Source: an uncultured Poribacteria bacterium (lineage in GTDB: Bacteria; Poribacteria; WGA-4E; WGA-3G). From it: a stretch of DNA of 64,000 bases. The DNA lies in the NCBI GenBank assembly GCA_951813565.1, contig OX638351.1, forward strand, positions 4,832,001 through 4,896,000. Reading direction: 5' to 3'. Made by a program: the position numbers and the translations under genes. The notes beneath the pieces were generated by a model, which worked only from the letters and a program-made list of their open reading frames with translations, made no database searches and was not told where the DNA came from. Shown here one piece after another: positions 1 through 64,000 of the stretch (within the stretch, counting starts at the first letter, position 1; each line of letters opens with the position of its first letter).

Positions 1-342
1 GTGAGTGGTGGCACAGATAATCACCTGATGTTGTTAGACTTGACTTCAAAATATGAAAAATTGAGTGGTAGACAGGCAGCGGATCACCTTGAAGATGCAG
101 GCATTATTGTCAATAAAAACAGTATCCCATTTGACAAAAGGAAACCGAAAACGACAAGCGGTATAAGACTTGGCACCCCTATGGTTACAACACGTGACAT
201 GAAAGAAGATGAGATGGTTCACATTGCTGATTTTATCACTGAGACACTTGAAAATAGACAGAAAGCATCTATTAAACGGCGAATCCGAGAAAAGGTCCAA
301 GAATTCTGTGGGCAATTTCCGATTTATGAATTTCTAAATTAG
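1..342 (+). CDS. glyA: Serine hydroxymethyltransferase, C-terminal part (gene starts before window)
   Basis: SGGTDNHLMLLDL, NKNSIPFD and SGIRLGTP motifs typical of the GlyA C-terminus. Confidence 0.95.
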   Translation: MSGGTDNHLMLLDLTSKYEKLSGRQAADHLEDAGIIVNKNSIPFDKRKPKTTSGIRLGTPMVTTRDMKEDEMVHIADFITETLENRQKASIKRRIREKVQEFCGQFPIYEFLN

Positions 343-458
343 GCTATGCCCATCCAATTTTGTGGTATAGAAGTCGAGAGTTGGAGCTCGCGACTACAAG
401 AAGAGGCCTTTGAAAAAAGTAAGAAACTATTGGAAAATTCAATGGCTTTAGGTACACT

Positions 459-1853
459 TTGTGTGCTGTAACCGATAATATCAAAAATTTGGACTACAAA
501 GCGGCACTCGACTATATTGAGCAGTTCATTGATTATGAAAGAAGTCCGGACTTTGCGCGTCAGGCACGATTCTACAATCTGAATCGCATCTCGCAGTTAT
601 TAGACCTTCTTGGTAATCCGCACGATAGATTAAAAGTGATCCATGTCGCAGGGAGTAAAGGAAAGGGATCAACCGCAGCACTCATCGCATCGGTACTAAC
701 ACATGCAGGCTATAAAACGGGTTTATTTACATCCCCACATCTTATTACACCGAGAGAACGGGGTCGTATTGATAATGAACTCATCTCAGAGACAGAAGTT
801 GCCTACTATATTGCAAAACTAAAACCCGCGATTGAAACCGTTTCTGCTTCCGAATTCGGACGTGTTTCGTTTTTTGAAATATACACTGCACTTGCTTTTA
901 CTTATTTTGCTGACAAAGCAACTGATTTTGCTGTGATTGAAGTCGGCTTAGGGGGACGACTTGACGCAACAAACGTTGTCTCACCCGTAACATCTGTTAT
1001 TACCCCAATTGGATTAGAACACACGACGATATTAGGAGAAACATACACCGAAATAGCGAGCGAAAAAGCAGAGATTATAAAACAGGGGTGTCCCGTAGCA
1101 CTTGCACCGCAACATCCTGACGCACGTGCTGTTATTGAAAAGGTAGCGAGTGAACGTAACGCACCGATTATTGAAGTCAAGAATTTTGTAGGGCGAGACC
1201 CTGATATTTCAGTTTCACAGATTGTTCTAAATTCCGAAGGCGGAACTGTTGCCCAGCAATTTGACGTTGAGACAGATTCAGAGTGTTATTCACAACTCAC
1301 GTTGCCACTACTTGGACACCATCAGTATGTAAATGGGACAACTGCCATCGCAGCAATTGAATGTCTAAAACAGAAAGGATATGTAATTTCGAAAGACAGT
1401 GTTTATGCGGGCTTTAAAAATGTGAATTGGTACGGACGGATTCAGCGAGTTATGTCCTCACCGCTTGTTGTGCTGGATGGTGCACATTCATCTATCTCAA
1501 TGGAAGCGTTATGTCGTGCTATTTGTGAAAATTTTCGTTACACTCAGGTGATTTTTATCGTTAGTATTATGAAAGATAAGGATTTAACCGCAATTGGCGA
1601 GATTATTTCAAAAACCGCTGATCACGTAATTGCAACACAAGTTTCCGATAACCCGCGTGTCCTGTCCGCAGAAACGATACAAAATACTTGGTCGGGTATA
1701 TGTCCGAAGATCACAACATGTCCAACCCCAAAAAAAGCAATTTCGACAGGTTTATCGTTAGCGTCACCAACGGATCTAATCTGTGTCACGGGTTCGCTTT
1801 ACCTTGTTGGAGAAACACTCAAATTTTTTAATTTGGAATACGAAAAAATATAA
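459..1853 (+). CDS. folC: Folylpolyglutamate synthase / dihydrofolate synthase
   Basis: HVAGSKGKGS P-loop, FTSPHL, EVGLGGRLDATN, LDGAH, TGSLYLVG; exact start uncertain. Confidence 0.93.
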   Translation: MCAVTDNIKNLDYKAALDYIEQFIDYERSPDFARQARFYNLNRISQLLDLLGNPHDRLKVIHVAGSKGKGSTAALIASVLTHAGYKTGLFTSPHLITPRERGRIDNELISETEVAYYIAKLKPAIETVSASEFGRVSFFEIYTALAFTYFADKATDFAVIEVGLGGRLDATNVVSPVTSVITPIGLEHTTILGETYTEIASEKAEIIKQGCPVALAPQHPDARAVIEKVASERNAPIIEVKNFVGRDPDISVSQIVLNSEGGTVAQQFDVETDSECYSQLTLPLLGHHQYVNGTTAIAAIECLKQKGYVISKDSVYAGFKNVNWYGRIQRVMSSPLVVLDGAHSSISMEALCRAICENFRYTQVIFIVSIMKDKDLTAIGEIISKTADHVIATQVSDNPRVLSAETIQNTWSGICPKITTCPTPKKAISTGLSLASPTDLICVTGSLYLVGETLKFFNLEYEKI

Positions 1854-1868
1854 AAAGAGAGGTTTTTA

Positions 1869-4238
1869 ATGCGTGAAATTATTTGCAAAAGACGGTGGCT
1901 AAATTGGAAGATATTTCTGGCATGTTTACCAGTTTTGAGTTTAGCCACCGTAGTTTTTGCCCAAACAGACTCTCCTCCTACCGTGCCAGATGTGCCTCCT
2001 ATATGGTGGATTGCACCAATTGGTGCGATTATCGCTTTAGGTTTTGCATTCCACTTCTATCGTGCAGTAATGAAACAGGACGAAGGGAATGAAACGATGC
2101 GTGAGATCGCGCAATCTGTCCGCGAAGGTGCGATGGCGTATCTTAGGCAACAATACAAAGTGGTCGGCATTGTTTTCGCTGTCCTCTGCCTTATCTTTAT
2201 CTTTATGGCTTTTGTCCTTGATGCCCAAAATAGGGTCGTCCCGTTTGCCTTTCTTACAGGCGGTTTTTTCTCAGGACTCTGCGGTTTCTTAGGTATGAAA
2301 ACAGCGACTAACGCATCCGCGCGTACTACAAGTGCGGCGATGCAGGGGCTTAATGCTGGGTTAAAAGTTTCGTTCCGCGCCGGTGCTGTCATGGGATTGA
2401 TCGTCGTTGGGTTTGCACTGCTTGACATCACCGGATGGTTTCTCATTCTTTATTATATTTTCCCAAAGGTATTACCTGGTTTTTTAGAAGTGAACCCGCT
2501 ACCGCAAATTACTGTGATTATGCTCAGTTTCGGTATGGGTGCTTCAACACAAGCACTGTTTGCCCGCGTCGGTGGCGGCATTTATACTAAAGCAGCCGAT
2601 GTTGGTGCGGACCTTGTCGGGAAAGTTGAAGCAGGAATACCGGAGGACGATCCGCGCAATCCTGCTGTCATTGCAGATAACGTTGGCGATAATGTCGGTG
2701 ATGTCGCAGGTATGGGTGCCGACCTCTACGAATCTTATGCAGGCTCAATCCTCGCGACAGCTGCACTTGGTGTTGCTGCTGTTGCTGCTAAAGACCATGA
2801 TAACCTTGCTCTTCAGCTGAAATACCTCTCTGCTCCAATGATTATTGCAGGTATCGGGGTGCTTCTCTCTATTTTAGGTATCTATTTGGTGCGGACAAAA
2901 GAGGGCGCGACAATGAAACAGTTGATGGGTTCCTTGAACCTCGGTATCAACGGTAGTGCTTTAGGTATTGCCGTTATAGCACTCCCTGTGCTGCTTTACC
3001 TTAATCTTCCCAATAAGTGGCAGATTTGGGGCGCAATTGTCACAGGGCTTGTCGCAGGATTAGTTATCGGCAAAGTCACGGAAATTTTTACCTCTCACGA
3101 ATATAAACCTACCCGTGCCATCGCAAAGCAAGCACAAACCGGCCCCGCAACAGTTATTATTGAAGGTGTTGCTGTTGGCATGGAATCAACTGCGATCCCT
3201 GTTATAACAATTATCGCTGCAGTTGCTATTAGTTACTATCTTCCCGGTGGCACAAGCGAACCGTTAATGGGACTTTACGGTGTCGGTATCGCGGCGGTCG
3301 GTATGCTGGCAACGCTTGGTATTACGCTTGCCACTGATGCTTACGGACCCATTGCAGACAACGCTGGTGGAAACGCTGAAATGGCGAAACTTGACGAAAG
3401 CGTCCGAGAACGTACAGATCAGTTAGACGCACTCGGTAATACGACTGCTGCAACCGGTAAAGGTTTTGCTATCGGTTCAGCAGCGCTGACCGCACTCGCG
3501 CTCTTGGCAGCCTATCTTGAAGAAATACGCTACGGACTAATCCACTTAGCAGGTAAAGATGTACTCGCTATCCCTGGCGAAGGTAATATTGACACGTTGA
3601 AAGTCACAGTAAGCCAATTCATGGATTACTATAACGTTACGCTGATGAACCCACAAGTTCTTATCGGTCTGTTTCTCGGTTCAGTAATGGCGTTCTACTT
3701 CTGTGCGTTGACGATGAAAGCTGTTGGACGAGCAGCAGGTGCTATGGTAGAAGAGGTACGCCGTCAATTTCGCGAAAAACCCGGCATTATGAAAGGCGAG
3801 GAGAAGCCGGATTACGCCCGATGTGTCGCTATCTCTACAGTTGGCGCGCAACGCGAGATGATCTTCCCTTCGCTAATTGCTATCGTTGTGCCTGTTGCTG
3901 TCGGTTTACTTTTTAATGTTGCTGGTGTGCTTGGATTGTTAGCAGGTGGATTGGCAACAGGCTTCGTTTTGGCGATCATGATGGCAAACGCTGGTGGTGC
4001 ATGGGACAACGCAAAAAAGTTTATTGAAGAAGGTAAACACAAAGATGAATACGGTGAAAAGGGCTCAGAACAGCACAAAGCCACGATTGTCGGTGATACC
4101 GTTGGCGATCCCTTCAAAGACACCTCAGGTCCTTCGCTTAATATCCTGATTAAGTTGATGTCTATGGTTTCTGTTGTGTTTGCGGGTCTCATTGCAAAAT
4201 ATGGTGACGCATTCAGCAAGTGGATCGGCATGCAGTAG
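1869..4238 (+). CDS. hppA: Membrane-bound K+-dependent ion-translocating pyrophosphatase
   Basis: DVGADLVGKVE, EDDPRN, DNVGDNVGD, GNTTAA, GDTVGDPFKD; many TM helices. Confidence 0.96.
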   Translation: MREIICKRRWLNWKIFLACLPVLSLATVVFAQTDSPPTVPDVPPIWWIAPIGAIIALGFAFHFYRAVMKQDEGNETMREIAQSVREGAMAYLRQQYKVVGIVFAVLCLIFIFMAFVLDAQNRVVPFAFLTGGFFSGLCGFLGMKTATNASARTTSAAMQGLNAGLKVSFRAGAVMGLIVVGFALLDITGWFLILYYIFPKVLPGFLEVNPLPQITVIMLSFGMGASTQALFARVGGGIYTKAADVGADLVGKVEAGIPEDDPRNPAVIADNVGDNVGDVAGMGADLYESYAGSILATAALGVAAVAAKDHDNLALQLKYLSAPMIIAGIGVLLSILGIYLVRTKEGATMKQLMGSLNLGINGSALGIAVIALPVLLYLNLPNKWQIWGAIVTGLVAGLVIGKVTEIFTSHEYKPTRAIAKQAQTGPATVIIEGVAVGMESTAIPVITIIAAVAISYYLPGGTSEPLMGLYGVGIAAVGMLATLGITLATDAYGPIADNAGGNAEMAKLDESVRERTDQLDALGNTTAATGKGFAIGSAALTALALLAAYLEEIRYGLIHLAGKDVLAIPGEGNIDTLKVTVSQFMDYYNVTLMNPQVLIGLFLGSVMAFYFCALTMKAVGRAAGAMVEEVRRQFREKPGIMKGEEKPDYARCVAISTVGAQREMIFPSLIAIVVPVAVGLLFNVAGVLGLLAGGLATGFVLAIMMANAGGAWDNAKKFIEEGKHKDEYGEKGSEQHKATIVGDTVGDPFKDTSGPSLNILIKLMSMVSVVFAGLIAKYGDAFSKWIGMQ

Positions 4239-4265
4239 TTGGCATCCCTAAAGGAGCAAGCAAAT

Positions 4266-4787
4266 ATGAAAATAAATAACACTTTCGGACTTTTCTTGGG
4301 TTTACTCGTCCTTTTCACAATAGGGTGTCAGCAGATACAGAATCAGATGAAGGTGGAACCTGATGGGACTACCGTATCTGTTTCAGTTGATGACGATATA
4401 CCTGACATAGAACCGTCCGTCGGTAAGGTTTTCATTGGTGATGCAGATGGAAGATTCGGTACAGATAAATATACCTTGAATACCACTTCAATAAACGGGG
4501 ATACGTTGACAATAAATGTATCCTATAGTGGTGGATGTGAAAAACATGAAATGACGCTCGTTGTGTCGGAATCATTTTTGGAATCTTTTCCTGTTCAACT
4601 CCATGTTTCCCTTGCACATAATGCTAACGGTGACACCTGTGAAGCATATCCAACTGAAGATTATCACTTTGATCTTACACCAATCAAAACTATGTATCAA
4701 GAGGCATACCAACAGGAAGCAGGGACAATTATTTTACGCCTCAAAGATGCTCCGAATGTAGAACTTCTTTATGAATTCACAATGTAA
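4266..4787 (+). CDS. Hypothetical lipoprotein (possibly NigD-like C-terminal domain)
   Basis: Signal peptide with lipobox TIGC after RBS AAGGAG; YSGGC...H...DTCEAY...FDL pattern. Confidence 0.6.
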   Translation: MKINNTFGLFLGLLVLFTIGCQQIQNQMKVEPDGTTVSVSVDDDIPDIEPSVGKVFIGDADGRFGTDKYTLNTTSINGDTLTINVSYSGGCEKHEMTLVVSESFLESFPVQLHVSLAHNANGDTCEAYPTEDYHFDLTPIKTMYQEAYQQEAGTIILRLKDAPNVELLYEFTM

Positions 4788-4877
4788 TAATAATTATCAA
4801 ATCTCGGCACTGTAGGGAAACCATTCCCTTGTTTCTACCTGTCGCTTCTTTAGCATTTTGTAGGAGAACATAGCCAA

Positions 4878-6557
4878 ATGTCCAATAAACTGAAACCCCG
4901 AAGTTATGTGATTACCGATGGACCCGACCGTGCTGCTGCCCGCACGATGCTTATGTTCGGCGATGGCGGACTGGCACCAGAGGACCTTGACAAACCGATT
5001 ATCGGGGTTGCTAATACATGGATTGAGATCGGACCTTGTAATTTCCATTTAAGACGACTCGCTGCTAAGGTTAAAGCCGGAATTCGCGATGCGGGTGGAA
5101 CACCTCTTGAATTCAATACCGTTAGCATCTCTGACGGTATCACAATGGGAACAGAGGGCATGAAAACCTCGCTTATCAGCCGAGAGATTGTTGCTGATTC
5201 AATTGAATTAGTCTCCATTGGTAACATGTTTGATGCTGTTGTCGCGCTGTGCGGATGCGACAAGACTGTCCCCGGCACTGTGATGGCGTTAGCACGTTTA
5301 GATATTCCATCGCTCACGCTTTACGGTGGTTCAATTATGCCGGGCAATTTTCAAGGACGTGATGTTACTATCCAAGACGTTTTCGAAGCAGTTGGTCAGC
5401 ATGCTGAAGGCACTATCACAGTAGAAGAATTGGACGATCTGATTAGCAAAGGATGTCCCGGTCCTGGTGCATGCGGCGGACAGTTCACCGCTAATACGAT
5501 GGCAACTGCAGTTGAAATGTTGGGTATTGCTCCGATGGGTAGCGGAAGCGTGCCTGCTGTGGCAGAGGAAAAGGACAACGAGGCGTATAAAGCGGGACAA
5601 CTCGTTATGGATATGCTCGCTGCTGATCGTCGTCCCAGTCAGATTATCACACGCAAATCTCTTGAAAACGCGATTGCCTCTGTTGCAGCAACTGGCGGTT
5701 CTACGAATGGTGTTTTGCACCTCCTCGCTATTGCACACGAAGCACAAATCCCGTTGACGCTTGAAGATTTCCACACTATTAGTCAAAGAACACCTGTATT
5801 AGCAGACCTAAAGCCCGGTGGACAGTTCGTTGCTACTGATCTGTATGAGGCAGGTGGGATTCAGTTCTTAGCGAAACGTCTGGCAGAAGCTGGATTGATT
5901 CATACCGATGAACTCACCGTTACAGGAAAGACCATTGGTGAAGAGGCGAACGCGGCGACTGAAGCTGAAGGTCAGAGAGTCGTTAGAGCAGTAGACGAAC
6001 CGCTCAAACCGACCGGTGGATTTGCTATCTTGAGAGGTAATCTTGCACCAGATGGATGTGTGATTAAGTTAGCTGGTCAGGACAAAACGCTTCATCGTGG
6101 TCCCGCGCGTATCTTTGAACGCGAAGAGGACACTTTCGCTGCCATCAAAGGTGGAGAAATAAAATCCGGTGATGTTATCGTTATCCGTTATGAGGGACCC
6201 GTCGGAGGCCCCGGTATGCGTGAGATGTTAGGCGTTACAGCAGCAATCGTCGGTGCAGGCTTAAGCGAAGATGTGGCACTGCTAACCGATGGTAGGTTCT
6301 CTGGTGCTACGCACGGGTTTATGATCTGCCATGTTGCACCTGAGGCAGCAAAAGGTGGTCCTATCGCTATCCTCCAAGAGGGTGACGAAATCGTAATTGA
6401 CGCTGAGGCACGCCGACTTGACGTTACGCTCTCCGATACTGAAATCCAAGCACGTTTTGAAAAATGGACTCCTCCCGAACCTCCCTATACACGCGGTGTC
6501 ATGGCGAAATATGCAAACGCTGTCTCTTCTGCCTCTGAAGGTGCTGTGACGGGATAA
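4878..6557 (+). CDS. ilvD: Dihydroxy-acid dehydratase
   Basis: [54 protein letters not shown]. Confidence 0.96.
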
Positions 6558-6693
6558 AATCTGCCTTTTTCCAACCCATAGATATTCTATAGTGTCAGTT
6601 TAATCGTTCTTATACCATTTCTATAAAATAACATACTTTGGACAATTTTAGCTGTTTTCGTGAGGTTGGGTTAGAGAAAAACATATAGTTTTC

Positions 6694-6930
6694 ATATTGG
6701 ACACCTGTCGCCCCGCTGGGGCTGAAGCGGGTTGTTTACCGCGTTTCTATACACCTGTCGCCCCGCTGGGGCTGCCCAAAAGGTATTTTGGACGAGTTCT
6801 TTCAGCCAGCAAAATCGCAGAAAATATAAATAATATAAGATGACACCTTAGCCCCAGCGGGGCGACAGGTATATAGAAGAAGGTAATTGCCGCTGTCTAA
6901 AGCCCCAGCGGGGCGACAGGTGTCCAATAT
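6694..6930. repeat. Four-copy REP-like cluster (two direct plus two inverted copies)
   Basis: acacctgtcgccccgctggggct at 6701 and 6751; reverse complement at about 6850 and 6901. Confidence 0.9.
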
Positions 6931-7053
6931 TTTGCTTTGGACACCTAACAGTTTCTCAGCAAGTCCTCGAACAATATGTAAATTGTCCAAACTATAGTAT
7001 AAAATAACATACCTTTTAATAAATAGCTGGTTCGTAGTCGCGCAATTTATTGC

Positions 7054-7087
7054 CAAATCAACGCAGCATGCGCTTGTGGCATGCTGC
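7054..7087 (+). repeat. 34 bp AATCAAC-hairpin micro-element inserted into a REP-like repeat
   Basis: Removing caaatcaacgcagcatgcgcttgtggcatgctgc restores gtagtcgcgcaattYattgc|gcctc, seen uninterrupted near 50863 and 61870. Confidence 0.8.
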
Positions 7088-7548
7088 GCCTCGGACATTC
7101 TAATTCGAAAGGGAAATTCATTTATAGAATTGGTATTATTTATTGGGACAGGTTCTTATACTTGTCCCAACGTTGTTATACCAAATTAACAGGATTTATC
7201 CTATTTTCCGGGCGGTAGGTGCGGTTTCCTAACCGCACCATAAGCGTCAATTTAAGAAAAGTAATACCAATTCTAACGTGAGCTTGATAATTAGAATAAA
7301 TTTAGATGTCCGGTGGGTAGAGCGTAGCGAAACCCATAAATCAACGCCAAATGCGCGTGTGGCATTCAGCGGGACTGAAGAGCGTTTGACATATTCAGAA
7401 TATACCTAACAAGAAATTACCGAATTAAAAAATTAATCTTCATAAAGTTTGTGCTACAACTTCTATTGTCCATTATCTTTCCAAGATAAGTTTATCAAAG
7501 TGTCCCAATAATTTCAAAGTTCACTATAAATAACCCTGCAGGGAAAAC

Positions 7549-7577
7549 TTGCCTATTAAAGTATTTTACGTTATAAT
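7549..7577 (+). promoter_or_regulatory. Putative sigma70 promoter of the export operon
   Basis: TTGCCT-17bp-TATAAT upstream of 7645. Confidence 0.55.
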
Positions 7578-7644
7578 AAAAAATAAGAAGAACTTTTAGG
7601 CCACCCAATATCACACCGTCCAAAATCCATAGGAAGATAGAGAA

Positions 7645-8475
7645 ATGGCAAAACCTACCCTTTTTAACACCGATTTTTGCTCACATTTTAAGACAAATAA
7701 GGCACACAAGACAATACTGGGTTTGATAACATGTTGCTTCCTTATGTTCGTTATAACTGTCAACGTGTTCACAGCTGATCACGTAACTGCTTCCAATGTT
7801 GAAGAAATCATCAAACATATAGATCAACTCTATCGCAGTAAAACGAGTCATGCAGACATGGAGATGCATATTGTCACCCCACATTACGAACGAACATTAA
7901 AGATGTTAATTTGGACAAAGGGAACGGACAAAACTTTTATTCGAATTACCGCACCAAAGAAAGAACAAGGGGTCGCTACATTACGTATTGGAAACGAAAT
8001 GTGGAATTACCTGCCGAAAGTAAACAAAACGATGAAGATTTCGCCATCAATGGTGATGGGCTCGTGGATGGGGTCAGATTTCACAAATGACGATTTGGTC
8101 AAAGAATCGTCAATGCTTGACGATTATACATACCAACTGATTACACCAGAAGATGCATCTGCCGATTTGCTTTATGTTCAACTTATCCCTAAGGAGGACA
8201 CCTCAATCGTTTGGGGCAAAATTATTGCAGCAGTCCGAGCAACTGATTATATACCGGTGTGGCAGCATTTCTATGATGAAAAAGGGAAATTGATGCGTGT
8301 CTTAAATTTCAAAGAGATTAAAACGTTTGGCCGCAAAACTATTCCTTCTGTCATGGAGATGATTCCACAAAACAAAGGTGGACATAAAACGGTTGTTCGA
8401 TGGTTGAGTGCTACATTCGACTCAAACGTTGATGATAAAATCTTTACACGCAGAAATCTTCAAAAAAGAAGATAA
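7645..8475 (+). CDS. Outer-membrane lipoprotein-sorting (LolA-like) protein
   Basis: Signal peptide; MWNYLP, SWMGSDFTNDDL and FTRRNL motifs typical of this family. Confidence 0.8.
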   Translation: MAKPTLFNTDFCSHFKTNKAHKTILGLITCCFLMFVITVNVFTADHVTASNVEEIIKHIDQLYRSKTSHADMEMHIVTPHYERTLKMLIWTKGTDKTFIRITAPKKEQGVATLRIGNEMWNYLPKVNKTMKISPSMVMGSWMGSDFTNDDLVKESSMLDDYTYQLITPEDASADLLYVQLIPKEDTSIVWGKIIAAVRATDYIPVWQHFYDEKGKLMRVLNFKEIKTFGRKTIPSVMEMIPQNKGGHKTVVRWLSATFDSNVDDKIFTRRNLQKRR

Positions 8476-8499
8476 TCTGTTAACCATTAGGAATCCAAT

Positions 8500-9066
8500 A
8501 TGGGCTTTAGAATAAAACAAAATTCATCTCGAAAAATCAGAACGCACACATCTATCTACCTAACTTGCCTTATTTTAAGTCTAATATTTTGCACCTCAAT
8601 TCAAGCACAAGAGTCTACCCTAACTAAGAAATTCGGTATTGGATCTCAGGGAGCTACACCCGCATTTGGAGGCATTAGTTTTCGGTATAATGGACTGGCG
8701 CCCGTATACCTTCAAACCGTCGGACGTTTTATTCTCAATGATGAAGATGGAGACCACATGTTAGGTGCAGGCGTTTCGTATGCCATCTTTGAACACCGGG
8801 GCAAGTGGAACGAGGCACGACTTTATTTCACCTTAGAAGGCGGCTGGCGCTATAAAACACAGATGGATCTCCAGAAAGATATTACCAAAACTACGACTCT
8901 GGCAGCTGGAATCGCTTTTGGTGGTGAACTCGTTTTTTCACTTGGCGGGATTCCGCTCGGATTAAACATCGGGATCGGTCAAGGAATTGGAAGAGAGATC
9001 AACAGTTCTCAGACTAAAGGGCTTGCTGGTGTTTACGTAGGAGCGGGTATACATGCCTATTTTTAG
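8500..9066 (+). CDS. Hypothetical secreted protein, probable small outer-membrane beta-barrel
   Basis: Signal peptide (IQA-QE), Gly-rich amphipathic strands, C-terminal ...GIHAYF. Confidence 0.55.
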   Translation: MGFRIKQNSSRKIRTHTSIYLTCLILSLIFCTSIQAQESTLTKKFGIGSQGATPAFGGISFRYNGLAPVYLQTVGRFILNDEDGDHMLGAGVSYAIFEHRGKWNEARLYFTLEGGWRYKTQMDLQKDITKTTTLAAGIAFGGELVFSLGGIPLGLNIGIGQGIGREINSSQTKGLAGVYVGAGIHAYF

Positions 9067-10675
9067 GTCTTTTTCTTTGTACCTGTTTTCCATATTGGTT
9101 CTTTGCATGTCCCTATTGGGATGCTCAAAGATGCTTCGTAAAGATGTTAAACCAGTTTCCGTTATACCTTTCTCTTTTGAGCAGTACGAAATTGCCATCG
9201 GTACAGCGAAACACCAGCAAACCGTTTTGACAGGGTTTCTTTCAGGAGATTCTATCGCGGAACTCGCTGTAGTGAACATTGACGAAAACGGTGCACGTCA
9301 TTTACGTATCTATACGTTTAGTGAGGACACTTGGGTGTCGAAACTTGAGACAACGCTGCGTCCAGAAGTGTTGTTCGTTGACATCGCACATATTGGTGGA
9401 CGGGACAAACTCATCACCTACGAGCATGGTCGTTTAAACTGGTTCGATCCTGAATTGGTAAGGGAACACACACTAATAGAGATTACTACCAACTACAAAG
9501 CAATTGCTGCGGGTGAAATCCCTCATGTTGACATCACCCGAGACTTAAATGGAGACGGACTGGATGACATAATTGTCCCAGATATTGATGGTTTTTGGAT
9601 AGCGACACAATTGAACAGCGGTTCGTTCACCGATCCGGTAAAACTTGGACCTCCCGACCCCTTCCTTGATGAGACACCCATGGACGAGGCGCGCAGCTAC
9701 CGCGAGGTGGGGATAAACGCCTTGACGGTTCTCTGGTACCTGAGTCGTTTCCATCAGATGGATTACGATCAGGACGGGCGCACTGATCTTGTGTTCTGGA
9801 ACATTGACCATTTTGATGTTTATCGCCAAGATGAGCACGGAATGTTTTCTACAGTGCCCGAAACCTTCACTGTTGACGTGCCGTTTGATACGGATGGTGC
9901 CTACTCAATCGCCTTCGGATTCAGTGGTGAAAACATGTTTGCACTTATCTCTGGTTTCAGAGAAAACACCAAACGGAGAGTACTATATACATTCAGAGAT
10001 ATGAACGGTGACGGCGTGACGGATATGGTGGTCCTCGCATTAGAGGGGCGCAGTCTGGGAAAACAACGAAGCCTGTACGAAGTCCATTTCGGAACATCAC
10101 GTCTCAACAGTATAGTGTTCACGCCAGATGTTAATGTGACGATCCAACCGCGAGGTACTGCTGGAGGTTTACTGCCTTGGGGCTATTCGTCCCAATGGTT
10201 ACAGGATTTTGATGGAGATAGCAATATTGACATTCTGTTCAAGGACGTAAAAACCACTATCGGTGGGATGGCCCGAGCGATGGTCGGCAAATCCATCGCA
10301 ATAGATATCGAATTATATCACATGGAAAACGGTGTCTATCCCAAAAAGCCTGTTACCACGCATAAAATCAGACCGAACTTTGATCTGTTTGAGAAAAAAA
10401 GAGTTTTCTTCCCAGCAGTACTGTTAGGCGATGTGAACGGCGACAAACGCCCAGATTTACTAATAGGGAAAGACTGGAAAGAGATGCATGTCTTTCTCGG
10501 TATACCAGGACCGAAACTATTAGCACAGAAGCCCCAAACGGTGGCAGTGGCTATGCCTGAAGACGAGCGAAATATACAATTAGTACCTCTCAATAAAGAC
10601 AACAAACAGGATATCCTCATATACCACAAGTCTACCACCGAACCGCATCGAGTAACAGTGTTGGTCGCACGATAA
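9053..10675 (+). CDS. FG-GAP/VCBS-repeat lipoprotein
   Basis: Lipobox LLGC; repeated DLNGDGLDD, DYDQDGRTD, DMNGDGVTD, DFDGD, DVNGDKRPD. Confidence 0.8.
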   Translation: MPIFRSFSLYLFSILVLCMSLLGCSKMLRKDVKPVSVIPFSFEQYEIAIGTAKHQQTVLTGFLSGDSIAELAVVNIDENGARHLRIYTFSEDTWVSKLETTLRPEVLFVDIAHIGGRDKLITYEHGRLNWFDPELVREHTLIEITTNYKAIAAGEIPHVDITRDLNGDGLDDIIVPDIDGFWIATQLNSGSFTDPVKLGPPDPFLDETPMDEARSYREVGINALTVLWYLSRFHQMDYDQDGRTDLVFWNIDHFDVYRQDEHGMFSTVPETFTVDVPFDTDGAYSIAFGFSGENMFALISGFRENTKRRVLYTFRDMNGDGVTDMVVLALEGRSLGKQRSLYEVHFGTSRLNSIVFTPDVNVTIQPRGTAGGLLPWGYSSQWLQDFDGDSNIDILFKDVKTTIGGMARAMVGKSIAIDIELYHMENGVYPKKPVTTHKIRPNFDLFEKKRVFFPAVLLGDVNGDKRPDLLIGKDWKEMHVFLGIPGPKLLAQKPQTVAVAMPEDERNIQLVPLNKDNKQDILIYHKSTTEPHRVTVLVAR

Positions 10676-10720
10676 GCAAATCATCGGTTTACTTCTTAAG
10701 TAATCCATTTACCTACTACT

Positions 10721-11935
10721 ATGATACTCAAAATTGCGTTCCGCAACATCTTCCGACAAAAGCGACGTACAATCCTAACTGCCCTCGCCATGATTGTCGG
10801 GTTTACACTCTCCTCAATAGTCATCGGTCTATCTGATGGTGCGTATTCTAATATCATTGAGATGTTTACCGGAAGCCGTATCGGCCACATTCAGGTGCAT
10901 CGTGAAGGCTATCATGATAAACCATCTATCTATAAAACGATTAGTGACTATGAATCCATTGGTGAAACAATTCATAGTAACACGAATGTTAAAGCGTGGA
11001 CACCAAGAGTTTATGCAGGTGGACTCGGTTCGGTTGGTGAAAAAAGCACGGCTGTACGAATCATTGGGGTTGATGTGGCACGAGAGACCAAAGCAACTCA
11101 ATTTGATAAGAAAGTGTTTGAAGGGAATACTTTAGCTAAAACTGCTTCGCGTGAAGCTGTTATTGGGAAAGGACTTGCGAGAACACTTTCTGCAACGTTG
11201 GGCAGTAAAATCGTGATTTTTTCGCAAGCTGCCGACGGTTCAATTGCAAATGACGAGTATACGATTGTTGGTATTACAGAAAGTGACGATAACATAACGG
11301 ATCGGATAACCTGTTATCTACACATTGAAGATGCACAGGAACTATTTGTACTTGAGGGACGTGTCCACGAAATCGTTGTGATTGTATCAAATATCAATAA
11401 GGTTGGCAAAATAACCGAAGCAATTAAAGAAAGTCTTAACGATTCAACGTTTGAGGTCCTACCTTGGCAAGTGGTAGCAAAGTCCTTTTATGATGCGATG
11501 CAGACTGATAAGCAAGGAGATGCTGTTGCACGTCTCATCATTATGCTTATTGTTGCGATTGGCGTTCTCAACACCGTCCTGATGTCCGTGTTGGAGCGGA
11601 CTCGTGAATACGGTGTGCTGAAGGCGGTTGGAACAAAACCTATCCAAATTTTCTGGTTAGTTATCTGTGAAGTGGTGATCATCACTATTGGCAGCATTGC
11701 TATTGGTGCCTTACTCGGTGTTATAATCAATTATGTGCTGTCCATACACGGTCTCACTTATGCTGAAGGGTTGACTCTCGGCGGCGTTGAATTTGGAACA
11801 ATGTATGCTGAAGTCAACGCTCAATGCGTATTGATTCCAGGTATCACTGTTATGTTGTCGGCGACACTTGTCGGTTTGTTTCCAGCAATAAAAGCTGCCC
11901 GGATTATGCCTGCAAAAGCGATGCGAACACATTAA
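10721..11935 (+). CDS. ABC transporter permease, LolC/E-MacB/FtsX family
   Basis: AFRNIFRQKRRT, MSVLERTREYGVLKAVG; 1+3 TM layout. Confidence 0.9.
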   Translation: MILKIAFRNIFRQKRRTILTALAMIVGFTLSSIVIGLSDGAYSNIIEMFTGSRIGHIQVHREGYHDKPSIYKTISDYESIGETIHSNTNVKAWTPRVYAGGLGSVGEKSTAVRIIGVDVARETKATQFDKKVFEGNTLAKTASREAVIGKGLARTLSATLGSKIVIFSQAADGSIANDEYTIVGITESDDNITDRITCYLHIEDAQELFVLEGRVHEIVVIVSNINKVGKITEAIKESLNDSTFEVLPWQVVAKSFYDAMQTDKQGDAVARLIIMLIVAIGVLNTVLMSVLERTREYGVLKAVGTKPIQIFWLVICEVVIITIGSIAIGALLGVIINYVLSIHGLTYAEGLTLGGVEFGTMYAEVNAQCVLIPGITVMLSATLVGLFPAIKAARIMPAKAMRTH

Positions 11936-12009
11936 ATGGTTGTCAGTTATCAATTGTTGGTTGTCAGAAAGAAATTCCTTTTTACTGGTAGCCGAAAACT
12001 ATCAAAACT

Positions 12010-13239
12010 ATGTTCTTAATTTTAATTAAACTCGCATGGAGAAACATCTTACGGAATAAACGCCGCACGATCATTGCGTCAATAGCAATCAGTATCGGGT
12101 TGGCAGCCCTTATCTTCGGAGATGCTTTCATGATAGGGATGATGGAGAATTTGATTAAAACGGCTACCGATTCCTTCATCGGTGATGCACAGATTCATCG
12201 GCAAGGATTTGGAGACACGCAAGAGGTCTCAATGACCATTCAGGAACTTGATAAAGTGGGCGCGAATCTGGCTAAGGAAGCGAACGTCCAATATTTTACT
12301 CGAAGAACGTACTCTTCTGGAATGATTACATCATCGGCAAATAGAAGTGCAATTAACCTCGTCGGTGTACAACCGTCTACAGAAAAATTCCTATCTCAGA
12401 TTGATGATGCGATTACGGAAGGTGTCTTTTTTGAAGGTGTGAACGAACATGATATCGTCATCGGTAGCAAACTTGCAGAAATTCTGGAAGTTGAACTCGG
12501 AGATAAGGTGATTGTGACAGTCGTTCAAGCCAAAAGCGGAGATTATTTTGAAGATTGGTTTCGTGTTTCTGGGATATATTATTTTGCTGACGCAGCAATG
12601 AGCAGTGGTATGGCGTTTGTTCGTCTTAAAAAGGCACAACAGATGCTTGCTATCGGTAAAAATGTCCATGAAATAGCAATTAAGTTTACTTCTACCGAAT
12701 ATGGTCAAGACAAGCAGCTGCCATTTTGGGAGGCATATTCTCAACATGGTAACGAAGTACTCAGTTGGACAGATATTCTACCACAATTGCCAAAAGTGTT
12801 CGAAATGTCACAATATAGCAAATATGTCATGGGAGTTGTCTTGTTTGGAGTGGTTATTTTTGGTATCATCAACACGCTTTTTATGTCTTTATACGAGCGA
12901 ATGTTTGAATTTGGCGTGTTACGTGCCGTTGGCACACGTTCTTTCGGCATGGCGCGTATCGTCTTATTTGAAGCAAGTGCTTTGGCAATTGTGAGTATTG
13001 TACTCGGTGCAATACTCGGTTTTGTATTGACAGCGATATTTACCCGTATCGGTCTTGATTATACCGGTAATGAAATGATGGGCGTAACGGTACAAGAGTT
13101 CATCTTTCCTGTCCTAACGATTGAACAGTTTATTATTTATCCTGTGGCAGTCTTCATTTTCACTATCATTGCCGGATTATATCCTGCTTGGCATGTTGCC
13201 AAAATGTCTCCGGTAGATGCAATGCGGCGCAGTTTTTAG
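12010..13239 (+). CDS. ABC transporter permease, LolC/E-MacB/FtsX family
   Basis: AWRNILRNKRRT, MSLYERMFEFGVLRAVG. Confidence 0.9.
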   Translation: MFLILIKLAWRNILRNKRRTIIASIAISIGLAALIFGDAFMIGMMENLIKTATDSFIGDAQIHRQGFGDTQEVSMTIQELDKVGANLAKEANVQYFTRRTYSSGMITSSANRSAINLVGVQPSTEKFLSQIDDAITEGVFFEGVNEHDIVIGSKLAEILEVELGDKVIVTVVQAKSGDYFEDWFRVSGIYYFADAAMSSGMAFVRLKKAQQMLAIGKNVHEIAIKFTSTEYGQDKQLPFWEAYSQHGNEVLSWTDILPQLPKVFEMSQYSKYVMGVVLFGVVIFGIINTLFMSLYERMFEFGVLRAVGTRSFGMARIVLFEASALAIVSIVLGAILGFVLTAIFTRIGLDYTGNEMMGVTVQEFIFPVLTIEQFIIYPVAVFIFTIIAGLYPAWHVAKMSPVDAMRRSF

Positions 13240-13248
13240 GGAGTTATC

Positions 13249-13950
13249 ATGGAACAGACGCAAAGAACAGAAGTTATTGTGACTCAAGATGTAACAAAAG
13301 TTTATGATGCTGATAGGATTCCTGTTAATGCTCTTAACGGTGTTAACTTAACCATTCAATCCGGAGAATTTACGGCAATTGTTGGTCCCTCCGGTTCGGG
13401 AAAAACAACCCTTCTCAACATAATTTCTGGGTTAGATGCTCCCACGGAAGGCAAAGTTTTGCTTTCCGACAAGGTACTATCAGAGATGACCGGCAATGAA
13501 CTCTCTGACTTTAGACGGGATAATATTGGTTTCATTTTTCAAGCTTATAACCTAATTCCCGTCCTAACAGTTGAGGAAAATGTTGAATACATCATGCTTT
13601 TAGCAGGTGTGCCGAAAGCAGAGCGGCATGACCGAGTTGTTGCAATGCTTGAAGCAGTTGGACTAAAGGATGTTGAAGGCCGACTCCCCACGCAGCTTTC
13701 AGGTGGACAACAGCAGCGCGTCGCTATCGCTCGCGCTATGGTCTCTGAACCTACCATCATTCTTGCAGACGAACCGACAGCCAACCTTGACTCTAAAACT
13801 GGTGCAGACCTGCTTGTGATGATGAGTCAACTCAACGCGGAAACTGGCATGACGTTTATCTTTTCAACTCATGATCCGATGGTGATGGAAAGCGCAAAAC
13901 GGTTGATTACATTCCGCGATGGACAAGTAGACACTGATGAGACGAAATAG
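13249..13950 (+). CDS. ABC transporter ATP-binding protein (LolD-like)
   Basis: [29 protein letters not shown]. Confidence 0.95.
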
Positions 13951-13962
13951 CGAATTAGACAA

Positions 13963-15183
13963 ATGAGAAAAATTGTAACGCTCGTTCTCTGTCTCGTGCT
14001 AATCCTGTTTATCAGAATCGCTAACGCAGAACTCCAACTGGGTGGCTACTACAAAAACTTTTTTACAACTTTTAATTCTCCATCCACCAGCGAACCGATG
14101 ATGGGTGCTGTGGTCAACCGACTCCGACTCAATCTCTCTTATACCCCTGCGGATTCACTTTCCTTTGCCTTTGCCTACGATTTTACCCCGCGTGTTCAAG
14201 ACCCTTTGCTTTTTACCGAATCTGCATTTGCTGTTGGCATCGCTTCATCCCGTTATCGCTTGGTAGACTTTGATCCTCGAATATATCCAGATGAGGACGA
14301 ACCGATCGGCAATGTCGGCATTTATCATAATCTTGATCGCGCTTCGGTGCAGTTTAGTACAGATTTCGCTGACATCTCTATCGGTCGGGACGCAATTGCT
14401 TGGGGCAGCGCACGGATTGTCAATCCAACCGATGTTGTCGCGCCTTACACCTACGATCAGTTGGACACAGAGGATCGCGTTGGGGTGGATGCAGTTCGTG
14501 TCCGAATTCCTGTTGGTGCACTGGGAGAAGTGGATACCGGCTATATCTTCGGTGCCGATTTCAACTTTGACAAGAGCGCAATTTTCCTCCGAACACAATT
14601 GAATGCTGTTGAAACAGACTTTTCGGTCTTACTTTTGGAATTTCAGAGAGACCTGCTTGTCGGTTTGGATGTTACACGTGGTATTGGAGGCGCGGGATTC
14701 TGGTTCGAAACTGCTTATGTGTTTGCCGAATCTTTTGCTGACGAACCTAATGCGTCAGACAACTATCTGCGCACCTCTGTTGGTTTGGATTATAGCTTCG
14801 GTGGTGAAACTTATACATTTATCGAATACCATTTCAATGGAGCAGGCACAAACAAACCGAAAGATTTTCTCGCCAATTTAGACCAATCCGCATATACCCG
14901 TGGCGGTGTTTATCTGCTCGGTGTCCATTATCTTGCCCCCGGATTCACCCACCAACTCACACCGCTAATCAGTTTCAGCGGACAATTGTTGTTCAATCTT
15001 TCCGATCCATCAGCATGGATTGCTCCACAGATTGCATATAACATCGCAGAGGATATTCATATCTCTGTTGGCAGTTTTTTCAGCTTCGGAAAACGACCCA
15101 CAAACGAGGATTCACCTGAATTTCAATCAGAGTTTGGCAGTTATCCCAATCTTTTCTTTACCTCATTTCGTATTTATTTTTAA
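13963..15183 (+). CDS. Probable outer-membrane beta-barrel protein
   Basis: Signal peptide (ANA-EL), GR...WG motif, alternating strands, C-terminal FRIYF beta-signal. Confidence 0.65.
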   Translation: MRKIVTLVLCLVLILFIRIANAELQLGGYYKNFFTTFNSPSTSEPMMGAVVNRLRLNLSYTPADSLSFAFAYDFTPRVQDPLLFTESAFAVGIASSRYRLVDFDPRIYPDEDEPIGNVGIYHNLDRASVQFSTDFADISIGRDAIAWGSARIVNPTDVVAPYTYDQLDTEDRVGVDAVRVRIPVGALGEVDTGYIFGADFNFDKSAIFLRTQLNAVETDFSVLLLEFQRDLLVGLDVTRGIGGAGFWFETAYVFAESFADEPNASDNYLRTSVGLDYSFGGETYTFIEYHFNGAGTNKPKDFLANLDQSAYTRGGVYLLGVHYLAPGFTHQLTPLISFSGQLLFNLSDPSAWIAPQIAYNIAEDIHISVGSFFSFGKRPTNEDSPEFQSEFGSYPNLFFTSFRIYF

Positions 15184-15342
15184 TGCTCGTGTTTTATGCA
15201 TCCCGATGTTTGTGGAAATGGAAATCTTTGGCATCTGTCTATCAAACATGATATTATGTATATAACATGGTATTATGTATATTCAGAGCAGAAATTACCA
15301 ATTGTGTAAAACAATATCGTTCCTACGAGCAGGCAGAAATAA

Positions 15343-16044
15343 ATGGATAATTGCTGTCACGAAAAAAGCAGTGAACTTGAAGAACTCAGCGAACGGCAAT
15401 CCAGAACACTGTGGATTGTGCTTGGCATTAACGGTGTTATGTTCTGTTTAGAATTAATCGTTGGTCTCCTGGCGGGGTCAGTGGCATTGCAAGCCGATTC
15501 GCTTGATATGTTGAGTGACACTTTAGTTTACGGTTTCAGCCTTTATGCAATTGCAAAAAGTGGGCGATGGCGTGCAGGTGCAGCCTTGCTTAAAGGTAGC
15601 ATCATGGCAATCTTTGGCATCGGTGTTCTGTTCCAGAGCGTCTATAAATTCCTCGCGGGCGGTATCCCAGAGTCGCATTTCATGTTTATTATGAGTGCGC
15701 TCGCCTTGGTTGCTAACGCCAGTTGTCTGCTTCTGTTGTCGAAACACAAAACAGACGATTTAAACATGCGCTCAACATGGTTGTGTTCCCGTAATGATAT
15801 TATCGCAAACATAAGTGTTTTCGTAGCAGCTGTACTCGTTGCTGCTACTCAATCCAAACTGCCAGACGTAGTGGTGGGTCTGCTCATCACAAGTATCTTC
15901 CTTAAGTCCGCGATCTCTATTCTAAAGGATTCGTATAGGGAACTACGTCAGCCAATCGTACAGTCCCCTAAACAACCCGCTATCCCCGAACTCTGTGTAG
16001 CAGGTACATGTCCAGTTAACGCTTGCCATTGTGATAGCTTATAG
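15343..16044 (+). CDS. Cation diffusion facilitator family transporter
   Basis: ALQADSLDMLSD, LCSRND, TM helices, Cys/His-rich termini. Confidence 0.85.
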   Translation: MDNCCHEKSSELEELSERQSRTLWIVLGINGVMFCLELIVGLLAGSVALQADSLDMLSDTLVYGFSLYAIAKSGRWRAGAALLKGSIMAIFGIGVLFQSVYKFLAGGIPESHFMFIMSALALVANASCLLLLSKHKTDDLNMRSTWLCSRNDIIANISVFVAAVLVAATQSKLPDVVVGLLITSIFLKSAISILKDSYRELRQPIVQSPKQPAIPELCVAGTCPVNACHCDSL

Positions 16045-16350
16045 TCAAATCTAATACCATTTCTAATTGACAAATTATCATATCGGTTTTCTGTATAAAT
16101 TACCTGTAGGTCGGGTAGGGCAGTGAAACCCATAAATCAACGCTATGAATGCCTGTTGGCATTCATACCCGCCAAATGCCTCAATGGCATTTGTAGCGTT
16201 GATTTCTTGATTTGGCGCATGCTGCACCTCTTTGAACTTGTGGACGGAAACCCACGGCGTGTGCGGACTACCTTTAAGCGCATATTTAACATCGGAATTA
16301 TTTATGCACACTGAAGTGCTACCGTTTATTCAGACCAAAATTTAGCAAAG

Positions 16351-17190
16351 TTAAGACAAGTTTTTTTGCTCAAATTCCACAGGTGTCAAATACCCTAACG
16401 CTGAATGAGGGCGTTTGTGATTATACACTTGCGTAATAAAATGCCCAATGCGGGCTCTCGCTTCGTGGATGTTCTCATAGGCGTTGAGATGAACTTCTTC
16501 TTCCTTGAGCGTGCGGATAAGTCTTTCAGCATATCCGTTCTCCCAAGGACACCCTCTTCGGGCGACTGAAATCTCTATCCCATGATACCTAAGCAGTGAG
16601 ATATACGCATCTGAAAGATACTGAACGCCTTGATCAGAATGATGGATCTCTGGAACACTTTGACATAATGCTGTCTCTAAGGGTTTCAACGCCAGAGATT
16701 GCGTCAAGTGTCGACTGATATGCCACCCCCTGATCATGCGAGTGAAGACATCCATGAGCAGACAAACATAGATGAAGTGTCCTTTGAGACGGACGTAGGT
16801 AATATCGCCTACCCAGACCTGATCACATCGGGAGACATCAAGGTTTTCAAGGCGATTACCCCAGGGACGCACACCCGCAACGGATGTCGTGGTTTGACAG
16901 ACACGTTTGACAGAAACCGAGAGGTTGGCGGATTTCATCAATCGGGCAACACGCTTATACCCGATGGTGTATCCGCCACGCACTAACAACTGTGTGATAC
17001 GTCTATATCCGTATGTTGGATATAGCAAAGATAACTTCTCTATTTCATCCCGGAGGCCCGCTTCACACGGGTCCTGCTTGGGGTGATAATAGAGATTGCT
17101 TCGGTTGAAACCGAGCGTCTCACATATCTGCCGAACCGAAAAGTCTATCCGTAATGCTTCAACCATTTCTCGCTGCTCCATCGGGGTCAA
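16351..17190 (-). CDS. IS3 transposase OrfB (integrase core)
   Basis: YGYRR, WVGDITY, HHSDQG, NGYAER, YN..RPHSAL; DDE intact. Confidence 0.93.
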   Translation of the reverse strand: MTPMEQREMVEALRIDFSVRQICETLGFNRSNLYYHPKQDPCEAGLRDEIEKLSLLYPTYGYRRITQLLVRGGYTIGYKRVARLMKSANLSVSVKRVCQTTTSVAGVRPWGNRLENLDVSRCDQVWVGDITYVRLKGHFIYVCLLMDVFTRMIRGWHISRHLTQSLALKPLETALCQSVPEIHHSDQGVQYLSDAYISLLRYHGIEISVARRGCPWENGYAERLIRTLKEEEVHLNAYENIHEARARIGHFITQVYNHKRPHSALGYLTPVEFEQKNLS

Positions 17191-17477
17191 CTCAAGTAAG
17201 TTGAGGCTTTTTTTTGGATGTCAAGTGCCAGGGTCAACCGCCCAACGAGTTGCTCAAGTTGGGCGATCCGATCCGCAGAGGCATCAGACTGTTTATCAGC
17301 GGGTTCAAAGAGGGTCGCCGCATTTTCAAGAAGCTGTCGCTTCCACTTTGAAAGTTGTTCATCGCTGAGGCTATGTCGCCGACACACTTCTGCTTGGGAA
17401 CTTTGACCGCTCAGTGCCTCAAGAACAACTTCGGCTTTAAACTCGGGAGTGAAGTTTCTTCGTTTTCGTTTCGCCAT
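17187..17477 (-). CDS. IS3 transposase OrfA (HTH)
   Basis: RRNFTPEFKAEVV...LSKWKRQ; A-run slippery site at 17207-17215. Confidence 0.9.
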   Translation of the reverse strand: MAKRKRRNFTPEFKAEVVLEALSGQSSQAEVCRRHSLSDEQLSKWKRQLLENAATLFEPADKQSDASADRIAQLEQLVGRLTLALDIQKKASTYLS

Positions 17478-17573
17478 CGGATACTCCTTTCAAGTAGATG
17501 GATATTATACCATAATCTTGTCTTAGAGAGTGGCCCGAATTTCCGGTGGCAGTACACACCCCTCATTTAATTG

Positions 17574-19251
17574 CTTACTATTACCCATAAGTTTATGGAA
17601 CATGTCCATCAATAAGGTTCTGACCGATATTGTTTTGTGTGTATTGGTGAAAAAGAGCAAAGGTGTCAGAAATATCACTAAGCCTTTACCATCCTCTCCA
17701 AATAACGGTCACTCCAGGTTTACCATCGGACTTTCGTCCTAAAAAGCCACCCAGTTTGGCGATCCAAACAACGACTTCAGACACAGTTGGTAGTTTTTTC
17801 GGTAAAATGTGCGTCTTATGTGTTATACAGTAAAGTGCTTTCCACTCAACTTCAGTCAATATATGTGTGCAGTCCGTATCCGGTGCCTGCCGATTGATGA
17901 TTGTCAACCAATAAAGACGCCAAGCAATCACGCTCAGCAGGGCAATAAAGCGTAGGAGTCTCTCTTGGGTTTGGAAGCGGACTTCCTCAACTTTCGTTCC
18001 TGATTTGAGGATTTTGAAATAGACTTCAATGTGCCAGCGTTGCGTATACCAGTCTACCCGTTCAATCGCATCTGAGAAATCTGTGACTTTCACATTTGTA
18101 AGGAGCAGCCATTCCACAGGTGTTGTGCCATCGGGTGGGTTCGTCTCTATCACCCATACGAGATATATTTCCACAGCAGGCAGCTCTTGGGAGCGTGATG
18201 CTTGCGAACGATGCGGTGGGAGAAGCGTCGTTTTTGTGAAACTAACGCTCAGAGTTGCTTCTCGGGCAGGTTGGGCACCACGCGCTGCAACTTGTATGCT
18301 AAACTCACCAGCAACCGGTAGACTTTCTGCTAAAGCACGCAATCTACCAACATCATTATCAACCACACGATCTTGCGCAGCACGCATTACAAAAGGCATC
18401 TCTTGTGCTTCAACGAAAAACTCATAAATATCAGCTTCACGATCACAAATGCAAATCACCTCAACACCTTCTGGGGCTTCGGATTTTATTGCCGACACTG
18501 CTTCAATCCACTTGTAGCTCTCTTTTTCTACCAGCGGTCTGGATTTCCGTTTTTTTTCTTGTGTCGGCGCATCCCGAACCCACACTTTATCTGTCAAACA
18601 CCCAAGCGGGAGCCCCGACCCACTCACGATGAGTGTCGTGTGTTTGACAAAACCATAATGGTGATGAGACGAGGCACCAATCGGACCTAAACCTTCTGTT
18701 GACGGGTGATCGGTGTAATCCAGATAGGTTGTATCTTGTATAGCAAACACACGCTGATACGCACACATCCGCGCAATCGTCTGTCTAAAGTGAGGTGCCA
18801 ATATCTTCTCTGAAGAAACCTTTTCATTATCAAATAACGATAGGCACCCTTCACCGATGCCCAATCGCCACACGCAGCGTTGATGGTTGCGGTAGGATGT
18901 GCCGCCAACGCATCTGCAACGCTGAGCAACCTTTTATTTAGACGGGCATCTCCCAAATCAAGACCCGTAAACTCTTCAATACTCCAAGATGTAGATAACT
19001 CTTTCTTGTTTGTAGACATCATTATTCACTCCAATGTATCAGATCCATAAGTGTTACTTGTGTTGGTAATAATATCTATTGAACATAACACAAATGTTCT
19101 TGATATGCAAGTATATTATGACCCAATGACCCAAGCGAAAATACACTTATCTTGACAGCACAGGTGAATGTAAATCAAGAAAATAGATGTCTGCACTTTA
19201 TGTCGAATTTATGATCAATAGTAAGAATTTCGACTTATGGGTAATAGTAAG
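17574..19251 (-). mobile_element. IS4-family (IS50/Tn5-like) element
   Basis: Perfect 19 bp IRs cttactattacccataagt (17574-17592) and acttatgggtaatagtaag (19233-19251), similar to Tn5 ends; extra degenerate end at 19207-19225; no target duplication. Confidence 0.85.
17686..19022 (-). pseudogene. Tn5-like IS4 transposase, frameshifted and with a premature stop
   Basis: LGDARLNKR..GAYR frame shifts to LFDNEKV near 18840; QDTT, DREADIYE, Y..RWHIE..FK; WRGW*RLSD stop in the conserved tail. Confidence 0.88.
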
Positions 19252-20595
19252 CCTTTAGGTAGGGGATGTCCACGGCGAAAGTTTTGATTTAAAATATACT
19301 TTTCAATCTAATCACAATGTGGTATAATATATCATACTATATTGTAACTCTTGAAGTGATAAAAGACTATATTGAAGGTCAAAGTGGACAATGAGAAAAT
19401 CTCACAAGTTCAAACTTCAACACCAATCTAACACAATCAAACTTGGTAATATGCTTGATGATATGTGGGAAATCCATGTGCATATCATGCGTTTGGCACG
19501 TAGGTATTATCGCATGTTCGGCAAAAATTTGTCTGCGTATCGTCTGAAGGCACATGTTGCGAAACTCAAAAAAACAACTAAACCACACTGGGCGGACTTG
19601 CCGAGTCAAGTTGTTCAAGACGTTGTCCTACGTTATGGTAAATCACAAGACGCATTTTTCCAAAATATAGCAAGCCGCAAATCAGGTAAAACAACGCGTA
19701 AAGTGGGTAGACCGAAAATCAAACCGAGACACAAATACAACTCCATGACCTTCACACAAGCGGGCTACAAACTTGAAGGGAACCGTATCAAAATCAACTG
19801 TATAGATACATGGTTTTCCTACCACAAACACCGTGATTTCAAAGGAACTATCAAGACAATCACAATCAAACGCGATAGGTGCGGTGACTATTGGATATGC
19901 TTTTCGTGCGAGAATGTTGACGATTCCGAACCCAAACCCAAGACAGGTAAGAGCGCAGGATTTGATTACGGAAACAAAACATTCCTCACAAGCGACGAAG
20001 GGGACACAATAGAATCCCCGCAGTTTTTCAAACAATCACTCAACACGTTGCGATCTCTCAACAAAGCACTCAGTCGTAAAGTCAAAGGTTCTAACAACTA
20101 TTATCGTGCGTGCCGTGCTTTAGCAAGACAACACAGAAAAGTTGCCCGACAAAGAGAAGATTGGCAATGGAAACTTGCCTCAAAACTTTGTGTAGAGTTT
20201 GACACACTCATTTTGGAAACGCTGAACCTTGACGGTATGAAACGATTATGGGGACGTAAAGTTTCTGACCATTCTTTCTACCAGTTTCTTCAGATATTGG
20301 AACAGAAGTGTGCGAAGCACGGCAAAAAACTTGTGCAAATCTCGCAATGGATAGCAACAACAAAACCTTGTAGTGATTGTGGATACCATAACAAAGAACT
20401 CTCTCTTTCTGATAGGCAGTGGACATGTTCCGAATGTGGTTCACACCACGACCGAGACACCAACGCTGCTATCAATATCAAACGGGCAGGCTTGGCTGCC
20501 TAAAGTGGAGCGACAGTAAGACGGTCAACTCTCTGAGAAAACCGCAGTCGCAAGGAAGCACAAGCCCCTACCTTTAGGTAGTGGGTACCTATGAC
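19252..20595 (+). mobile_element. IS200/IS605-group TnpB-only (IS1341-like) element; left end clipped
   Basis: cctttaggtagggg at 19252 and hairpin aagcccctacctttaggtagtggg at about 20563-20586; no tnpA; boundaries approximate. Confidence 0.7.
19391..20503 (+). CDS. tnpB: RNA-guided endonuclease TnpB
   Basis: RuvC-I GFDYG, RuvC-II LETL, Zn ribbon CSDCG/CSECG, RuvC-III HDRDTNAAINI. Confidence 0.92.
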   Translation: MRKSHKFKLQHQSNTIKLGNMLDDMWEIHVHIMRLARRYYRMFGKNLSAYRLKAHVAKLKKTTKPHWADLPSQVVQDVVLRYGKSQDAFFQNIASRKSGKTTRKVGRPKIKPRHKYNSMTFTQAGYKLEGNRIKINCIDTWFSYHKHRDFKGTIKTITIKRDRCGDYWICFSCENVDDSEPKPKTGKSAGFDYGNKTFLTSDEGDTIESPQFFKQSLNTLRSLNKALSRKVKGSNNYYRACRALARQHRKVARQREDWQWKLASKLCVEFDTLILETLNLDGMKRLWGRKVSDHSFYQFLQILEQKCAKHGKKLVQISQWIATTKPCSDCGYHNKELSLSDRQWTCSECGSHHDRDTNAAINIKRAGLAA

Positions 20596-20620
20596 TGTTG
20601 AGTGATTCGTTCACTTGGAA

Positions 20621-21226
20621 TTAAACCGTTGAAAACATGCCTTCTTCTGAAAAAACATGCTGCATCGGAACATCCCACGGTTGCGGATATGTGTCATCTA
20701 CAAGTTGGACCTGAAATGTTATACCGATTGTGACAGCGTTCGGACAGGTAGGCAGAAAACGGTCGTAAAACCCTTTTCCGTATCCGAGGCGATAGCCGTT
20801 TGAATCAAAAGCGGTACCGGGAACGATGATGAGTTGGAGTTTATCGGGTGGGAATATAGGGCAGTTTTCATTGGGTTCAAGTATCCCATAAGGATGTTCA
20901 ACTAAATCTTTTTCCAAATTCTGAATACATCTGGGTATCAATTGACCGCTTTTCGTATCTAAAACTGGCGCGATAATCTCTCTACCTTGATTGAAAAAAG
21001 ATTCAATTAGTTCGTGTGTTCCTACCTCACTTTTCATGCTAAAATAAACCATAACCGCATCAAAACAGCATTCTTTTTCACTTTTTTCACTTCGCTGAAT
21101 CCATTCAATCACATGTGTCCCAATCTGTCTGCTGTGTCTGGCATGCTCAGTGGGTGAAAGGTTTTCGCGTTTCCGTAGTGTTTCTGCGCGAATGGTTTCC
21201 CGTTTTTGCGCTATTGGTATGTCCAT
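20621..21226 (-). CDS. 5-formyltetrahydrofolate cyclo-ligase
   Basis: YGILEP, IIVPGTAFD, RLGYGKGFYDRFL, WDVPM; start MDIPIAQ preferred because upstream frame runs through a REP. Confidence 0.9.
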   Translation of the reverse strand: MDIPIAQKRETIRAETLRKRENLSPTEHARHSRQIGTHVIEWIQRSEKSEKECCFDAVMVYFSMKSEVGTHELIESFFNQGREIIAPVLDTKSGQLIPRCIQNLEKDLVEHPYGILEPNENCPIFPPDKLQLIIVPGTAFDSNGYRLGYGKGFYDRFLPTCPNAVTIGITFQVQLVDDTYPQPWDVPMQHVFSEEGMFSTV

Positions 21227-21349
21227 TAATTTTTCTGGTATAAAAGTCGCGAGCTGAAGCTCGCTCCTACAGGAAGAGGTTTGCTGTGCGATAAATAATG
21301 AACTCACAATTTGAAAGTGGATAAAGCACTATTTACATATAAAACTTTT

Positions 21350-22696
21350 CTATTCTTCCCATTCAATTTGGTGTATATGTTTGGCAAGCGCGTCGCGGAA
21401 AGTAGAAGGTTTCATTGAAAGTAACTTAGCTGCTCTCGTCTTGTTCCCTTGTGTCTTCTGCATCGCCCAAGCAATAAGTTCGCGTTCAGTGGACTTGATA
21501 ATTTCGTGGAAAGAGGTCAAATTCGGTGTATTGTCAAGTTTTTGAGATGTCGGTAACTTTAACTCAATCGGGATTTCTTCAGTCGTAATGTCAGTTCCAT
21601 TGTTAACAGCAACAAGTCGCTCAATGATATTTTCCAGTTCGCTGACGTTTCCGGGCCACGGATACTCAGTAAGGATGTTGACTGCATCAGGTCTTATGCG
21701 AATGGCTTGATGCGGTGAAAAAATATCCAAGAAATGGTTAATCAGCATCGGAATATCACTTTTTCGTTCGCGTAGTGGGGGTAGGAACAAAGGGATAACA
21801 TTCAATTGATAATAGAGGTCTTCAAGAAACTCATTGCGTTTCGTTTTCTCTTTCAGGTTTTCACGGGACGTTGAAATGATACGTAAATCTACGTCAATAG
21901 GTTCAGTTTCAGATGGGACTGAAAGTTTGCGTTCTTCTAACACAGCTAATAATTTTGCCTGTCCGTCAAGCGAAATAGTATCTACATTTGCAATAAAAAG
22001 TGTACCGTGGTTCGCCAATTGTAGTTTGCCTTGCCAAGATTGATTGCCAAAAAGTTCTGATTCAATAGCATCGGCAGAAAGACCATAACAATTGATGCCA
22101 ACATAAGGCTGATGCTGCCGTGAACTCCGGAGATGTATCGTTTTTGCTAAGAGCGATTTTCCTGTGCCTTCCTCGCCGTAAATCATAACGTTGCTGTCAG
22201 TAGAAGAAACTTTAGGTATTAATTTGAAGATTTCTTGGATCTGTTGACTTTTTCCGATGAGTATTTGGTAAAGAGAAGGTTCTTGGTTTGTATCAGATGT
22301 TTTGAGAGATGGTTGTGTATTTTCAACAGGTGTTTTGCCTCTCAACGCTTTGAGTTTATCCAACATGAGAATTAACTCATCGCTTGAAAAAGGTTTTTTT
22401 ATGTAGTTGTATGCGCCGAATCTAAGCGCCTCAACAGCGGTCTCAACACTTGCGTAGGCAGTCATCACAATTACGGTGATATGTGGATGTTCTTTTTTCA
22501 CTCTCTTAAGAAAATCAATCCCGTGCATCTGTGGCATCCGCAAATCGGTTACCAGTACGTCAAACGCCTCTTGTTGTAGAAGTTGAAGCCCTATCAATGG
22601 CGATTCGACAGCAATAGCATCGTAATTAGATTCCCGTAAATCATCGCGTAGAGTCATGCGTTTTAATTTCTCATCATCAACAACAAGGATTTTCAT
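21350..22696 (-). CDS. NtrC/Fis-family response regulator with degenerate AAA+ domain
   Basis: Receiver VVDDE/TDLRMP/KPF, GEEGTGKS, YPWPGNVSEL, C-terminal HTH; GAFTGA missing. Confidence 0.88.
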   Translation of the reverse strand: MKILVVDDEKLKRMTLRDDLRESNYDAIAVESPLIGLQLLQQEAFDVLVTDLRMPQMHGIDFLKRVKKEHPHITVIVMTAYASVETAVEALRFGAYNYIKKPFSSDELILMLDKLKALRGKTPVENTQPSLKTSDTNQEPSLYQILIGKSQQIQEIFKLIPKVSSTDSNVMIYGEEGTGKSLLAKTIHLRSSRQHQPYVGINCYGLSADAIESELFGNQSWQGKLQLANHGTLFIANVDTISLDGQAKLLAVLEERKLSVPSETEPIDVDLRIISTSRENLKEKTKRNEFLEDLYYQLNVIPLFLPPLRERKSDIPMLINHFLDIFSPHQAIRIRPDAVNILTEYPWPGNVSELENIIERLVAVNNGTDITTEEIPIELKLPTSQKLDNTPNLTSFHEIIKSTERELIAWAMQKTQGNKTRAAKLLSMKPSTFRDALAKHIHQIEWEE

Positions 22697-22706
22697 TTTT
22701 GACCTC

Positions 22707-24470
22707 CTATGTCTGTTCTTGTGCAGCAATTGGCAATTTTACTGTAAATGTTGAACCGCTTCCTACTTCGCTCTCTACTTCAATAACTCCTTGATGTTGT
22801 CTGACAATTCTGTCAGACACTGAAAGACCAAGTCCTGTCCCTTTTTCAGTAATTTGTGTGGTGTAAAATGGGTCGAAAATTCTGTCTTGAACGGATTCTG
22901 AGATACCGATTCCAGTGTCAATAACCTTAACGTAAACAATAGGTTTGCCTATTAAGGCATCCAAAATTATTTCACCAGTTTGAAATAAAAGCGTTCCACC
23001 ATCTGGCATTGCGGTAATAGCATTCAATGCAAGGTTGAGGGTGACCTGTTCTAATAGGTGTTTATCGCCATGAATAAGTGCAATTTGATCTTGGAAGTCT
23101 TTTTCTATTTTTATGCCTTTTTCGGATGCCCCGTATCCGATCAATCCTATTGTTTCGTTAACAACATCATTCAGATTAATGGCGGTTAGGGTTAATTCAT
23201 GTGGTCGGGAAAAATCCAGTAATTTTCCGATTGTCGCTTCAATACGCCGAATGGCTTCCTCCATTAAACCGAGATATTCTTGTGTTTGTTCAATGTTTTT
23301 CGGGTTTCGCTGTATACGAAGGATGCAGTTCAACAAGCCATCAAGCGGATTGTTTATTTCATGTGCAACACCCGCAGCTAATTCACCGATTGCCGCCATC
23401 TTTTCTGAAAAGATAAGTTGCTGCTCCATCCTTTTTCTATCGGTTACATCGCGAGAAACGAGTACGGTGCCAAGGTAATTATCTTCATCGTCCCGAACAG
23501 CAGCATAGGTATTTTCTAAGTGTTTTTCCCCTACTTGCTGGTTCTTTCTTTCAATTGCCTCGCTCCCTTCAGAAAAATCCTGTGAGATTTGGGCAAGTGT
23601 TTCAGTACTTCCGAATTGCAGGTCTGTGTTCATTTCTAAATCAGTTTGCTCTCTCTGAATCGATTGTGCGGCTTTGTTGAAGAGGGTCGTCTGATTAGTA
23701 GAATCTACAAAAACAACACCTTCCTGCATACATTCAATAATAGATTGCAATTTATTACGTTCAAAAACAACCTCTTTTCGAGTTTCAACGAGTTCATCAA
23801 CCTTTTCTTCTAAATTCTCTTTGAGTTCCCGTGTTTCAGTTTCGCGTTCTCGGGCAGTTTGCGTAATTGTTGTTGCCAGATAAACAGAAAAGAAAAGCGT
23901 ACTGGTAAAAACAAATAGCACACCAAAGATATAGACTGGGTCTTGCCACAACTCATTGGGTAGAAAATTATTCAGCGGATAGTGTGGAAGAATCTCAAAA
24001 TACTCAAGGAAAATGAGTGAACTTAATAGGACAGTATTTAGTGTTGCTAATATATAGCTGACACGTTTTGACAAGATGATACTTGCAATAATCAGGTGAA
24101 AAATAAAATAAAATATAAAAGGATTCTCAACACCGCCGCTGAAGTGGATGAGAGCAATCAACGACAGCAAATCAAGAATAATATGGATGCACGATTGCCG
24201 TTTGATGGACTTCAACCGCTGCAGTTCTGGTGCTTTGCGATACATCCGCGGTTCAAAGTTGTACAGGACCATCAGACCCGCTGTGATATAAAGCGGAATG
24301 GGGTTCGCAATCATGTCCCACGCTAAATTGGCAACCGTTACGGTGAAGAAAACACCTGCGATTGCAATCCAACGAAGGCGGACTAACCATCCGATTTGCT
24401 TGATTAACTCCAGTTTTAACGGCAGTTCATCATCGACTGCTTTTTCCGGGAACAATTGTGTCTGTTCCAT
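22707..24470 (-). CDS. Membrane sensor histidine kinase
   Basis: About 5-6 N-terminal TMs, PAS-like segment, AHEINNPL, NLALNA, DTGIGI, FDPFYTT, GTGLGL. Confidence 0.92.
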   Translation of the reverse strand: MEQTQLFPEKAVDDELPLKLELIKQIGWLVRLRWIAIAGVFFTVTVANLAWDMIANPIPLYITAGLMVLYNFEPRMYRKAPELQRLKSIKRQSCIHIILDLLSLIALIHFSGGVENPFIFYFIFHLIIASIILSKRVSYILATLNTVLLSSLIFLEYFEILPHYPLNNFLPNELWQDPVYIFGVLFVFTSTLFFSVYLATTITQTARERETETRELKENLEEKVDELVETRKEVVFERNKLQSIIECMQEGVVFVDSTNQTTLFNKAAQSIQREQTDLEMNTDLQFGSTETLAQISQDFSEGSEAIERKNQQVGEKHLENTYAAVRDDEDNYLGTVLVSRDVTDRKRMEQQLIFSEKMAAIGELAAGVAHEINNPLDGLLNCILRIQRNPKNIEQTQEYLGLMEEAIRRIEATIGKLLDFSRPHELTLTAINLNDVVNETIGLIGYGASEKGIKIEKDFQDQIALIHGDKHLLEQVTLNLALNAITAMPDGGTLLFQTGEIILDALIGKPIVYVKVIDTGIGISESVQDRIFDPFYTTQITEKGTGLGLSVSDRIVRQHQGVIEVESEVGSGSTFTVKLPIAAQEQT

Positions 24471-24484
24471 ATCAGTCGGTCTCT

Positions 24485-24772
24485 CTATTTCATGTAACGG
24501 ACTTCACCATCAACTTCAATGGTATCAACGATCGCCATGACAACGCCATCAACAGGTTTGTTGCTGGTCACACTCGTCTGACGCGCAGAACTTCCTGTTG
24601 CTATCAACACGATTTCACCGATGCCAGCACCGACCGCGTCAACGGCGACTGTGTATTTCCGCTCTAATTCTCCATCTAAATTCACATCTTGGACAATCAG
24701 CAATTTGCTACCGACAAGTTTCTCATCTTTCTGTGTAGCGACGACTGTCCCCGTGACCTTTCCAAGTATCAT
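24485..24772 (-). CDS. EutN/CcmL bacterial microcompartment vertex (BMC-P) protein
   Basis: MILGKVTGTVVAT.K...KLLIV...AVDAVGAGIGE.V...GSSAR...PVD..VMAIVD. Confidence 0.92.
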   Translation of the reverse strand: MILGKVTGTVVATQKDEKLVGSKLLIVQDVNLDGELERKYTVAVDAVGAGIGEIVLIATGSSARQTSVTSNKPVDGVVMAIVDTIEVDGEVRYMK

Positions 24773-24939
24773 TCACAAACCTTTCTTGTTAGGCGAGATC
24801 TCTATCAAGCGCCTATTTCAACATAATCAAATTGAGGTACAAAACTGTGCACTCTTGAGTATTCAAAATTATACACGATAGCTGTTGAAATTTCAAGAGG
24901 TAATCTAAATATCATCTAATACAGGAATTTGACTAAAAA

Positions 24940-25500
24940 TAACGTGAGTTTGATAAATCCCGTAGGGAATCAACACCGAATGCGCCTATGGCATTCGGTG
25001 GGGTAGAACGGAAATGGACAATAAAAACAGACCCTAAAGCAGGGTTATTTAGTTTTAAGAATTATCAGTTCCTGAGTTTTACTGTGAGTTTATATCGTCC
25101 GTCGGGTAGAGCTTGCGAAACCCATAGGCGTCAATTTAAGGATTTATTTCAGGTTTCACACATTTTAACCCAAACAACACCGCAACCCCGATTGTAGGGG
25201 CGGGTCTCTGTGCCCGCCCGTTGTTTAAATACATCAGATATGGCGGGGCACCAAATCAACGGTCCGAATGCCCTTTGGCATTCCCCGTCCGGCATGCTGC
25301 CAAATCAACGCTGAATGCCAAAAAGCGCATTTGGCGTTGATTCACTCCCACAAGAGCGTATATCCTTAAATTGACGGCTATGGGGCACCAAATCAACGGT
25401 ATGAATGCCTTATGGCATTCCCCGGGACCCCGCTCTACAGTGGAAAACGCCGCGTAATCATTGCAAATTGAACCTATGTAACCAAATATTTACACACCCA
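24940..25500. repeat. Nested MITE/REP/micro-element cluster
   Basis: Micro-elements at about 24967, 25252, 25301, 25389; cccataggcgtcaatttaag/cttaaattgacggctatgg IR pair; tttacacaccc MITE end at about 25499. Confidence 0.75.
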
Positions 25501-25617
25501 TGTGTTGAAAGAATATTTGACAAACGGGTGTGTTTGTGTTGCTATGTAGGTGGTGTGGCAACGGGTGTCACACGTTGTTCGATTGACCGCAGAGATCGTA
25601 TTTAATAGGAGGATCAC

Positions 25618-25745
25618 ATGGGCATGAAAATACTGACTGTCTTCGCTGTATGCTTTACATTTTCCACTGCTATAGCGTATGCGTATCAGGCAGAATTTGA
25701 ATATCGCGAAGGGGTTATGGTAGGTGTAGGTATCGGGCCTAGTGG
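25618..25745 (+). pseudogene. 5' stub of a secreted-protein gene truncated by REP/IS3 insertion
   Basis: RBS AGGAGG, signal peptide MGMKILTVFAVCFTFSTAIAYA, then runs into a GTAG REP pair at 25750-25813. Confidence 0.5.
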
Positions 25746-25851
25746 TTTTGTCGAGATTCGGAGATCGCTCCTACAGAACACCCTCTTTGTAGGAGGGAAC
25801 TTCGATTCCCGACTACTGACACGAATCGCAATTTTAGTGTAGACACTCCAC

Positions 25852-26939
25852 TAGCCTGAGTTATATCCTCATAATCATTGAGATGAACTTCTTCCTCTTT
25901 GAGAGTCCGGATGAGTCTTTCAGCATACCCGTTCTCCCACGGGCAGCCTCTCTTTGCTAATGAAATCTCAATCCCATGACGATTGAAAATGGAAATATAT
26001 GCCGTTGAAAGGGACTGAACACCTTGATCAGAATGATGGATCTCTGGCACGTTTTGGTGTCCTGCCTGTTCTAAAGGTTTCAGGGTTAGAGATGTGTTCA
26101 AATGGTGGCTCACCTGCCACCCTCTTATCATGCGAGTGAAGACATCCATAAGCACCGAAACATAGACGAAGCGTCTGTAGAGACGGACGGACGTTATACG
26201 CCAACCCAGACCTGATCGCATCAACAGATGTCAAGGGTTTCAAGCCGATTGACCCAGGGCTGTGGACCTTCAAGCGATCTCGTGGTTTGACAGCAACCGA
26301 GAGATTATCTGCTTTCATCAATCGGGCAACGCGGCGATACCCAACGGTGTATCCCAGACGCAGCAGCAAGTGCCTGATGCGCCTATACCCATATTTCGGA
26401 TAACGTCTACATAACTTCTCTATTTCCTCTCGGAGAACCTCTTGAGAAGGGGCACTTTTGGGGTGATAATAGAGAAGACTCCGGTTGAAACCGAGTGTCT
26501 CAGAAATCTCTCGAACCGAATAATCTGTTCAAAACGTTTCAATGAGTTCTCGTTTCTCAGACGCAGTTAGCTCAACCAAGTTGAGGCTTTTTTTCGATGT
26601 CTAACGCCACGGTCAATCTCCCAACGAGCTGCTCAAGGTGAGCAATCCGTTCCGCCGCGTCTTCAGAGGAAACCTTATTCCTGGATCCAAACACAGACGC
26701 TGCGTTTTCAACGAGTTGCTGCTTCCACTTTGAGAGTTGATCTTCGCTGAGGTTATGGCGGCGACACAGTTCTGCTTGTGAACTTTCACCGCTGAGTGCC
26801 TCAAGAACGATTTCCGCTTTAGACTCAGCGGTGAATCTTCTTCGTTTTCGTTTCGCCATCGGAGACTCCTTTCAAGTGAGATTGTTATTATATCACAATC
26901 TTGGTTTAGGGGGTGGCCCTAATTTCCGATGGCAGTACA
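25852..26939 (-). mobile_element. Degenerate IS3 copy (same family as 16312-17556), frameshifted and truncated
   Basis: orfA 26572-26859, orfB in fragments, end ...tggcagtaca at 26939; 3' end of orfB and the other IR missing. Confidence 0.88.
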
Positions 26940-27152
26940 AGAATAATGAATAGGGCTATACTTGCAATTACTCCCACAAGAAAGAAAAAACTGCGAAAAC
27001 CCACTTAAGAATTTGTATAGCAAGCCACGCGATTGCCCCAACGACTAAAATTCCCAGAATTATGAGTAGAATATTTCGCATAAGTCTATAAGGCGTTTAG
27101 TGGATACTGCTATAGTATTTCCGCAGTACTTATTCAGCGATGTTAACCAACG

Positions 27153-27177
27153 GAGGGCGGATATCAAATCCGCCCTA
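27153..27177. terminator. Hairpin downstream of the LamG gene, possible terminator
   Basis: agggcggat-atcaa-atccgccct; no clear U-tract. Confidence 0.4.
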
Positions 27178-27263
27178 AATAAGCTTGAGTAGTATTGTAC
27201 GATTTGAGTTTGCCTCACGGTGTGATTTCCACAACATTAAATGGTGCTGTGTTCAACACCCAT

Positions 27264-28016
27264 CTATTTCTTGAGGCTACCCCATGTGACAGCCAGTTTC
27301 GCTTTTGGGTCAACAGCGAGGCCGCTTGCCAGACCATCTTTCATGACAGATTTAATATCATCCTCGCTCAACACGGTATTGAAGATGACGAATTCATCGA
27401 GGAGACCTTGCCACTGTCGGCTACCACCCCAATCTCCAATCCTGCCGGGGTCAAGGACACCAGGGTTATTACCCCAGTCGCTCTCAGCGTCAAGTTCGCC
27501 ATTGATGTAAAAACGGATTTTCCCTTCCTTCGCGCTATAAGCGGTTGCAATATGTATCCATTTGTTCATTTCACCGCCTACCACAGCGAAGTTGGCGAAT
27601 TTATCGTTGCCACCAGGGTTGCTGTGAATAGAAAATTCAACTTTATTATTCGTATGCAACTGATAATGGATGTCACCCGGTTTCCATCCATTGACGTTGA
27701 AGAAGACTCGCCATCCATTTTCTCGACCAGTGCATTTGACCCAGTGTGCGAATGTGATTTCTTCGAACGAACCCATCCTCTTATTGATGTTAACCCATTC
27801 GTTTGTGCCGTTTAGTTCAATCGCTTTGCCGATTTGACCATCAACATATTTTCCACCTTGAGCTTCACCGTCAAACCCATTTCCGGAAAAATCTTTAGCA
27901 TCACCATCAAAAAGCCACGCTGCGACAATCATATCATCTGTGATTTCTGCTGAACCGAGCATGTTGAACCCTAAGACGAGTAGTAGACTTAGGGCAAATA
28001 TGGTAACTCTCAACAA
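27264..28016 (-). CDS. Secreted LamG/concanavalin A-like domain protein
   Basis: Signal peptide, AAWLFDG, WIHIA, FYING, GLLDEFVIFN; C-terminal AVDPKAKLAVTWGSLKK. Confidence 0.85.
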   Translation of the reverse strand: MLRVTIFALSLLLVLGFNMLGSAEITDDMIVAAWLFDGDAKDFSGNGFDGEAQGGKYVDGQIGKAIELNGTNEWVNINKRMGSFEEITFAHWVKCTGRENGWRVFFNVNGWKPGDIHYQLHTNNKVEFSIHSNPGGNDKFANFAVVGGEMNKWIHIATAYSAKEGKIRFYINGELDAESDWGNNPGVLDPGRIGDWGGSRQWQGLLDEFVIFNTVLSEDDIKSVMKDGLASGLAVDPKAKLAVTWGSLKK

Positions 28017-28169
28017 AATAAACCTCCTGTCGTTATAGAAAAGTAGATAATTTTTGATGTTCTAATACCTTGCGCAACATTACTTAAATCACAATATAAA
28101 TTAATTTATCACGACAACAAATTAAATGCAACAAAATTGTGTCAAGCTGCGCGAATCTGTGGATTATGT

Positions 28170-29057
28170 TTATATGGATCTGTGTTTAGCGACACCGCGC
28201 GGGTTTTCAAAGGCATCTACCCACAAATGGCACCACTCTGCGTGATCTGTCAGGACAGTATCAGGATTTTTGCGGCTGCGAACAATAAAATCGGGGTGTG
28301 CCGTTCTGCCTGTGTGATGTCCTGTCGTCTGAAAACGCAGATCCAACGACCATCGGCATCGATCTGATTTGTTCGGCTGAGATCGGTGCGGTGTAAAACG
28401 GCTCAGCAAGATGATGTCGCCTCGATAACATTCTAACATCATCGGTTCAACGTCCGGCATCAGGTCGGGCACAATCATGGTGCCGCCCTCTTTCTGATGT
28501 GTAAGGTATCCAATATCTTCTGTAACACCGGGCAACGCTTCAAGACATCCCATTTCAATTGTACTATCGCCTAATGGTAGCCAACAGGTGACGATATTTG
28601 AACCTTCTGCCTCCTCCATCATAACACCAGCGTCTTGATGCCACGGCACACCACCTGCCCAACTTGCGTTTCCGTCAACCACTGGCGGTTTCGCGCGCAC
28701 ATGCTGAATCGGGTTGCATGTTATCTCAGGACCGACAATTCCTTCAATTACATCAAGCAAATTGTCGTTTCTCATGAAGTCAAAGATAGCTTTGCCCCGA
28801 TAGTGCATAATATCCATACCGCTTCCGATTTCACCGGACTGTGCAAGGAGTTTTCCGAATCGCCTGTCAAAAGGGTCATCTTCGTAAAGGTTTTCAATCT
28901 TTCCGTCCTGATGTAATGCGTTGGCACGTTCTGATATCCAATCCTCAATTTCGTCAATGACCGGTTGGGTATCTGCATCTGTTAATGCATTTTTGACCAC
29001 CAGAACTCCCTTTGTCCGGTAAGTTTTTTTTTGTTCTTGCGTTAGTTTCATAAGCAT
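28170..29057 (-). CDS. Phytanoyl-CoA dioxygenase (PhyH) family Fe(II)/2OG enzyme
   Basis: PWHQD, TCWLPL, GCL, H.S.PN.S...RWSLDLR. Confidence 0.9.
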   Translation of the reverse strand: MLMKLTQEQKKTYRTKGVLVVKNALTDADTQPVIDEIEDWISERANALHQDGKIENLYEDDPFDRRFGKLLAQSGEIGSGMDIMHYRGKAIFDFMRNDNLLDVIEGIVGPEITCNPIQHVRAKPPVVDGNASWAGGVPWHQDAGVMMEEAEGSNIVTCWLPLGDSTIEMGCLEALPGVTEDIGYLTHQKEGGTMIVPDLMPDVEPMMLECYRGDIILLSRFTPHRSQPNKSDRCRWSLDLRFQTTGHHTGRTAHPDFIVRSRKNPDTVLTDHAEWCHLWVDAFENPRGVAKHRSI

Positions 29058-29195
29058 TCTCCTAATAAGTGCTTTTAGCGATTATAATAGCATTAACGCG
29101 AGCAGTAGACAAGGAGAAATAGATTTTGGTATGGTAATCTAAATCAACCTTTTGGTCGGTAGACATCTATCTTCATAGAATTTGAGAAATTGAGG

Positions 29196-29990
29196 TTATT
29201 CTGCGGGTTCGGGGGTGGTTAAATCACCACTCAAGATTGAAGGACACCAGAATTTCTCAATATACTGAACGACTAACTGCGTTCCTTCTTCATGGCTCAC
29301 ATAGGGAGGCTTAAAAGGATTATACATTGCATCAGTTAAATCACGAACTAACACAACGTTGAAACCCCATCGGACCATCTGCTTAATAGCAAAGGAACGA
29401 CCCAGCACACACATATTGGTATGCACACCCATAATAATAATGTTCTGAATCTCTTTATGAGCGAGCAGGTTGTACACCTCTTGTCCGTTATCACTGATAG
29501 CATCTATGTCATCAATTTCAATTGCTGGATGTTGACGGTGCCATGCGCCATACATGTTTGTTTCACCTGTGTCTGAACCACCATCGGATGCGTCTACAGG
29601 CTGAGGTGGGTCTGGCATTTCACGTTCCTGTGGCGGTTCTGCCTTCGGAATCTCAAGTATGGCAGTACGTGCGGGATGGTCCTTATAGAAATCTATGGTA
29701 TCAGAAGGCGCATGGATTATCTGGACACCTCGTTGCCTGGCACGTTGCAGCACGATGTTCATTCGCGGTGCCATGATGTTCACGCGTTCAGTTGCTCCCC
29801 AGGACCAATGTTTATTCCACATGTCAACGACAATGATAGCGGTTTCGCCTGCTTGCCAGTTGACCTCTTCCTCAATGATTCGCCATCCGTTTCTTCCAGC
29901 AGTGCGCGCTTCCTGTCTTCGAATTGAAAGCGAAAGTGCTTCTCCGGAAGGGGTTGTGGAAAAAGCAGAACGTGCTATATCAAATATCAT
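29196..29990 (-). CDS. Isochorismatase/nicotinamidase-like cysteine hydrolase
   Basis: TAIIVVDMW, IIHAPSD, GVHTNMCVLGR, RDLTDAMY. Confidence 0.8.
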   Translation of the reverse strand: MIFDIARSAFSTTPSGEALSLSIRRQEARTAGRNGWRIIEEEVNWQAGETAIIVVDMWNKHWSWGATERVNIMAPRMNIVLQRARQRGVQIIHAPSDTIDFYKDHPARTAILEIPKAEPPQEREMPDPPQPVDASDGGSDTGETNMYGAWHRQHPAIEIDDIDAISDNGQEVYNLLAHKEIQNIIIMGVHTNMCVLGRSFAIKQMVRWGFNVVLVRDLTDAMYNPFKPPYVSHEEGTQLVVQYIEKFWCPSILSGDLTTPEPAE

Positions 29991-30059
29991 AATTAGTGTC
30001 TCCTATAAGAAAGTTTTATAACTTTGAGTATCTTGACAAAAAATTTGCGAAGATTAACA

Positions 30060-30524
30060 TTATACCTCTTTTCGTAAAACGTACGCATCATCACCGTTGC
30101 TATAGTATCTTTTACGAATACCGTAAACTTCAAATCCGAATTGTCTGTAGAGTCCTCTTGCTGCGGTATTATTGACAGAAACTTCAAGAAATACTTCCTC
30201 TCCCGCGTTTTTCCGAACAATTTCTAATGCGGAGGCGAGTAGATATTTTGCCACACCGCATCGCCTATATTCAGAGGCTACGGCAATATTCAGGATGTGT
30301 CCTTCACAGCGGAAGATGTAAAAGACAATATATCCGATGACTTCGTTATTTAGCCGGGCAATATATAAATGCGTATATGTTTTTCTTTTACGAAGTTCCT
30401 GTTTAAAAAATGATTCAGACCATGGATCGGGGAAGGCTTCGTTTTCTATCGCCATTACCTGTTCAAGGTCTTTTTGTTGCATCTGTTCAAAGATAATTTC
30501 TGGATAAGGTTTCTCAATTGTCAT
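30060..30524 (-). CDS. rimI: Ribosomal-protein-alanine N-acetyltransferase
   Basis: AFPDPWS, HILNIAV, LEVSVNN..A..LY..FGF, RKRYY..GDDA; upstream ORF extension lies in a MITE. Confidence 0.88.
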   Translation of the reverse strand: MTIEKPYPEIIFEQMQQKDLEQVMAIENEAFPDPWSESFFKQELRKRKTYTHLYIARLNNEVIGYIVFYIFRCEGHILNIAVASEYRRCGVAKYLLASALEIVRKNAGEEVFLEVSVNNTAARGLYRQFGFEVYGIRKRYYSNGDDAYVLRKEV

Positions 30525-30576
30525 TTTCGGAATTTTAGCATAATGGGTTTGTGGTGTCAAGAGAGTGATTGTTGGC

Positions 30577-30753
30577 GGGTGTGTAAAGTTTTTGACAAGA
30601 ACTGTCCAACTCTTATTGTAGGGGCGGGTCTCTGTGCCCGCCTGTTGCTTGGCACATCCTATGCAATGGCGGGGCACAGAGACCCGCCCTACAGTTGAAA
30701 ACGCGAAAAATTCTTCGAAAATTGAACCAACGTAACAAAATATCTACACACCC
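30577..30753 (+). mobile_element. GGGTGTGTA-ended MITE (unexpanded reference copy)
   Basis: gggtgtgtaaa...tctacacaccc, flanks attgttggc / attgttggg; internal GTAG REP pair. Confidence 0.85.
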
Positions 30754-30821
30754 ATTGTTGGGGTGTGGATGTTTTCGATTCAGACAATCAGGTGTGAGGT
30801 TTTAGAAACATTTGAGAATAA

Positions 30822-30857
30822 AAGAAAAGGCAGGTAACATCTCTGCTACCTGCCTTT
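30822..30857 (-). terminator. Intrinsic terminator
   Basis: aaaggcaggta-N-tacctgccttt hairpin followed by a T-rich tail on the minus strand. Confidence 0.65.
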
Positions 30858-30876
30858 GATATTGTTAATAACCTTG

Positions 30877-31863
30877 TTATTTTTTCTGTTGCAACTGACG
30901 TATCACCGCCTCTGCAAAGTCCGCATCCCAGTCTTCTGAGAGTGTGTCCCTAATGAGAGCAAGTTTCTCCGCTCTGTTGCCGGGCGTATCTTCTGATAAG
31001 ACGTTTTGGACATGCAAGGTAATAGCATTCTGCATCTGCTGCTTCTGGTTTTCAAGTGCCATCCGGTCTGACTCGGTAGGGTATAGATGTCCAAGTTCCT
31101 CTTGAGTGAGGTATGGAATTGCAAAAGCCCCAGGATATTTTTTTCTGATTTCCAATTTTAAATCAGACACCTCTCTTTTGAGATGTTCCTGCCATGTTTG
31201 CAACTTGGGTTCATCTTTCTCTGACGCCAAGTCCTTTTGAGGCGTTTGCGAAAAGCGGTTCCCCCGTCCCTCCATAAGTAGATTTCTATGAGAAGGATCA
31301 TCACGATCAGGTGCCTCATTCACGTACCTCTCGTCTGTGATGAGAGGCTCATTCTGTTTGAGCCATTGTTTGAGTCTCGCGAGTGCCTCCTGTTTCTGTT
31401 CTAAGTCGCGCGTCGCCAGCTTGCCGAAGGTATCCATTTCTTCACCAAAGCGCCGGTAATCTGCGATGGCTTTTTCTTTCTCGGCAATGAAGTTTTTGAG
31501 ATGCATCCCCCATTCTGGAGACAGTGGGTCTCCCCACTCTTTTAGATTCTCAAGTGCCATTGAAATCTCTTTTTTACTCCATTCTGGAGAGAGTCCTCTG
31601 TAACGCTTTTGGGTGTCTAAATCTAATTGAGATAAATACTCATCTTGACTGTTTTGCACCTCCGCAATAACATGTTCGATCAAAGACACGTCGGTAAGCA
31701 TAGGGTCTTTGGAGGTATCAGTGCGTTGAACTTGTTGATCTGTCGATGCACTTCTTTTTAGAGGCTTGCGTTCCTGGTCTCTCAAGGAGATAATCACCCC
31801 TATTACGACTAACATAAGAATGAGTAATCCACAAATGCTCGTTGTTCTCTGTCTTGTTGTCAT
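30877..31863 (-). CDS. Hypothetical membrane-anchored helical protein
   Basis: One N-terminal TM segment, charged helical remainder, RBS GGAG. Confidence 0.7.
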   Translation of the reverse strand: MTTRQRTTSICGLLILMLVVIGVIISLRDQERKPLKRSASTDQQVQRTDTSKDPMLTDVSLIEHVIAEVQNSQDEYLSQLDLDTQKRYRGLSPEWSKKEISMALENLKEWGDPLSPEWGMHLKNFIAEKEKAIADYRRFGEEMDTFGKLATRDLEQKQEALARLKQWLKQNEPLITDERYVNEAPDRDDPSHRNLLMEGRGNRFSQTPQKDLASEKDEPKLQTWQEHLKREVSDLKLEIRKKYPGAFAIPYLTQEELGHLYPTESDRMALENQKQQMQNAITLHVQNVLSEDTPGNRAEKLALIRDTLSEDWDADFAEAVIRQLQQKK

Positions 31864-32273
31864 AGATGTTCACCTCACTCCACAAAGACATGCATTCAGG
31901 ATCTTCGGGAGAAAGTTTTTTTATCTCCGCGAATATCCGCTTTATCTCTGTATTTGCAGCACTTACTGCGGCAGTTGCATCATAGTAATTGCTCCATGCG
32001 TTGGAGCGCTCAGTCTCCAGAGTGGCAATTTCTTCTGCTAACTCTATAATAGAATCAAGAATAAAATTGTAAAGTTTCACATTTTCATTATGATCTTCAA
32101 TTGCTTCTACCAAATCGTCATCGAGATCATCAAGCGTTTGCATGCCTGTAAGTATTCACAACCCAACTGATTGGATTTGCGTAAATACAAAAAACAATTA
32201 ATATTGGGGACAACAAGACCATCGCAATAAGGGTAAGAAATGAAAAGTCGCTCCGCTTCGTTTGATATTTCAT
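31718..32273 (-). pseudogene. Probably frameshifted secreted coiled-coil protein
   Basis: RBS plus ATG at 32273 gives a 47 aa signal-peptide ORF ending 32130; coiled-coil frame continues from about 32143. Confidence 0.45.
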
Positions 32274-32295
32274 TGAAGTTCTCCTTTTTCATGTT

Positions 32296-32496
32296 AGGTG
32301 CTAACCTAAAAGTTACACAAAACAGTTGATTTCATGCTACAATTAGGTTAGCGCTGCTATAGCTGGATTATGGCAGTGCAGCGTCGATCGGTGCTCGTAA
32401 CACCATCGGCGCACCTATAAACATTATAGGAGACTACCATTGAACGTAATTATTATACAAAACAAACAAAAAATTGTCAAGAAAAAAGCTAAGTTT
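32296..32496 (-). promoter_or_regulatory. Promoter plus structured 5' leader, copy 1
   Basis: TTGACA-17bp-TATAAT (32480-32452) then a three-way-junction-like fold; 201 bp near-identical to 34907-35107. Confidence 0.75.
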
Positions 32497-32706
32497 GGGT
32501 GTGTAAATATTTGGTTATATAGGTTCAATTTGCAATGATTACGCGGCGTTTCCCACTGTAGGGCGGGGTCCCTGTGCCCCGCCACTGCGCAGGACGTGCC
32601 ATGCAACGGGCAGGCACCAAATCAACGGTATGAATGCCTTATGGCATTCCCCAGAGACCCCCTACAATAAGAGTTGAGAAGATTGTAACCAAAACTTTAC
32701 ACACCC
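32497..32706 (-). mobile_element. GGGTGTGTA-ended MITE carrying a 35 bp micro-element (32618-32652)
   Basis: TIRs gggtgtgtaaa/tttacacaccc; aligns with 30577-30753 except for the insert. Confidence 0.82.
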
Positions 32707-32825
32707 AACCCATAAGTAATTTTACTACAATCAAATTACAAGGTTTATACAAAATTTCATTGCAGAAATTCTCATTGAATGAAGAGAAAACCAAAAACAC
32801 TCTTTTGTGAGATATCAGGTCAGAA

Positions 32826-33599
32826 TTACCGGATATTCTTGATTTGCGCCCATTGCGTTGTTAATTTACCAGCGGGTTCAATTGGGAAAAAAATGGCATC
32901 AATTTCGGCTAATTCATAGTCGCCGCCTACGCCGAAGTGCATACCCCATCCACCACCACGTTCACTGACCTTTATCATGATCAAATTATTTCCTTTTTTT
33001 AGATCAACCTTTAAATGATCTTGGAAGGTGTCTTCTTTGCCGAGACTCCGGTTCTCCGCATGGGTATGAACAACTTCGCCATTAACCCAAACCCTAACTG
33101 AGTCATCACTACTAACACCCATTGCTACGTTTGCTTGCGCTCTTTTCGTTTTGAGGACAATTAGCGCATAAGACGTTATATGATCTAACTCACCAGCCTC
33201 AAAACCTATTTTATTAACGAGAGCATTAATATCTCCGTTATTGGCAAGTGTGCCAGGTGTCCACTCATAATTACCAACTTCGTTGCCTTCTCTTGCACCG
33301 TGTTTGGCGATTTTCTCTTCGGTGACTTTGCCGTTGCTGGCTTCATCAAGTGAATCAACATAGGTAGAATTTGCACCACCTTGTCCACCTACAGTTTTAG
33401 CAATCATCCAGAGATACGTACCAAGAATTTTTTCTTGAGCATCAGCAGTCAGCGTCATCACTGTAAGACTCATCAGAAAAGCCGATCCTATTATACACAT
33501 TTTTCTGAACATTATATATAACCTCCTAAAATCAATACCTTCGCCAATTTTTGGAGTTAATTTGAATGGATAGGTAATGAATTCACCCATAGGTGTCAA
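32826..33599 (-). CDS. Secreted beta-sandwich (galactose-binding-like) protein; real start probably MFRKM
   Basis: Signal peptide ADA-QE, SDDSVRVWVNG, LKKGNN.IMIKV; tail PIEPAGKLTTQWAQIK. Confidence 0.7.
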   Translation of the reverse strand: MTPMGEFITYPFKLTPKIGEGIDFRRLYIMFRKMCIIGSAFLMSLTVMTLTADAQEKILGTYLWMIAKTVGGQGGANSTYVDSLDEASNGKVTEEKIAKHGAREGNEVGNYEWTPGTLANNGDINALVNKIGFEAGELDHITSYALIVLKTKRAQANVAMGVSSDDSVRVWVNGEVVHTHAENRSLGKEDTFQDHLKVDLKKGNNLIMIKVSERGGGWGMHFGVGGDYELAEIDAIFFPIEPAGKLTTQWAQIKNIR

Positions 33600-33714
33600 C
33601 TTATGGATTTATTTCAAGTTTTACGCAATTTAGCAAGCCTAACACCCAACGCAGCTGGACGCAAACATAATCCTTTAGAAATGGTATTTTCTACATTGTG
33701 AACCGTGATTATCT

Positions 33715-34713
33715 TCATTGCTTCATACGTTCAGCTTGTTTCAACCGACCCCAAAGAGTCGTCTGGGTGTCCACAGTCGGAGAAACGGAGAAAAAACTTT
33801 CGGGAACCCAGGCGGGAGAATTATCCCCAGGATGTTGTGTGATTTGCCGTGGCTCGCCCCCCTCGACAGAAACGATAAAAATGTGTTCCCACGCATTCGG
33901 GGTTCCCACAGGATCCACTCCTGCATCATAGGCATCGTAGGCAATCCACTTACCATCAGGGGACCACGCAGGATTGTAGCTCCAAGTCCCAAAAGGCGAG
34001 ATGCGGCGGGCGTTTTGTCCATCTGTATCCATGATGTAGATACCATCACCATCCTCACCATTACCGCTAACACAAGCAATCTGTTTTCCATCAGGCGACC
34101 AAGCAGGAAACCGAGGAAAAGGTACGCCCGGGTTTTTTATCTCTCTGAGATTTTTTCCATCTGCGTCCATCACATAGAGACGACCGATAGAATGGAAAGC
34201 AATTGATTGCCCATCTGGAGACCAAGTTATCTCATAGGTAAAATGTCCTTGGTTAGTAAGCCTCTGTAGATTCTCGCCGTTGATATCAATTTTGTAGATA
34301 TCATATAGCAAGTTTAGCACGTTTATCGGGGATACAAAAGCTATCCAATTTCCATCAGGTGACCAGGCAGGAGAAGAAGGTGACCAGAAAGGATCAAAAT
34401 CGTCCTCCGGATGGTTTATCAACCGACGCACCTCAGCTTCATTGAATGTCTTAATATAGATTTCGAAATTTCCATCACGGTTCGACGCAAAAGCAAAAGA
34501 ACGCCCATCTGGTGCCCACGTTGCGCAACAGTCCTCTGCGGGATGGTTTGTTAGGTTGCGTAGATTCTTGCCGTTTGTATCAATGATGTAGATGTCAGTT
34601 TGCCCTGTCCGGTTAGAATTGAAAGAAATATACGGAGCTCCCCAAGCGTTTACGGCAAGCAGAAAACAACTGAACAGGAATGTCATTCCAAACAACATAT
34701 ATGTGCGTTTCAT
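33715..34713 (-). CDS. Secreted TolB-like PD40/WD40 beta-propeller protein
   Basis: Multiple PAWSPDG repeats; tail SVSPTVDTQTTLWGRLK. Confidence 0.88.
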   Translation of the reverse strand: MKRTYMLFGMTFLFSCFLLAVNAWGAPYISFNSNRTGQTDIYIIDTNGKNLRNLTNHPAEDCCATWAPDGRSFAFASNRDGNFEIYIKTFNEAEVRRLINHPEDDFDPFWSPSSPAWSPDGNWIAFVSPINVLNLLYDIYKIDINGENLQRLTNQGHFTYEITWSPDGQSIAFHSIGRLYVMDADGKNLREIKNPGVPFPRFPAWSPDGKQIACVSGNGEDGDGIYIMDTDGQNARRISPFGTWSYNPAWSPDGKWIAYDAYDAGVDPVGTPNAWEHIFIVSVEGGEPRQITQHPGDNSPAWVPESFFSVSPTVDTQTTLWGRLKQAERMKQ

Positions 34714-34906
34714 TTTTTATCTCCTGGATAATCACTATCAAGAATAGCGAGTTGTTAATAGTTTGACGTGCGAATTAAACACAATACAGCAGTTATTACA
34801 AATTTCGGAGGACGGAGGCAAATTTAAAGACTGTCAGTTGCCAATGATATGTAACTTCTAAAATTATTTATCAAACTCACCTTCATCTTTAGGTTTCTCC
34901 TTATGA

Positions 34907-35107
34907 AGGTGCTAACCTAAAAGTTACACAAAACAGGTGGTTTCATGCTACAATTAGGTTAGCGCTGCTATAGCTGGATTATGGCAGTGCAGCGTCGATT
35001 GGTGTTTACGCCACCATCGGCGCACCTATAAACATTATAGGAGACTACCATTGAACGTAATTATTATACAAAACAAACAAAAAATTCTCAATAAAAAAGC
35101 TAAGTTT
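34907..35107 (-). promoter_or_regulatory. Promoter plus structured 5' leader, copy 2
   Basis: TTGAGA-17bp-TATAAT and the same stems as copy 1; followed by RBS AAGGAG and ATG at 34886. Confidence 0.72.
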
Positions 35108-35350
35108 TTCTAATAAAAATTAATAATTTCTCATTAACGTTAATTTTTCTTAAAGAACCCTCTTTCCTCCCTTATCAGGGAGGATTTTTTGTAAATCTAT
35201 TTGGCATCTATGGATAAAACACAAGCGAAATCCAACAACCGAGGACGAAAACTTTACACACCTATTGTCGGATTTGAGGTTGTTTTTTTCCACAGCGGGT
35301 GCTATAATAGTGTAAATATGGAATTTGCCAAGTATTTTAAGGAGACCTAA

Positions 35351-36496
35351 ATGAAAGATTTTGCGTTTACAGGGGGCAGACCCGACCCTTATACGTTTCC
35401 GACTGAGGCGTTGATTGAGGCAAGCGCAAAAGCGCTCCGTAAATTGGGAGGGCAACTGGTCAATTATCCCGGTGAATCTGGTTACCGTGGGTTGCGCGAA
35501 CTTGCGTCAATGCGCTTTGAACGGCGAGAAGGTGTCCCACTTCCAGTAGATAACACCTCAATTACCTCAGGGTCGATGCAGGCACTTGAATTAGTCTTAG
35601 GAACATTTATTAAACCAGGCGATACGGTATTGACAGAAGAATTTACCTATAGCGGCACACTCGGTATTATGCGACACCTCAAAGCGAATATTATCGGAAT
35701 ACCGATGGATTATGTAGATGGCATGGAGATGGATGCGTTGGAGGATAAGTTGAAGGCGCTTAAACGCCAAAATGTCACACCTTCTCTCATCTATACGACT
35801 TCCAATCATCAAAACCCAACAGGTGCGATTCTGTCGCTGGAAAGGCGGCACCGCATGTTGGAACTTGCAGAAGAATACGACACGCTTATTGTAGAAGATG
35901 ATTGCTACGGTGATATTGATTTTGTGCCGAACCCAACACCCGCATCACTGTTCAAGTTGGATGCATCAAACAGAGTTATCTTCATCGCTACATTCTCAAA
36001 AATTCTGGGTGCGGGGGTGAGACAAGGTTACTTCGTAGCCAAACAACCTTATTACGGGATGATTCACCGCAATCGCTGGGACGGTGGCACGAGTGCGCTT
36101 GCAAGTGCTATTGTGGCAGAATTTTTCATGGAGCATCTTGAGGCACACCTTGAAACGACAAATGCTGCTGTCGGTGCTAAATGTCAAGCCGTAATAGATA
36201 CACTTGAAGCAAACGTCAGTGATCTCTGTACGTGGACAAAACCGCGTGGTGGACTTTTCCTCTGGATAGATCTACCAGAATCGACTGATATGAATAAGCT
36301 AAGTGAGTTGGCATCGGCAAAAGGTGTAGGTTATAGCAACGGCAGTGCGTTCCACTATGCAGGCGATCCGGTAAAGGCAATTCGGTTAGCGTATGCGTAT
36401 TGTCATGTTGATGACGTTCCAGAAGGAATTACCTATCTGGCAGAAGCGATCCGAAACGCGCAAGTAGCGGCTGTTGATGTCGCTGCAGCAGATTAA
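35351..36496 (+). CDS. PLP-dependent aminotransferase class I/II (LysN/MocR-like)
   Basis: QNPTG, EDDCY, TFSKIL..G.R, P.GGLFLW. Confidence 0.9.
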   Translation: MKDFAFTGGRPDPYTFPTEALIEASAKALRKLGGQLVNYPGESGYRGLRELASMRFERREGVPLPVDNTSITSGSMQALELVLGTFIKPGDTVLTEEFTYSGTLGIMRHLKANIIGIPMDYVDGMEMDALEDKLKALKRQNVTPSLIYTTSNHQNPTGAILSLERRHRMLELAEEYDTLIVEDDCYGDIDFVPNPTPASLFKLDASNRVIFIATFSKILGAGVRQGYFVAKQPYYGMIHRNRWDGGTSALASAIVAEFFMEHLEAHLETTNAAVGAKCQAVIDTLEANVSDLCTWTKPRGGLFLWIDLPESTDMNKLSELASAKGVGYSNGSAFHYAGDPVKAIRLAYAYCHVDDVPEGITYLAEAIRNAQVAAVDVAAAD

Positions 36497-36569
36497 CAAA
36501 GTGCTTGTGCAACCATAACCTATTAGCAGTGTAATACTTTAGTGTAAAGATAACGCTGCGGAGGAAGTT

Positions 36570-37940
36570 TTGCGTAATATCATCCTTTTCTCATTAGATA
36601 CGCTCCGGGCGTCGAGTATGAGTTGTTATGGACATAAACACCTGACAACACCACATCTTGACGCGCTGGTAGCAGATTCTACCCTTTTTGAAAGCTGTAT
36701 TAGTCCGCATATCCCAACACATCCAGCACATACGACAATGTTTACAGGAAAAGATGTATTAACGCACCAAATTATAACGCAAGGTGGACGTTTAAACCTT
36801 TCTGAAAATATCAAGACTCTCCCAGAATTGCTCAACGAAGCGGATTACTTTACTGTAGCTGCAGACAATTTGGGGCGCTGGTTTCAACGCGGTTATCCGG
36901 AGAACCAGTATCGCGGTTATCAATGGGAAACGCGCTACCGAAATGCTCGGAAAGCTGAAGCAGTAAATCAAACAGCGATAGAACTGTTAGAACTTGCACA
37001 ATCGCAGGATAAACCGTGGTTTGCGTTTCTCCACTATTGGGATCCGCATACACCTTACCTGCCGCCGCTCCCATTTGAACGGATGTTTTATAGCGGTGAC
37101 GAATGCGATCCGAACAATCGGAGTATGGATGCCGTTTATGCCTGTGAACCGTTTACAGATTATTTCCGACAGTGGATGTGCAAACCCGACCCAGATGATC
37201 CTGACAACCTCGCTAAAAAACGTCTCTGGACAGACCGTAGGTATGTGAACTCACAATATGATGCTTCAATTGCTTATATGGATGCATCTTTGGCGCAGCT
37301 TTTTCAGTATCTACAGGATTGCGGACTGATGGAAGAAACGCTTTTGGTAATTACGGCTGACCACGGTGAGGAACTTGATGAACACCAACTCTGGTATGAT
37401 CACCACGGATTGTATCAGACAAATTGCCACATTCCGTTGATACTCCACTGTCCCGCGGTTATTCCGAAAGGGCAGCAGCTTGATGGGTTGGTGTCGCTGA
37501 AGGATATTGCGCCAACTGTTTTAGATTATGCTGGACAAAGCACTTTAGGGGAACGCGAAAAGATGAAAGGCACAAGCCTTCGTAATTTGATCGAAAATGG
37601 CGCAGATGACGGTTCATGCGATGCGATCTACCTGACAGAATGCGGATGGATGAAAAAGCGTGGATGGCAAACACGTAAATGGAAACTGATTGTGGAAACC
37701 GGCGGCACGCCTGCTGTTTATAATACGCCCGATATTGAACTCTACGATCTTGAGGAAGACCCTGATGAAATATACAATTTGGCAGAAGAAGCAGATGATA
37801 TTGTGGCAAAATTAAGAAACGATATGGATGCGTTTCTAAAACGCCGATTGACTGAGACAGGGCTACCGGACCCAACAGTTGAACAGGAAATTACAATGCG
37901 GCGTATCGGAGATAAAACCAAAGCGGTGCCGTTGCCTTAG
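36570..37940 (+). CDS. Sulfatase-like alkaline phosphatase superfamily hydrolase
   Basis: NII...DTLR, PTHPAH..MFTG, DPHTPY, ADHGE, ELYDL..DPDE. Confidence 0.85.
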   Translation: MRNIILFSLDTLRASSMSCYGHKHLTTPHLDALVADSTLFESCISPHIPTHPAHTTMFTGKDVLTHQIITQGGRLNLSENIKTLPELLNEADYFTVAADNLGRWFQRGYPENQYRGYQWETRYRNARKAEAVNQTAIELLELAQSQDKPWFAFLHYWDPHTPYLPPLPFERMFYSGDECDPNNRSMDAVYACEPFTDYFRQWMCKPDPDDPDNLAKKRLWTDRRYVNSQYDASIAYMDASLAQLFQYLQDCGLMEETLLVITADHGEELDEHQLWYDHHGLYQTNCHIPLILHCPAVIPKGQQLDGLVSLKDIAPTVLDYAGQSTLGEREKMKGTSLRNLIENGADDGSCDAIYLTECGWMKKRGWQTRKWKLIVETGGTPAVYNTPDIELYDLEEDPDEIYNLAEEADDIVAKLRNDMDAFLKRRLTETGLPDPTVEQEITMRRIGDKTKAVPLP

Positions 37941-37977
37941 TAGGCTTAGGAATTTGAATGGAGAGATGAGGCTGGTT

Positions 37978-38080
37978 TATAGTGAATTATAAAATTAAAT
38001 TGACACTCTCTTCTCTCGGTAGGCGAAGTTTCCTAACCTCGCCTACGTAGAGTGTTCAAGTAATTCTAAAATCTACTATA
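37978..38080. mobile_element. TATAGT...ACTATA-ended MITE (other copies 39303-39754, 59529-59662, 61818-62020)
   Basis: Shared imperfect terminal IRs such as tatagtgaattataaaatta / taattctaaaatctactata around REP cargo. Confidence 0.65.
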
Positions 38081-38109
38081 CAAACACTTGTGACATCGTA
38101 ATCTGTTGA

Positions 38110-39297
38110 ATGCAGTCGAATCGTCTCCAAAAATTCTTTGATAGATATGTCGGCATCCCAATCGGCATAATGTTTTACCTGATTAGCACCATTAGAACTT
38201 TTCTGATTAGGAAAGTTGAGTTGCGAAACCGAGGATCAGAATCTCGGAACGAAATTGACTCCTTTATAGACTATCCGAAAAAGATTCTGTTTATCCAACT
38301 TTCCGCTTTGGGTGACACGATCTTGGCTATTCCTACCATCCGTGCCTTACGTAGAAGTTTTCCGCAGGCAGAACTCTCGTTCTTAGCTTCACCGACGAAT
38401 CTCTCATATTTAGAAAGGTGTCCTTACATTGACAAGCGGATCCTGTTCCGTTATCCCCTCTACCAGTTAATTCGGATGCTTCGTCAGGAGCATTTTGATT
38501 GGGTGATTGATCTGGAGCATTGGTCACGGTTTAGTGTGCTACTGGCCTATGCGACAGGTGCGCCTCGCCTCATCGGATTCAGTGCCGAGCATCAATATCG
38601 TCACTATCTGTTCACTGACATTGTTCCACATATTCCAAGAAAACACGAAGTACTTAATTTTTTGAGTATTGCGCATGAATTAGGCTGCAGTACCGAAAAT
38701 ATGGAACTCGCTGTTTGGGCTGGCGAAACGGAACGCGAATGGTGCCAAAATTTGCTTGCACAGGAACAGGTGAATATATCTGAGCCACTGGTTGTGCTGC
38801 ATCCGGAGGCGGGTCGACGTGGTGAACCGCGTAGGCGGTGGCAACAAGAGCGGTACGTAATGCTGGCTGATGCGCTGTCATCTCGCTATAACGCACGAAT
38901 TTTCTTGACGGGAGCACCGGATGAGGTAGAGGTTTCGGAGTGGATAGCAGAACGAACCGCGTGTGAAACGGTATGCCTTGCTGGGCGAACACAGATAAAT
39001 CAACTTGCAGCGTTGTTTACGCAGGCAGATTTGGTTATTAGTGGGAATTGTGGGCCGATGCATCTCGCTGCTGCGTCAGGAACACCAATTATCGCGCTTC
39101 ACGGACCAACCAATTCAGCACAGTGGGGACCTTGGGGCGATAAGTCTACTTGTATTGAGGCAACTGTACCGTGTAGTCCGTGCCTTAATTTGGGATTTGA
39201 ATATGCGTGTCAGGCGTTGCCTGATGGGACGTCGCCTTGTATGCACACAATTGAAGTGTCGGAGGTGTTGCAAGCATGTGAGGCGTACTTGGGATAG
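38110..39297 (+). CDS. Glycosyltransferase family 9 (LPS heptosyltransferase-like)
   Basis: SALGD..L..P, RRW..E, N.GPMHLAAA.GTP.IAL.GPT...WGP. Confidence 0.9.
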   Translation: MQSNRLQKFFDRYVGIPIGIMFYLISTIRTFLIRKVELRNRGSESRNEIDSFIDYPKKILFIQLSALGDTILAIPTIRALRRSFPQAELSFLASPTNLSYLERCPYIDKRILFRYPLYQLIRMLRQEHFDWVIDLEHWSRFSVLLAYATGAPRLIGFSAEHQYRHYLFTDIVPHIPRKHEVLNFLSIAHELGCSTENMELAVWAGETEREWCQNLLAQEQVNISEPLVVLHPEAGRRGEPRRRWQQERYVMLADALSSRYNARIFLTGAPDEVEVSEWIAERTACETVCLAGRTQINQLAALFTQADLVISGNCGPMHLAAASGTPIIALHGPTNSAQWGPWGDKSTCIEATVPCSPCLNLGFEYACQALPDGTSPCMHTIEVSEVLQACEAYLG

Positions 39298-39753
39298 GTG
39301 TCATAGTAAAATCTAAAATTACTTGGACAGTTCTTTATAGGTTTGAAGCGTTTAATGTGAATGCCAAAAGGCATTCGGACCGTTGATTTGGCGCATTCAC
39401 CAAGCGCAATTCATTGCGCCTTTTACATCGACTGATAGGCGCGCTTTCATGAAGATTAATTTTTTAATTTGGTCCTTTTGATCTTTTTTCTGTCTGAATC
39501 GCGGAAAACGCGGAAAACACAGAAAATGCTATTGTGTTTCCATATTTACCTTCACAAATAAACAGGTTGGATTATCAAAACATTCTTCTTTCCGCGTTCT
39601 CCGCGTCTTCCGTGATTCAGACAACCAGATAATGAACCTCACACAAGAAAACATAAAACAAGATGTCGATGGTTAGGAAATTACCGATTTATTTTCTTAA
39701 ACTTCATCTAAGCGCGCTGATTGAATCGCATCATTAATTATAAAATCTACTAT

Positions 39754-39787
39754 AAAAAAACGGGCGGACTGAACATCCACCCGTTTT
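39754..39787 (-). terminator. Intrinsic terminator of groESL
   Basis: aaaacgggtgga-tgttcag-tccgcccgttttttt on the minus strand. Confidence 0.75.
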
Positions 39788-39861
39788 CTAAAAATAGATT
39801 TTTCTCATAAACCCTACCCACAGGTTGAACCTGCATACTATTTATGAGATAATCTATTGGA

Positions 39862-41499
<1,638 letters not shown>

Positions 41500-41507
41500 T
41501 TACTTAT

Positions 41508-41798
41508 TTAGTTAACCTTGGCTAAGATATCATCTTCGCGCAAGATGAGAAATTCAACATTATCGTAGGTTACTTCTGTGCCGCCATATTTTGCGAACAG
41601 GACTTTATCGCCGACTTCAACATCAACAGCCTGCCGTTCGCCGTTATCAAGCATACGGCCTTTGCCGACCGCGACAACTTCGCCTTCTTGAGGCTTTTCT
41701 TTGGCGGTGTCTGGGATGATAATCCCGCCACTGGTTTTCTGTTCATCCTCTTCGGAACGTTTGACGAGGATTCGATCGCCAAGGGGTACAAGTGCCAT
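41508..41798 (-). CDS. groES: Co-chaperonin GroES
   Basis: [27 protein letters not shown]. Confidence 0.98.
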
Positions 41799-41892
41799 AT
41801 CTACATTTCCCTCCTAATAGGTTATTAACGTATTACGGGTTTGTTTAAATTTGATTGTAAACCCAAACTATAATCGTATACGCTTTAAGATA

Positions 41893-41910
41893 TAGCAAGA
41901 TATGTGCCAA
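41893..41910 (-). promoter_or_regulatory. Putative sigma54 -24/-12 promoter of groESL
   Basis: TTGGCAC-ATATC-TTGCTA on the minus strand matches TGGCAC-N5-TTGC. Confidence 0.6.
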
Positions 41911-42069
41911 TTCTCTAAATGTAGATGTACTCACATTTGGCGGGCTTTTCCGATATTTCAGGTTATGTAAAATCGTGACAATTTGTCCATCTTTCCTGCG
42001 TCTGTGAGAAAAGTGTGCCATTTTGACATAGCTGTCTTTACGCGGATTGTTATGATATTCAACGGTATG

Positions 42070-43059
42070 TCAACCTTGTGTGCTGCATTGAATAACCTGT
42101 CCATTACGGGCGGATTGGTATGCTGCAGATAGGATAACGTTTGCTCTTAAGCCGTCGTTGCCGCTGGCAAGTGGCGCGATACTTGTTGCTACACATTCAG
42201 CAAAATGCTCAAATTGGTGTTGGTAAAGGTCCTCATATTCGGATGTGATGACCTGCTTTTCGCCATTAAAATATGTATGGATTTTCCACCCGTCATCGTT
42301 TATAACAGACACTGTGCCTTCTGTGCCATAGAGTTCAAGGACAATATCACACTGTGCAACAGAAAAACTGAGATCAGTAAATCCTTGTGCACCATTCTGA
42401 AATCGCATCAGGATACCACCAGTTTCTTCTACTTGATAGTTGTGGATTGTGCTGTCGCAAAATGCGGTTACCTCCGTGACTTCGCCGATAAGATAACGTA
42501 GCAGGTCAACACTGTGTGGTCCTAAGTCCATCAGACATCCGCCTCCACCTTTGTCAGGTTGTGCGCGCCATTCGTCCACTGTTAATAGATATTTTTTTAG
42601 GAACGGCATCCTACCGTGTACTATCTGTCCCAGACGATTTTCGTCTACCCATGCTTTAATCTGTTGAAAGCAGGAATGGAATCGGAAGAGGAAGCAGACC
42701 TGTAGATGAACGTTGTTTGCGTTGCATGCGTCAATCATCTGTTTGCATTCCTGTGGCGTGAGTGCCATCGGTTTGTCGCAGAGGACATGTAGTCCACGTT
42801 CTGCGGAGGCGATCACCTGTTCACAGTGCAGATTGACAGGTGTTGAAACGTAGATAGCATCCAGTTCCGAATCGGCAAGTAGATTGTCAATGCTGCTGTA
42901 TGATGTTGTGACATTATGTTCTGCTGCGAGTTGTTTGGCGCGTGCTGCGTCTCTTGAGAAGAGCGCATGGAGTTCTGCACCTGTTGCTTTTTGGATAGCG
43001 GGCATTGCTCGGCGTTGTGCTACGCTTCCTGCACCGAGTACGCCCCATTTTAATGTCAT
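42070..43059 (-). CDS. Gfo/Idh/MocA family oxidoreductase
   Basis: GVLGAG, HVLCDKPMA, GGG.LMDLGPH. Confidence 0.92.
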   Translation of the reverse strand: MTLKWGVLGAGSVAQRRAMPAIQKATGAELHALFSRDAARAKQLAAEHNVTTSYSSIDNLLADSELDAIYVSTPVNLHCEQVIASAERGLHVLCDKPMALTPQECKQMIDACNANNVHLQVCFLFRFHSCFQQIKAWVDENRLGQIVHGRMPFLKKYLLTVDEWRAQPDKGGGGCLMDLGPHSVDLLRYLIGEVTEVTAFCDSTIHNYQVEETGGILMRFQNGAQGFTDLSFSVAQCDIVLELYGTEGTVSVINDDGWKIHTYFNGEKQVITSEYEDLYQHQFEHFAECVATSIAPLASGNDGLRANVILSAAYQSARNGQVIQCSTQG

Positions 43060-43143
43060 TTATATTACTCCGTTGTTGGTTATCGGGCTTACAAAGCCTT
43101 TTATAAGAAATCGGGGTTACAAAGCCATCCTACAAGAGGAACA

Positions 43144-43902
43144 TTAACTAAAAAATAATAGATGTATACCGGTTGCAAACAGCAAAATTAGGACAATTCT
43201 GGAAAAGATACGTTCTGGGAAACGGTTATTCAGATAGACGCCAACCTGTACGCCGAGTCCAACAAACGGCAGAAGTGCTAAAGCCTCTATGATGATTTCA
43301 AAAGAAAAAAGCCCGAGATGGAAATAGAACGGAAACTTAACCATGTTGATGAAGAAGTAAAGTACAGTCGTTGTGGCAACGAATGTGCGGTTGCCCAACC
43401 GCTGTGGTAAAAGATACATGACGATGATCGGTCCCGCCATGTGCGCAAGCGTTGAAAAGATACCTGCGACGATACCTGCAAGTACGCCATGCCACGTTTT
43501 GAAACGGACAACGGGTTCTTCATCAGTAGAATCTGGGTTCAGCCGCTGCATTATTCGGGGCCTAAAAAATTCTAATACGGCAAATAGACAGACAATACCT
43601 CCAATGACTTTCTTTAAATGGACGTCTGATATGTCATTTAAGATGAAACTCCCGAAAGCGATGCCGATGATGGCACTCGGTACAAGTTGCCAGATGTTTT
43701 GGCGGTGCCACTGCTTCCAATAGTGCCCCAATGAAAAAACATCTGTTGAGAAGAGTAGCGGAAGCATCAGACCGAGAACACTTCGGATGGGACGGAATTG
43801 GGCAAATAGTGGAACAACTATCATACCGATGCCACCACCGAAGCCTGCTTTGCTTACGCCTGTTAGCCATGTCCCTAAACATAAGATGATTATTTCGTAG
43901 AT
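43144..43902 (-). CDS. TauE/SafE (TSUP) family permease
   Basis: GVSKAGFGGGIG motif upstream of the first ATG (43824); STLAHMAGP; apparent ATC start at 43902. Confidence 0.8.
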   Translation of the reverse strand: MYEIIILCLGTWLTGVSKAGFGGGIGMIVVPLFAQFRPIRSVLGLMLPLLFSTDVFSLGHYWKQWHRQNIWQLVPSAIIGIAFGSFILNDISDVHLKKVIGGIVCLFAVLEFFRPRIMQRLNPDSTDEEPVVRFKTWHGVLAGIVAGIFSTLAHMAGPIIVMYLLPQRLGNRTFVATTTVLYFFINMVKFPFYFHLGLFSFEIIIEALALLPFVGLGVQVGVYLNNRFPERIFSRIVLILLFATGIHLLFFS

Positions 43903-43989
43903 ATGGGTTTCTCCTGATAGCGTTCAATAGTCATTGTGCGGTTTATGATAGCGAATTTTGGCGGTTTTGTCAAGATAGAATTGGCTATC

Positions 43990-44621
43990 GGGTGTGTAAA
44001 GTTTTTGTAGAAATCCGCACAACTCCTATTGTAGGGGCGGGTCTCCGGGGAATGCCAAAAGGCATTCGGACCCGGTGAATGACTAAAGACGAATGCGCCA
44101 AATCAACGGTATGAATGCCTGCTGGCATTCCCCGTATGGCATTCGCCATGGTTCATACCGTTGATTTCTTGATTTGGTGCCTGCCCGTTGCATAGCACGT
44201 CCTGCGCAGTGGCGGGGCACAGGAACCCCGCCCATAGGCGTCAATTTAAGCACACAATTACCAGATTGCCTCTTGTGGGAGGGAAACCTTATAAGCCCGA
44301 TTTATATGTATTTATCGGGGTTGAAAACCCGACAAATGCCAAAAAGCGCATTTGGCGTTGATTTGGCAGCATGCCACACGCGCATGCTGCGTTGATTTGG
44401 ACAAATGCCAAAAGCAGAATCAACGCCGAGCGCGCGTATGGCACTCGTCGCATTTGGCGTTGATTTGGCAGCATGCCGGACGCGCATGCTGCGTTGATTC
44501 ACTCCCACAAGAGGGTATATCCTTAAATTGACGGCTATGGGCACAGGGACCCCGCTCTACAGTGGAAAACGCCGCGTAATCATTGCAAATTGAACCTATG
44601 TAACCAAATATTTACACACCC
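43990..44621 (+). mobile_element. GGGTGTGTA-ended MITE expanded by nested insertions
   Basis: TIRs plus perfect 9 bp duplication ttggctatc (43981-43989 / 44622-44630). Confidence 0.9.
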
Positions 44622-44791
44622 TTGGCTATCGGCAGGGTTATTCAGTTTTCAACAAGCCACTTGCTCTCTGTCGTTTCGCATGAGTTAGGAATTACCCTCA
44701 CGCAGCAAAGTGTTAGCAACAAAACCAACGAAATACCGATCTCAACAGAGATCCTCAAGACCTTTGATGTGAAGGGTAAAGTCATCACAAC

Positions 44792-44827
44792 CAAATCAAC
44801 GGTCCGAATGCGCGTTTGGCATTCCCC
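44792..44827 (+). repeat. 36 bp micro-element inserted in frame into the ISAs1 transposase remnant
   Basis: Removal restores ACA ACG GAT GCG (VITTDALLTQR). Confidence 0.85.
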
Positions 44828-45183
44828 GGATGCGCTTTTGACACAACGAACTTTCTACCACGCACTCATAGATGGTGATGGAGACTATATGCTCCCTGTC
44901 AAAGACAACTAACCTGACCTTTTAGATGCGATTGAGAAACTTTTTCAAGACGTTCCTGACACACTTTCTGAGGAGACAACACACCCTGTTTTAGGAGAAC
45001 CGATCCACATTTACGAGACAGTTGAAAAATCACAGGGTAGACTTGAGACAAGGTGTCCCAAAGCAAGCACAAGTCTCAATGCGTATCTGGACTGGCCAGG
45101 GATAGCACAAGTGATCCAATATCATTGGACGGACAAAAGTCTGAACACACAAGAAGAAACACACAAAGTCCACTATGGTATAA

Positions 45184-45272
45184 TACCAAATTAACGAGTT
45201 TTGTATTGTTTTCACTGCTGAGAACACGGGCGGGCACAGAGACCCGCCCCTACGATTTTGGGTAATTTGGTA
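45184..45272. mobile_element. TACC...GGTA MITE with TAA duplication inside the ISAs1 remnant
   Basis: taccaaatta / taatttggta; removal restores cac tat ggt ata aca agt cta (HYGITSL). Confidence 0.75.
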
Positions 45273-45757
45273 TAACAAGTCTAAAACCCGAAGCAGCATC
45301 TGCCGAACGCTTACTGACTGGACGGCGTGGACATTGGTCAATAGAGAACAAGTCGCACTGGATGCGGGGACGGTGCTTGTAGAAGATGCCTCTCCTGTCC
45401 GATGCGGTGCTATACCACAAGTCATGGCAGCAAATCGTAATACAACATTATCGTTAGGACGATTTGCAGGGTATACAGCTATCTCTGATACAATCAAATA
45501 TCTCGCTTCAAAACCTAAACTCGTAGTTAACCCTATAAAATGAAAATTCATAAAACTGAATAACCCTGGAGCAAACAAGCGTGTAAAGTTTTTGACATTA
45601 TCTATTTCTCTTTTGTAGGAGTGCTTTGTCCGCACGATGCAAAGTAGTGAATGCTAAACGCGCATTCGGTGTTGATTTAGTCGTATCCGTAACAAATAGA
45701 GGCGGGCACAGAGACTCGCCTCTACAGCACAAGTGAAGGATATGAGAAACAATCTGC

Positions 45758-47071
45758 TTACTCTTCTAATTCAATAATAACTGTTGCTCGCTTTTCTGGC
45801 GCAAAAATAGTTTTAGCCAAGTTTTCTATATCTGCATCGGTCACCTGCTGAATTGCAGCCCTTAACTCTTTACCGTTGATTTTCAGTTGATATTGACGTC
45901 CAATACTAAAGGCTAAACTGTACATATTCTCTCCCCACTGTGCATCCGGTATGTCAACTGTTCCCAAGAAAGCCAACATATTAATCGCTTGTCGTTTCTC
46001 TTGTGGTGTAAGTTTAGGCTTCAATGCCGATTGCAGACGTTGGTTCAACTCTTCCAGCACAACATCAACATCTTCTTCAGATGTCAATTCTGTCTGGAGG
46101 ACAAGCGTAGTTGGATCGTCAAAGGGTGGATAAAAAATAGGTTGAACTTTGCCCATCTGAAATTTGGTTCGTAGCGCATACACCATACGTGAGTATACTA
46201 TAAGAAATGGCACATATTCTTTGCTATTGGGGAGCGGTGCTGCATATCCGATAGCAGCGACTCCGGTTGCATTTGGCATAACAGGTTGGACATTGATTCT
46301 GTTAACATTCCCCGCTTTAGGTTTGGGTTTAGGATGAGGTTCCGGTAGTAACTTGCCGCGAGCAATTTGACTAAAGTTTTCGTGGATGGATTTCTTTGCC
46401 TCCTCAATGTCAAACTTACCTGCCACAACTAAGATTGCATTATTCGGCTTATAGTAATCTTGCCAAAATTGCTTTAATTCATCAAGTGTGAACGTTTGGA
46501 CATGGGCAATTGCACCGCCACGTTGTCCACCTTGAGGGATAGGGTGCAACTGTGCTCGCGCATGGTTCACACCTGCTAACATTGGGATTCCACCATACAT
46601 GTTAGTCAATTCCTGCTCCACACGAGGCACTTCACGTTCAATGTCCGCTTTAGTGATGCGAAGGTCGTTCATGCGTGCTGCTACATCCTTGATTTCTTCT
46701 GCAAATTGCTCTGAATCAACAACGCCTGCAATGACAGTATACTCTGTTCCGGTTTGTGCATTGCAACCTGCAGGATAGTGTCTGAAAAACTGCTGCGCAT
46801 CACGCACTGGTGTTTCACCTGCAGCAGCTGTGACATACATGTGTTCCATTAAGTGCGCCATCCCTGATTTGCCTATTGGATCGTGATTTTCACCGATATT
46901 GTATAGCACTACAAAAGCAATTTTGTTTGCCGTAGGTACGGAACGTAGAATCACGGTAAGTCCATTATCCAATTTATAAGGTTCAATAGTTTCTGCAGAT
47001 AAGGTTGATGCCACGAACAATATACCTATAATTATCGTTATCAAAATGATGTGCTTAATTCTGTTGGTCAT
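45758..47071 (-). CDS. Secreted M16 (insulinase/pitrilysin) family zinc peptidase
   Basis: Signal peptide, LDNGL, G.AHLMEH, NAQT, Y.PNNA.LVVAG. Confidence 0.88.
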   Translation of the reverse strand: MTNRIKHIILITIIIGILFVASTLSAETIEPYKLDNGLTVILRSVPTANKIAFVVLYNIGENHDPIGKSGMAHLMEHMYVTAAAGETPVRDAQQFFRHYPAGCNAQTGTEYTVIAGVVDSEQFAEEIKDVAARMNDLRITKADIEREVPRVEQELTNMYGGIPMLAGVNHARAQLHPIPQGGQRGGAIAHVQTFTLDELKQFWQDYYKPNNAILVVAGKFDIEEAKKSIHENFSQIARGKLLPEPHPKPKPKAGNVNRINVQPVMPNATGVAAIGYAAPLPNSKEYVPFLIVYSRMVYALRTKFQMGKVQPIFYPPFDDPTTLVLQTELTSEEDVDVVLEELNQRLQSALKPKLTPQEKRQAINMLAFLGTVDIPDAQWGENMYSLAFSIGRQYQLKINGKELRAAIQQVTDADIENLAKTIFAPEKRATVIIELEE

Positions 47072-47423
47072 TTTTGTTACCTCCAAGTGTTAAATCTTCA
47101 GACATAGATTTTCTGAGTTCAGCTTTCCTATATTCATGACGAAAAACAAAGAAAAACATCCCAAATAGGAATGTACATAACAAACCGCAGAGACCAAATC
47201 CGTACCATATTCCGTAAGGTTGTCCTAAAAAATATGCAATTATACCAACTACAAGTGAAATAAATCCCACTGCAAATGCAAAAGTGTTGACACCTAAAAC
47301 AAGTTTTTTTGCCTTTCCTTTTGGGATGAATATGCCTGCCAAAGTTCCGACAAGCGCTCCAAGGATGCCGACAAAACTACCCAATAGACCAAACCATCCA
47401 GGGTGAAACCAAGGTTCATTCAT
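47055..47423 (-). CDS. Small 3-TM membrane protein, paralog A
   Basis: MNEPW...PKGKAKKL...GQPYGIWY...MSEDLTL. Confidence 0.8.
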   Translation of the reverse strand: MNEPWFHPGWFGLLGSFVGILGALVGTLAGIFIPKGKAKKLVLGVNTFAFAVGFISLVVGIIAYFLGQPYGIWYGFGLCGLLCTFLFGMFFFVFRHEYRKAELRKSMSEDLTLGGNKNDQQN

Positions 47424-47796
47424 TAGAAATCTCCTTATCTTTTTTGTTACCAACAAGCGTTAAATCTTCGGACATCAGTTTCTTCATTTCAGCATCTCTT
47501 GCTCTTTTAAGAATTACCCAAAAACCTAAACCAAAAAGAACTGTGCCCAGTATTCCAGCACCACCGAATCCGTACCATACACCATAAGGTTGTCCTGATA
47601 GATTAGCGATGATACCGACTACGAGTGAGATGAACGATAAGACGAACGCGAATGTGTTAACACCTAAAGTAAGTTTTATTGCTTTTCCTCTCGGCACAAA
47701 CGCACCCCCCAATGTTCCTATGAGCGCGCCAAGAATACCAATTATTGAACCTAATATAGCACCTATCAATCCAGGGTTCATCCAAGGTTCATTCAT
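47416..47796 (-). CDS. Small 3-TM membrane protein, paralog B
   Basis: MNEPW...PRGKAIKL...GQPYGVWY...MSEDLTL. Confidence 0.8.
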   Translation of the reverse strand: MNEPWMNPGLIGAILGSIIGILGALIGTLGGAFVPRGKAIKLTLGVNTFAFVLSFISLVVGIIANLSGQPYGVWYGFGGAGILGTVLFGLGFWVILKRARDAEMKKLMSEDLTLVGNKKDKEISNE

Positions 47797-47875
47797 TAGA
47801 GACCTCCTATTCTTCATTGCTGTCCTTGTGACTTACCTCTTTACCTACAAGTGTTAAATCTTCAGACATCAATTT

Positions 47876-48190
47876 TCAAAGTTCACCATCTCTTGCTCTT
47901 TTGAGAATTATCCAATAAACGATACCAAAAAGAATTGCCCAGTCTAATCCGTAAAAACCAGACCGCAACCATACCCAACGAGGCTGTCCGAAAAAATATG
48001 CAATGACACCAAACACAAGAAAAATAAATCCCATAACAATTCCGAAAGCGATAACGCCTAAAGTCAATTTCTTAGCTTTTCCTTTTGGCACAAACAACCA
48101 TCCCAATGTTGCGACAAGTGGACCGAGAGGGATGAATATTGCCATGATTAAAAGACCTAATGTCTCCTGTGAAATCCAAGGTTCATTCAT
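47876..48190 (-). CDS. Small 3-TM membrane protein, paralog C (premature TGA; homology continues to 47807)
   Basis: MNEPW...PKGKAKKL...RARDGEL*KLMSEDLTLVGK. Confidence 0.7.
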   Translation of the reverse strand: MNEPWISQETLGLLIMAIFIPLGPLVATLGWLFVPKGKAKKLTLGVIAFGIVMGFIFLVFGVIAYFFGQPRWVWLRSGFYGLDWAILFGIVYWIILKRARDGEL

Positions 48191-48203
48191 TAGTGTTTCC
48201 TCC

Positions 48204-48494
48204 TCATTTTGATTCTTCATAAGCTTTGATAAGCGCTCTTGCTGCACCCTGCGTCAACGTCCCCTCCGCAACCATCAACCGAATTTTCAGCAAAAACGGA
48301 TTTTCCTTATCCGAGTCATCAGCGATCTCTATTTTCTCAATAAGCCGATTCAGCCGAATTCGCAAGGTAGGATATGAAACCTTATACTGTTTTGCCAAGT
48401 CCTTGAGCGACCCAGAAGCGAGGACAAATCGTTTGATAAAATGGATTTCTTCTTCGCTCAAAACTGATAACCATTTGGGATTTTGTGTTTCCAT
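48204..48494 (-). CDS. DUF2089-family HTH protein
   Basis: LS.EE..FIKRFVLASGSLKDLA..Y.VSYPTLR.RL.RLIEKI. Confidence 0.82.
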   Translation of the reverse strand: METQNPKWLSVLSEEEIHFIKRFVLASGSLKDLAKQYKVSYPTLRIRLNRLIEKIEIADDSDKENPFLLKIRLMVAEGTLTQGAARALIKAYEESK

Positions 48495-48542
48495 AATGTT
48501 GATCTTCCCTTAAATGCCAACGCAATTTAAGGTATAAAATAG

Positions 48543-48571
48543 ATTATAACATTAAATAATGTTAAAGTCAA
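48543..48571 (-). promoter_or_regulatory. sigma70 promoter with a palindromic putative operator in its spacer
   Basis: TTGACT-17bp-TATAAT; TAACATT-N4-AATGTTA at 48547-48564. Confidence 0.65.
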
Positions 48572-48866
48572 ATTTAATTTTATTAAAGTTTGGTAATTAA
48601 AGATTTTAACGGTGTGGATAGGTCTCAAGACTGGTAGGTTCGGTTTCCCAACCGAACCGAATTTATCCCAGCAACGGCACACAGGTTTTTTGAAATCGGC
48701 ACATAGGATGTGATTTCGAATATATCCAGAGCGGTTAGGAAACTGCTCCTACCTTTCTTGGAACGTCAATTGTACCGCGGTTTTCTTAAATTTATGTCTA
48801 TTGGAGATTTTGACAGGATGGTGTTGGAATAGATTATTCGAATACTGAGTCTTCTGTCTATTCCTT

Positions 48867-50774
48867 TTAATCAGCGGTAATAGTTTCCAATGGAGGGAGT
48901 TCTGGGTAATTGCCACGCGCATTTCGCCATGCGATGACACCTTCAACAATCATCCAAACCTGCAAACCTTCAACAACAACACCGAATCCGAAAAGCAGAT
49001 AATTGCCTTTTGCCAGCCACCCCGTTTCTGGAACAAACATCTGGTGTAGCATTGCCCACGCAGGCATGAGGAGCATAACTACCATCGGAAGAAAAGCAAA
49101 CCAGATCGGTTTGTTGCGCCGCACGAGATAGAACACGATGACCATAAAGGCTAATCCTGCCAAGAGTTGATTGGTTGCACCAAAAAGGGGCCAGAGCGTC
49201 ATTCCGCCACTACCGGGCCCACCCGATCCTTGCAGCAATGCGACAGCCGCCGCAAGCACCAATGCAAACGCAGTCGCCACGTAACGATTTGTCAACGGTT
49301 TGATGTTAGCAGTTTGCGCGAGTTCTTGGATGACGTACCTTTGCAAACGCGTTGCTGTATCTAATGTTGTGGCAGCGAAACTTGCCACAAGTACTGCCAT
49401 TATCGCAATCCCCATTTTAAGTGGAATGCCGAGAGATGCAAGGAAATTGCCACCACCATCAACAAAGGCACTAACCTTTTCTCTGAGTTTGTGGCTTGCC
49501 CAACCACCACCAACAATTGTTGTTGTGCCATCTGGATTGGTCACTTTTTCACCTACTGCATATCGGGTTCTCCATGCATCTTGATTAACAACGGGTTGCG
49601 AGTTTCCTTCTTGGAGGATAGGTTGGAACGTGTAACCTCCTGCACTGGTGGAGTCAACAGTACGGTTGAAAATGCCCATACCGATGCCAGCACAGCACGC
49701 AATAATAACAACAACAGCAAGACCGCCTTCAAGCAGCATTGCACCGTATCCAACGTATTGTGCATCGTCTTCGGAGGCAACCTGTTTGCTTGAAGTTCCT
49801 GAACTGACCATGCAGTGGAAACCGCTGACCGCACCACATGCAATCGTAATGAAGAGGAAGGGCCAAATCGGCGGGGCATCGGGTGGAATGTCAGATGCAA
49901 TTGCGGGGGCAGAAACAAAGAGGTCTGCTTTACCTGTAAATCCTGCAACTGCAAGCCCAAGCACTAAGAGAACCAATGCTAATACCAATTCATGACTGTT
50001 GATGAAATCGCGAGGTTGTAAGAGTGTCCATACAGGCAGCACGGAGGCAATGAAGCAGTAGACAAAAAGCACTAAAGTCCAAATTACAACGACGTTCAAG
50101 TAGGTTTGTCCGAGCAAATCAATGCCAAGCCATTTTCCTAAGTCTATCGGTAGAACGTACGCACCGACAGCCATTGCAATATACATGATACCGAGTGCAA
50201 TGATAGATGGGACAAGAATATTGCCACCACGGCGATAAATCCAAACACCGATGGCGACAGCAAGCGGGATTTCCACCCAGACTGACAAAACTGATTCAGG
50301 ATAGTAGGAAAAAATCAGGGCAATGACCAAACCGAAGATAGCAAGGACAATAGTCAAACCCATAAAGAGGACGAATAGAAATAGAAACTTGGCACGCGGA
50401 CCGATCATTCTACCGGCAACTTCACCAACACTTTGTCCTCTATTGCGGAGTGAAACGACTAACGCGCCAAAATCATGGACAGCACCAATAAAAACAGATC
50501 CGAGGACGACCCAAAGCAATGCTGGCAACCAACCCCAAAAGACTGCAATGGCGGGACCGACGATCGGACCTGTGCCAGCAATGCTTGTAAAGTGATGTCC
50601 GAAGATGATCTCTTTTTTGGTAGGAACGTAGTCTACATCATCTTTCAGTTCTTGACTTGGCACTTTTGCTTGGGGGTCTAAGCCAAAAATTTTTCTCGCT
50701 AACCACTTGCCATACGTATTGTATGCCACAATAAAGCCGACAAAACTCAAAACAGCAATAATCAGTGTGCTCAT
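48867..50774 (-). CDS. cstA: Carbon starvation CstA family transporter
   Basis: GHHFTSIAGTGPIVGP, GAVHD, TIACGAVSGFH, TTLDTATRL.R, LWPLFGATNQLLA. Confidence 0.93.
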   Translation of the reverse strand: MSTLIIAVLSFVGFIVAYNTYGKWLARKIFGLDPQAKVPSQELKDDVDYVPTKKEIIFGHHFTSIAGTGPIVGPAIAVFWGWLPALLWVVLGSVFIGAVHDFGALVVSLRNRGQSVGEVAGRMIGPRAKFLFLFVLFMGLTIVLAIFGLVIALIFSYYPESVLSVWVEIPLAVAIGVWIYRRGGNILVPSIIALGIMYIAMAVGAYVLPIDLGKWLGIDLLGQTYLNVVVIWTLVLFVYCFIASVLPVWTLLQPRDFINSHELVLALVLLVLGLAVAGFTGKADLFVSAPAIASDIPPDAPPIWPFLFITIACGAVSGFHCMVSSGTSSKQVASEDDAQYVGYGAMLLEGGLAVVVIIACCAGIGMGIFNRTVDSTSAGGYTFQPILQEGNSQPVVNQDAWRTRYAVGEKVTNPDGTTTIVGGGWASHKLREKVSAFVDGGGNFLASLGIPLKMGIAIMAVLVASFAATTLDTATRLQRYVIQELAQTANIKPLTNRYVATAFALVLAAAVALLQGSGGPGSGGMTLWPLFGATNQLLAGLAFMVIVFYLVRRNKPIWFAFLPMVVMLLMPAWAMLHQMFVPETGWLAKGNYLLFGFGVVVEGLQVWMIVEGVIAWRNARGNYPELPPLETITAD

Positions 50775-51191
50775 ACGCGAAACTCCGACTTTTCAATTTA
50801 GTGGTTACCAACATATAGAAATTTAAAATTCCTATGCATTCTCTTTTGGATTTACGGCGTTTGTAGTCGCGCAATTCATTGCGCCTCTTACATTCATAGT
50901 AGTGCCTCGTCAAGTGATAATTGATGGGTTTGAAAGTAGTCGGGAATCGGAGTTCCCTTCTACCATAAACGTTCCATCGGTAGGAGCGATCTCCGAATCG
51001 CGACGAACAATAATATGTTGACAAAGCAGTAATGTGTTTAGAAATTCTTACCGACCAAACTCTAAAGTCACAGCGGGCGAAATGTGTATTACTGAGGATT
51101 TTTGTGTATTGTCACACAGAAATAATACTCAAATACTACAACTTTTAGGTGGCAACTTGGGCAATAATTATATGTCTTACAATAATTAACT

Positions 51192-52361
51192 TTACCTCAC
51201 CCCGGTTAAAATCTCAAAAGTGAGCTGATCTAATTTTTCGTATCCAAGTCCTTTTTGAGCAATGGTGTCCGGTTGGAAGTCTATATTTCTCAGTTTTTCT
51301 GAATTCTCAGCACTATAATTTGCCATAAGTGCTTCAAGTTCAGGATCACGTGCGTGTAGTTCAGAGAGAATACCTTGAATCTCATCGTCTTCATTGAAAC
51401 GTTGTGCTTTTGTTTTCAGTATCAGATAGCTGCACATACAGCCAGCAGCAAAGTCCCAAACACCTTGTTCATCTTCAGTTCGGTAGGCGTGTGCATCAAA
51501 ATGTCTGTTGCCATCCCAGTTGACATCTTCAAGGAATTTTACAAGGAAAAACGCACTTTTGATGTTTTCTGATCCGAAGCGTAAATCCTGATCAAATCGA
51601 CTCATCTTCTGGTCATTGAGGTCAATATGAAAAAGTTTGCCAGCCTCATACGCTTGCGCGACGCCATGTAGGAAATTCAAGCCTGCCATCGTTTCATGAG
51701 CGAATTCAGGATTAACACCAACCATCTCAGAGTGATCAAGCGTCTCAATAAAATGCAGCATGTGTCCCGTTGTAGGAAGATAGATGTCACCACGAGGTTC
51801 ATTCGGCTTCGCTTCTAAAGCAAATTTGAGATTATAGCCTTGATCTTTGACGTAGTGCGTGAAGTAGTTCATCGCTTCACGGTTCCATTTTACGGTGTCC
51901 GGGCCGTTTTTAGCGGCATCAACTTCAGCACCTTCGCGCCCACCCCAAAACACGTATACTGTCGCCCCAAGTTCCACACCAAGATCAATAGCGTTCAACG
52001 TTTTCTGAATTGCAAATGCTCTGACCTTTGGATCGTTAGAGGTAAACGCACCGTCTTTGAAAATTGGATGGTAAAAAAGGTTAGTTGTTGCCATTGGCAC
52101 CTTCATATTGTGATCGGAAAGTGCCTTTTTGAATTCACGGACAATTTTATCACGTTCAGCGGCTGAAGCGTCAAATGGGACCAGGTCGTTATCGTGTAAG
52201 TTAACGCCGTACGCGCCTAATTCGCTTAATTTCTGGACGCTATAAGTCGGTTTTAAAGGGGGTCTAACAACGTCTCCGAATGGATCACGCCCTGGATTTC
52301 CCACGGTCCACAACCCAAAAGTAAACTTGTGTTCAGGTTTGGGCTGATACTGATCTGACAT
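51192..52361 (-). CDS. xylA: Xylose isomerase (short actinobacterial/Thermus type)
   Basis: [54 protein letters not shown]. Confidence 0.95.
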
Positions 52362-52445
52362 GCATTAACTCCTATTTTGTTTGTCGTTTGCGTTGGATTA
52401 TAACATATTTTCAATATATTTGGCAATATATTTTACACACCCAGG

Positions 52446-52566
52446 CAGGGTTATTTAGTCCTCCATATTTTCGGTTATTCTTGAATGCCCCTCTTGCTGT
52501 AGGAGCGAGCTCCAGCTCGCGACTTTTGACGAAAATGTGCAAAAACCCTAAAACTAAATAACCCTA
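52446..52566. mobile_element. ISAs1-derived MITE at the thrC stop codon
   Basis: cagggttatttagt / actaaataacccta IRs; cacacccagg duplicated (52436-52445, 52567-52576); internal REP. Confidence 0.78.
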
Positions 52567-53886
52567 CACACCCAGGTGCTTGTCTATCTGCTTGAGAACG
52601 TTATCATAGTCGGCTTCTAATTCAAGCGGGGTGTTGAGGTATTGCGGTGTAGGTTGGCCAGGAACAATGTTGTGATATGCAACTTTGAAATCGGGAAATT
52701 TGAGTCCGTTAGCAGTTGAAATTACAATAACTCTATCACCTTTCTGGATCTGTTTACGTTCAAGCATTTTTATGAGTACGGCTAACGCAACACCTGTGTG
52801 CGGACAGTTGAACAGTCCCGTTCTATCAGCTCGGGCAGCTGCGTCTGCTAATTCCTTCTCTGTTGCCTGATCAACAATACCATCAAACTGGCGCAAGATA
52901 CGGATAGCACGATGAATAGAAACAGGATTACCTATCTGAATTGCCGTGGCTTGCGTGGATTGTGCAGTGATTGCTTTGAACTCTTTGAATCCGGTTTGGT
53001 AACTCCGATAGAGTGGATTTGCACGTTCAGCTTGTGCGCAAGCGATGCGCGGAAGTTTGTCTATGATACCAAGTTCACGCATCATTAAAAAACCTAAACC
53101 GAGAGCAGAGACGTTGCCGAGGTTACCTCCCGGTATGATAATCCAATCAGGCACTTCCCAATCAAACTGCTGGACGATCTCAATGCTGATAGTTTTTTGT
53201 CCTTCAATGCGAAGTGAATTGATAGAGTTAGCAAGATAGAAATCCTGACGAGCCGCGAGTTTTTGAACGATTGCCATACACCCATCAAAATCTGTCTCAA
53301 GCGAAAGTGTTAATGCACCGTTCGCAATAGGCTGAATTAGTTGCTCGCGGGTAACCTTTTCTTTCGGTAACAGAATGATAGCGGGGATTCCCGCTGCAGA
53401 TGCGTACGCAGCCAAAGAGGCAGAGGTATCGCCTGTAGAAGCACACATTACAGCGCGAATATTACCTGATTCAGAAATGATCTGCTTTACCATTGAGACA
53501 AGCACCGTCATCCCAAGGTCTTTGAATGAACCTGTATGACTAATTCCACACTGCTTTATCCAGAGATCCGAGAGTCCGAGTTGTTCACCGAGACGTTCTG
53601 CCCAAAATAGATTTGTACCGCCTTCATACATCGAGATGATGTTTTCGTCATCAACAATTGGACAAACGAGTTCTTTTTTTCCCCAAACACCGCTACCATA
53701 CGGATATTGTGTCCGCATATAGCGCTGTTCAAAAAGAAATTTCCAGTCATCAGCACTCCGTTGTTTCAACACGTCCATATCGTGCTGAACTTGGAATAAT
53801 CCATCACAATTTCTACAGCGATAGATTACCTCTGTTAAGGGATAAGTGCATCCTAAGTCACATTCAAACCAAGCGTTGTAATTCAT
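52564..53886 (-). CDS. thrC: Threonine synthase
   Basis: HTGSFKDLGM, CASTGDTSA, RIEGQKT, PGGNLGN, STANGLKF. Confidence 0.94.
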   Translation of the reverse strand: MNYNAWFECDLGCTYPLTEVIYRCRNCDGLFQVQHDMDVLKQRSADDWKFLFEQRYMRTQYPYGSGVWGKKELVCPIVDDENIISMYEGGTNLFWAERLGEQLGLSDLWIKQCGISHTGSFKDLGMTVLVSMVKQIISESGNIRAVMCASTGDTSASLAAYASAAGIPAIILLPKEKVTREQLIQPIANGALTLSLETDFDGCMAIVQKLAARQDFYLANSINSLRIEGQKTISIEIVQQFDWEVPDWIIIPGGNLGNVSALGLGFLMMRELGIIDKLPRIACAQAERANPLYRSYQTGFKEFKAITAQSTQATAIQIGNPVSIHRAIRILRQFDGIVDQATEKELADAAARADRTGLFNCPHTGVALAVLIKMLERKQIQKGDRVIVISTANGLKFPDFKVAYHNIVPGQPTPQYLNTPLELEADYDNVLKQIDKHLGV

Positions 53887-54515
53887 TATTCTGTTCCCTC
53901 CTGAACGACGTGGATACTCTCAAGACTATTTGATGTAGAAAGAAGTTGCTCAATCTCTTCAAGAGAAGGCAATTCAGATGGGTCTTTCAACCCGAATTGT
54001 TGAAGAAAAGTATCAGTAGTAGAAAAAAGGAGGGAACGTCCGGCACCCTCTTTTCTGCCCGACACGCAAACGAGGTCTTTCTCAACAAGCGCATTGATAA
54101 CACTATCGCTGTTAACGCCGCGAATTGTTGACACGTCACTGCGCGTGACAGGTTGCTTGTAGGCAACTATAGCGAGTGTTTCTAATGCTGAAGGGGATAA
54201 CGTCACGCGCACCTGCTGGATATAAAACTTCCGAATCCACTCTGAAAATTCTGGACGGGTACAAATTTGATAACCATTAGCGATTTCAATCAAGTGAAAA
54301 CTTCGATTCATCTGTTGATAATCATCACGAAGTTCGGCAAGTGCCCTCCGAATTTCTCGAACTGTTATGTTCGGAAGTGCGTGTTGAAACTGTTTCACTG
54401 AAATCGGTTCGCTGGCGGCAAATAGAATCGCTTCCAATATCGATTTTGAATTTTCTTCAGACATCACATTTAATGAGGTTATCGGAAGTTCGGCAATAGC
54501 ATTTTCTGAATCCAT
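53886..54515 (-). CDS. scpB: SMC-Scp complex subunit ScpB
   Basis: LEAILFAA, LS..ALETLAIVAYKQPVTR..V..IRGV, TT..FL..FGL. Confidence 0.94.
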   Translation of the reverse strand: MDSENAIAELPITSLNVMSEENSKSILEAILFAASEPISVKQFQHALPNITVREIRRALAELRDDYQQMNRSFHLIEIANGYQICTRPEFSEWIRKFYIQQVRVTLSPSALETLAIVAYKQPVTRSDVSTIRGVNSDSVINALVEKDLVCVSGRKEGAGRSLLFSTTDTFLQQFGLKDPSELPSLEEIEQLLSTSNSLESIHVVQEGTE

Positions 54516-54538
54516 TTTGATATAATTCCTATACTTTC

Positions 54539-55324
54539 CTATGCAGTTGATGCAGAATTTTCGCTGTCAACCGTTTTGATAATATAGATACTTTCAAACA
54601 AACCTGTTTGTACTGTAACAATTTTTCCTATTCGAATAAGTTCTAAAACTGCAAGAAATGTGACGATTAGATCAATCTTACTTGAAGATAGTGGAAAAAG
54701 ACTTTCGAAAAGCAATTGATCTTCACGTCCTAACTGGCTTTCGATATAAGCAATTTTGTCCTCAACAGTGATTGTTTCCTCTTCAACTGTCTGGTAATCA
54801 TCATCATCGGATTCAAGTTGTGTAATCTGGTCGTTAATGTTCTTAAACGCTGTGAGTAGGTCAAAAAGTGTGGCTTTAATCTCATAAGTACGTGTTTCGT
54901 CTAAATCAGCATGTAACTTTGAACTTCTGTTGTATATTGATGTGCGTTTTTCAGCATACATATCTAAAACTTGTGCCGCTTCTTTGTAACGTTTGTACTC
55001 TAAAAGTTGCTGGACAAGTTGTTCTTGATTACCTATTGGATGCTCAGAATCAGATGCAGTTTGTGGTAGGATGCTTTGTGATTTAATATGCAAAAGTGTT
55101 GCCGCCATCACCAAAAATTCCGCTGCTACATCCAAATCTAACTGCTCCATCAGATTTACATATTCCAGATAACGATCAGTAATTTTAGCAATCTGAATTT
55201 CGTAAATATCCATCTCCTCTTTCTGAATAAGATGGAGGAGTAGGTCAAGCGGTCCCTCAAAACCGTCGAGTTTAACAGAGTAAATCGGATGGGTAGTTGG
55301 CGTAGATGTGATATCCGTTAACAT
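54539..55324 (-). CDS. scpA: Segregation/condensation protein ScpA (kleisin)
   Basis: FEGPLDLLLHLI, AAEFLVMAATLL.IKS, TFLAVLEL. Confidence 0.95.
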   Translation of the reverse strand: MLTDITSTPTTHPIYSVKLDGFEGPLDLLLHLIQKEEMDIYEIQIAKITDRYLEYVNLMEQLDLDVAAEFLVMAATLLHIKSQSILPQTASDSEHPIGNQEQLVQQLLEYKRYKEAAQVLDMYAEKRTSIYNRSSKLHADLDETRTYEIKATLFDLLTAFKNINDQITQLESDDDDYQTVEEETITVEDKIAYIESQLGREDQLLFESLFPLSSSKIDLIVTFLAVLELIRIGKIVTVQTGLFESIYIIKTVDSENSASTA

Positions 55325-55375
55325 ACTTGTCTCAAGATAATTTATAGGTTTTTTGTATCGTATTGTTCAATTTTA

Positions 55376-56056
55376 CTACACTCCAACAATTTTTCCGATG
55401 AAACTAAAAATTACATGACTGACTATACCTAAAAACCGAAGTGGGCTCGGTATAGGCAGTAGAAACGGTAAAAAGATCAGACACATCAGAATTGGCATTC
55501 CGTAAGGGGCGAGTTTTGAAAATTGGCGTGATGCACGTTCTGGTAGCAAACCATTTACAACACTAAACCCGTCTAAGGGAAAAAGTGGAAGCATATTAAA
55601 TACTGCAAGGAATACACTTATGAATGCCGAATTTCTTAAGAATTGGTAAACTGCGAGATGAGTTTCCGAATTATAAGGCTCAAAGTTAACTGTAAGTTCT
55701 AAAATTTTAATGATGATGAAAATCGCGAAGGTCAACAGGATATTCATGAAAGGACCTGCTGCAGCAATTAGCATAATATCTCTTCTCGGACTTCTGAGAT
55801 TGTAAGGGTTCACAGGCACAGGTTTCGCCCAACCGAAGAACCCTCCACCTAAAAGTGAACCAATCAAAGGTAAAAACAGTGTCCCGATGGGATCAATATG
55901 CACAGCAGGATTAAGTGACATGCGTCCTTGATCACGCGCGGTTGAATCACCTAACATATCAGCAGATTTGGCATGTCCCCACTCATGGAAAGTTAACAGA
56001 ATGATGAACTGTGTTACGATTAGAATTGCTTGCCATATTGCGTTTGGATTAAACAT
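55376..56056 (-). CDS. Site-2 protease, M50 family
   Basis: HEWGH, LNP..HIDP.G, GWAKPVP, AAGP..N, FNMLP..PLDG. Confidence 0.92.
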   Translation of the reverse strand: MFNPNAIWQAILIVTQFIILLTFHEWGHAKSADMLGDSTARDQGRMSLNPAVHIDPIGTLFLPLIGSLLGGGFFGWAKPVPVNPYNLRSPRRDIMLIAAAGPFMNILLTFAIFIIIKILELTVNFEPYNSETHLAVYQFLRNSAFISVFLAVFNMLPLFPLDGFSVVNGLLPERASRQFSKLAPYGMPILMCLIFLPFLLPIPSPLRFLGIVSHVIFSFIGKIVGV

Positions 56057-56079
56057 ATTTTATCTGAATTCCATTCAAT

Positions 56080-57564
56080 TTACTCGAAGCGTAGTATTTT
56101 TTTAGCTGCTTGTTCTTTTATTAACTGAAAGTGTGGATATGCTTCTGATTTAGAATTAATTTTTCCGTCCAGTTGTGCCGCAAACAGATGCGACAGTATT
56201 GTATCAAAAGATTTTCCCGGTTTTTCACCCCACTGAATCAGGTCATCGCCTGTAGTAAAGGGATGTATCTTCCGCAGAGTGAGCAGGAAATCTACGATAT
56301 TCTTCCGTTGTATGTGTGATAAATTAGCATCCGAATATCCTAAAACAAGCGCTTCAAGGGAAAAAGATTTTAGGATTTGATAAATTTTGCTTGGTGCGAT
56401 TGTTTCAGATAAAGAACCTAAGACAGGCAACAATTGATGATATGCGGTTATTGGAGTCTGGACTTTATATACAATTCCACCTTCAAATACGTAAGTTAAT
56501 TTATTTTCATCATCAACGATGCACCATTTTCCGTTATGGTGCCGAATAGAAGCATTTTTAGATAGTTTCAAGCCAAGTTTTTCAAAAACGAATGGTATTG
56601 ATTTTTCAGAAGAAATTTCTTGATTCAACATTTGCGTTGCGCTTGCTATCCGGCGGAGTTGGTGCTCTAATACAAGACTAAAACAGAGTGCCTCAATCTG
56701 ATATATCTGCACCTCTTGGAAGTTTCCCATGCCGAATAGTGCCATCCATCGCACAATATTCGGTTGAAAATCTTCATCTGCGATATGCTCTGATGCCCAT
56801 GAGATTGCTTGTTGTACCGTTTGAAAATCAGAAGAGAAAGTAGGAGAGATTTTCCATCCGGAGAAGATTGCTTCATATACACCCAATTCAGCAAGTTTTT
56901 GAACAATTTGTGGTGCGTTGTTTTCAAGCAAGACTTTTTCTATTTCATTCCGTATACGTTCGCCGCTAAGTTGCGCTAAAAGTGGGATTGCCTCCTTTAT
57001 TAACAAAACATCCGTCTCTGCGACACAGAAGTCATAACGTCCGGCATATCTGCAAGCACGAAAGATACGAGTTGGATCATCCGTGTAACTTTGGTTGTGA
57101 AGAACGCGAATGGTACCAGTCTTGAGATCAACTATCCCCCCAGTTTTATCAATAATAGTTCCAAAAGCATTCGCGTCTAAACACATTGCTAACGCATTAA
57201 TAGAAAAGTCCCTGCGCTGTAAATCCTCTGTAATAGTGCCACGTTTTACCTTAGGTAACGTTCCGGGCTTTTGATACGTTTCACACCGTGCAGTGACAAA
57301 ATCAACTTTAGGTTTATTCGGATTTGCAGGTGTGACAGTTGCTGTGCCAAATTGTGGATGCTCTTGCAAGGCACCATTCCAACGTTTTTGCATCTCTTTT
57401 GCAACCCGAAGCGCATCTCCTTCCACCACAATATCAATATCAAAAGTTGGTTGTTTTAATAGAAGGTCCCGGACAGAACCGCCAACAAGATAAACATGTT
57501 GACCACCGATCTCGCCAATTTCATGTAACGTATGTGAAAGCGATTCGGAAATATCTGGTATCAT
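56080..57564 (-). CDS. CCA-adding tRNA nucleotidyltransferase / poly(A) polymerase family
   Basis: VGGSVRD, DIDI, RRDFSINALA, DDPTRIFRA, ERIRNE. Confidence 0.88.
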   Translation of the reverse strand: MIPDISESLSHTLHEIGEIGGQHVYLVGGSVRDLLLKQPTFDIDIVVEGDALRVAKEMQKRWNGALQEHPQFGTATVTPANPNKPKVDFVTARCETYQKPGTLPKVKRGTITEDLQRRDFSINALAMCLDANAFGTIIDKTGGIVDLKTGTIRVLHNQSYTDDPTRIFRACRYAGRYDFCVAETDVLLIKEAIPLLAQLSGERIRNEIEKVLLENNAPQIVQKLAELGVYEAIFSGWKISPTFSSDFQTVQQAISWASEHIADEDFQPNIVRWMALFGMGNFQEVQIYQIEALCFSLVLEHQLRRIASATQMLNQEISSEKSIPFVFEKLGLKLSKNASIRHHNGKWCIVDDENKLTYVFEGGIVYKVQTPITAYHQLLPVLGSLSETIAPSKIYQILKSFSLEALVLGYSDANLSHIQRKNIVDFLLTLRKIHPFTTGDDLIQWGEKPGKSFDTILSHLFAAQLDGKINSKSEAYPHFQLIKEQAAKKILRFE

Positions 57565-57627
57565 TTTCTTTTGTAGGGGAGGTGCTTAACTTGAACATTA
57601 TGAAGGATAGCGTCCATTTCTAAAATT

Positions 57628-58308
57628 TTATACAAACGCAAAAACGCGAGTTGGCGCGCCAGAACTACGTGCTAACTTTAGCGGCGCAATCACCACATAG
57701 AAATGTGTCGGTAGCTGACTCAAATTACACAAATCTTCCACATGCGGAATGCCTGCTCCCAGAAAGACAAGGTGTGCTGGCGGTAAACCGTCATGCAATG
57801 GGGGATGTCCTGCTACAGCGTCAATGCTGCATGCATCTGTACCGATAACCTTTATGCCTCTCTGGACGAGAAGTTCAGCCGCATCTTCACTAAAACCGAT
57901 CCATTCACGGTTAAAGTTCTCTTGATAAACAAATCTATCCATTCCTGTCCGCATAAAAACGATGCTGTCTTGTGGAATTTCTCCGTTTTCAGCAACCCAA
58001 GCCTCAATATCTTCGGCAGTCACTGCATCATTCGGTTTCTTAATCGCAGAAAAGTCCATTAAGACTGCGTGTCCAGTCAATTTTTCCTTCGGAATCTCTG
58101 CTACAGTAAACCCGTCTGGATACATTAGACAAGAAGCGTCAATATGTGTGGAGCAGTGACCGGACATGTCAACCCGGCTTTCAAAGTATCCATCCTTTTC
58201 TAATGTTGCCTGGTCGTAGATTTTGACAGGATCAATTGGCAACTCTCGCGGGCTATTCTCGTCAACGACATAAGACAGATCCAACACGTTTTGAAAGTCA
58301 AGGTGCAT
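57628..58308 (-). CDS. Cyclase / kynurenine formamidase-like protein
   Basis: DLS, HCSTHIDA, RTG, IGTD..SID, H...L......E.L.NL, GAPTRVFA. Confidence 0.82.
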   Translation of the reverse strand: MHLDFQNVLDLSYVVDENSPRELPIDPVKIYDQATLEKDGYFESRVDMSGHCSTHIDASCLMYPDGFTVAEIPKEKLTGHAVLMDFSAIKKPNDAVTAEDIEAWVAENGEIPQDSIVFMRTGMDRFVYQENFNREWIGFSEDAAELLVQRGIKVIGTDACSIDAVAGHPPLHDGLPPAHLVFLGAGIPHVEDLCNLSQLPTHFYVVIAPLKLARSSGAPTRVFAFV

Positions 58309-58389
58309 TTTGTTCTCTCATTCTTTTTTATCTGTTATAGATATAGTATAGCACATTTCGCATCATAATTCAAGCAGTAAAAACCGTTC

Positions 58390-58559
58390 GGGTGTGTAAA
58401 GTTTTTGTACAGAAATGACTGTCCCTATTGTAGGGCGGGGTCCCTGTGCCTCGCCAAATACCATACACGTGTTCGGCGTTGATTTGGATAAATCAGGCTT
58501 ACAAGGTCTCCCTCCACCAAGAAAGATGACCTGGCTAATAACAAAATATTTACACACCC
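58390..58559 (+). mobile_element. GGGTGTGTA-ended MITE
   Basis: TIRs plus perfect 9 bp duplication aaaccgttc. Confidence 0.88.
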
Positions 58560-58638
58560 AAACCGTTCTTTGAGTAACCTTAAAGGTGCATCCGTTGTTG
58601 TGTATTAAATGAAAACTATGTGCAAGTAAAGGAAACTC

Positions 58639-59523
58639 ATGCGTAATACAATTACTTACAGACACTGGCAGCCCGGTGATGATGACGCCGTTCTGAAATT
58701 GTTAGTGCCAGCTGAACAATGCAAGGAAGACTATTATCGGAGAAAGTTTAACGATCCATCACTTGAGCCTGAAGGCATTCGTATAGCATTAGTTGGTAAA
58801 AGGGTCGTTGGACATGTATATGGTTCTCAGACTTCGCTCATTGTTGAAGGAAAAGTCCAAGATTTTGGTTTGGTGACACTTGTATTTGTTGCTCCAGACA
58901 TGCGCCAACAAGGAATTGCAACCCGCTTGATGCAGGACCTAAATGCATACTTTGAGGAAAAAGGCTATAGAGGAAGCATTCTATATGTTGAGACTGCAGA
59001 AGCTTATCAACTGTATGAAAAAGTTGGATATCAAAAGGTTACCAGAGAGTTACGAACAGAACTTCCTGCTCGTCCCAATTCCTCTCCACTCAAATGGAGA
59101 GCGGTGAAAGCTGAAGATTTTGATATCTTACATCAACTGAAAAAGCGATGGGGAAATCAGAATTTTCCTATTTTTTGGAATCATCAAGTTAAAGAAATAC
59201 ATCAGTTTAGTATGAAACAGTATCGTGTCTTACGCCGCGGGACAAACATCATAGGTTATGCCAAATGGGATGAACCGTCTGGATATCGTCCACAAGGGTT
59301 GATTCGCGACCCAATAGCACCAGATGAAGATCCGATGGATATTATCACATCAGTCCAAGCAGAGATTACAGCAATGCATGCATGGCAAACAACTGAAGGG
59401 AGTAGATATGAAGACCCACTGTGTTCCCTCGGTTGCATACTCAAACCCACGAAGATGATCGATATGTTGGCATCCTTTGGTCAGGAGATTGATTTGTCCG
59501 AGATGCACCGGACCGTGTGGTGA
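58639..59523 (+). CDS. GNAT acetyltransferase (Eis-like), copy 1
   Basis: V.V.PDMRQQGIATRLM, A..LY.KVGY; 294 aa. Confidence 0.85.
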   Translation: MRNTITYRHWQPGDDDAVLKLLVPAEQCKEDYYRRKFNDPSLEPEGIRIALVGKRVVGHVYGSQTSLIVEGKVQDFGLVTLVFVAPDMRQQGIATRLMQDLNAYFEEKGYRGSILYVETAEAYQLYEKVGYQKVTRELRTELPARPNSSPLKWRAVKAEDFDILHQLKKRWGNQNFPIFWNHQVKEIHQFSMKQYRVLRRGTNIIGYAKWDEPSGYRPQGLIRDPIAPDEDPMDIITSVQAEITAMHAWQTTEGSRYEDPLCSLGCILKPTKMIDMLASFGQEIDLSEMHRTVW

Positions 59524-59665
59524 AGTATTATAGTAGATTTGAGAATTACTTGCACACTTTTGAACTGTCCGAGGGAATTCCGATTCCCGATATTCGCAAG
59601 AGGTCGCGATTCGGAGATCGCTCCTACAAAAAACGTGTAAACTTATTTTATATTCTACTATATAA

Positions 59666-59817
59666 ACCCAAGTTGCCACCTATTTGGCGAATGCTCTTGT
59701 GGGAGGTGTTTCTAACCCCGATTTATAACAAAAGATGTCCAGAATCAGCGAAAAATCCTTGTTTTCCAGTTAAAATAGTGGATGGCTGATTGAAATCTTG
59801 TCCGTAGCAACTTAGGT
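59666..59817. mobile_element. ACCYAAGTTGC-ended MITE (related inverted copy at 61662-61813 with 7 bp aatcata duplication)
   Basis: acccaagttgc / gcaacttaggt IRs; internal similarity to 61662-61813. Confidence 0.72.
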
Positions 59818-59922
59818 TATCATAAAAACATTATAGGGAAATCCCATGGATATAAAAGAAATTTATAGGTGGCAACTCAGGTTGTTAATAATGAAAACTA
59901 TTTTGCAAACTTTAGGGGACTC

Positions 59923-60807
59923 ATGCATAATACAATTACATACAGACATTGGCAGCCTGGTGATGATGACGCAGTTTTAGAGCTGTTAGTCCCTGCTGAA
60001 CAAGTCGACGAAAATATCTATCGAAATAAATTTGAAAGTTCACACATTGAAGCAGAAGGAATACGTTTAGCACTCCTCAATGAAAGAGTCGTGGGGCATG
60101 TATGGGGTGAACCCCGTTCATTCTACACCGAGGACAAGTTCCAGAGGTTTATAATAGTAGGAGCTGTCTATGTTAATACAGATATGCGTCGTCAAGGGAT
60201 TGCAACCCGTTTGATGCAAGAACTGCATGCACACTTCCAGAAAGCGGGCTATCGTGGAAGTATTCTTGATGTTGATACAGAAGAAGCAATTCGATTGTAT
60301 CAGAAAGTTGGCTACCAGAAATTCACGCAAGAACTTCAAACACAACTTCTACCAAATTCTAATGTCTCGCAACTCAAATGGACAGAGGTGAATCTAAAAG
60401 ATTTAAGTGCCTTTCCGCAATTGGATGAGAGATGGGCAAAACACAATTTTCCAGTTGAATGGAATTCACAAGGTATGAAAGTACATCAGGACAACATGAG
60501 CGGGTATCGCGTTTTGCGTCATGGTCAAAAAATTATTGGTTATACAAGATGGGAAGAACCTTCTGGATATTATCCACATGGGTTAATCCAGGACCCTATC
60601 GTGCCGGAGATGGACTCGATAGAAGTTATTGCGTCAGTACAGGCAGCAATCCCAGCACCGCGCGCATGGCAAACTTGCGAAGGAAGTAAGTATGAATTCC
60701 CACTCCGTTCCCTTGGATGTATACTCCAGCAAGGAAAGATGGTCTATATGGTTGCATCTTTTGGTCAGGAGATTGATTTGTCCGAGATGCACCGGACCGT
60801 GTGGTGA
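59923..60807 (+). CDS. GNAT acetyltransferase (Eis-like), copy 2
   Basis: Paralog of copy 1 with the same 294 aa length from MHNTITY. Confidence 0.85.
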   Translation: MHNTITYRHWQPGDDDAVLELLVPAEQVDENIYRNKFESSHIEAEGIRLALLNERVVGHVWGEPRSFYTEDKFQRFIIVGAVYVNTDMRRQGIATRLMQELHAHFQKAGYRGSILDVDTEEAIRLYQKVGYQKFTQELQTQLLPNSNVSQLKWTEVNLKDLSAFPQLDERWAKHNFPVEWNSQGMKVHQDNMSGYRVLRHGQKIIGYTRWEEPSGYYPHGLIQDPIVPEMDSIEVIASVQAAIPAPRAWQTCEGSKYEFPLRSLGCILQQGKMVYMVASFGQEIDLSEMHRTVW

Positions 60808-60852
60808 AGAGTATGGTCCTAAAAACGAAGGACAAGAATCTATGGAGTCACA

Positions 60853-61626
60853 TCATTGTTCTTCATTAAAATAATCAAGGATTGTATTATGCAGGATTCT
60901 ATTTGTTGCTACCAATGAAGCAGTGTCTTTTGTGATGGCTTGTCCTTGTATATCTGTCACTTTCCCACCAGCTTCCCGCGCAATAACAGTAATTGCAGCA
61001 ATGTCCCAAATACTAATCGCCGCTTCAATCACAGCATCCACTCTACCAGAAGCGACAAGGTGATACATATAAAAATCGCCAAATCCCCTTGTGCGTGCAG
61101 CATCGTTGATAAGGTTGTAAATACCGGGGAAAGTGCCTTTCTCTACAAACCATTTCAACCCGCCATGGCATACCATTGCGTCTGTAGGTTCTGAAACATC
61201 GGAAACGTTGATCGGTTCACCGTTCAGGAATGCCCCATTGCCAACTTCAGCATAAAGAAGTTCGTTTAATAATGGCGCATTAGAAACACCGAGGATAAGT
61301 TCGTCATCTTTCATTAGGGCAATCTGTGTGCCGAAGATCGGAATTTTCCGAATGTAATTCTTCGTAGCATCAATCGGATCAATAATCCACATATAAGGTG
61401 ATGTGCCTTCTTGCGTTCCGTACTCTTCACCCAAGAACCCGTGGTCGGGAAATGCCTGCGTGATGGTTTCTCTGATCGCTTTTTCCGCTTCAGTATCGGC
61501 GCGGGTAACTGGGGTTTCGTCTGCTTTTAGTTCAACTTTCAATGTATTCCCAGTATAGTATGATGTAATAATCTTTTCTGCGTTTTTTGCCGCCTCTAAA
61601 GCAACGGTTAAAAATTGGCTGGTCAT
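60853..61626 (-). CDS. Inositol monophosphatase family, probably HisN-type histidinol-phosphatase
   Basis: K.DETPVT.AD, GEE, WIIDPIDATKNY, R.RGFGDFY, WDIAA. Confidence 0.82.
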   Translation of the reverse strand: MTSQFLTVALEAAKNAEKIITSYYTGNTLKVELKADETPVTRADTEAEKAIRETITQAFPDHGFLGEEYGTQEGTSPYMWIIDPIDATKNYIRKIPIFGTQIALMKDDELILGVSNAPLLNELLYAEVGNGAFLNGEPINVSDVSEPTDAMVCHGGLKWFVEKGTFPGIYNLINDAARTRGFGDFYMYHLVASGRVDAVIEAAISIWDIAAITVIAREAGGKVTDIQGQAITKDTASLVATNRILHNTILDYFNEEQ

Positions 61627-62067
61627 GAATTCTCCTATCTATAGTTCAATTTACAATCATAACCTAAGTTGCTACGGACAAGATTTCAAGCTTGCAGACA
61701 TTGCTTTTTACTGAAAAACAAGGATTTCCAGCTAATTCTTATGCTTTCTTTTCTAAATCGGGGTTAGAAACCCCTCCTACAAGAGCATTCGCGATATAGG
61801 TAGCAACTTGGGTAATCATAGTGAAATCTAAAATTAATTGGACAGTTCTTTATAGGTTTGCTGCGTTTGTAGTCGCGCAATTCATTGCGCCTCTTCCTGT
61901 GAATCAACGCCAAATACCAAACGCGTATTTGGCGTTGATTCGCAGGTCGCGACTTTAAAACTGTAGAACACTTTGTCCGCGCCGAGTGACAATGTCCAGT
62001 TAATTGTAAAACCCACTATAATGAGACATCGTAAATCGGCGCGCTTACAAAGCGTGCCTACTACTTT

Positions 62068-63879
62068 CTAACGAAGTGAAATTACAGGACAATAAACACC
62101 TTTTTGTTCTCGGTACCACCACGTTCCTTCCTCACGTTTCGTAGCAATGTCGGTAAAATGGTAATTGTAAAGCATTGCGCGGACATAACGTGGTGGTGTA
62201 TCGGGAAACGGATTATCTCTCAACAACTGCAGTACTTCAGGTTTGCCTTGTAGAAGTGCCCCCATAAAATCAAGAAACCATGAGGTATTTCGGTAGTTTC
62301 CTCGAAGGGCAGCAAACCACATCTGCCAGTCTAATCTCGGTTGATGTGGTACAACCCATCCGGGTGCACGGTGCAATTTACCGGGTTTCCATTTAAATTC
62401 GTAAGTTTTCCATGTAATTCTGTCGTTACTGCCTTCAATAATAATTTCAGGACGCGACTCAGTCATATCTGCAAATAGTCCGTAGGTGTTTACACTTCGA
62501 AACGGTCTCATCCATGCAAGTTCTGGTAGTCTCGCTTCTCTAAAAAGTTGTTCCCCAAATCGCATGCTGCTCACGAAGAAAAGAATTATTGCTACAGCCA
62601 CAAAGCAGATTTTACTAATTCTGCGCGGCGTATCTTTGACAACATGTATACTCGACATGAAACGTTTTGGTAGCAGAGATTTCCATGTTATATCGTCAAT
62701 CAAAAGTAAGCAAAGTGCTATAGTCAACAAATTAAAAAAGCAGTAATTTCCTGTTAGCAAAATTAATATTTGGAGACCTATTAACCCTATACACCCTGCA
62801 GTTCGTAAACGACGTGGTGCAAAGATTAAGAAAGGGACTCCTAATTCAATAACAAACATACCGATAACTGAGATTTTGTGAAACCACTCAGGCAATTGAT
62901 GGACATACCACCCTACCCACGTTGGCAATGGCTGCGTTTCATAGTGAAAATTGAGTGCGGTAAGATTACGCCATACCTCATCACTTGCAAGTTTGACAAA
63001 CCCAGAGGCAAACATTAAGCGGAATAGAAGCCAGCGTAATAACCACAAAAACGCAGCGGAAGGTTCGGACGCACGTGAAAATGTATCACGTATTTTGAAC
63101 GGTGCAAAAAAGATCGCCAAAAATCCTGCCTCAAGAAGCAGAACATCCCATTGGAAACTCAGGAAAACTTGCCCAACCGCTACTAAGGATAAATAAAATC
63201 CCCATAAACCGATTAGGCATCCGGTTGGGAAAAAGCCCGCGATTAAGACTAAAGAGAGGACAATACCACCAGCACATATAAGGTGAAGAAAAATATCTGT
63301 AGAATTTAACCAAAAAAGAGTCGGAACAAGGTGATAACCCTTCGCCCCTAATTGTTGATGGACAGCTGCTAAATAGTCGTCTGCTGGTAAAATCCCATTG
63401 CTTCCAACGAGTCCATGAATCTGCACCCACAAAGATAAAAATGCAATTAAGTAGATACACCCAATTCCTCGTAGAAAAACCCAACGTGAAAAAATGAAGG
63501 TTGTTCTTTCAGTGTGCGTTCCCCACAGCCAACGCGTCATCGCAGAGAAGAACGGACGATGCTTTGCAACAAATCGATAAATTGCTTCAGACAAGGGGGC
63601 AAACCCTGGTAGATTGTAGTAACACCAAAGGAGCAAGCGGTTATTTAGGGCACGTAAAACTGCCTCAGTACCAGAAAAAACCTGTTCGTTTTCTAAGATC
63701 AATTGCACTGAAGATTGAAAGGCTGAAAGTGGAATCTCTGGGAATTGTTGAGATACCTCTTGATAGGGAGCATAGTCTATACGATCTTGTGTAACGTGTT
63801 TCCACTGTGCAATCCAGTATCGGCAAAAATCGCAGTCGTTATCGTAGACAAGGAGCGGTTTGCTAACTTGTGATTGCAT
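62068..63879 (-). CDS. Lipase maturation factor (LMF) family protein with N-terminal DCC1-like thiol-disulfide domain
   Basis: YDNDCDFC; FQWD.LLLEAGF, HYETQPLP, N.YGLFA.MT..RPE, PHQPRLDWQMWFAAL. Confidence 0.9.
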   Translation of the reverse strand: MQSQVSKPLLVYDNDCDFCRYWIAQWKHVTQDRIDYAPYQEVSQQFPEIPLSAFQSSVQLILENEQVFSGTEAVLRALNNRLLLWCYYNLPGFAPLSEAIYRFVAKHRPFFSAMTRWLWGTHTERTTFIFSRWVFLRGIGCIYLIAFLSLWVQIHGLVGSNGILPADDYLAAVHQQLGAKGYHLVPTLFWLNSTDIFLHLICAGGIVLSLVLIAGFFPTGCLIGLWGFYLSLVAVGQVFLSFQWDVLLLEAGFLAIFFAPFKIRDTFSRASEPSAAFLWLLRWLLFRLMFASGFVKLASDEVWRNLTALNFHYETQPLPTWVGWYVHQLPEWFHKISVIGMFVIELGVPFLIFAPRRLRTAGCIGLIGLQILILLTGNYCFFNLLTIALCLLLIDDITWKSLLPKRFMSSIHVVKDTPRRISKICFVAVAIILFFVSSMRFGEQLFREARLPELAWMRPFRSVNTYGLFADMTESRPEIIIEGSNDRITWKTYEFKWKPGKLHRAPGWVVPHQPRLDWQMWFAALRGNYRNTSWFLDFMGALLQGKPEVLQLLRDNPFPDTPPRYVRAMLYNYHFTDIATKREEGTWWYREQKGVYCPVISLR

Positions 63880-63891
63880 CTGAATAGAGGA

Positions 63892-64000
63892 TTAGTTCCA
63901 TGCCCGATGAATTTTGGTGATTGCATCGACCACCTGATCCATATCCGAGTCAGAACCGAGGAGTAGATTTTGGAAAAGCCACACGCTCTGTTCACAAACT
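63892..64000 (-). CDS. 3' end of a gene, probably a DegT/DnrJ-type aminotransferase
   Basis: Own translation VCEQSVWLFQNLLLGSDSDMDQVVDAITKIHRAWN*. Confidence 0.5.
   Translation of the reverse strand, partial: VCEQSVWLFQNLLLGSDSDMDQVVDAITKIHRAWN

Follow-up and report, generated by a model that had tools for sequence, protein, structure and literature searches.

A 33-36-base hairpin unit with an AATCAAC leader, a very small mobile element of Poribacteria

Very small structured mobile repeats are already known as a kind, and the closest known systems to the repeat described here are the small dispersed repeats (SDRs) of cyanobacteria and the tagged REPs. Elhai et al. 2008 reportedly described SDR1-8 of the Nostocaceae as repeats of 21-27 nt with a conserved fold, nested self-insertion and confinement to a lineage. 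Excerpts of PMC4390886 associate SDR5 of the Nostocaceae with HIP1. According to sections of three sources, GTAG REPs and REPINs with RAYT (TnpA-REP) are tag-plus-hairpin repeats of 20-40 bp, found in hundreds of extragenic copies and occasionally inserted in frame (PMC8266576; PMC3116915; 10.1101/279083). Sections of two of these state that the cut dinucleotide of the group 3 / subclass 2.5 REP enzyme is set by tag positions 3-4 and that the enzyme can be retargeted by a tag change (PMC8266576; 10.1101/279083). The CGTC-tagged repeats (Rickettsia RPE-4/6, Neisseria dRS3) are described in portions of PMC3733652 as tagged hairpins without a dedicated transposase gene, mainly head-to-head dimers, with in-frame intragenic copies. 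The origin and spread of repeats of REP size have been an open question for a long time, and most families have neither known ends nor known targets.

The 64-kb stretch of DNA analysed here (the window) comes from the genome of a sponge symbiont, Candidatus Poribacteria (G000). It carries copies of a non-coding unit of 33-36 bases, consisting of two variable bases, the leader AATCAAC and a hairpin. The unit is a real, non-autonomous, structure-conserved and very small mobile element, and at this length it ranks with the smallest mobile DNAs on record. No description of an AATCAAC-hairpin family was found in the literature searched, and Rfam gave sub-threshold hits and no match at gathering level.

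The preliminary description had likened the units to cyanobacterial SDRs, and the likeness holds for the fold with compensatory changes, the nested self-insertion and the restriction to one lineage, as SDRs are reported to show them. Both are very small, nest in themselves and in other repeats, have a precise short target and have no known enzyme. Compared by description only, the Poribacteria units differ in phylum, in length (33-36 bp versus a reported 21-27 nt), in target (C|G versus HIP1) and in their hundreds of copies amid REPtrons. Like GTAG REPs, the units are hairpins of 20-40 bp in hundreds of extragenic copies with occasional in-frame insertions; double-foot forms occur, and the 5' tail plus hairpin resembles the REPIN intermediate proposed in parts of the REP literature cited above. 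Unlike them, the units lack the GT[AG]G tetranucleotide at the hairpin 5' foot (52 aligned rows), have no cognate RAYT that was found, and are guests inside REPs. They move as single hairpins and stack head to tail, whereas REPINs are inverted doublets; no inverted doublet was seen as the replicating form, since filled/empty pairs involve single units. The CGTC tag is likewise absent from the aligned rows, although the units share with CGTC-tagged repeats the tagged hairpin, the lack of a dedicated transposase gene and the in-frame intragenic copies. With IS200/IS605 ends and their non-autonomous derivatives (PATEs) the units share a subterminal hairpin and insertion without target duplication, and the hairpins of local IS605 copies, which obey their own guide rule, have an ATGC/TGCC-TTTA-type top in common with some unit subfamilies. 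However, the unit is one hairpin rather than two ends and has no 5' tetra- or pentanucleotide target.

Structure, abundance and distribution of the unit

The source genome holds about 570-620 AATCAAC-plus-hairpin units across ~430 loci. Lengths among 568 units were mostly 34 bp (267), 35 bp (246) and 36 bp (50). Only about 100 (104) distinct insertion sites account for the ~570 units, 82 of them in repeated flanks and 22 in unique flanks. The AATCAAC head had been called constant. It is present in 52/52 aligned rows, which had been selected on that motif, but the core hairpin is also used with other leaders. The lineage-wide constant is the 15-base core stem-loop ATRC-GCGTDTG-GYAT; the leader varies, a genome without the AATCAAC form has 464 core matches, and alternative tags include an ATK tail (the sister form) and an AACCCG leader. 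A CRISPR origin was rejected, as the three arrays of the genome have unrelated repeats.

All of the units claimed for the window are present (Table 1), although several (16133-16206, 25301-25344, 39357-39390, 61900-61942) proved to be nested or hybrid forms. The hybrid at 25301..25344 probably arose by deletion between two opposed units. A scan of the window with a covariance model, whose training set included several of the window's own units, gave 21 full-length matches among the 23 units listed, including one at 58452-58486 on the minus strand that had been missed before. Eighteen AATCAAC sites in the window are followed by a perfect stem of at least 6 bp, compared with a mean of 0.6 and a maximum of 3 in 50 Markov simulations. 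Across the whole genome 653/2358 AATCAAC sites have such a stem, and ten control heptamers gave 13-61. The stems covary as had been claimed: 40 double-sided changes were counted versus 16.9 in shuffles, and 0/500 shuffles reached 40, in a test where kin sequences are not independent and core columns are fixed by the selection pattern used. A few G-U changes were seen among the stem pairs.

Table 1. Units and related features in the 64-kb window
Position	Strand	Feature	Context
7054..7087	+	34-bp unit, CA leader	in 3' arm of GTAG REP, clean insertion at C|G; 10 exact empty joins in genome
7337..7370	+	34-bp unit, TA leader, hybrid arms	flanked by REP fragments
16133..16206	.	nested stack whose outer unit has two leaders, one per end	nesting read from sequence
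16171-16206	-	inner unit, inserted at outer unit's leader	part of 16133..16206 stack
24966..24999	+	34-bp unit, ACCGA..TCGGT subfamily, A:T closing pair	in GTAG REP
25252..25286	+	35-bp unit, GGTCCGA subfamily	
25301..25344	.	double-leader hybrid, AATCAAC-hairpin-GTTGATT	
25389..25423	+	35-bp unit, GGTATGA subfamily	in REP loop
32618..32652	+	35-bp unit	in REP loop, at C|A
39357..39390	-	unit with 3' end swapped for tail of sister (hairpin+ATK) form	
43990..44621	.	MITE, 95 bp when empty, grown to ~630 bp by REPs and stacked units	houses the units; is not itself the element
44048..44175	-	multiply nested stack	44099-44133 unit, sister hairpin and duplicated leader
44099..44133	+	35-bp unit	at the loop C|G of a second hairpin of this kind; 8 exact empty joins elsewhere in genome
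44331..44501	-	four head-to-tail units	44331-44365, 44366-44399, 44400-44467, 44468-44501
44416-44449	+	unit	interrupts third tandem unit (44400-44467)
44792..44827	+	36-bp unit	in frame at C|G of decayed ISAs1 transposase gene
45646..45679	-	34-bp unit, older and degenerate	in unique flanks
58453..58486	-	degenerate unit (covariance match 58452-58486)	absent from earlier list
61900..61942	.	double-leader palindromic form	flanked on each side by half a GTAG REP

Units occur in 36/37 other genomes of the genus and in 48/60 of the sister genus, with ends and core conserved across genera. The element is confined to one family of Poribacteria. A unit in G086 was left out of the evidence for occurrence beyond the family, as that assembly has 15% contamination. 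Core matches outside the family were three copies of one CRISPR spacer (G058) and coding DNA (G171), and a Psychromonas match was treated as chance since its arms do not match. Viral contigs gave 0 matches to the unit.

Targets, junctions and mobility

The unit inserts de novo and duplicates no target bases; most sites are a C|G with G-rich sequence after it. A G lies directly 3' of 423/438 non-tandem units, and a C lies directly 5' of 342/347 CA leaders. Target logos bear out the expected C|G with G following, show a GG preference at the hairpin foot and little else beyond the flanking C/G, and contain no tetranucleotide 5' of the insertion; the unit at 32618-32652 departs from this rule. Insertion had also been described as clean. 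No consistent target duplication or terminal inverted repeats were found, only 0-2 bases of end ambiguity, but insertion is not always clean because ~37/95 junction classes replace 1-4 target bases. The hairpin-foot junction is precise and the leader junction variable, C|C being the commonest left junction, and some replacement junctions share 1-2 bases at the leader end. Derivation of the leader dinucleotide by CpG deamination with a 2-bp duplication, and a single-core serine-recombinase model, were dropped because the CA-leader class misfits.

Each site accepts one orientation. Twenty heterologous same-orientation pairs were found at the 3' foot and 0 opposite, and the loop site gave 37 same-orientation combinations and 0 opposite. 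Each insertion re-creates C|G at its own 3' foot, which lets copies stack head to tail. Replichore bias of units was absent overall, as it was for IS605 controls in this rearranged genome; one of nine unit tests gave p=0.002 (G-leader, 50-kb windows), which was gone at other scales. Between co-oriented genes there is a slight antisense excess of units (130 vs 95).

Orthologous filled/empty pairs demonstrate that the unit is mobile. In-frame inserts of exactly 36 bp were found in an ISAs1 transposase gene and in a lipoate-ligase-family gene, and a +30-bp insert distinguishes a filled/empty pair in the sister genus. The unit at 44792-44827 has its empty allele, an exact 36-bp gap, in the ISAs1 copy of the relative G006, and a second filled copy of the site exists elsewhere in its own genome. 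This was the sole informative site in an alignment to 400 kb of G006, which is too diverged (82%). One REP array has 7 filled and 24 empty copies. Empty sites were said to be rebuildable inside the window, but exact 12+12 joins were found there for 0/8 sites tested. Such joins occur elsewhere in the genome for the units at 7054-7087 and 44099-44133 (counts in Table 1) and once for 25301-25335, and genome-wide none was found for 32618-32652 or 44792-44827. No 34-36-base skip was seen among the joints listed for public-run contigs, which break at repeats. The targets thus far comprise other repeats, the unit's own copies and, in frame, genes. Parasites are layered on parasites here, as units lie within REPs that lie within MITEs, and also within a transposase gene. 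Insertion is likewise a route that adds 10-12 residues to proteins.

Candidate mobilising enzymes and competing explanations

We tentatively favour a model in which a Y1 HUH transposase, of RAYT or IS200/IS605 type and acting in trans, moves the unit as a folded single strand of DNA. The enzyme would bind the conserved core stem-loop, and AACG would take the guide role that GTAG has in short REPs and direct cutting at C|G; this predicted cut would agree with the 3' end of the unit and its main target. The leader end may be joined less exactly. Much of the copy number would reflect host REPs that already carried the insert and were then co-amplified or gene-converted, because ~570 units sit at so few distinct sites. 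The unit's geometry (4-nt tag, 2-nt spacer, short stem) is like that of group 3 / subclass 2.5 REPs, and the CGTC-tagged REPs, as portions of PMC3733652 present them, are a precedent for tagged hairpins lacking a dedicated transposase. Among the enzymes suggested earlier, Y1 is still plausible, IS110 (DEDD recombinase) has 0 matches in G000 (95% complete), and reverse transcriptase (RT) was not found in most high-copy genomes. Y1 is also the best match to the element's distribution: its genes were found in 32/37 further genomes from the genus, as well as in those genomes checked that have the highest copy numbers, compared with 18/40 genomes for RT and 17/40 for IS607. Local Y1 genes include two RAYTs (G000 positions 242059 and 5070893), an IS200-like gene (3098010) and an IS605 TnpA gene (228440), and G006 and G017 also carry RAYTs.

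Several observations count against Y1. Neighbourhood and profile searches found no cognate enzyme, and a Y1 gene flanked by head and hairpin, one of the gene types to be looked for under the check proposed earlier, was not encountered. The unit was not a cognate flank at any of 10 own-genome Y1 matches, 21 loci of five high-copy genomes (3 not parsed), 30 RAYT loci or 3 further Y1 loci, a reading that covered part of the family's Y1 genes. The repeats that could be seen beside Y1 genes belonged to the GTAG type or to related REPs, and units occurred there solely as guests. A custom HMM revealed no hidden Y1 in G000. Y1 genes are equally common in families without the element, and were not found in unit-bearing G001, G010 and G023. 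The guide rule leaves the C|C left junction and the replaced bases unexplained, and its match to C|G could be simple stem extension. Replichore bias is lacking, though in IS605 controls too, and target asymmetry, or the loss of long palindromes, may account for the one-way orientation. How such repeats arise and spread can be tested directly here with a small oligonucleotide panel and about ten local Y1 enzymes, since ends, ~100 targets, empty alleles and natural tag variants are at hand.

A less probable account, which we consider unlikely, dispenses with a dedicated mobiliser. Rare founders would arise by hairpin-directed template switching or by break repair with microhomology, and spread by gene conversion between REP copies, slippage and riding on REPs and MITEs. 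The concentration of units at ~104 sites, the 82 sites in repeated flanks, the shared bases at replacement junctions and the failure of any enzyme family to track the element fully all fit this account, as does a cousin hairpin in G106/G150 that occupies one site of two REP variants in all 30-odd loci read. Against it stand inserts of exactly 34-36 bp that keep the same pair of ends at unique sites unrelated to one another and within coding DNA, the 22 sites in unique flanks, and the conservation of ends and core across genera.

Recognition of the core by an enzyme of another family, or by one since lost, is somewhat more doubtful. G023 (single contig, 92% complete) has units, and Y1, RT, IS607 and the short recombinase discussed below were not found there. 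Loss of a Y1 gene explains this genome equally well because it keeps GTAG REPs without RAYT. Further, no open unit encloses a gene in G000, and no transposase lay beside units at 30 loci of 24 low-copy genomes, where ORFs were judged by eye. An IS91 Y2 search gave no signal in any control and is therefore uninformative. A related and similarly unlikely proposal is a minimal transposition system, in which an uncharacterised enzyme family would read the 15-base core and interchangeable tags (AATCAAC leader, ATK tail, AACCCG leader) would set ends and target. If true, this would be a 34-base, near-scarless insertion module capable of in-frame insertion.

Retro-type movement, reportedly proposed for cyanobacterial SDRs, is rather improbable here. 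A small RNA copy would be reverse transcribed at a nick, with G/C microhomology priming at the hairpin end and an imprecise leader join. The precise foot junction with its GG preference, the variable leader junction, the occurrence of a few G-U changes and the presence in G000 of an RT beside Cas1 and a Drt4 RT are consistent with this. However, RT genes were found in only 18/40 genomes and not in high-copy G006, G017, G012, G063 and G070, and the Rfam result, the lack of target duplication and the antisense bias also speak against it.

We give little credence to a site-specific recombinase, either a 207-aa tyrosine recombinase that would use a folded, attC-like strand as its substrate or an IS607 serine transposase with a 2-bp core. 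An attC site is an RYYYAAC...GTTRRRY box pair on a longer site, and we take the AAC, the 5-nt mismatch-tolerant arm, the inner stem and the terminal G of the unit to recall its fold loosely. Some junctions resemble a 2-base core exchange. The 207-aa protein, a catalytic domain, is the sole short tyrosine recombinase in the genome and is genus-specific (25/37 other genomes), but it was not found in the unit-bearing sister genus or in 12 unit-bearing genomes of the genus, it scores far below the integron-integrase cut-off, and no unit lies near its gene. An integron integrase was not found and the 3' flank of the unit is not TTRRRY. IS607 ends are unrelated to the unit, and one core length cannot suit every junction class.

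An assembly or library artefact is refuted by the cross-genome data. Public-run contigs are broken at the majority of units and bridge few of them, but units recur across both genera, orthologous insertions are shared and units are bridged in independent runs. Contigs of 3/4 public runs, one of which may be the source sample, span the unit at 45646-45679 with 0-1 differences.

Hairpin units in the source genome

The AATCAAC-plus-hairpin elements form a real family. All of the units listed in the preliminary description were found in the window, where AATCAAC with a perfect stem occurs 18 times versus 0.6 expected (maximum 3 in 50 simulations). In the source genome, G000 (5.43 Mb, one contig, 95% complete), 653/2358 AATCAAC sites bear such a stem, versus 13–61 for ten control heptamers. 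A first caller returned 622 units in 429 loci, about a dozen of these being false calls inside genes. A second returned 568 strictly closed units with approximately 180 hairpin sequences; 267, 246 and 50 units are 34, 35 and 36 bp long.

Deletion of a unit restores an exact 24-mer found elsewhere in G000, with peaks at lengths 34 (149 sites), 35 (159) and 36 (23). Filled and empty orthologues, which the preliminary description had proposed seeking, were also found. The unit at 44792–44827 is an exact 36-bp in-frame gap relative to the intact ISAs1 transposase of a relative, G006. In a lipoate-ligase-family gene a 36-bp in-frame unit is common to G000 and G006 and absent from G002 and G012, the misplaced G017 row having been left out. 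A sister-genus gene has ten extra unit-derived codons in 8/26 parsed orthologues and is empty in 18/26 (30 loci). A REP (tagged hairpin repeat) array adjoining a RAYT-like gene in G046 holds 7 filled versus 24 empty copies, the difference being exactly 34 bp.

Each unit comprises two variable bases (CA, TG, CG, GA, GG or TA), AATCAAC, a 5–7-base arm, the core ATRC-loop-GYAT and a 5-base arm, followed by G. Among 52 non-redundant 35-column rows, picked by a pattern that fixed leader and core and so made these invariant by construction, the inner stem pairs are near-invariant, and mismatches occur at the two pairs above the foot (unpaired in 25/52 and 16/52 rows). Arm covariation is not imposed by the pattern, and double-sided changes at 6/11 stem pairs confirm that the stems covary, as first proposed.

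Junctions, polarity and copy number

G lies directly 3′ of 423/438 non-tandem units and C directly 5′ of 342/347 CA leaders, bearing out the C|G preference claimed earlier. Beyond C|G only a weak GG(W) preference was seen. Each filled site was compared with its commonest empty allele; 129/417 flank pairs had an empty match, giving 95 junction classes, paralogous comparisons of which some may mislead. By reading, approximately 58/95 classes are clean insertions, 39 of them with a CA leader at C|G. Approximately 37/95 need 1–4 target bases replaced; several REP families, for example, show GTAGG becoming GTG-unit-GGG. In an orthologous coding case three bases were lost, a net gain of 30 from a 33-base unit. 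Because of these replacements and this loss, the clean insertion first described holds for the majority and not as a rule.

The two main self-insertion sites are the 3′ foot, entered one way in 20 heterologous combinations and the opposite way in 0, and the loop, where 37 combinations run one way and 0 the other. Opposite-orientation events are present elsewhere, 6 distinct ones at the leader plus double-leader hybrids.

The approximately 570 units share only about 104 different flank pairs, of which 82 are repeated sequence and 22 unique. This suggests that much of their abundance comes from REPs, MITEs and tandem stacks that spread with units already inside them. The stack near 44 kb sits in a MITE whose empty form measures 95 bp; the first 30 copies inspected range from 94 to 821 bp.

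Range and related forms

A species-genome scan returned at least 117 loci; among the matches listed, 78/80 were titled Poribacteria and 1/80 was a chance match. The strict pattern occurs in 36/37 other genomes of the genus (0–434 copies) and 48/60 sister-genus genomes (0–18 copies), and outside the family gives only 1–2 poor matches, in 8/47 genomes. The core stem-loop alone (ATRC-GCGTDTG-GYAT) was found in 86/111 family genomes versus 2/64 outside, both of the latter not units.

The AATCAAC head, taken earlier as the family constant, does not hold as such. The core also carries ATG or ATT tails (sister form) and AACCCG-type leaders (cousin), so the conserved handle is the core, not the leader. 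The sister form is nested in unit loops, and 86 hairpins followed by ATGATT are present in G000. The cousin accounts for 464 core matches in G106, where the AATCAAC pattern has none. A core match in a CRISPR spacer of G058 is probably due to chance.

The unit works like a tagged REP but lacks the defining features of GTAG and CGTC REPs. It also works like a cyanobacterial small dispersed repeat, as suggested at the outset, a likeness drawn in part from PMC4390886. Nor does it qualify as a MITE, an attC site or a derivative of IS200/IS605 or IS110. The literature consulted includes PMC8266576, PMC3116915, PMC3733652, PMC3184786, PMC4390886 and 10.1101/279083. No description of these Poribacteria repeats was found in open-access literature text.

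Candidate mechanisms and enzymes

The units have defined ends, no target duplication, a C|G preference, polarity and a conserved structure. We tentatively favor mobilization of a folded single strand in trans by a Y1 HUH enzyme, the class that includes RAYT (TnpA-REP) and IS200/IS605 TnpA. According to PMC8266576, REP transposases cleave at tag-chosen dinucleotides on either side of the hairpin, and the REP of a flexible, retargetable enzyme has a 2-base spacer and a short stem. AACG in the same geometry would predict cutting at C|G. By this analogy an enzyme of such type would act on the unit, moving one folded strand and joining the leader end less exactly. The Y1 guide model does not account for the C|C left junction or the replaced bases. 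Host repair with gene conversion is an unlikely alternative source of the units, ranking next after Y1 mobilization.

G000 carries five genes for IS605 TnpA and five that are RAYT-like. Y1 genes were found in 32/37 other genomes of the genus and not in G001, G010 or G023, all unit-bearing; families that lack the element have them just as often. REPs persist after their RAYTs are gone, so present-day Y1 presence is a weak test. An enzyme flanked by head and hairpin, as envisaged earlier, was not among the G000 candidates: the unit is a cognate end of none of its IS605 TnpA, RAYT-like, recombinase, RT or IS607 genes. Movement by an unknown or lost enzyme is slightly less probable than host repair. 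IS607 has three copies in G000 and occurs in 17/40 genomes across the genus. The IS110-like mover proposed earlier found no IS110 match in G000 (5.43 Mb, 95% complete).

An RT route is less probable again; G000 has one RT adjoining Cas1 and one Drt4, and RTs were found in 18/40 genomes across the genus. Movement by a recombinase is very doubtful. G000 has one short tyrosine recombinase (conserved at 77–95% in 25/37 other genus genomes) and no match to an ordinary XerC/XerD.

Features beside the units (window positions, or G- and L-numbers for genomes and extracted loci)
Location	Feature	Details
43990-44621	MITE	Sink for REPs and units, grows to >800 bp; ends similar to those of an IS present in 24 copies
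44075-44151; many G000 loci	Sister form	25-base hairpin replaces ~4 bases in unit/REP loops or arms; nested several deep
19230-20595; other copies	IS605-family, at least four TnpB-bearing groups	Left-end guide/target TTAT/AAAA, TCAT/GAGA, TTAG/AAAC, TTAA/AAAT
16351-18873; 25739-26369	IS4 element interrupting IS3; second IS3 remnant	
L067-L070, L088, L090-L092	Unit in conserved sister-genus gene	Kept as 10-residue in-frame addition; DNA decaying in one lineage
L428-L457 (G106/G150)	Cousin	Arms CTCGS/SCGAG covary; single site, in the loop of a GTAG REP
L458 (G058:C2:410800-414500)	CRISPR array	Repeat starts ATCAACG; one spacer three times, holding 15-base core
L066:1444-2067 (G000:4771357-4771977)	Sole tyrosine recombinase found in G000	207 aa, catalytic domain only; palindrome upstream
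G000:811749-813284; 3989138-3996420; 1198127-1203162; 2830673-2832349	Drt4 antiviral RT; CRISPR-cas locus with RT beside cas1; three CRISPR arrays	
L001-L010, L100-L120, L280-L309	REPtrons (RAYT with own REP), in which Poribacteria are unusually rich	Several RAYT types, each with own GTAG REP family

The guide/target pairs of the local IS605-family elements obey the IS608 pairing rule. G000 holds at least eleven REP-like families with 48–297 matches each, and for most of them it has no RAYT.

Follow-up and report, generated by a model that had tools for sequence, protein, structure and literature searches.

Comparative analysis supports a conserved, covarying, promoter-linked regulatory leader in Poribacteria that has no match in Rfam. 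Its main structured RNA is that of the plus strand, opposite to the strand chosen in an earlier note on the window, by which we mean the whole 64,000-nucleotide stretch of DNA analyzed here, from an uncultured Poribacteria bacterium. Sequence signals make it likely that about 95 bases of folded RNA are transcribed backwards across the front of genes for secreted proteins. We think that the element is probably a cis-antisense control module whose kissing-loop specificity would be coded in its variable loops, resembling the IsoA/AapA modules of Helicobacter.

Two convergent promoter-like sites and a predicted plus-strand RNA

The 201-bp duplication described in the earlier note is indeed present, its two copies being 95% identical, and the sigma70-type promoters that the note placed on the minus strand are found in both copies (Table 1). 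The transcribed differences, which it had assigned to the loop of its hairpin P3, a bulge, and the inner loop of the last stem, comprise 5 nt in the P3 loop, a single base of the P3 stem, and 2 nt within the last stem. Missing from that account were the hairpin that we call stem-loop I and a promoter-like site that opposes the sense promoter from inside the last stem (P5).

On the plus strand, the predicted fold of the 96-nt segment is a succession of three hairpins (-40.3 kcal/mol; z score, -5.1 [-5.09]), and the corresponding minus-strand segment folds at about -30 kcal/mol. Conserved C.A oppositions on the minus strand, both in P3 and in the overlooked hairpin, turn into U.G pairs when the plus strand is read. 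The stem-loop I cells of 102 plus-strand sequences comprise 840 Watson-Crick pairs, 176 G.U, 24 A.C, 50 other combinations, and 32 gaps. The eight modeled pairs of stem-loop II show a weak strand bias (G.U, 32; A.C, 20), and a further, unmodeled U.G pair of this hairpin is present in 43/53 sequences. Stem-loop III varies between subfamilies, is absent in one of them, and was left out of the covariance model. Covariation counts came out in favor of the hairpins: when 53 sequences out of a set of 62 were aligned with MAFFT, 93.2% of cells were paired, with two-sided changes at 12 of the 19 pairs, and in the model-fitted alignment of 102 sequences, which leans towards the structure, the corresponding values were 93.8% and 17 of 19. 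No shuffled control out of 500 scored as high in either alignment, although this control overstates significance because the sequences are related.

The interior of P5, read on the plus strand, has the form TG-n-TAnAAT and lies 7 to 9 nt ahead of the pair that opens stem-loop I. This antisense -10 element is found in 93 of the 102 model-aligned elements, 86 of them with the TG. Since these 102 had been chosen with a covariance model that comprises the plus-strand RNA plus 22 nt upstream of it and so contains the motif, the promoter test was repeated on another set, 118 distinct elements for which the stem-loop I pattern had been the only search criterion and the promoter had not been used. Here the -10 element was present in 111 and the TG in 107, against a background of 0.8% at random positions, and the remaining seven elements carry near-variants. 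Its fixed spacing is kept across subfamilies that differ in the surrounding sequence. Among 127 homologues, a sense promoter was detected in 59, where 12.6 would be expected, and the overlap had a median of 124 nt; in the other 68, the sense promoter motif was not detected. The facing sites lie approximately 95 to 135 nt apart. Both promoters are known as sequence motifs with predicted starts, and a promoter scan of the window reported both facing sites, two being found where 1.2 were expected by chance. The window yielded no intrinsic terminator that could end the antisense RNA.

The leader on the minus strand is not devoid of structure either. P5 is found in 89 of 102 homologues and shows the opposite bias, with 76 G.U against 8 A.C on the minus strand, from which it follows that the sense RNA is structured too; in its base-pair pattern, P5 indeed resembles an RNA helix of the sense strand. 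The three-way junction of P1, P2, and P3 proposed in the earlier note is the minimum-energy fold of the minus-strand 96-nt 5' segment, but with a z score of only -1.7, and P1 was found in 42/102 homologues, without a bias towards either strand (G.U, 14; A.C, 15). In the 171-nt leader, the minimum-energy fold (z, -5.2) is instead the pairing of AGGUGC with GCACCU, suggested there as a possible switch, together with a UCUCCU/AGGAGA closure.

Table 1. Features of the two element copies and of the genes beside them, in window coordinates
Feature	Position	Strand	Details
Repeat, copy 1	32296..32496		201 nt
Repeat, copy 2	34907..35107		201 nt
Antisense promoter-like site, copy 1	32314..32343	+	TACACA, 18 nt, TG at 32335-32336, TACAAT at 32338-32343
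Antisense promoter-like site, copy 2	34925..34954	+	TACACA ... TG-C-TACAAT, same as copy 1
Predicted antisense RNA, copy 1	32350..32445	+	about 95 nt, three hairpins
Predicted antisense RNA, copy 2	34961..35056	+
Stem-loop I, copy 1	32351..32379	+	11 bp; variable 7-nt loop GCUGGAU at 32362-32368
Stem-loop II (P3), copy 1	32381..32412	+	12 bp; variable 7-nt loop CUCGUAA at 32394-32400
Stem-loop III (P2), copy 1	32414..32430	+	CCUAUAA/UUAUAGG
Loop I, copy 2	34973-34979	+	GCUGGAU, same as copy 1
Loop II, copy 2	35005-35011	+	UUUACGC, differs from copy 1
Sense promoter-like site, copy 1	32452..32480	-	TTGACA-17-TATAAT, 12/12; predicted start near 32445
Sense promoter-like site, copy 2	35063..35091	-	TTGAGA-17-TATAAT
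Predicted sense 5' leader, copy 1	32274..32445	-	172 nt, up to start codon at 32273
Shine-Dalgarno sequence, copy 1 leader	32286-32281	-	AAGGAG
P5 (last stem), copy 1	32298..32354	-	sense-strand hairpin; two 12-nt arms around the antisense promoter
First gene after copy 1	31864..32273	-	signal-peptide-like N terminus; broken
Second gene after copy 1	30877..31863	-	328 aa; hydrophobic segment at N terminus
Gene after copy 2	33715..34713	-	PD40/TolB-like beta-propeller; hydrophobic N terminus
Second gene between copies	32826..33599	-	hydrophobic N terminus; weak match to RhaB_D2, under the Pfam cut-off

Distribution of the family and the genes it precedes

Rfam bears out the earlier impression that this is not a known riboswitch, since no model matched at its gathering score in the window, and the same held for 20 homologous loci. 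Scans by E value gave only chance-level matches at 32200-32550, with nothing below E 1.5, and no match over the elements at 14 further loci. SAM-V was rejected with 18 bits against a gathering score of 41 (E 1.8, chance level), its AACUG core reading ACCUG in copy 2.

Of 36 genomes in the genus, 27 gave blastn matches, in some cases to the promoter only, and a profile search gave 12 copies in this genome. The covariance model returned at least 577 matches in a phylum-wide draw, covering 92 of the 99 genomes of one Poribacteria family (f1) and none of the 51 genomes in eight other Poribacteria families; copy counts from this draw may be low, as 23 candidates were scored per genome, and fuller searches gave 24 copies in genome G017 and 4 to 12 in seven others. 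By eye, about five subfamilies can be told apart, with leaders that diverge in their 5' and 3' parts. Among the 80 records listed from at least 121 matches to the motif, the title is in every case either Candidatus Poribacteria or "uncultured bacterium," and 13 metagenome contigs matched as well. There was no match to one exact stem-loop I pattern in viral contigs and none by blastn in phages and plasmids. One 198-nt contig covers a homologue, but as it comes from a run only guessed to be RNA and shows neither strand nor ends, we left it out of the evidence.

Leaving aside a motif named "Poribacteria-1," which another study is reported to include among its RNA motifs, the present antisense/leader family is real and apparently uncatalogued. 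The literature searched on RNA motifs in Poribacteria, mostly open access, holds no description of it, and the word "Poribacteria" is absent from the main text of PMC5737381. Likewise, no paper among those listed under Poribacteria and antisense was on this topic as judged by its title and the beginning of its abstract.

An open reading frame led by a ribosome site follows within 450 nt on the minus strand in 86 of 102 elements, and 76 of these 86 encode a hydrophobic N terminus, compared with 757/2,086 in the genome; the starts of these reading frames were chosen automatically, a procedure that went wrong in the case of the broken gene in the window. This gene, the first of copy 1, differs from its intact homologue (L008:1722-2423) by a 2-nt gap near 32155 and by approximately 296 nt missing near 31878. 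Ahead of the propeller gene that follows copy 2, a 20-codon open reading frame occupies the usual first-gene position. The exported proteins encoded downstream measure approximately 50 to 350 aa and fall into many unrelated clusters, including small cysteine-rich or coiled-coil proteins, a recurrent membrane-anchored partner (37/200 reading frames), and PD40 propellers (18/200). Such an arrangement may recall effector/immunity pairs, with no family match in support: the second gene after copy 1 had no match in Pfam or NCBIfam, ten first or second genes showed no informative family, a set of nine genes showed none except TolB-like, first-gene products matched nothing beyond generic coiled coils and PD40, and the ESM Atlas returned only unnamed clusters at 0.78 to 0.79. 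We rejected a leader that serves a divergent neighbor, as the genes on the other side are oriented the same way in 48 of 102 cases, divergently in 47, and are missing in 7. Also rejected was a conserved leader peptide, the only candidate being a 9-codon frame with no ribosome site in some copies.

Variable loops and competing explanations

The loops are short and variable on an otherwise conserved scaffold. Loop I measures 7 nt in 112 of the 118 elements, found with a pattern that allowed 6 to 9, and loop II, which could be parsed in 96 elements, has 72 distinct sequences; some subfamilies have longer loops. Position 2 is a U in 90% of 72 seven-base versions of loop II and position 6 is an A in 67%, so that many of the complementary sense loops have U at position 2 as well. 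In four sets of paralogues, loop identity was 0.48, 0.51, 0.77, and 0.48, compared with 0.90 to 0.94 for the rest of the element. Among the paralogues of this genome, loops were also less alike than fourfold sites of the downstream gene (0.55 versus 0.86 in six pairs; 0.36 versus 0.94 in a second loop versus fourfold-site set of one pair), which in this small sample, from which the rows for genome G091 and two "next 60 nt" values were left out as out of register through indels, argues that loops change faster than neutral sites. Within a genome, almost every element carries its own pair of loops (distinct pairs, 11/12, 22/24, 12/12, 9/9, 9/10, 8/8, 8/8, 6/6, and 4/4).

Tandem copies behave differently. 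In nine tandem pairs from seven related genomes, which are not independent, loop I is identical in all nine and loop II in seven, versus 5/36 and 2/36, respectively, across loci, while scaffold differences are 6.3 within tandem pairs versus 5.8 to 7.3 between loci. The window's pair, with other genes between its copies, is one of the two in which loop II is mismatched. Between genomes G014 and G017, loop II has changed in both tandem copies, with 4 of 7 nt different, and position-specific scaffold differences have been kept 3 nt away on one side and 7 nt away on the other. Matched tandem loops suggest recognition between neighbors or, alternatively, rewriting by short-patch conversion. Variant loop II letters also occur in contigs of other runs and may stem from paralogues. 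An invertible promoter was rejected, with 0 of 118 elements inverted, and contigs of six runs contained no strand-switch joint over either element.

What do the loops recognize? Conceivably, the plus-strand RNA is a trans-acting guide with two loops, similar to C4 RNA or a bridge RNA, that is directed at separate RNA or DNA targets, possibly outside the genome. It has its own promoter, a hairpin from +2, and two variable 7-nt loops on a fixed scaffold, and one external partner recognized by both tandem copies would match their loops. C4 has a closing stem and finds its targets by pairing at separate sites on its own strand. The Poribacteria element is like C4 in that a promoter precedes a small structured RNA whose two short loops vary and would set specificity, but it differs in its consecutive hairpins and the lack of a same-strand target nearby: no loop 7-mer recurs at a consistent place from -800 to +1,200 nt, and 5- and 6-mer loop matches are not in excess in the 400 nt upstream or 450 nt downstream of 46 elements. 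A genome-wide search for two-loop targets revealed no common site spacing in this genome, and the best case (4/8 versus 4/48 for noncognate loops), picked from about 400 choices of spacing and orientation, failed in all three trials in G017. These searches covered exact 5- to 7-mer matches in the element flanks and in bacterial genomes of the family. As no second site that matches the loops was seen near the element or at a shared genomic spacing, the complementary strand is the only consistent partner. The recurrent downstream clusters shown contain no recombinase or nuclease, and together with the lack of flanking or genomic targets, this led us to reject an IS110 bridge RNA or DNA-targeting guide. 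C4 itself, the antisense RNA of phages P1 and P7 (Rfam RF01695; listed in PMC2864571), was set aside because there was no match to its model and there were no same-strand loop targets. We therefore consider a guide of this kind unlikely. A pseudoknot between loops I and II was likewise rejected (mean run, 2.30 versus 2.25 permuted).

Another possibility is that the two promoters act by transcriptional interference alone, with hairpins that only stabilize or end a short transcript and loops that carry no specificity. Both the close spacing of the facing sites and the lack of a clear expression platform at the RNA level, in a lineage where RNase III was not found, would fit such a scheme. It predicts, however, neither the predominant 7-nt length of the loops nor their constrained position 2, their fast divergence, or their match in tandem copies, and we regard it as quite improbable. 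Still less probable is a nonautonomous mobile repeat or single-stranded DNA structure that carries secreted-protein genes as cargo and has promoters and hairpins as by-products. Copies do sit at unrelated loci among REP-like repeats, and members of one subfamily often have no directly following gene and share about 500 nt of conserved flank, but the strand-specific G.U bias on both strands, the conservation of the -10 element at its spacing across subfamilies with no inverted element, and the orientation of exported-protein genes to the element on one side only all speak against it. Least credible, and to our minds very hard to sustain, is a ligand-binding riboswitch formed by the minus-strand junction. 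Its case consists of the predicted junction fold and of the alternative pairings near the ribosome site that exist in leaders of the window type. Against it stand the modest z score of that fold, the scarcity and lack of strand bias of P1, loops that are hypervariable and indeed the least conserved part, downstream genes that share export signals but no single pathway or metabolic theme, and a conserved opposing promoter-like site that points into P3 and the overlooked hairpin.

Proposed antisense control and its relatives

Under the cis-antisense reading that we prefer, the two facing promoters would yield a long mRNA leader of secreted-protein genes and an antisense RNA of about 95 nt with three hairpins, both strands being transcribed. 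The antisense RNA may recognize the leader in a locus-specific manner through two 7-nt kissing loops, with a loop-loop contact that would start duplex formation, and each copy would ignore antisense RNAs that carry other loops. Tandem copies, sharing one pool of antisense RNA, would be switched together.

The likeliest output is repression of the downstream genes, which is also the weakest step of our explanation. It might proceed via a translation block or via Rho-dependent or attenuator-type termination rather than by RNase III cleavage. RNase III (PF00636) was found in 0/41 genomes of the family and 0/139 relatives in families f1 to f4, and in 9/11 genomes of the other five Poribacteria families; Rho is present in 21/21 genomes. 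With the antisense-paired region blocked, accessibility of the ribosome site was unchanged in 19 of 31 leaders, hand-picked for a clear promoter, raised in 9, and lowered in 3, counts that lend no support to translational repression; for the window leader, accessibility rose from 0.29 to 0.49. Terminator-like hairpins follow P5 in 28/102 elements, twofold over the 13.8 expected. Pairing of the 5' arm with distal sequence showed no cognate preference, 35 of 69 being better than the shuffle.

CopA/CopT, ColE1 RNA I, and FinP/traJ are plasmid regulators in which loop-loop contacts mediate antisense control, with U-turn-type loops and specificity groups coded by the loops. Such systems control the replication or conjugation of one plasmid, whereas the Poribacteria element had no match in the phage and plasmid collections searched, is followed by recurrent gene clusters that, among those shown, lack rep and tra genes, and has terminator-like hairpins in a minority of copies. 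The pT181 attenuator (PMC3753616) offers a similar parallel, namely, a counter-transcribed hairpin RNA over a leader with kissing-hairpin recognition. Another close likeness is to IsoA/AapA of Helicobacter pylori. According to PMC5416894, those modules occupy several chromosomal loci, sometimes in multiple copies, with an antisense RNA of two stem-loops to the 5' leader; IsoA1 and IsoA3 have a common fold and different loops and repress their cognate mRNA only, and our element shares with them the same fold with other loops among paralogues and, as predicted, kissing-loop recognition of the cognate only. In that same text, AapA is a 30-aa toxin, the antisense promoter lies inside the coding sequence, and the duplex is cut by RNase III. 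In contrast, the Poribacteria element has its promoter-like site in a noncoding hairpin, precedes unrelated exported proteins, and reaches up to 24 copies. Membership in IsoA/AapA was rejected, as there is no conserved hydrophobic toxin reading frame of about 30 aa and RNase III was not found.

If the cis-antisense reading is correct, an uncultured symbiont lineage in which RNase III was not found would control varied exported proteins locus by locus with a chromosomal antisense family, and kissing-loop specificity would diversify faster than neutral sites across paralogues while being kept matched in tandem copies. A bolder and rather doubtful extension is that each genome holds about 4 to 24 orthogonal RNA toggles, whose opposed promoters, together with a loop-specific mutual destruction of sense and antisense RNA that needs no RNase III, would switch secreted-effector loci ON or OFF independently, a form of phase variation; the loops would be rewritten by a short-patch process dedicated to this task. 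Bistability arising from convergent transcription has been modeled (PMC3134472, PMC4519249). PMC3753616 counts the scarcity of natural orthogonal antisense attenuators as a roadblock. Loop I occurs in 86 different versions among the 118 elements, and the family thereby offers a natural collection of loops set on a common scaffold, which are directly testable in E. coli reporters.

RNase III across the Poribacteria

RNase III (PF00636) was found in none of the 139 relatives from four Poribacteria families (f1 to f4, including f1, in which the element occurs), nor in the genome from which the window derives, and it was present in 9 of the 11 genomes from the other five families. The absence from families f1 to f4 is likely to reflect a lineage-wide loss.

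Variants of the element and the genes behind it

In two relatives' genomes, P5, the sense-strand hairpin enclosing the antisense promoter-like site, is duplicated in the upstream tandem copy (see table), which thereby carries a second such site. A divergent subfamily (loci L129, L181, L182, L184, and L185) retains the -10 motif and stem-loops I to III, while P5 is not clear; behind the element on the minus strand comes a further strong hairpin, with no ORF close by in several copies.

In another subfamily (L018, L023, L042, L044 to L049, L054, and L057 to L062), conservation extends over about 500 nt around the core, and a gene immediately behind the element is frequently missing, as if this subfamily were spreading without cargo.

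The leader also precedes a gene for a cysteine-rich exported peptide of 73 to 89 aa, followed by a gene for a membrane-anchored partner. This pair occurs at seven loci per genome in G000 (L067 to L073) and G017 (L115 to L119, L124, and L127).

Repeats and other genes in the window

One block of REP-like and hairpin repeats adjoins copy 1 of the element, and the summed contig depth of this block is very high in other runs. Two related transposase regions are assigned as IS3-like from their translation. The ORF at 24485-24772 presumably encodes a protein resembling a microcompartment vertex protein (EutN/CcmL-like).

Coordinates of repeats, transposase regions, and duplicated P5 hairpins
Feature	Location	Remarks
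Duplicated P5, upstream tandem copy	L010:2302-2400 and L011:2301-2400	Genomes G014 and G017
REP-like and small hairpin repeats, nested	Window 32497-32710, 25120-25502, 30555-30756, 43968-44624	Repeat families D5, D9, D10, D15, D18, D19
Two IS3-like transposase regions	Window 16469-17495 and 25739-26877	74-83% identical to each other
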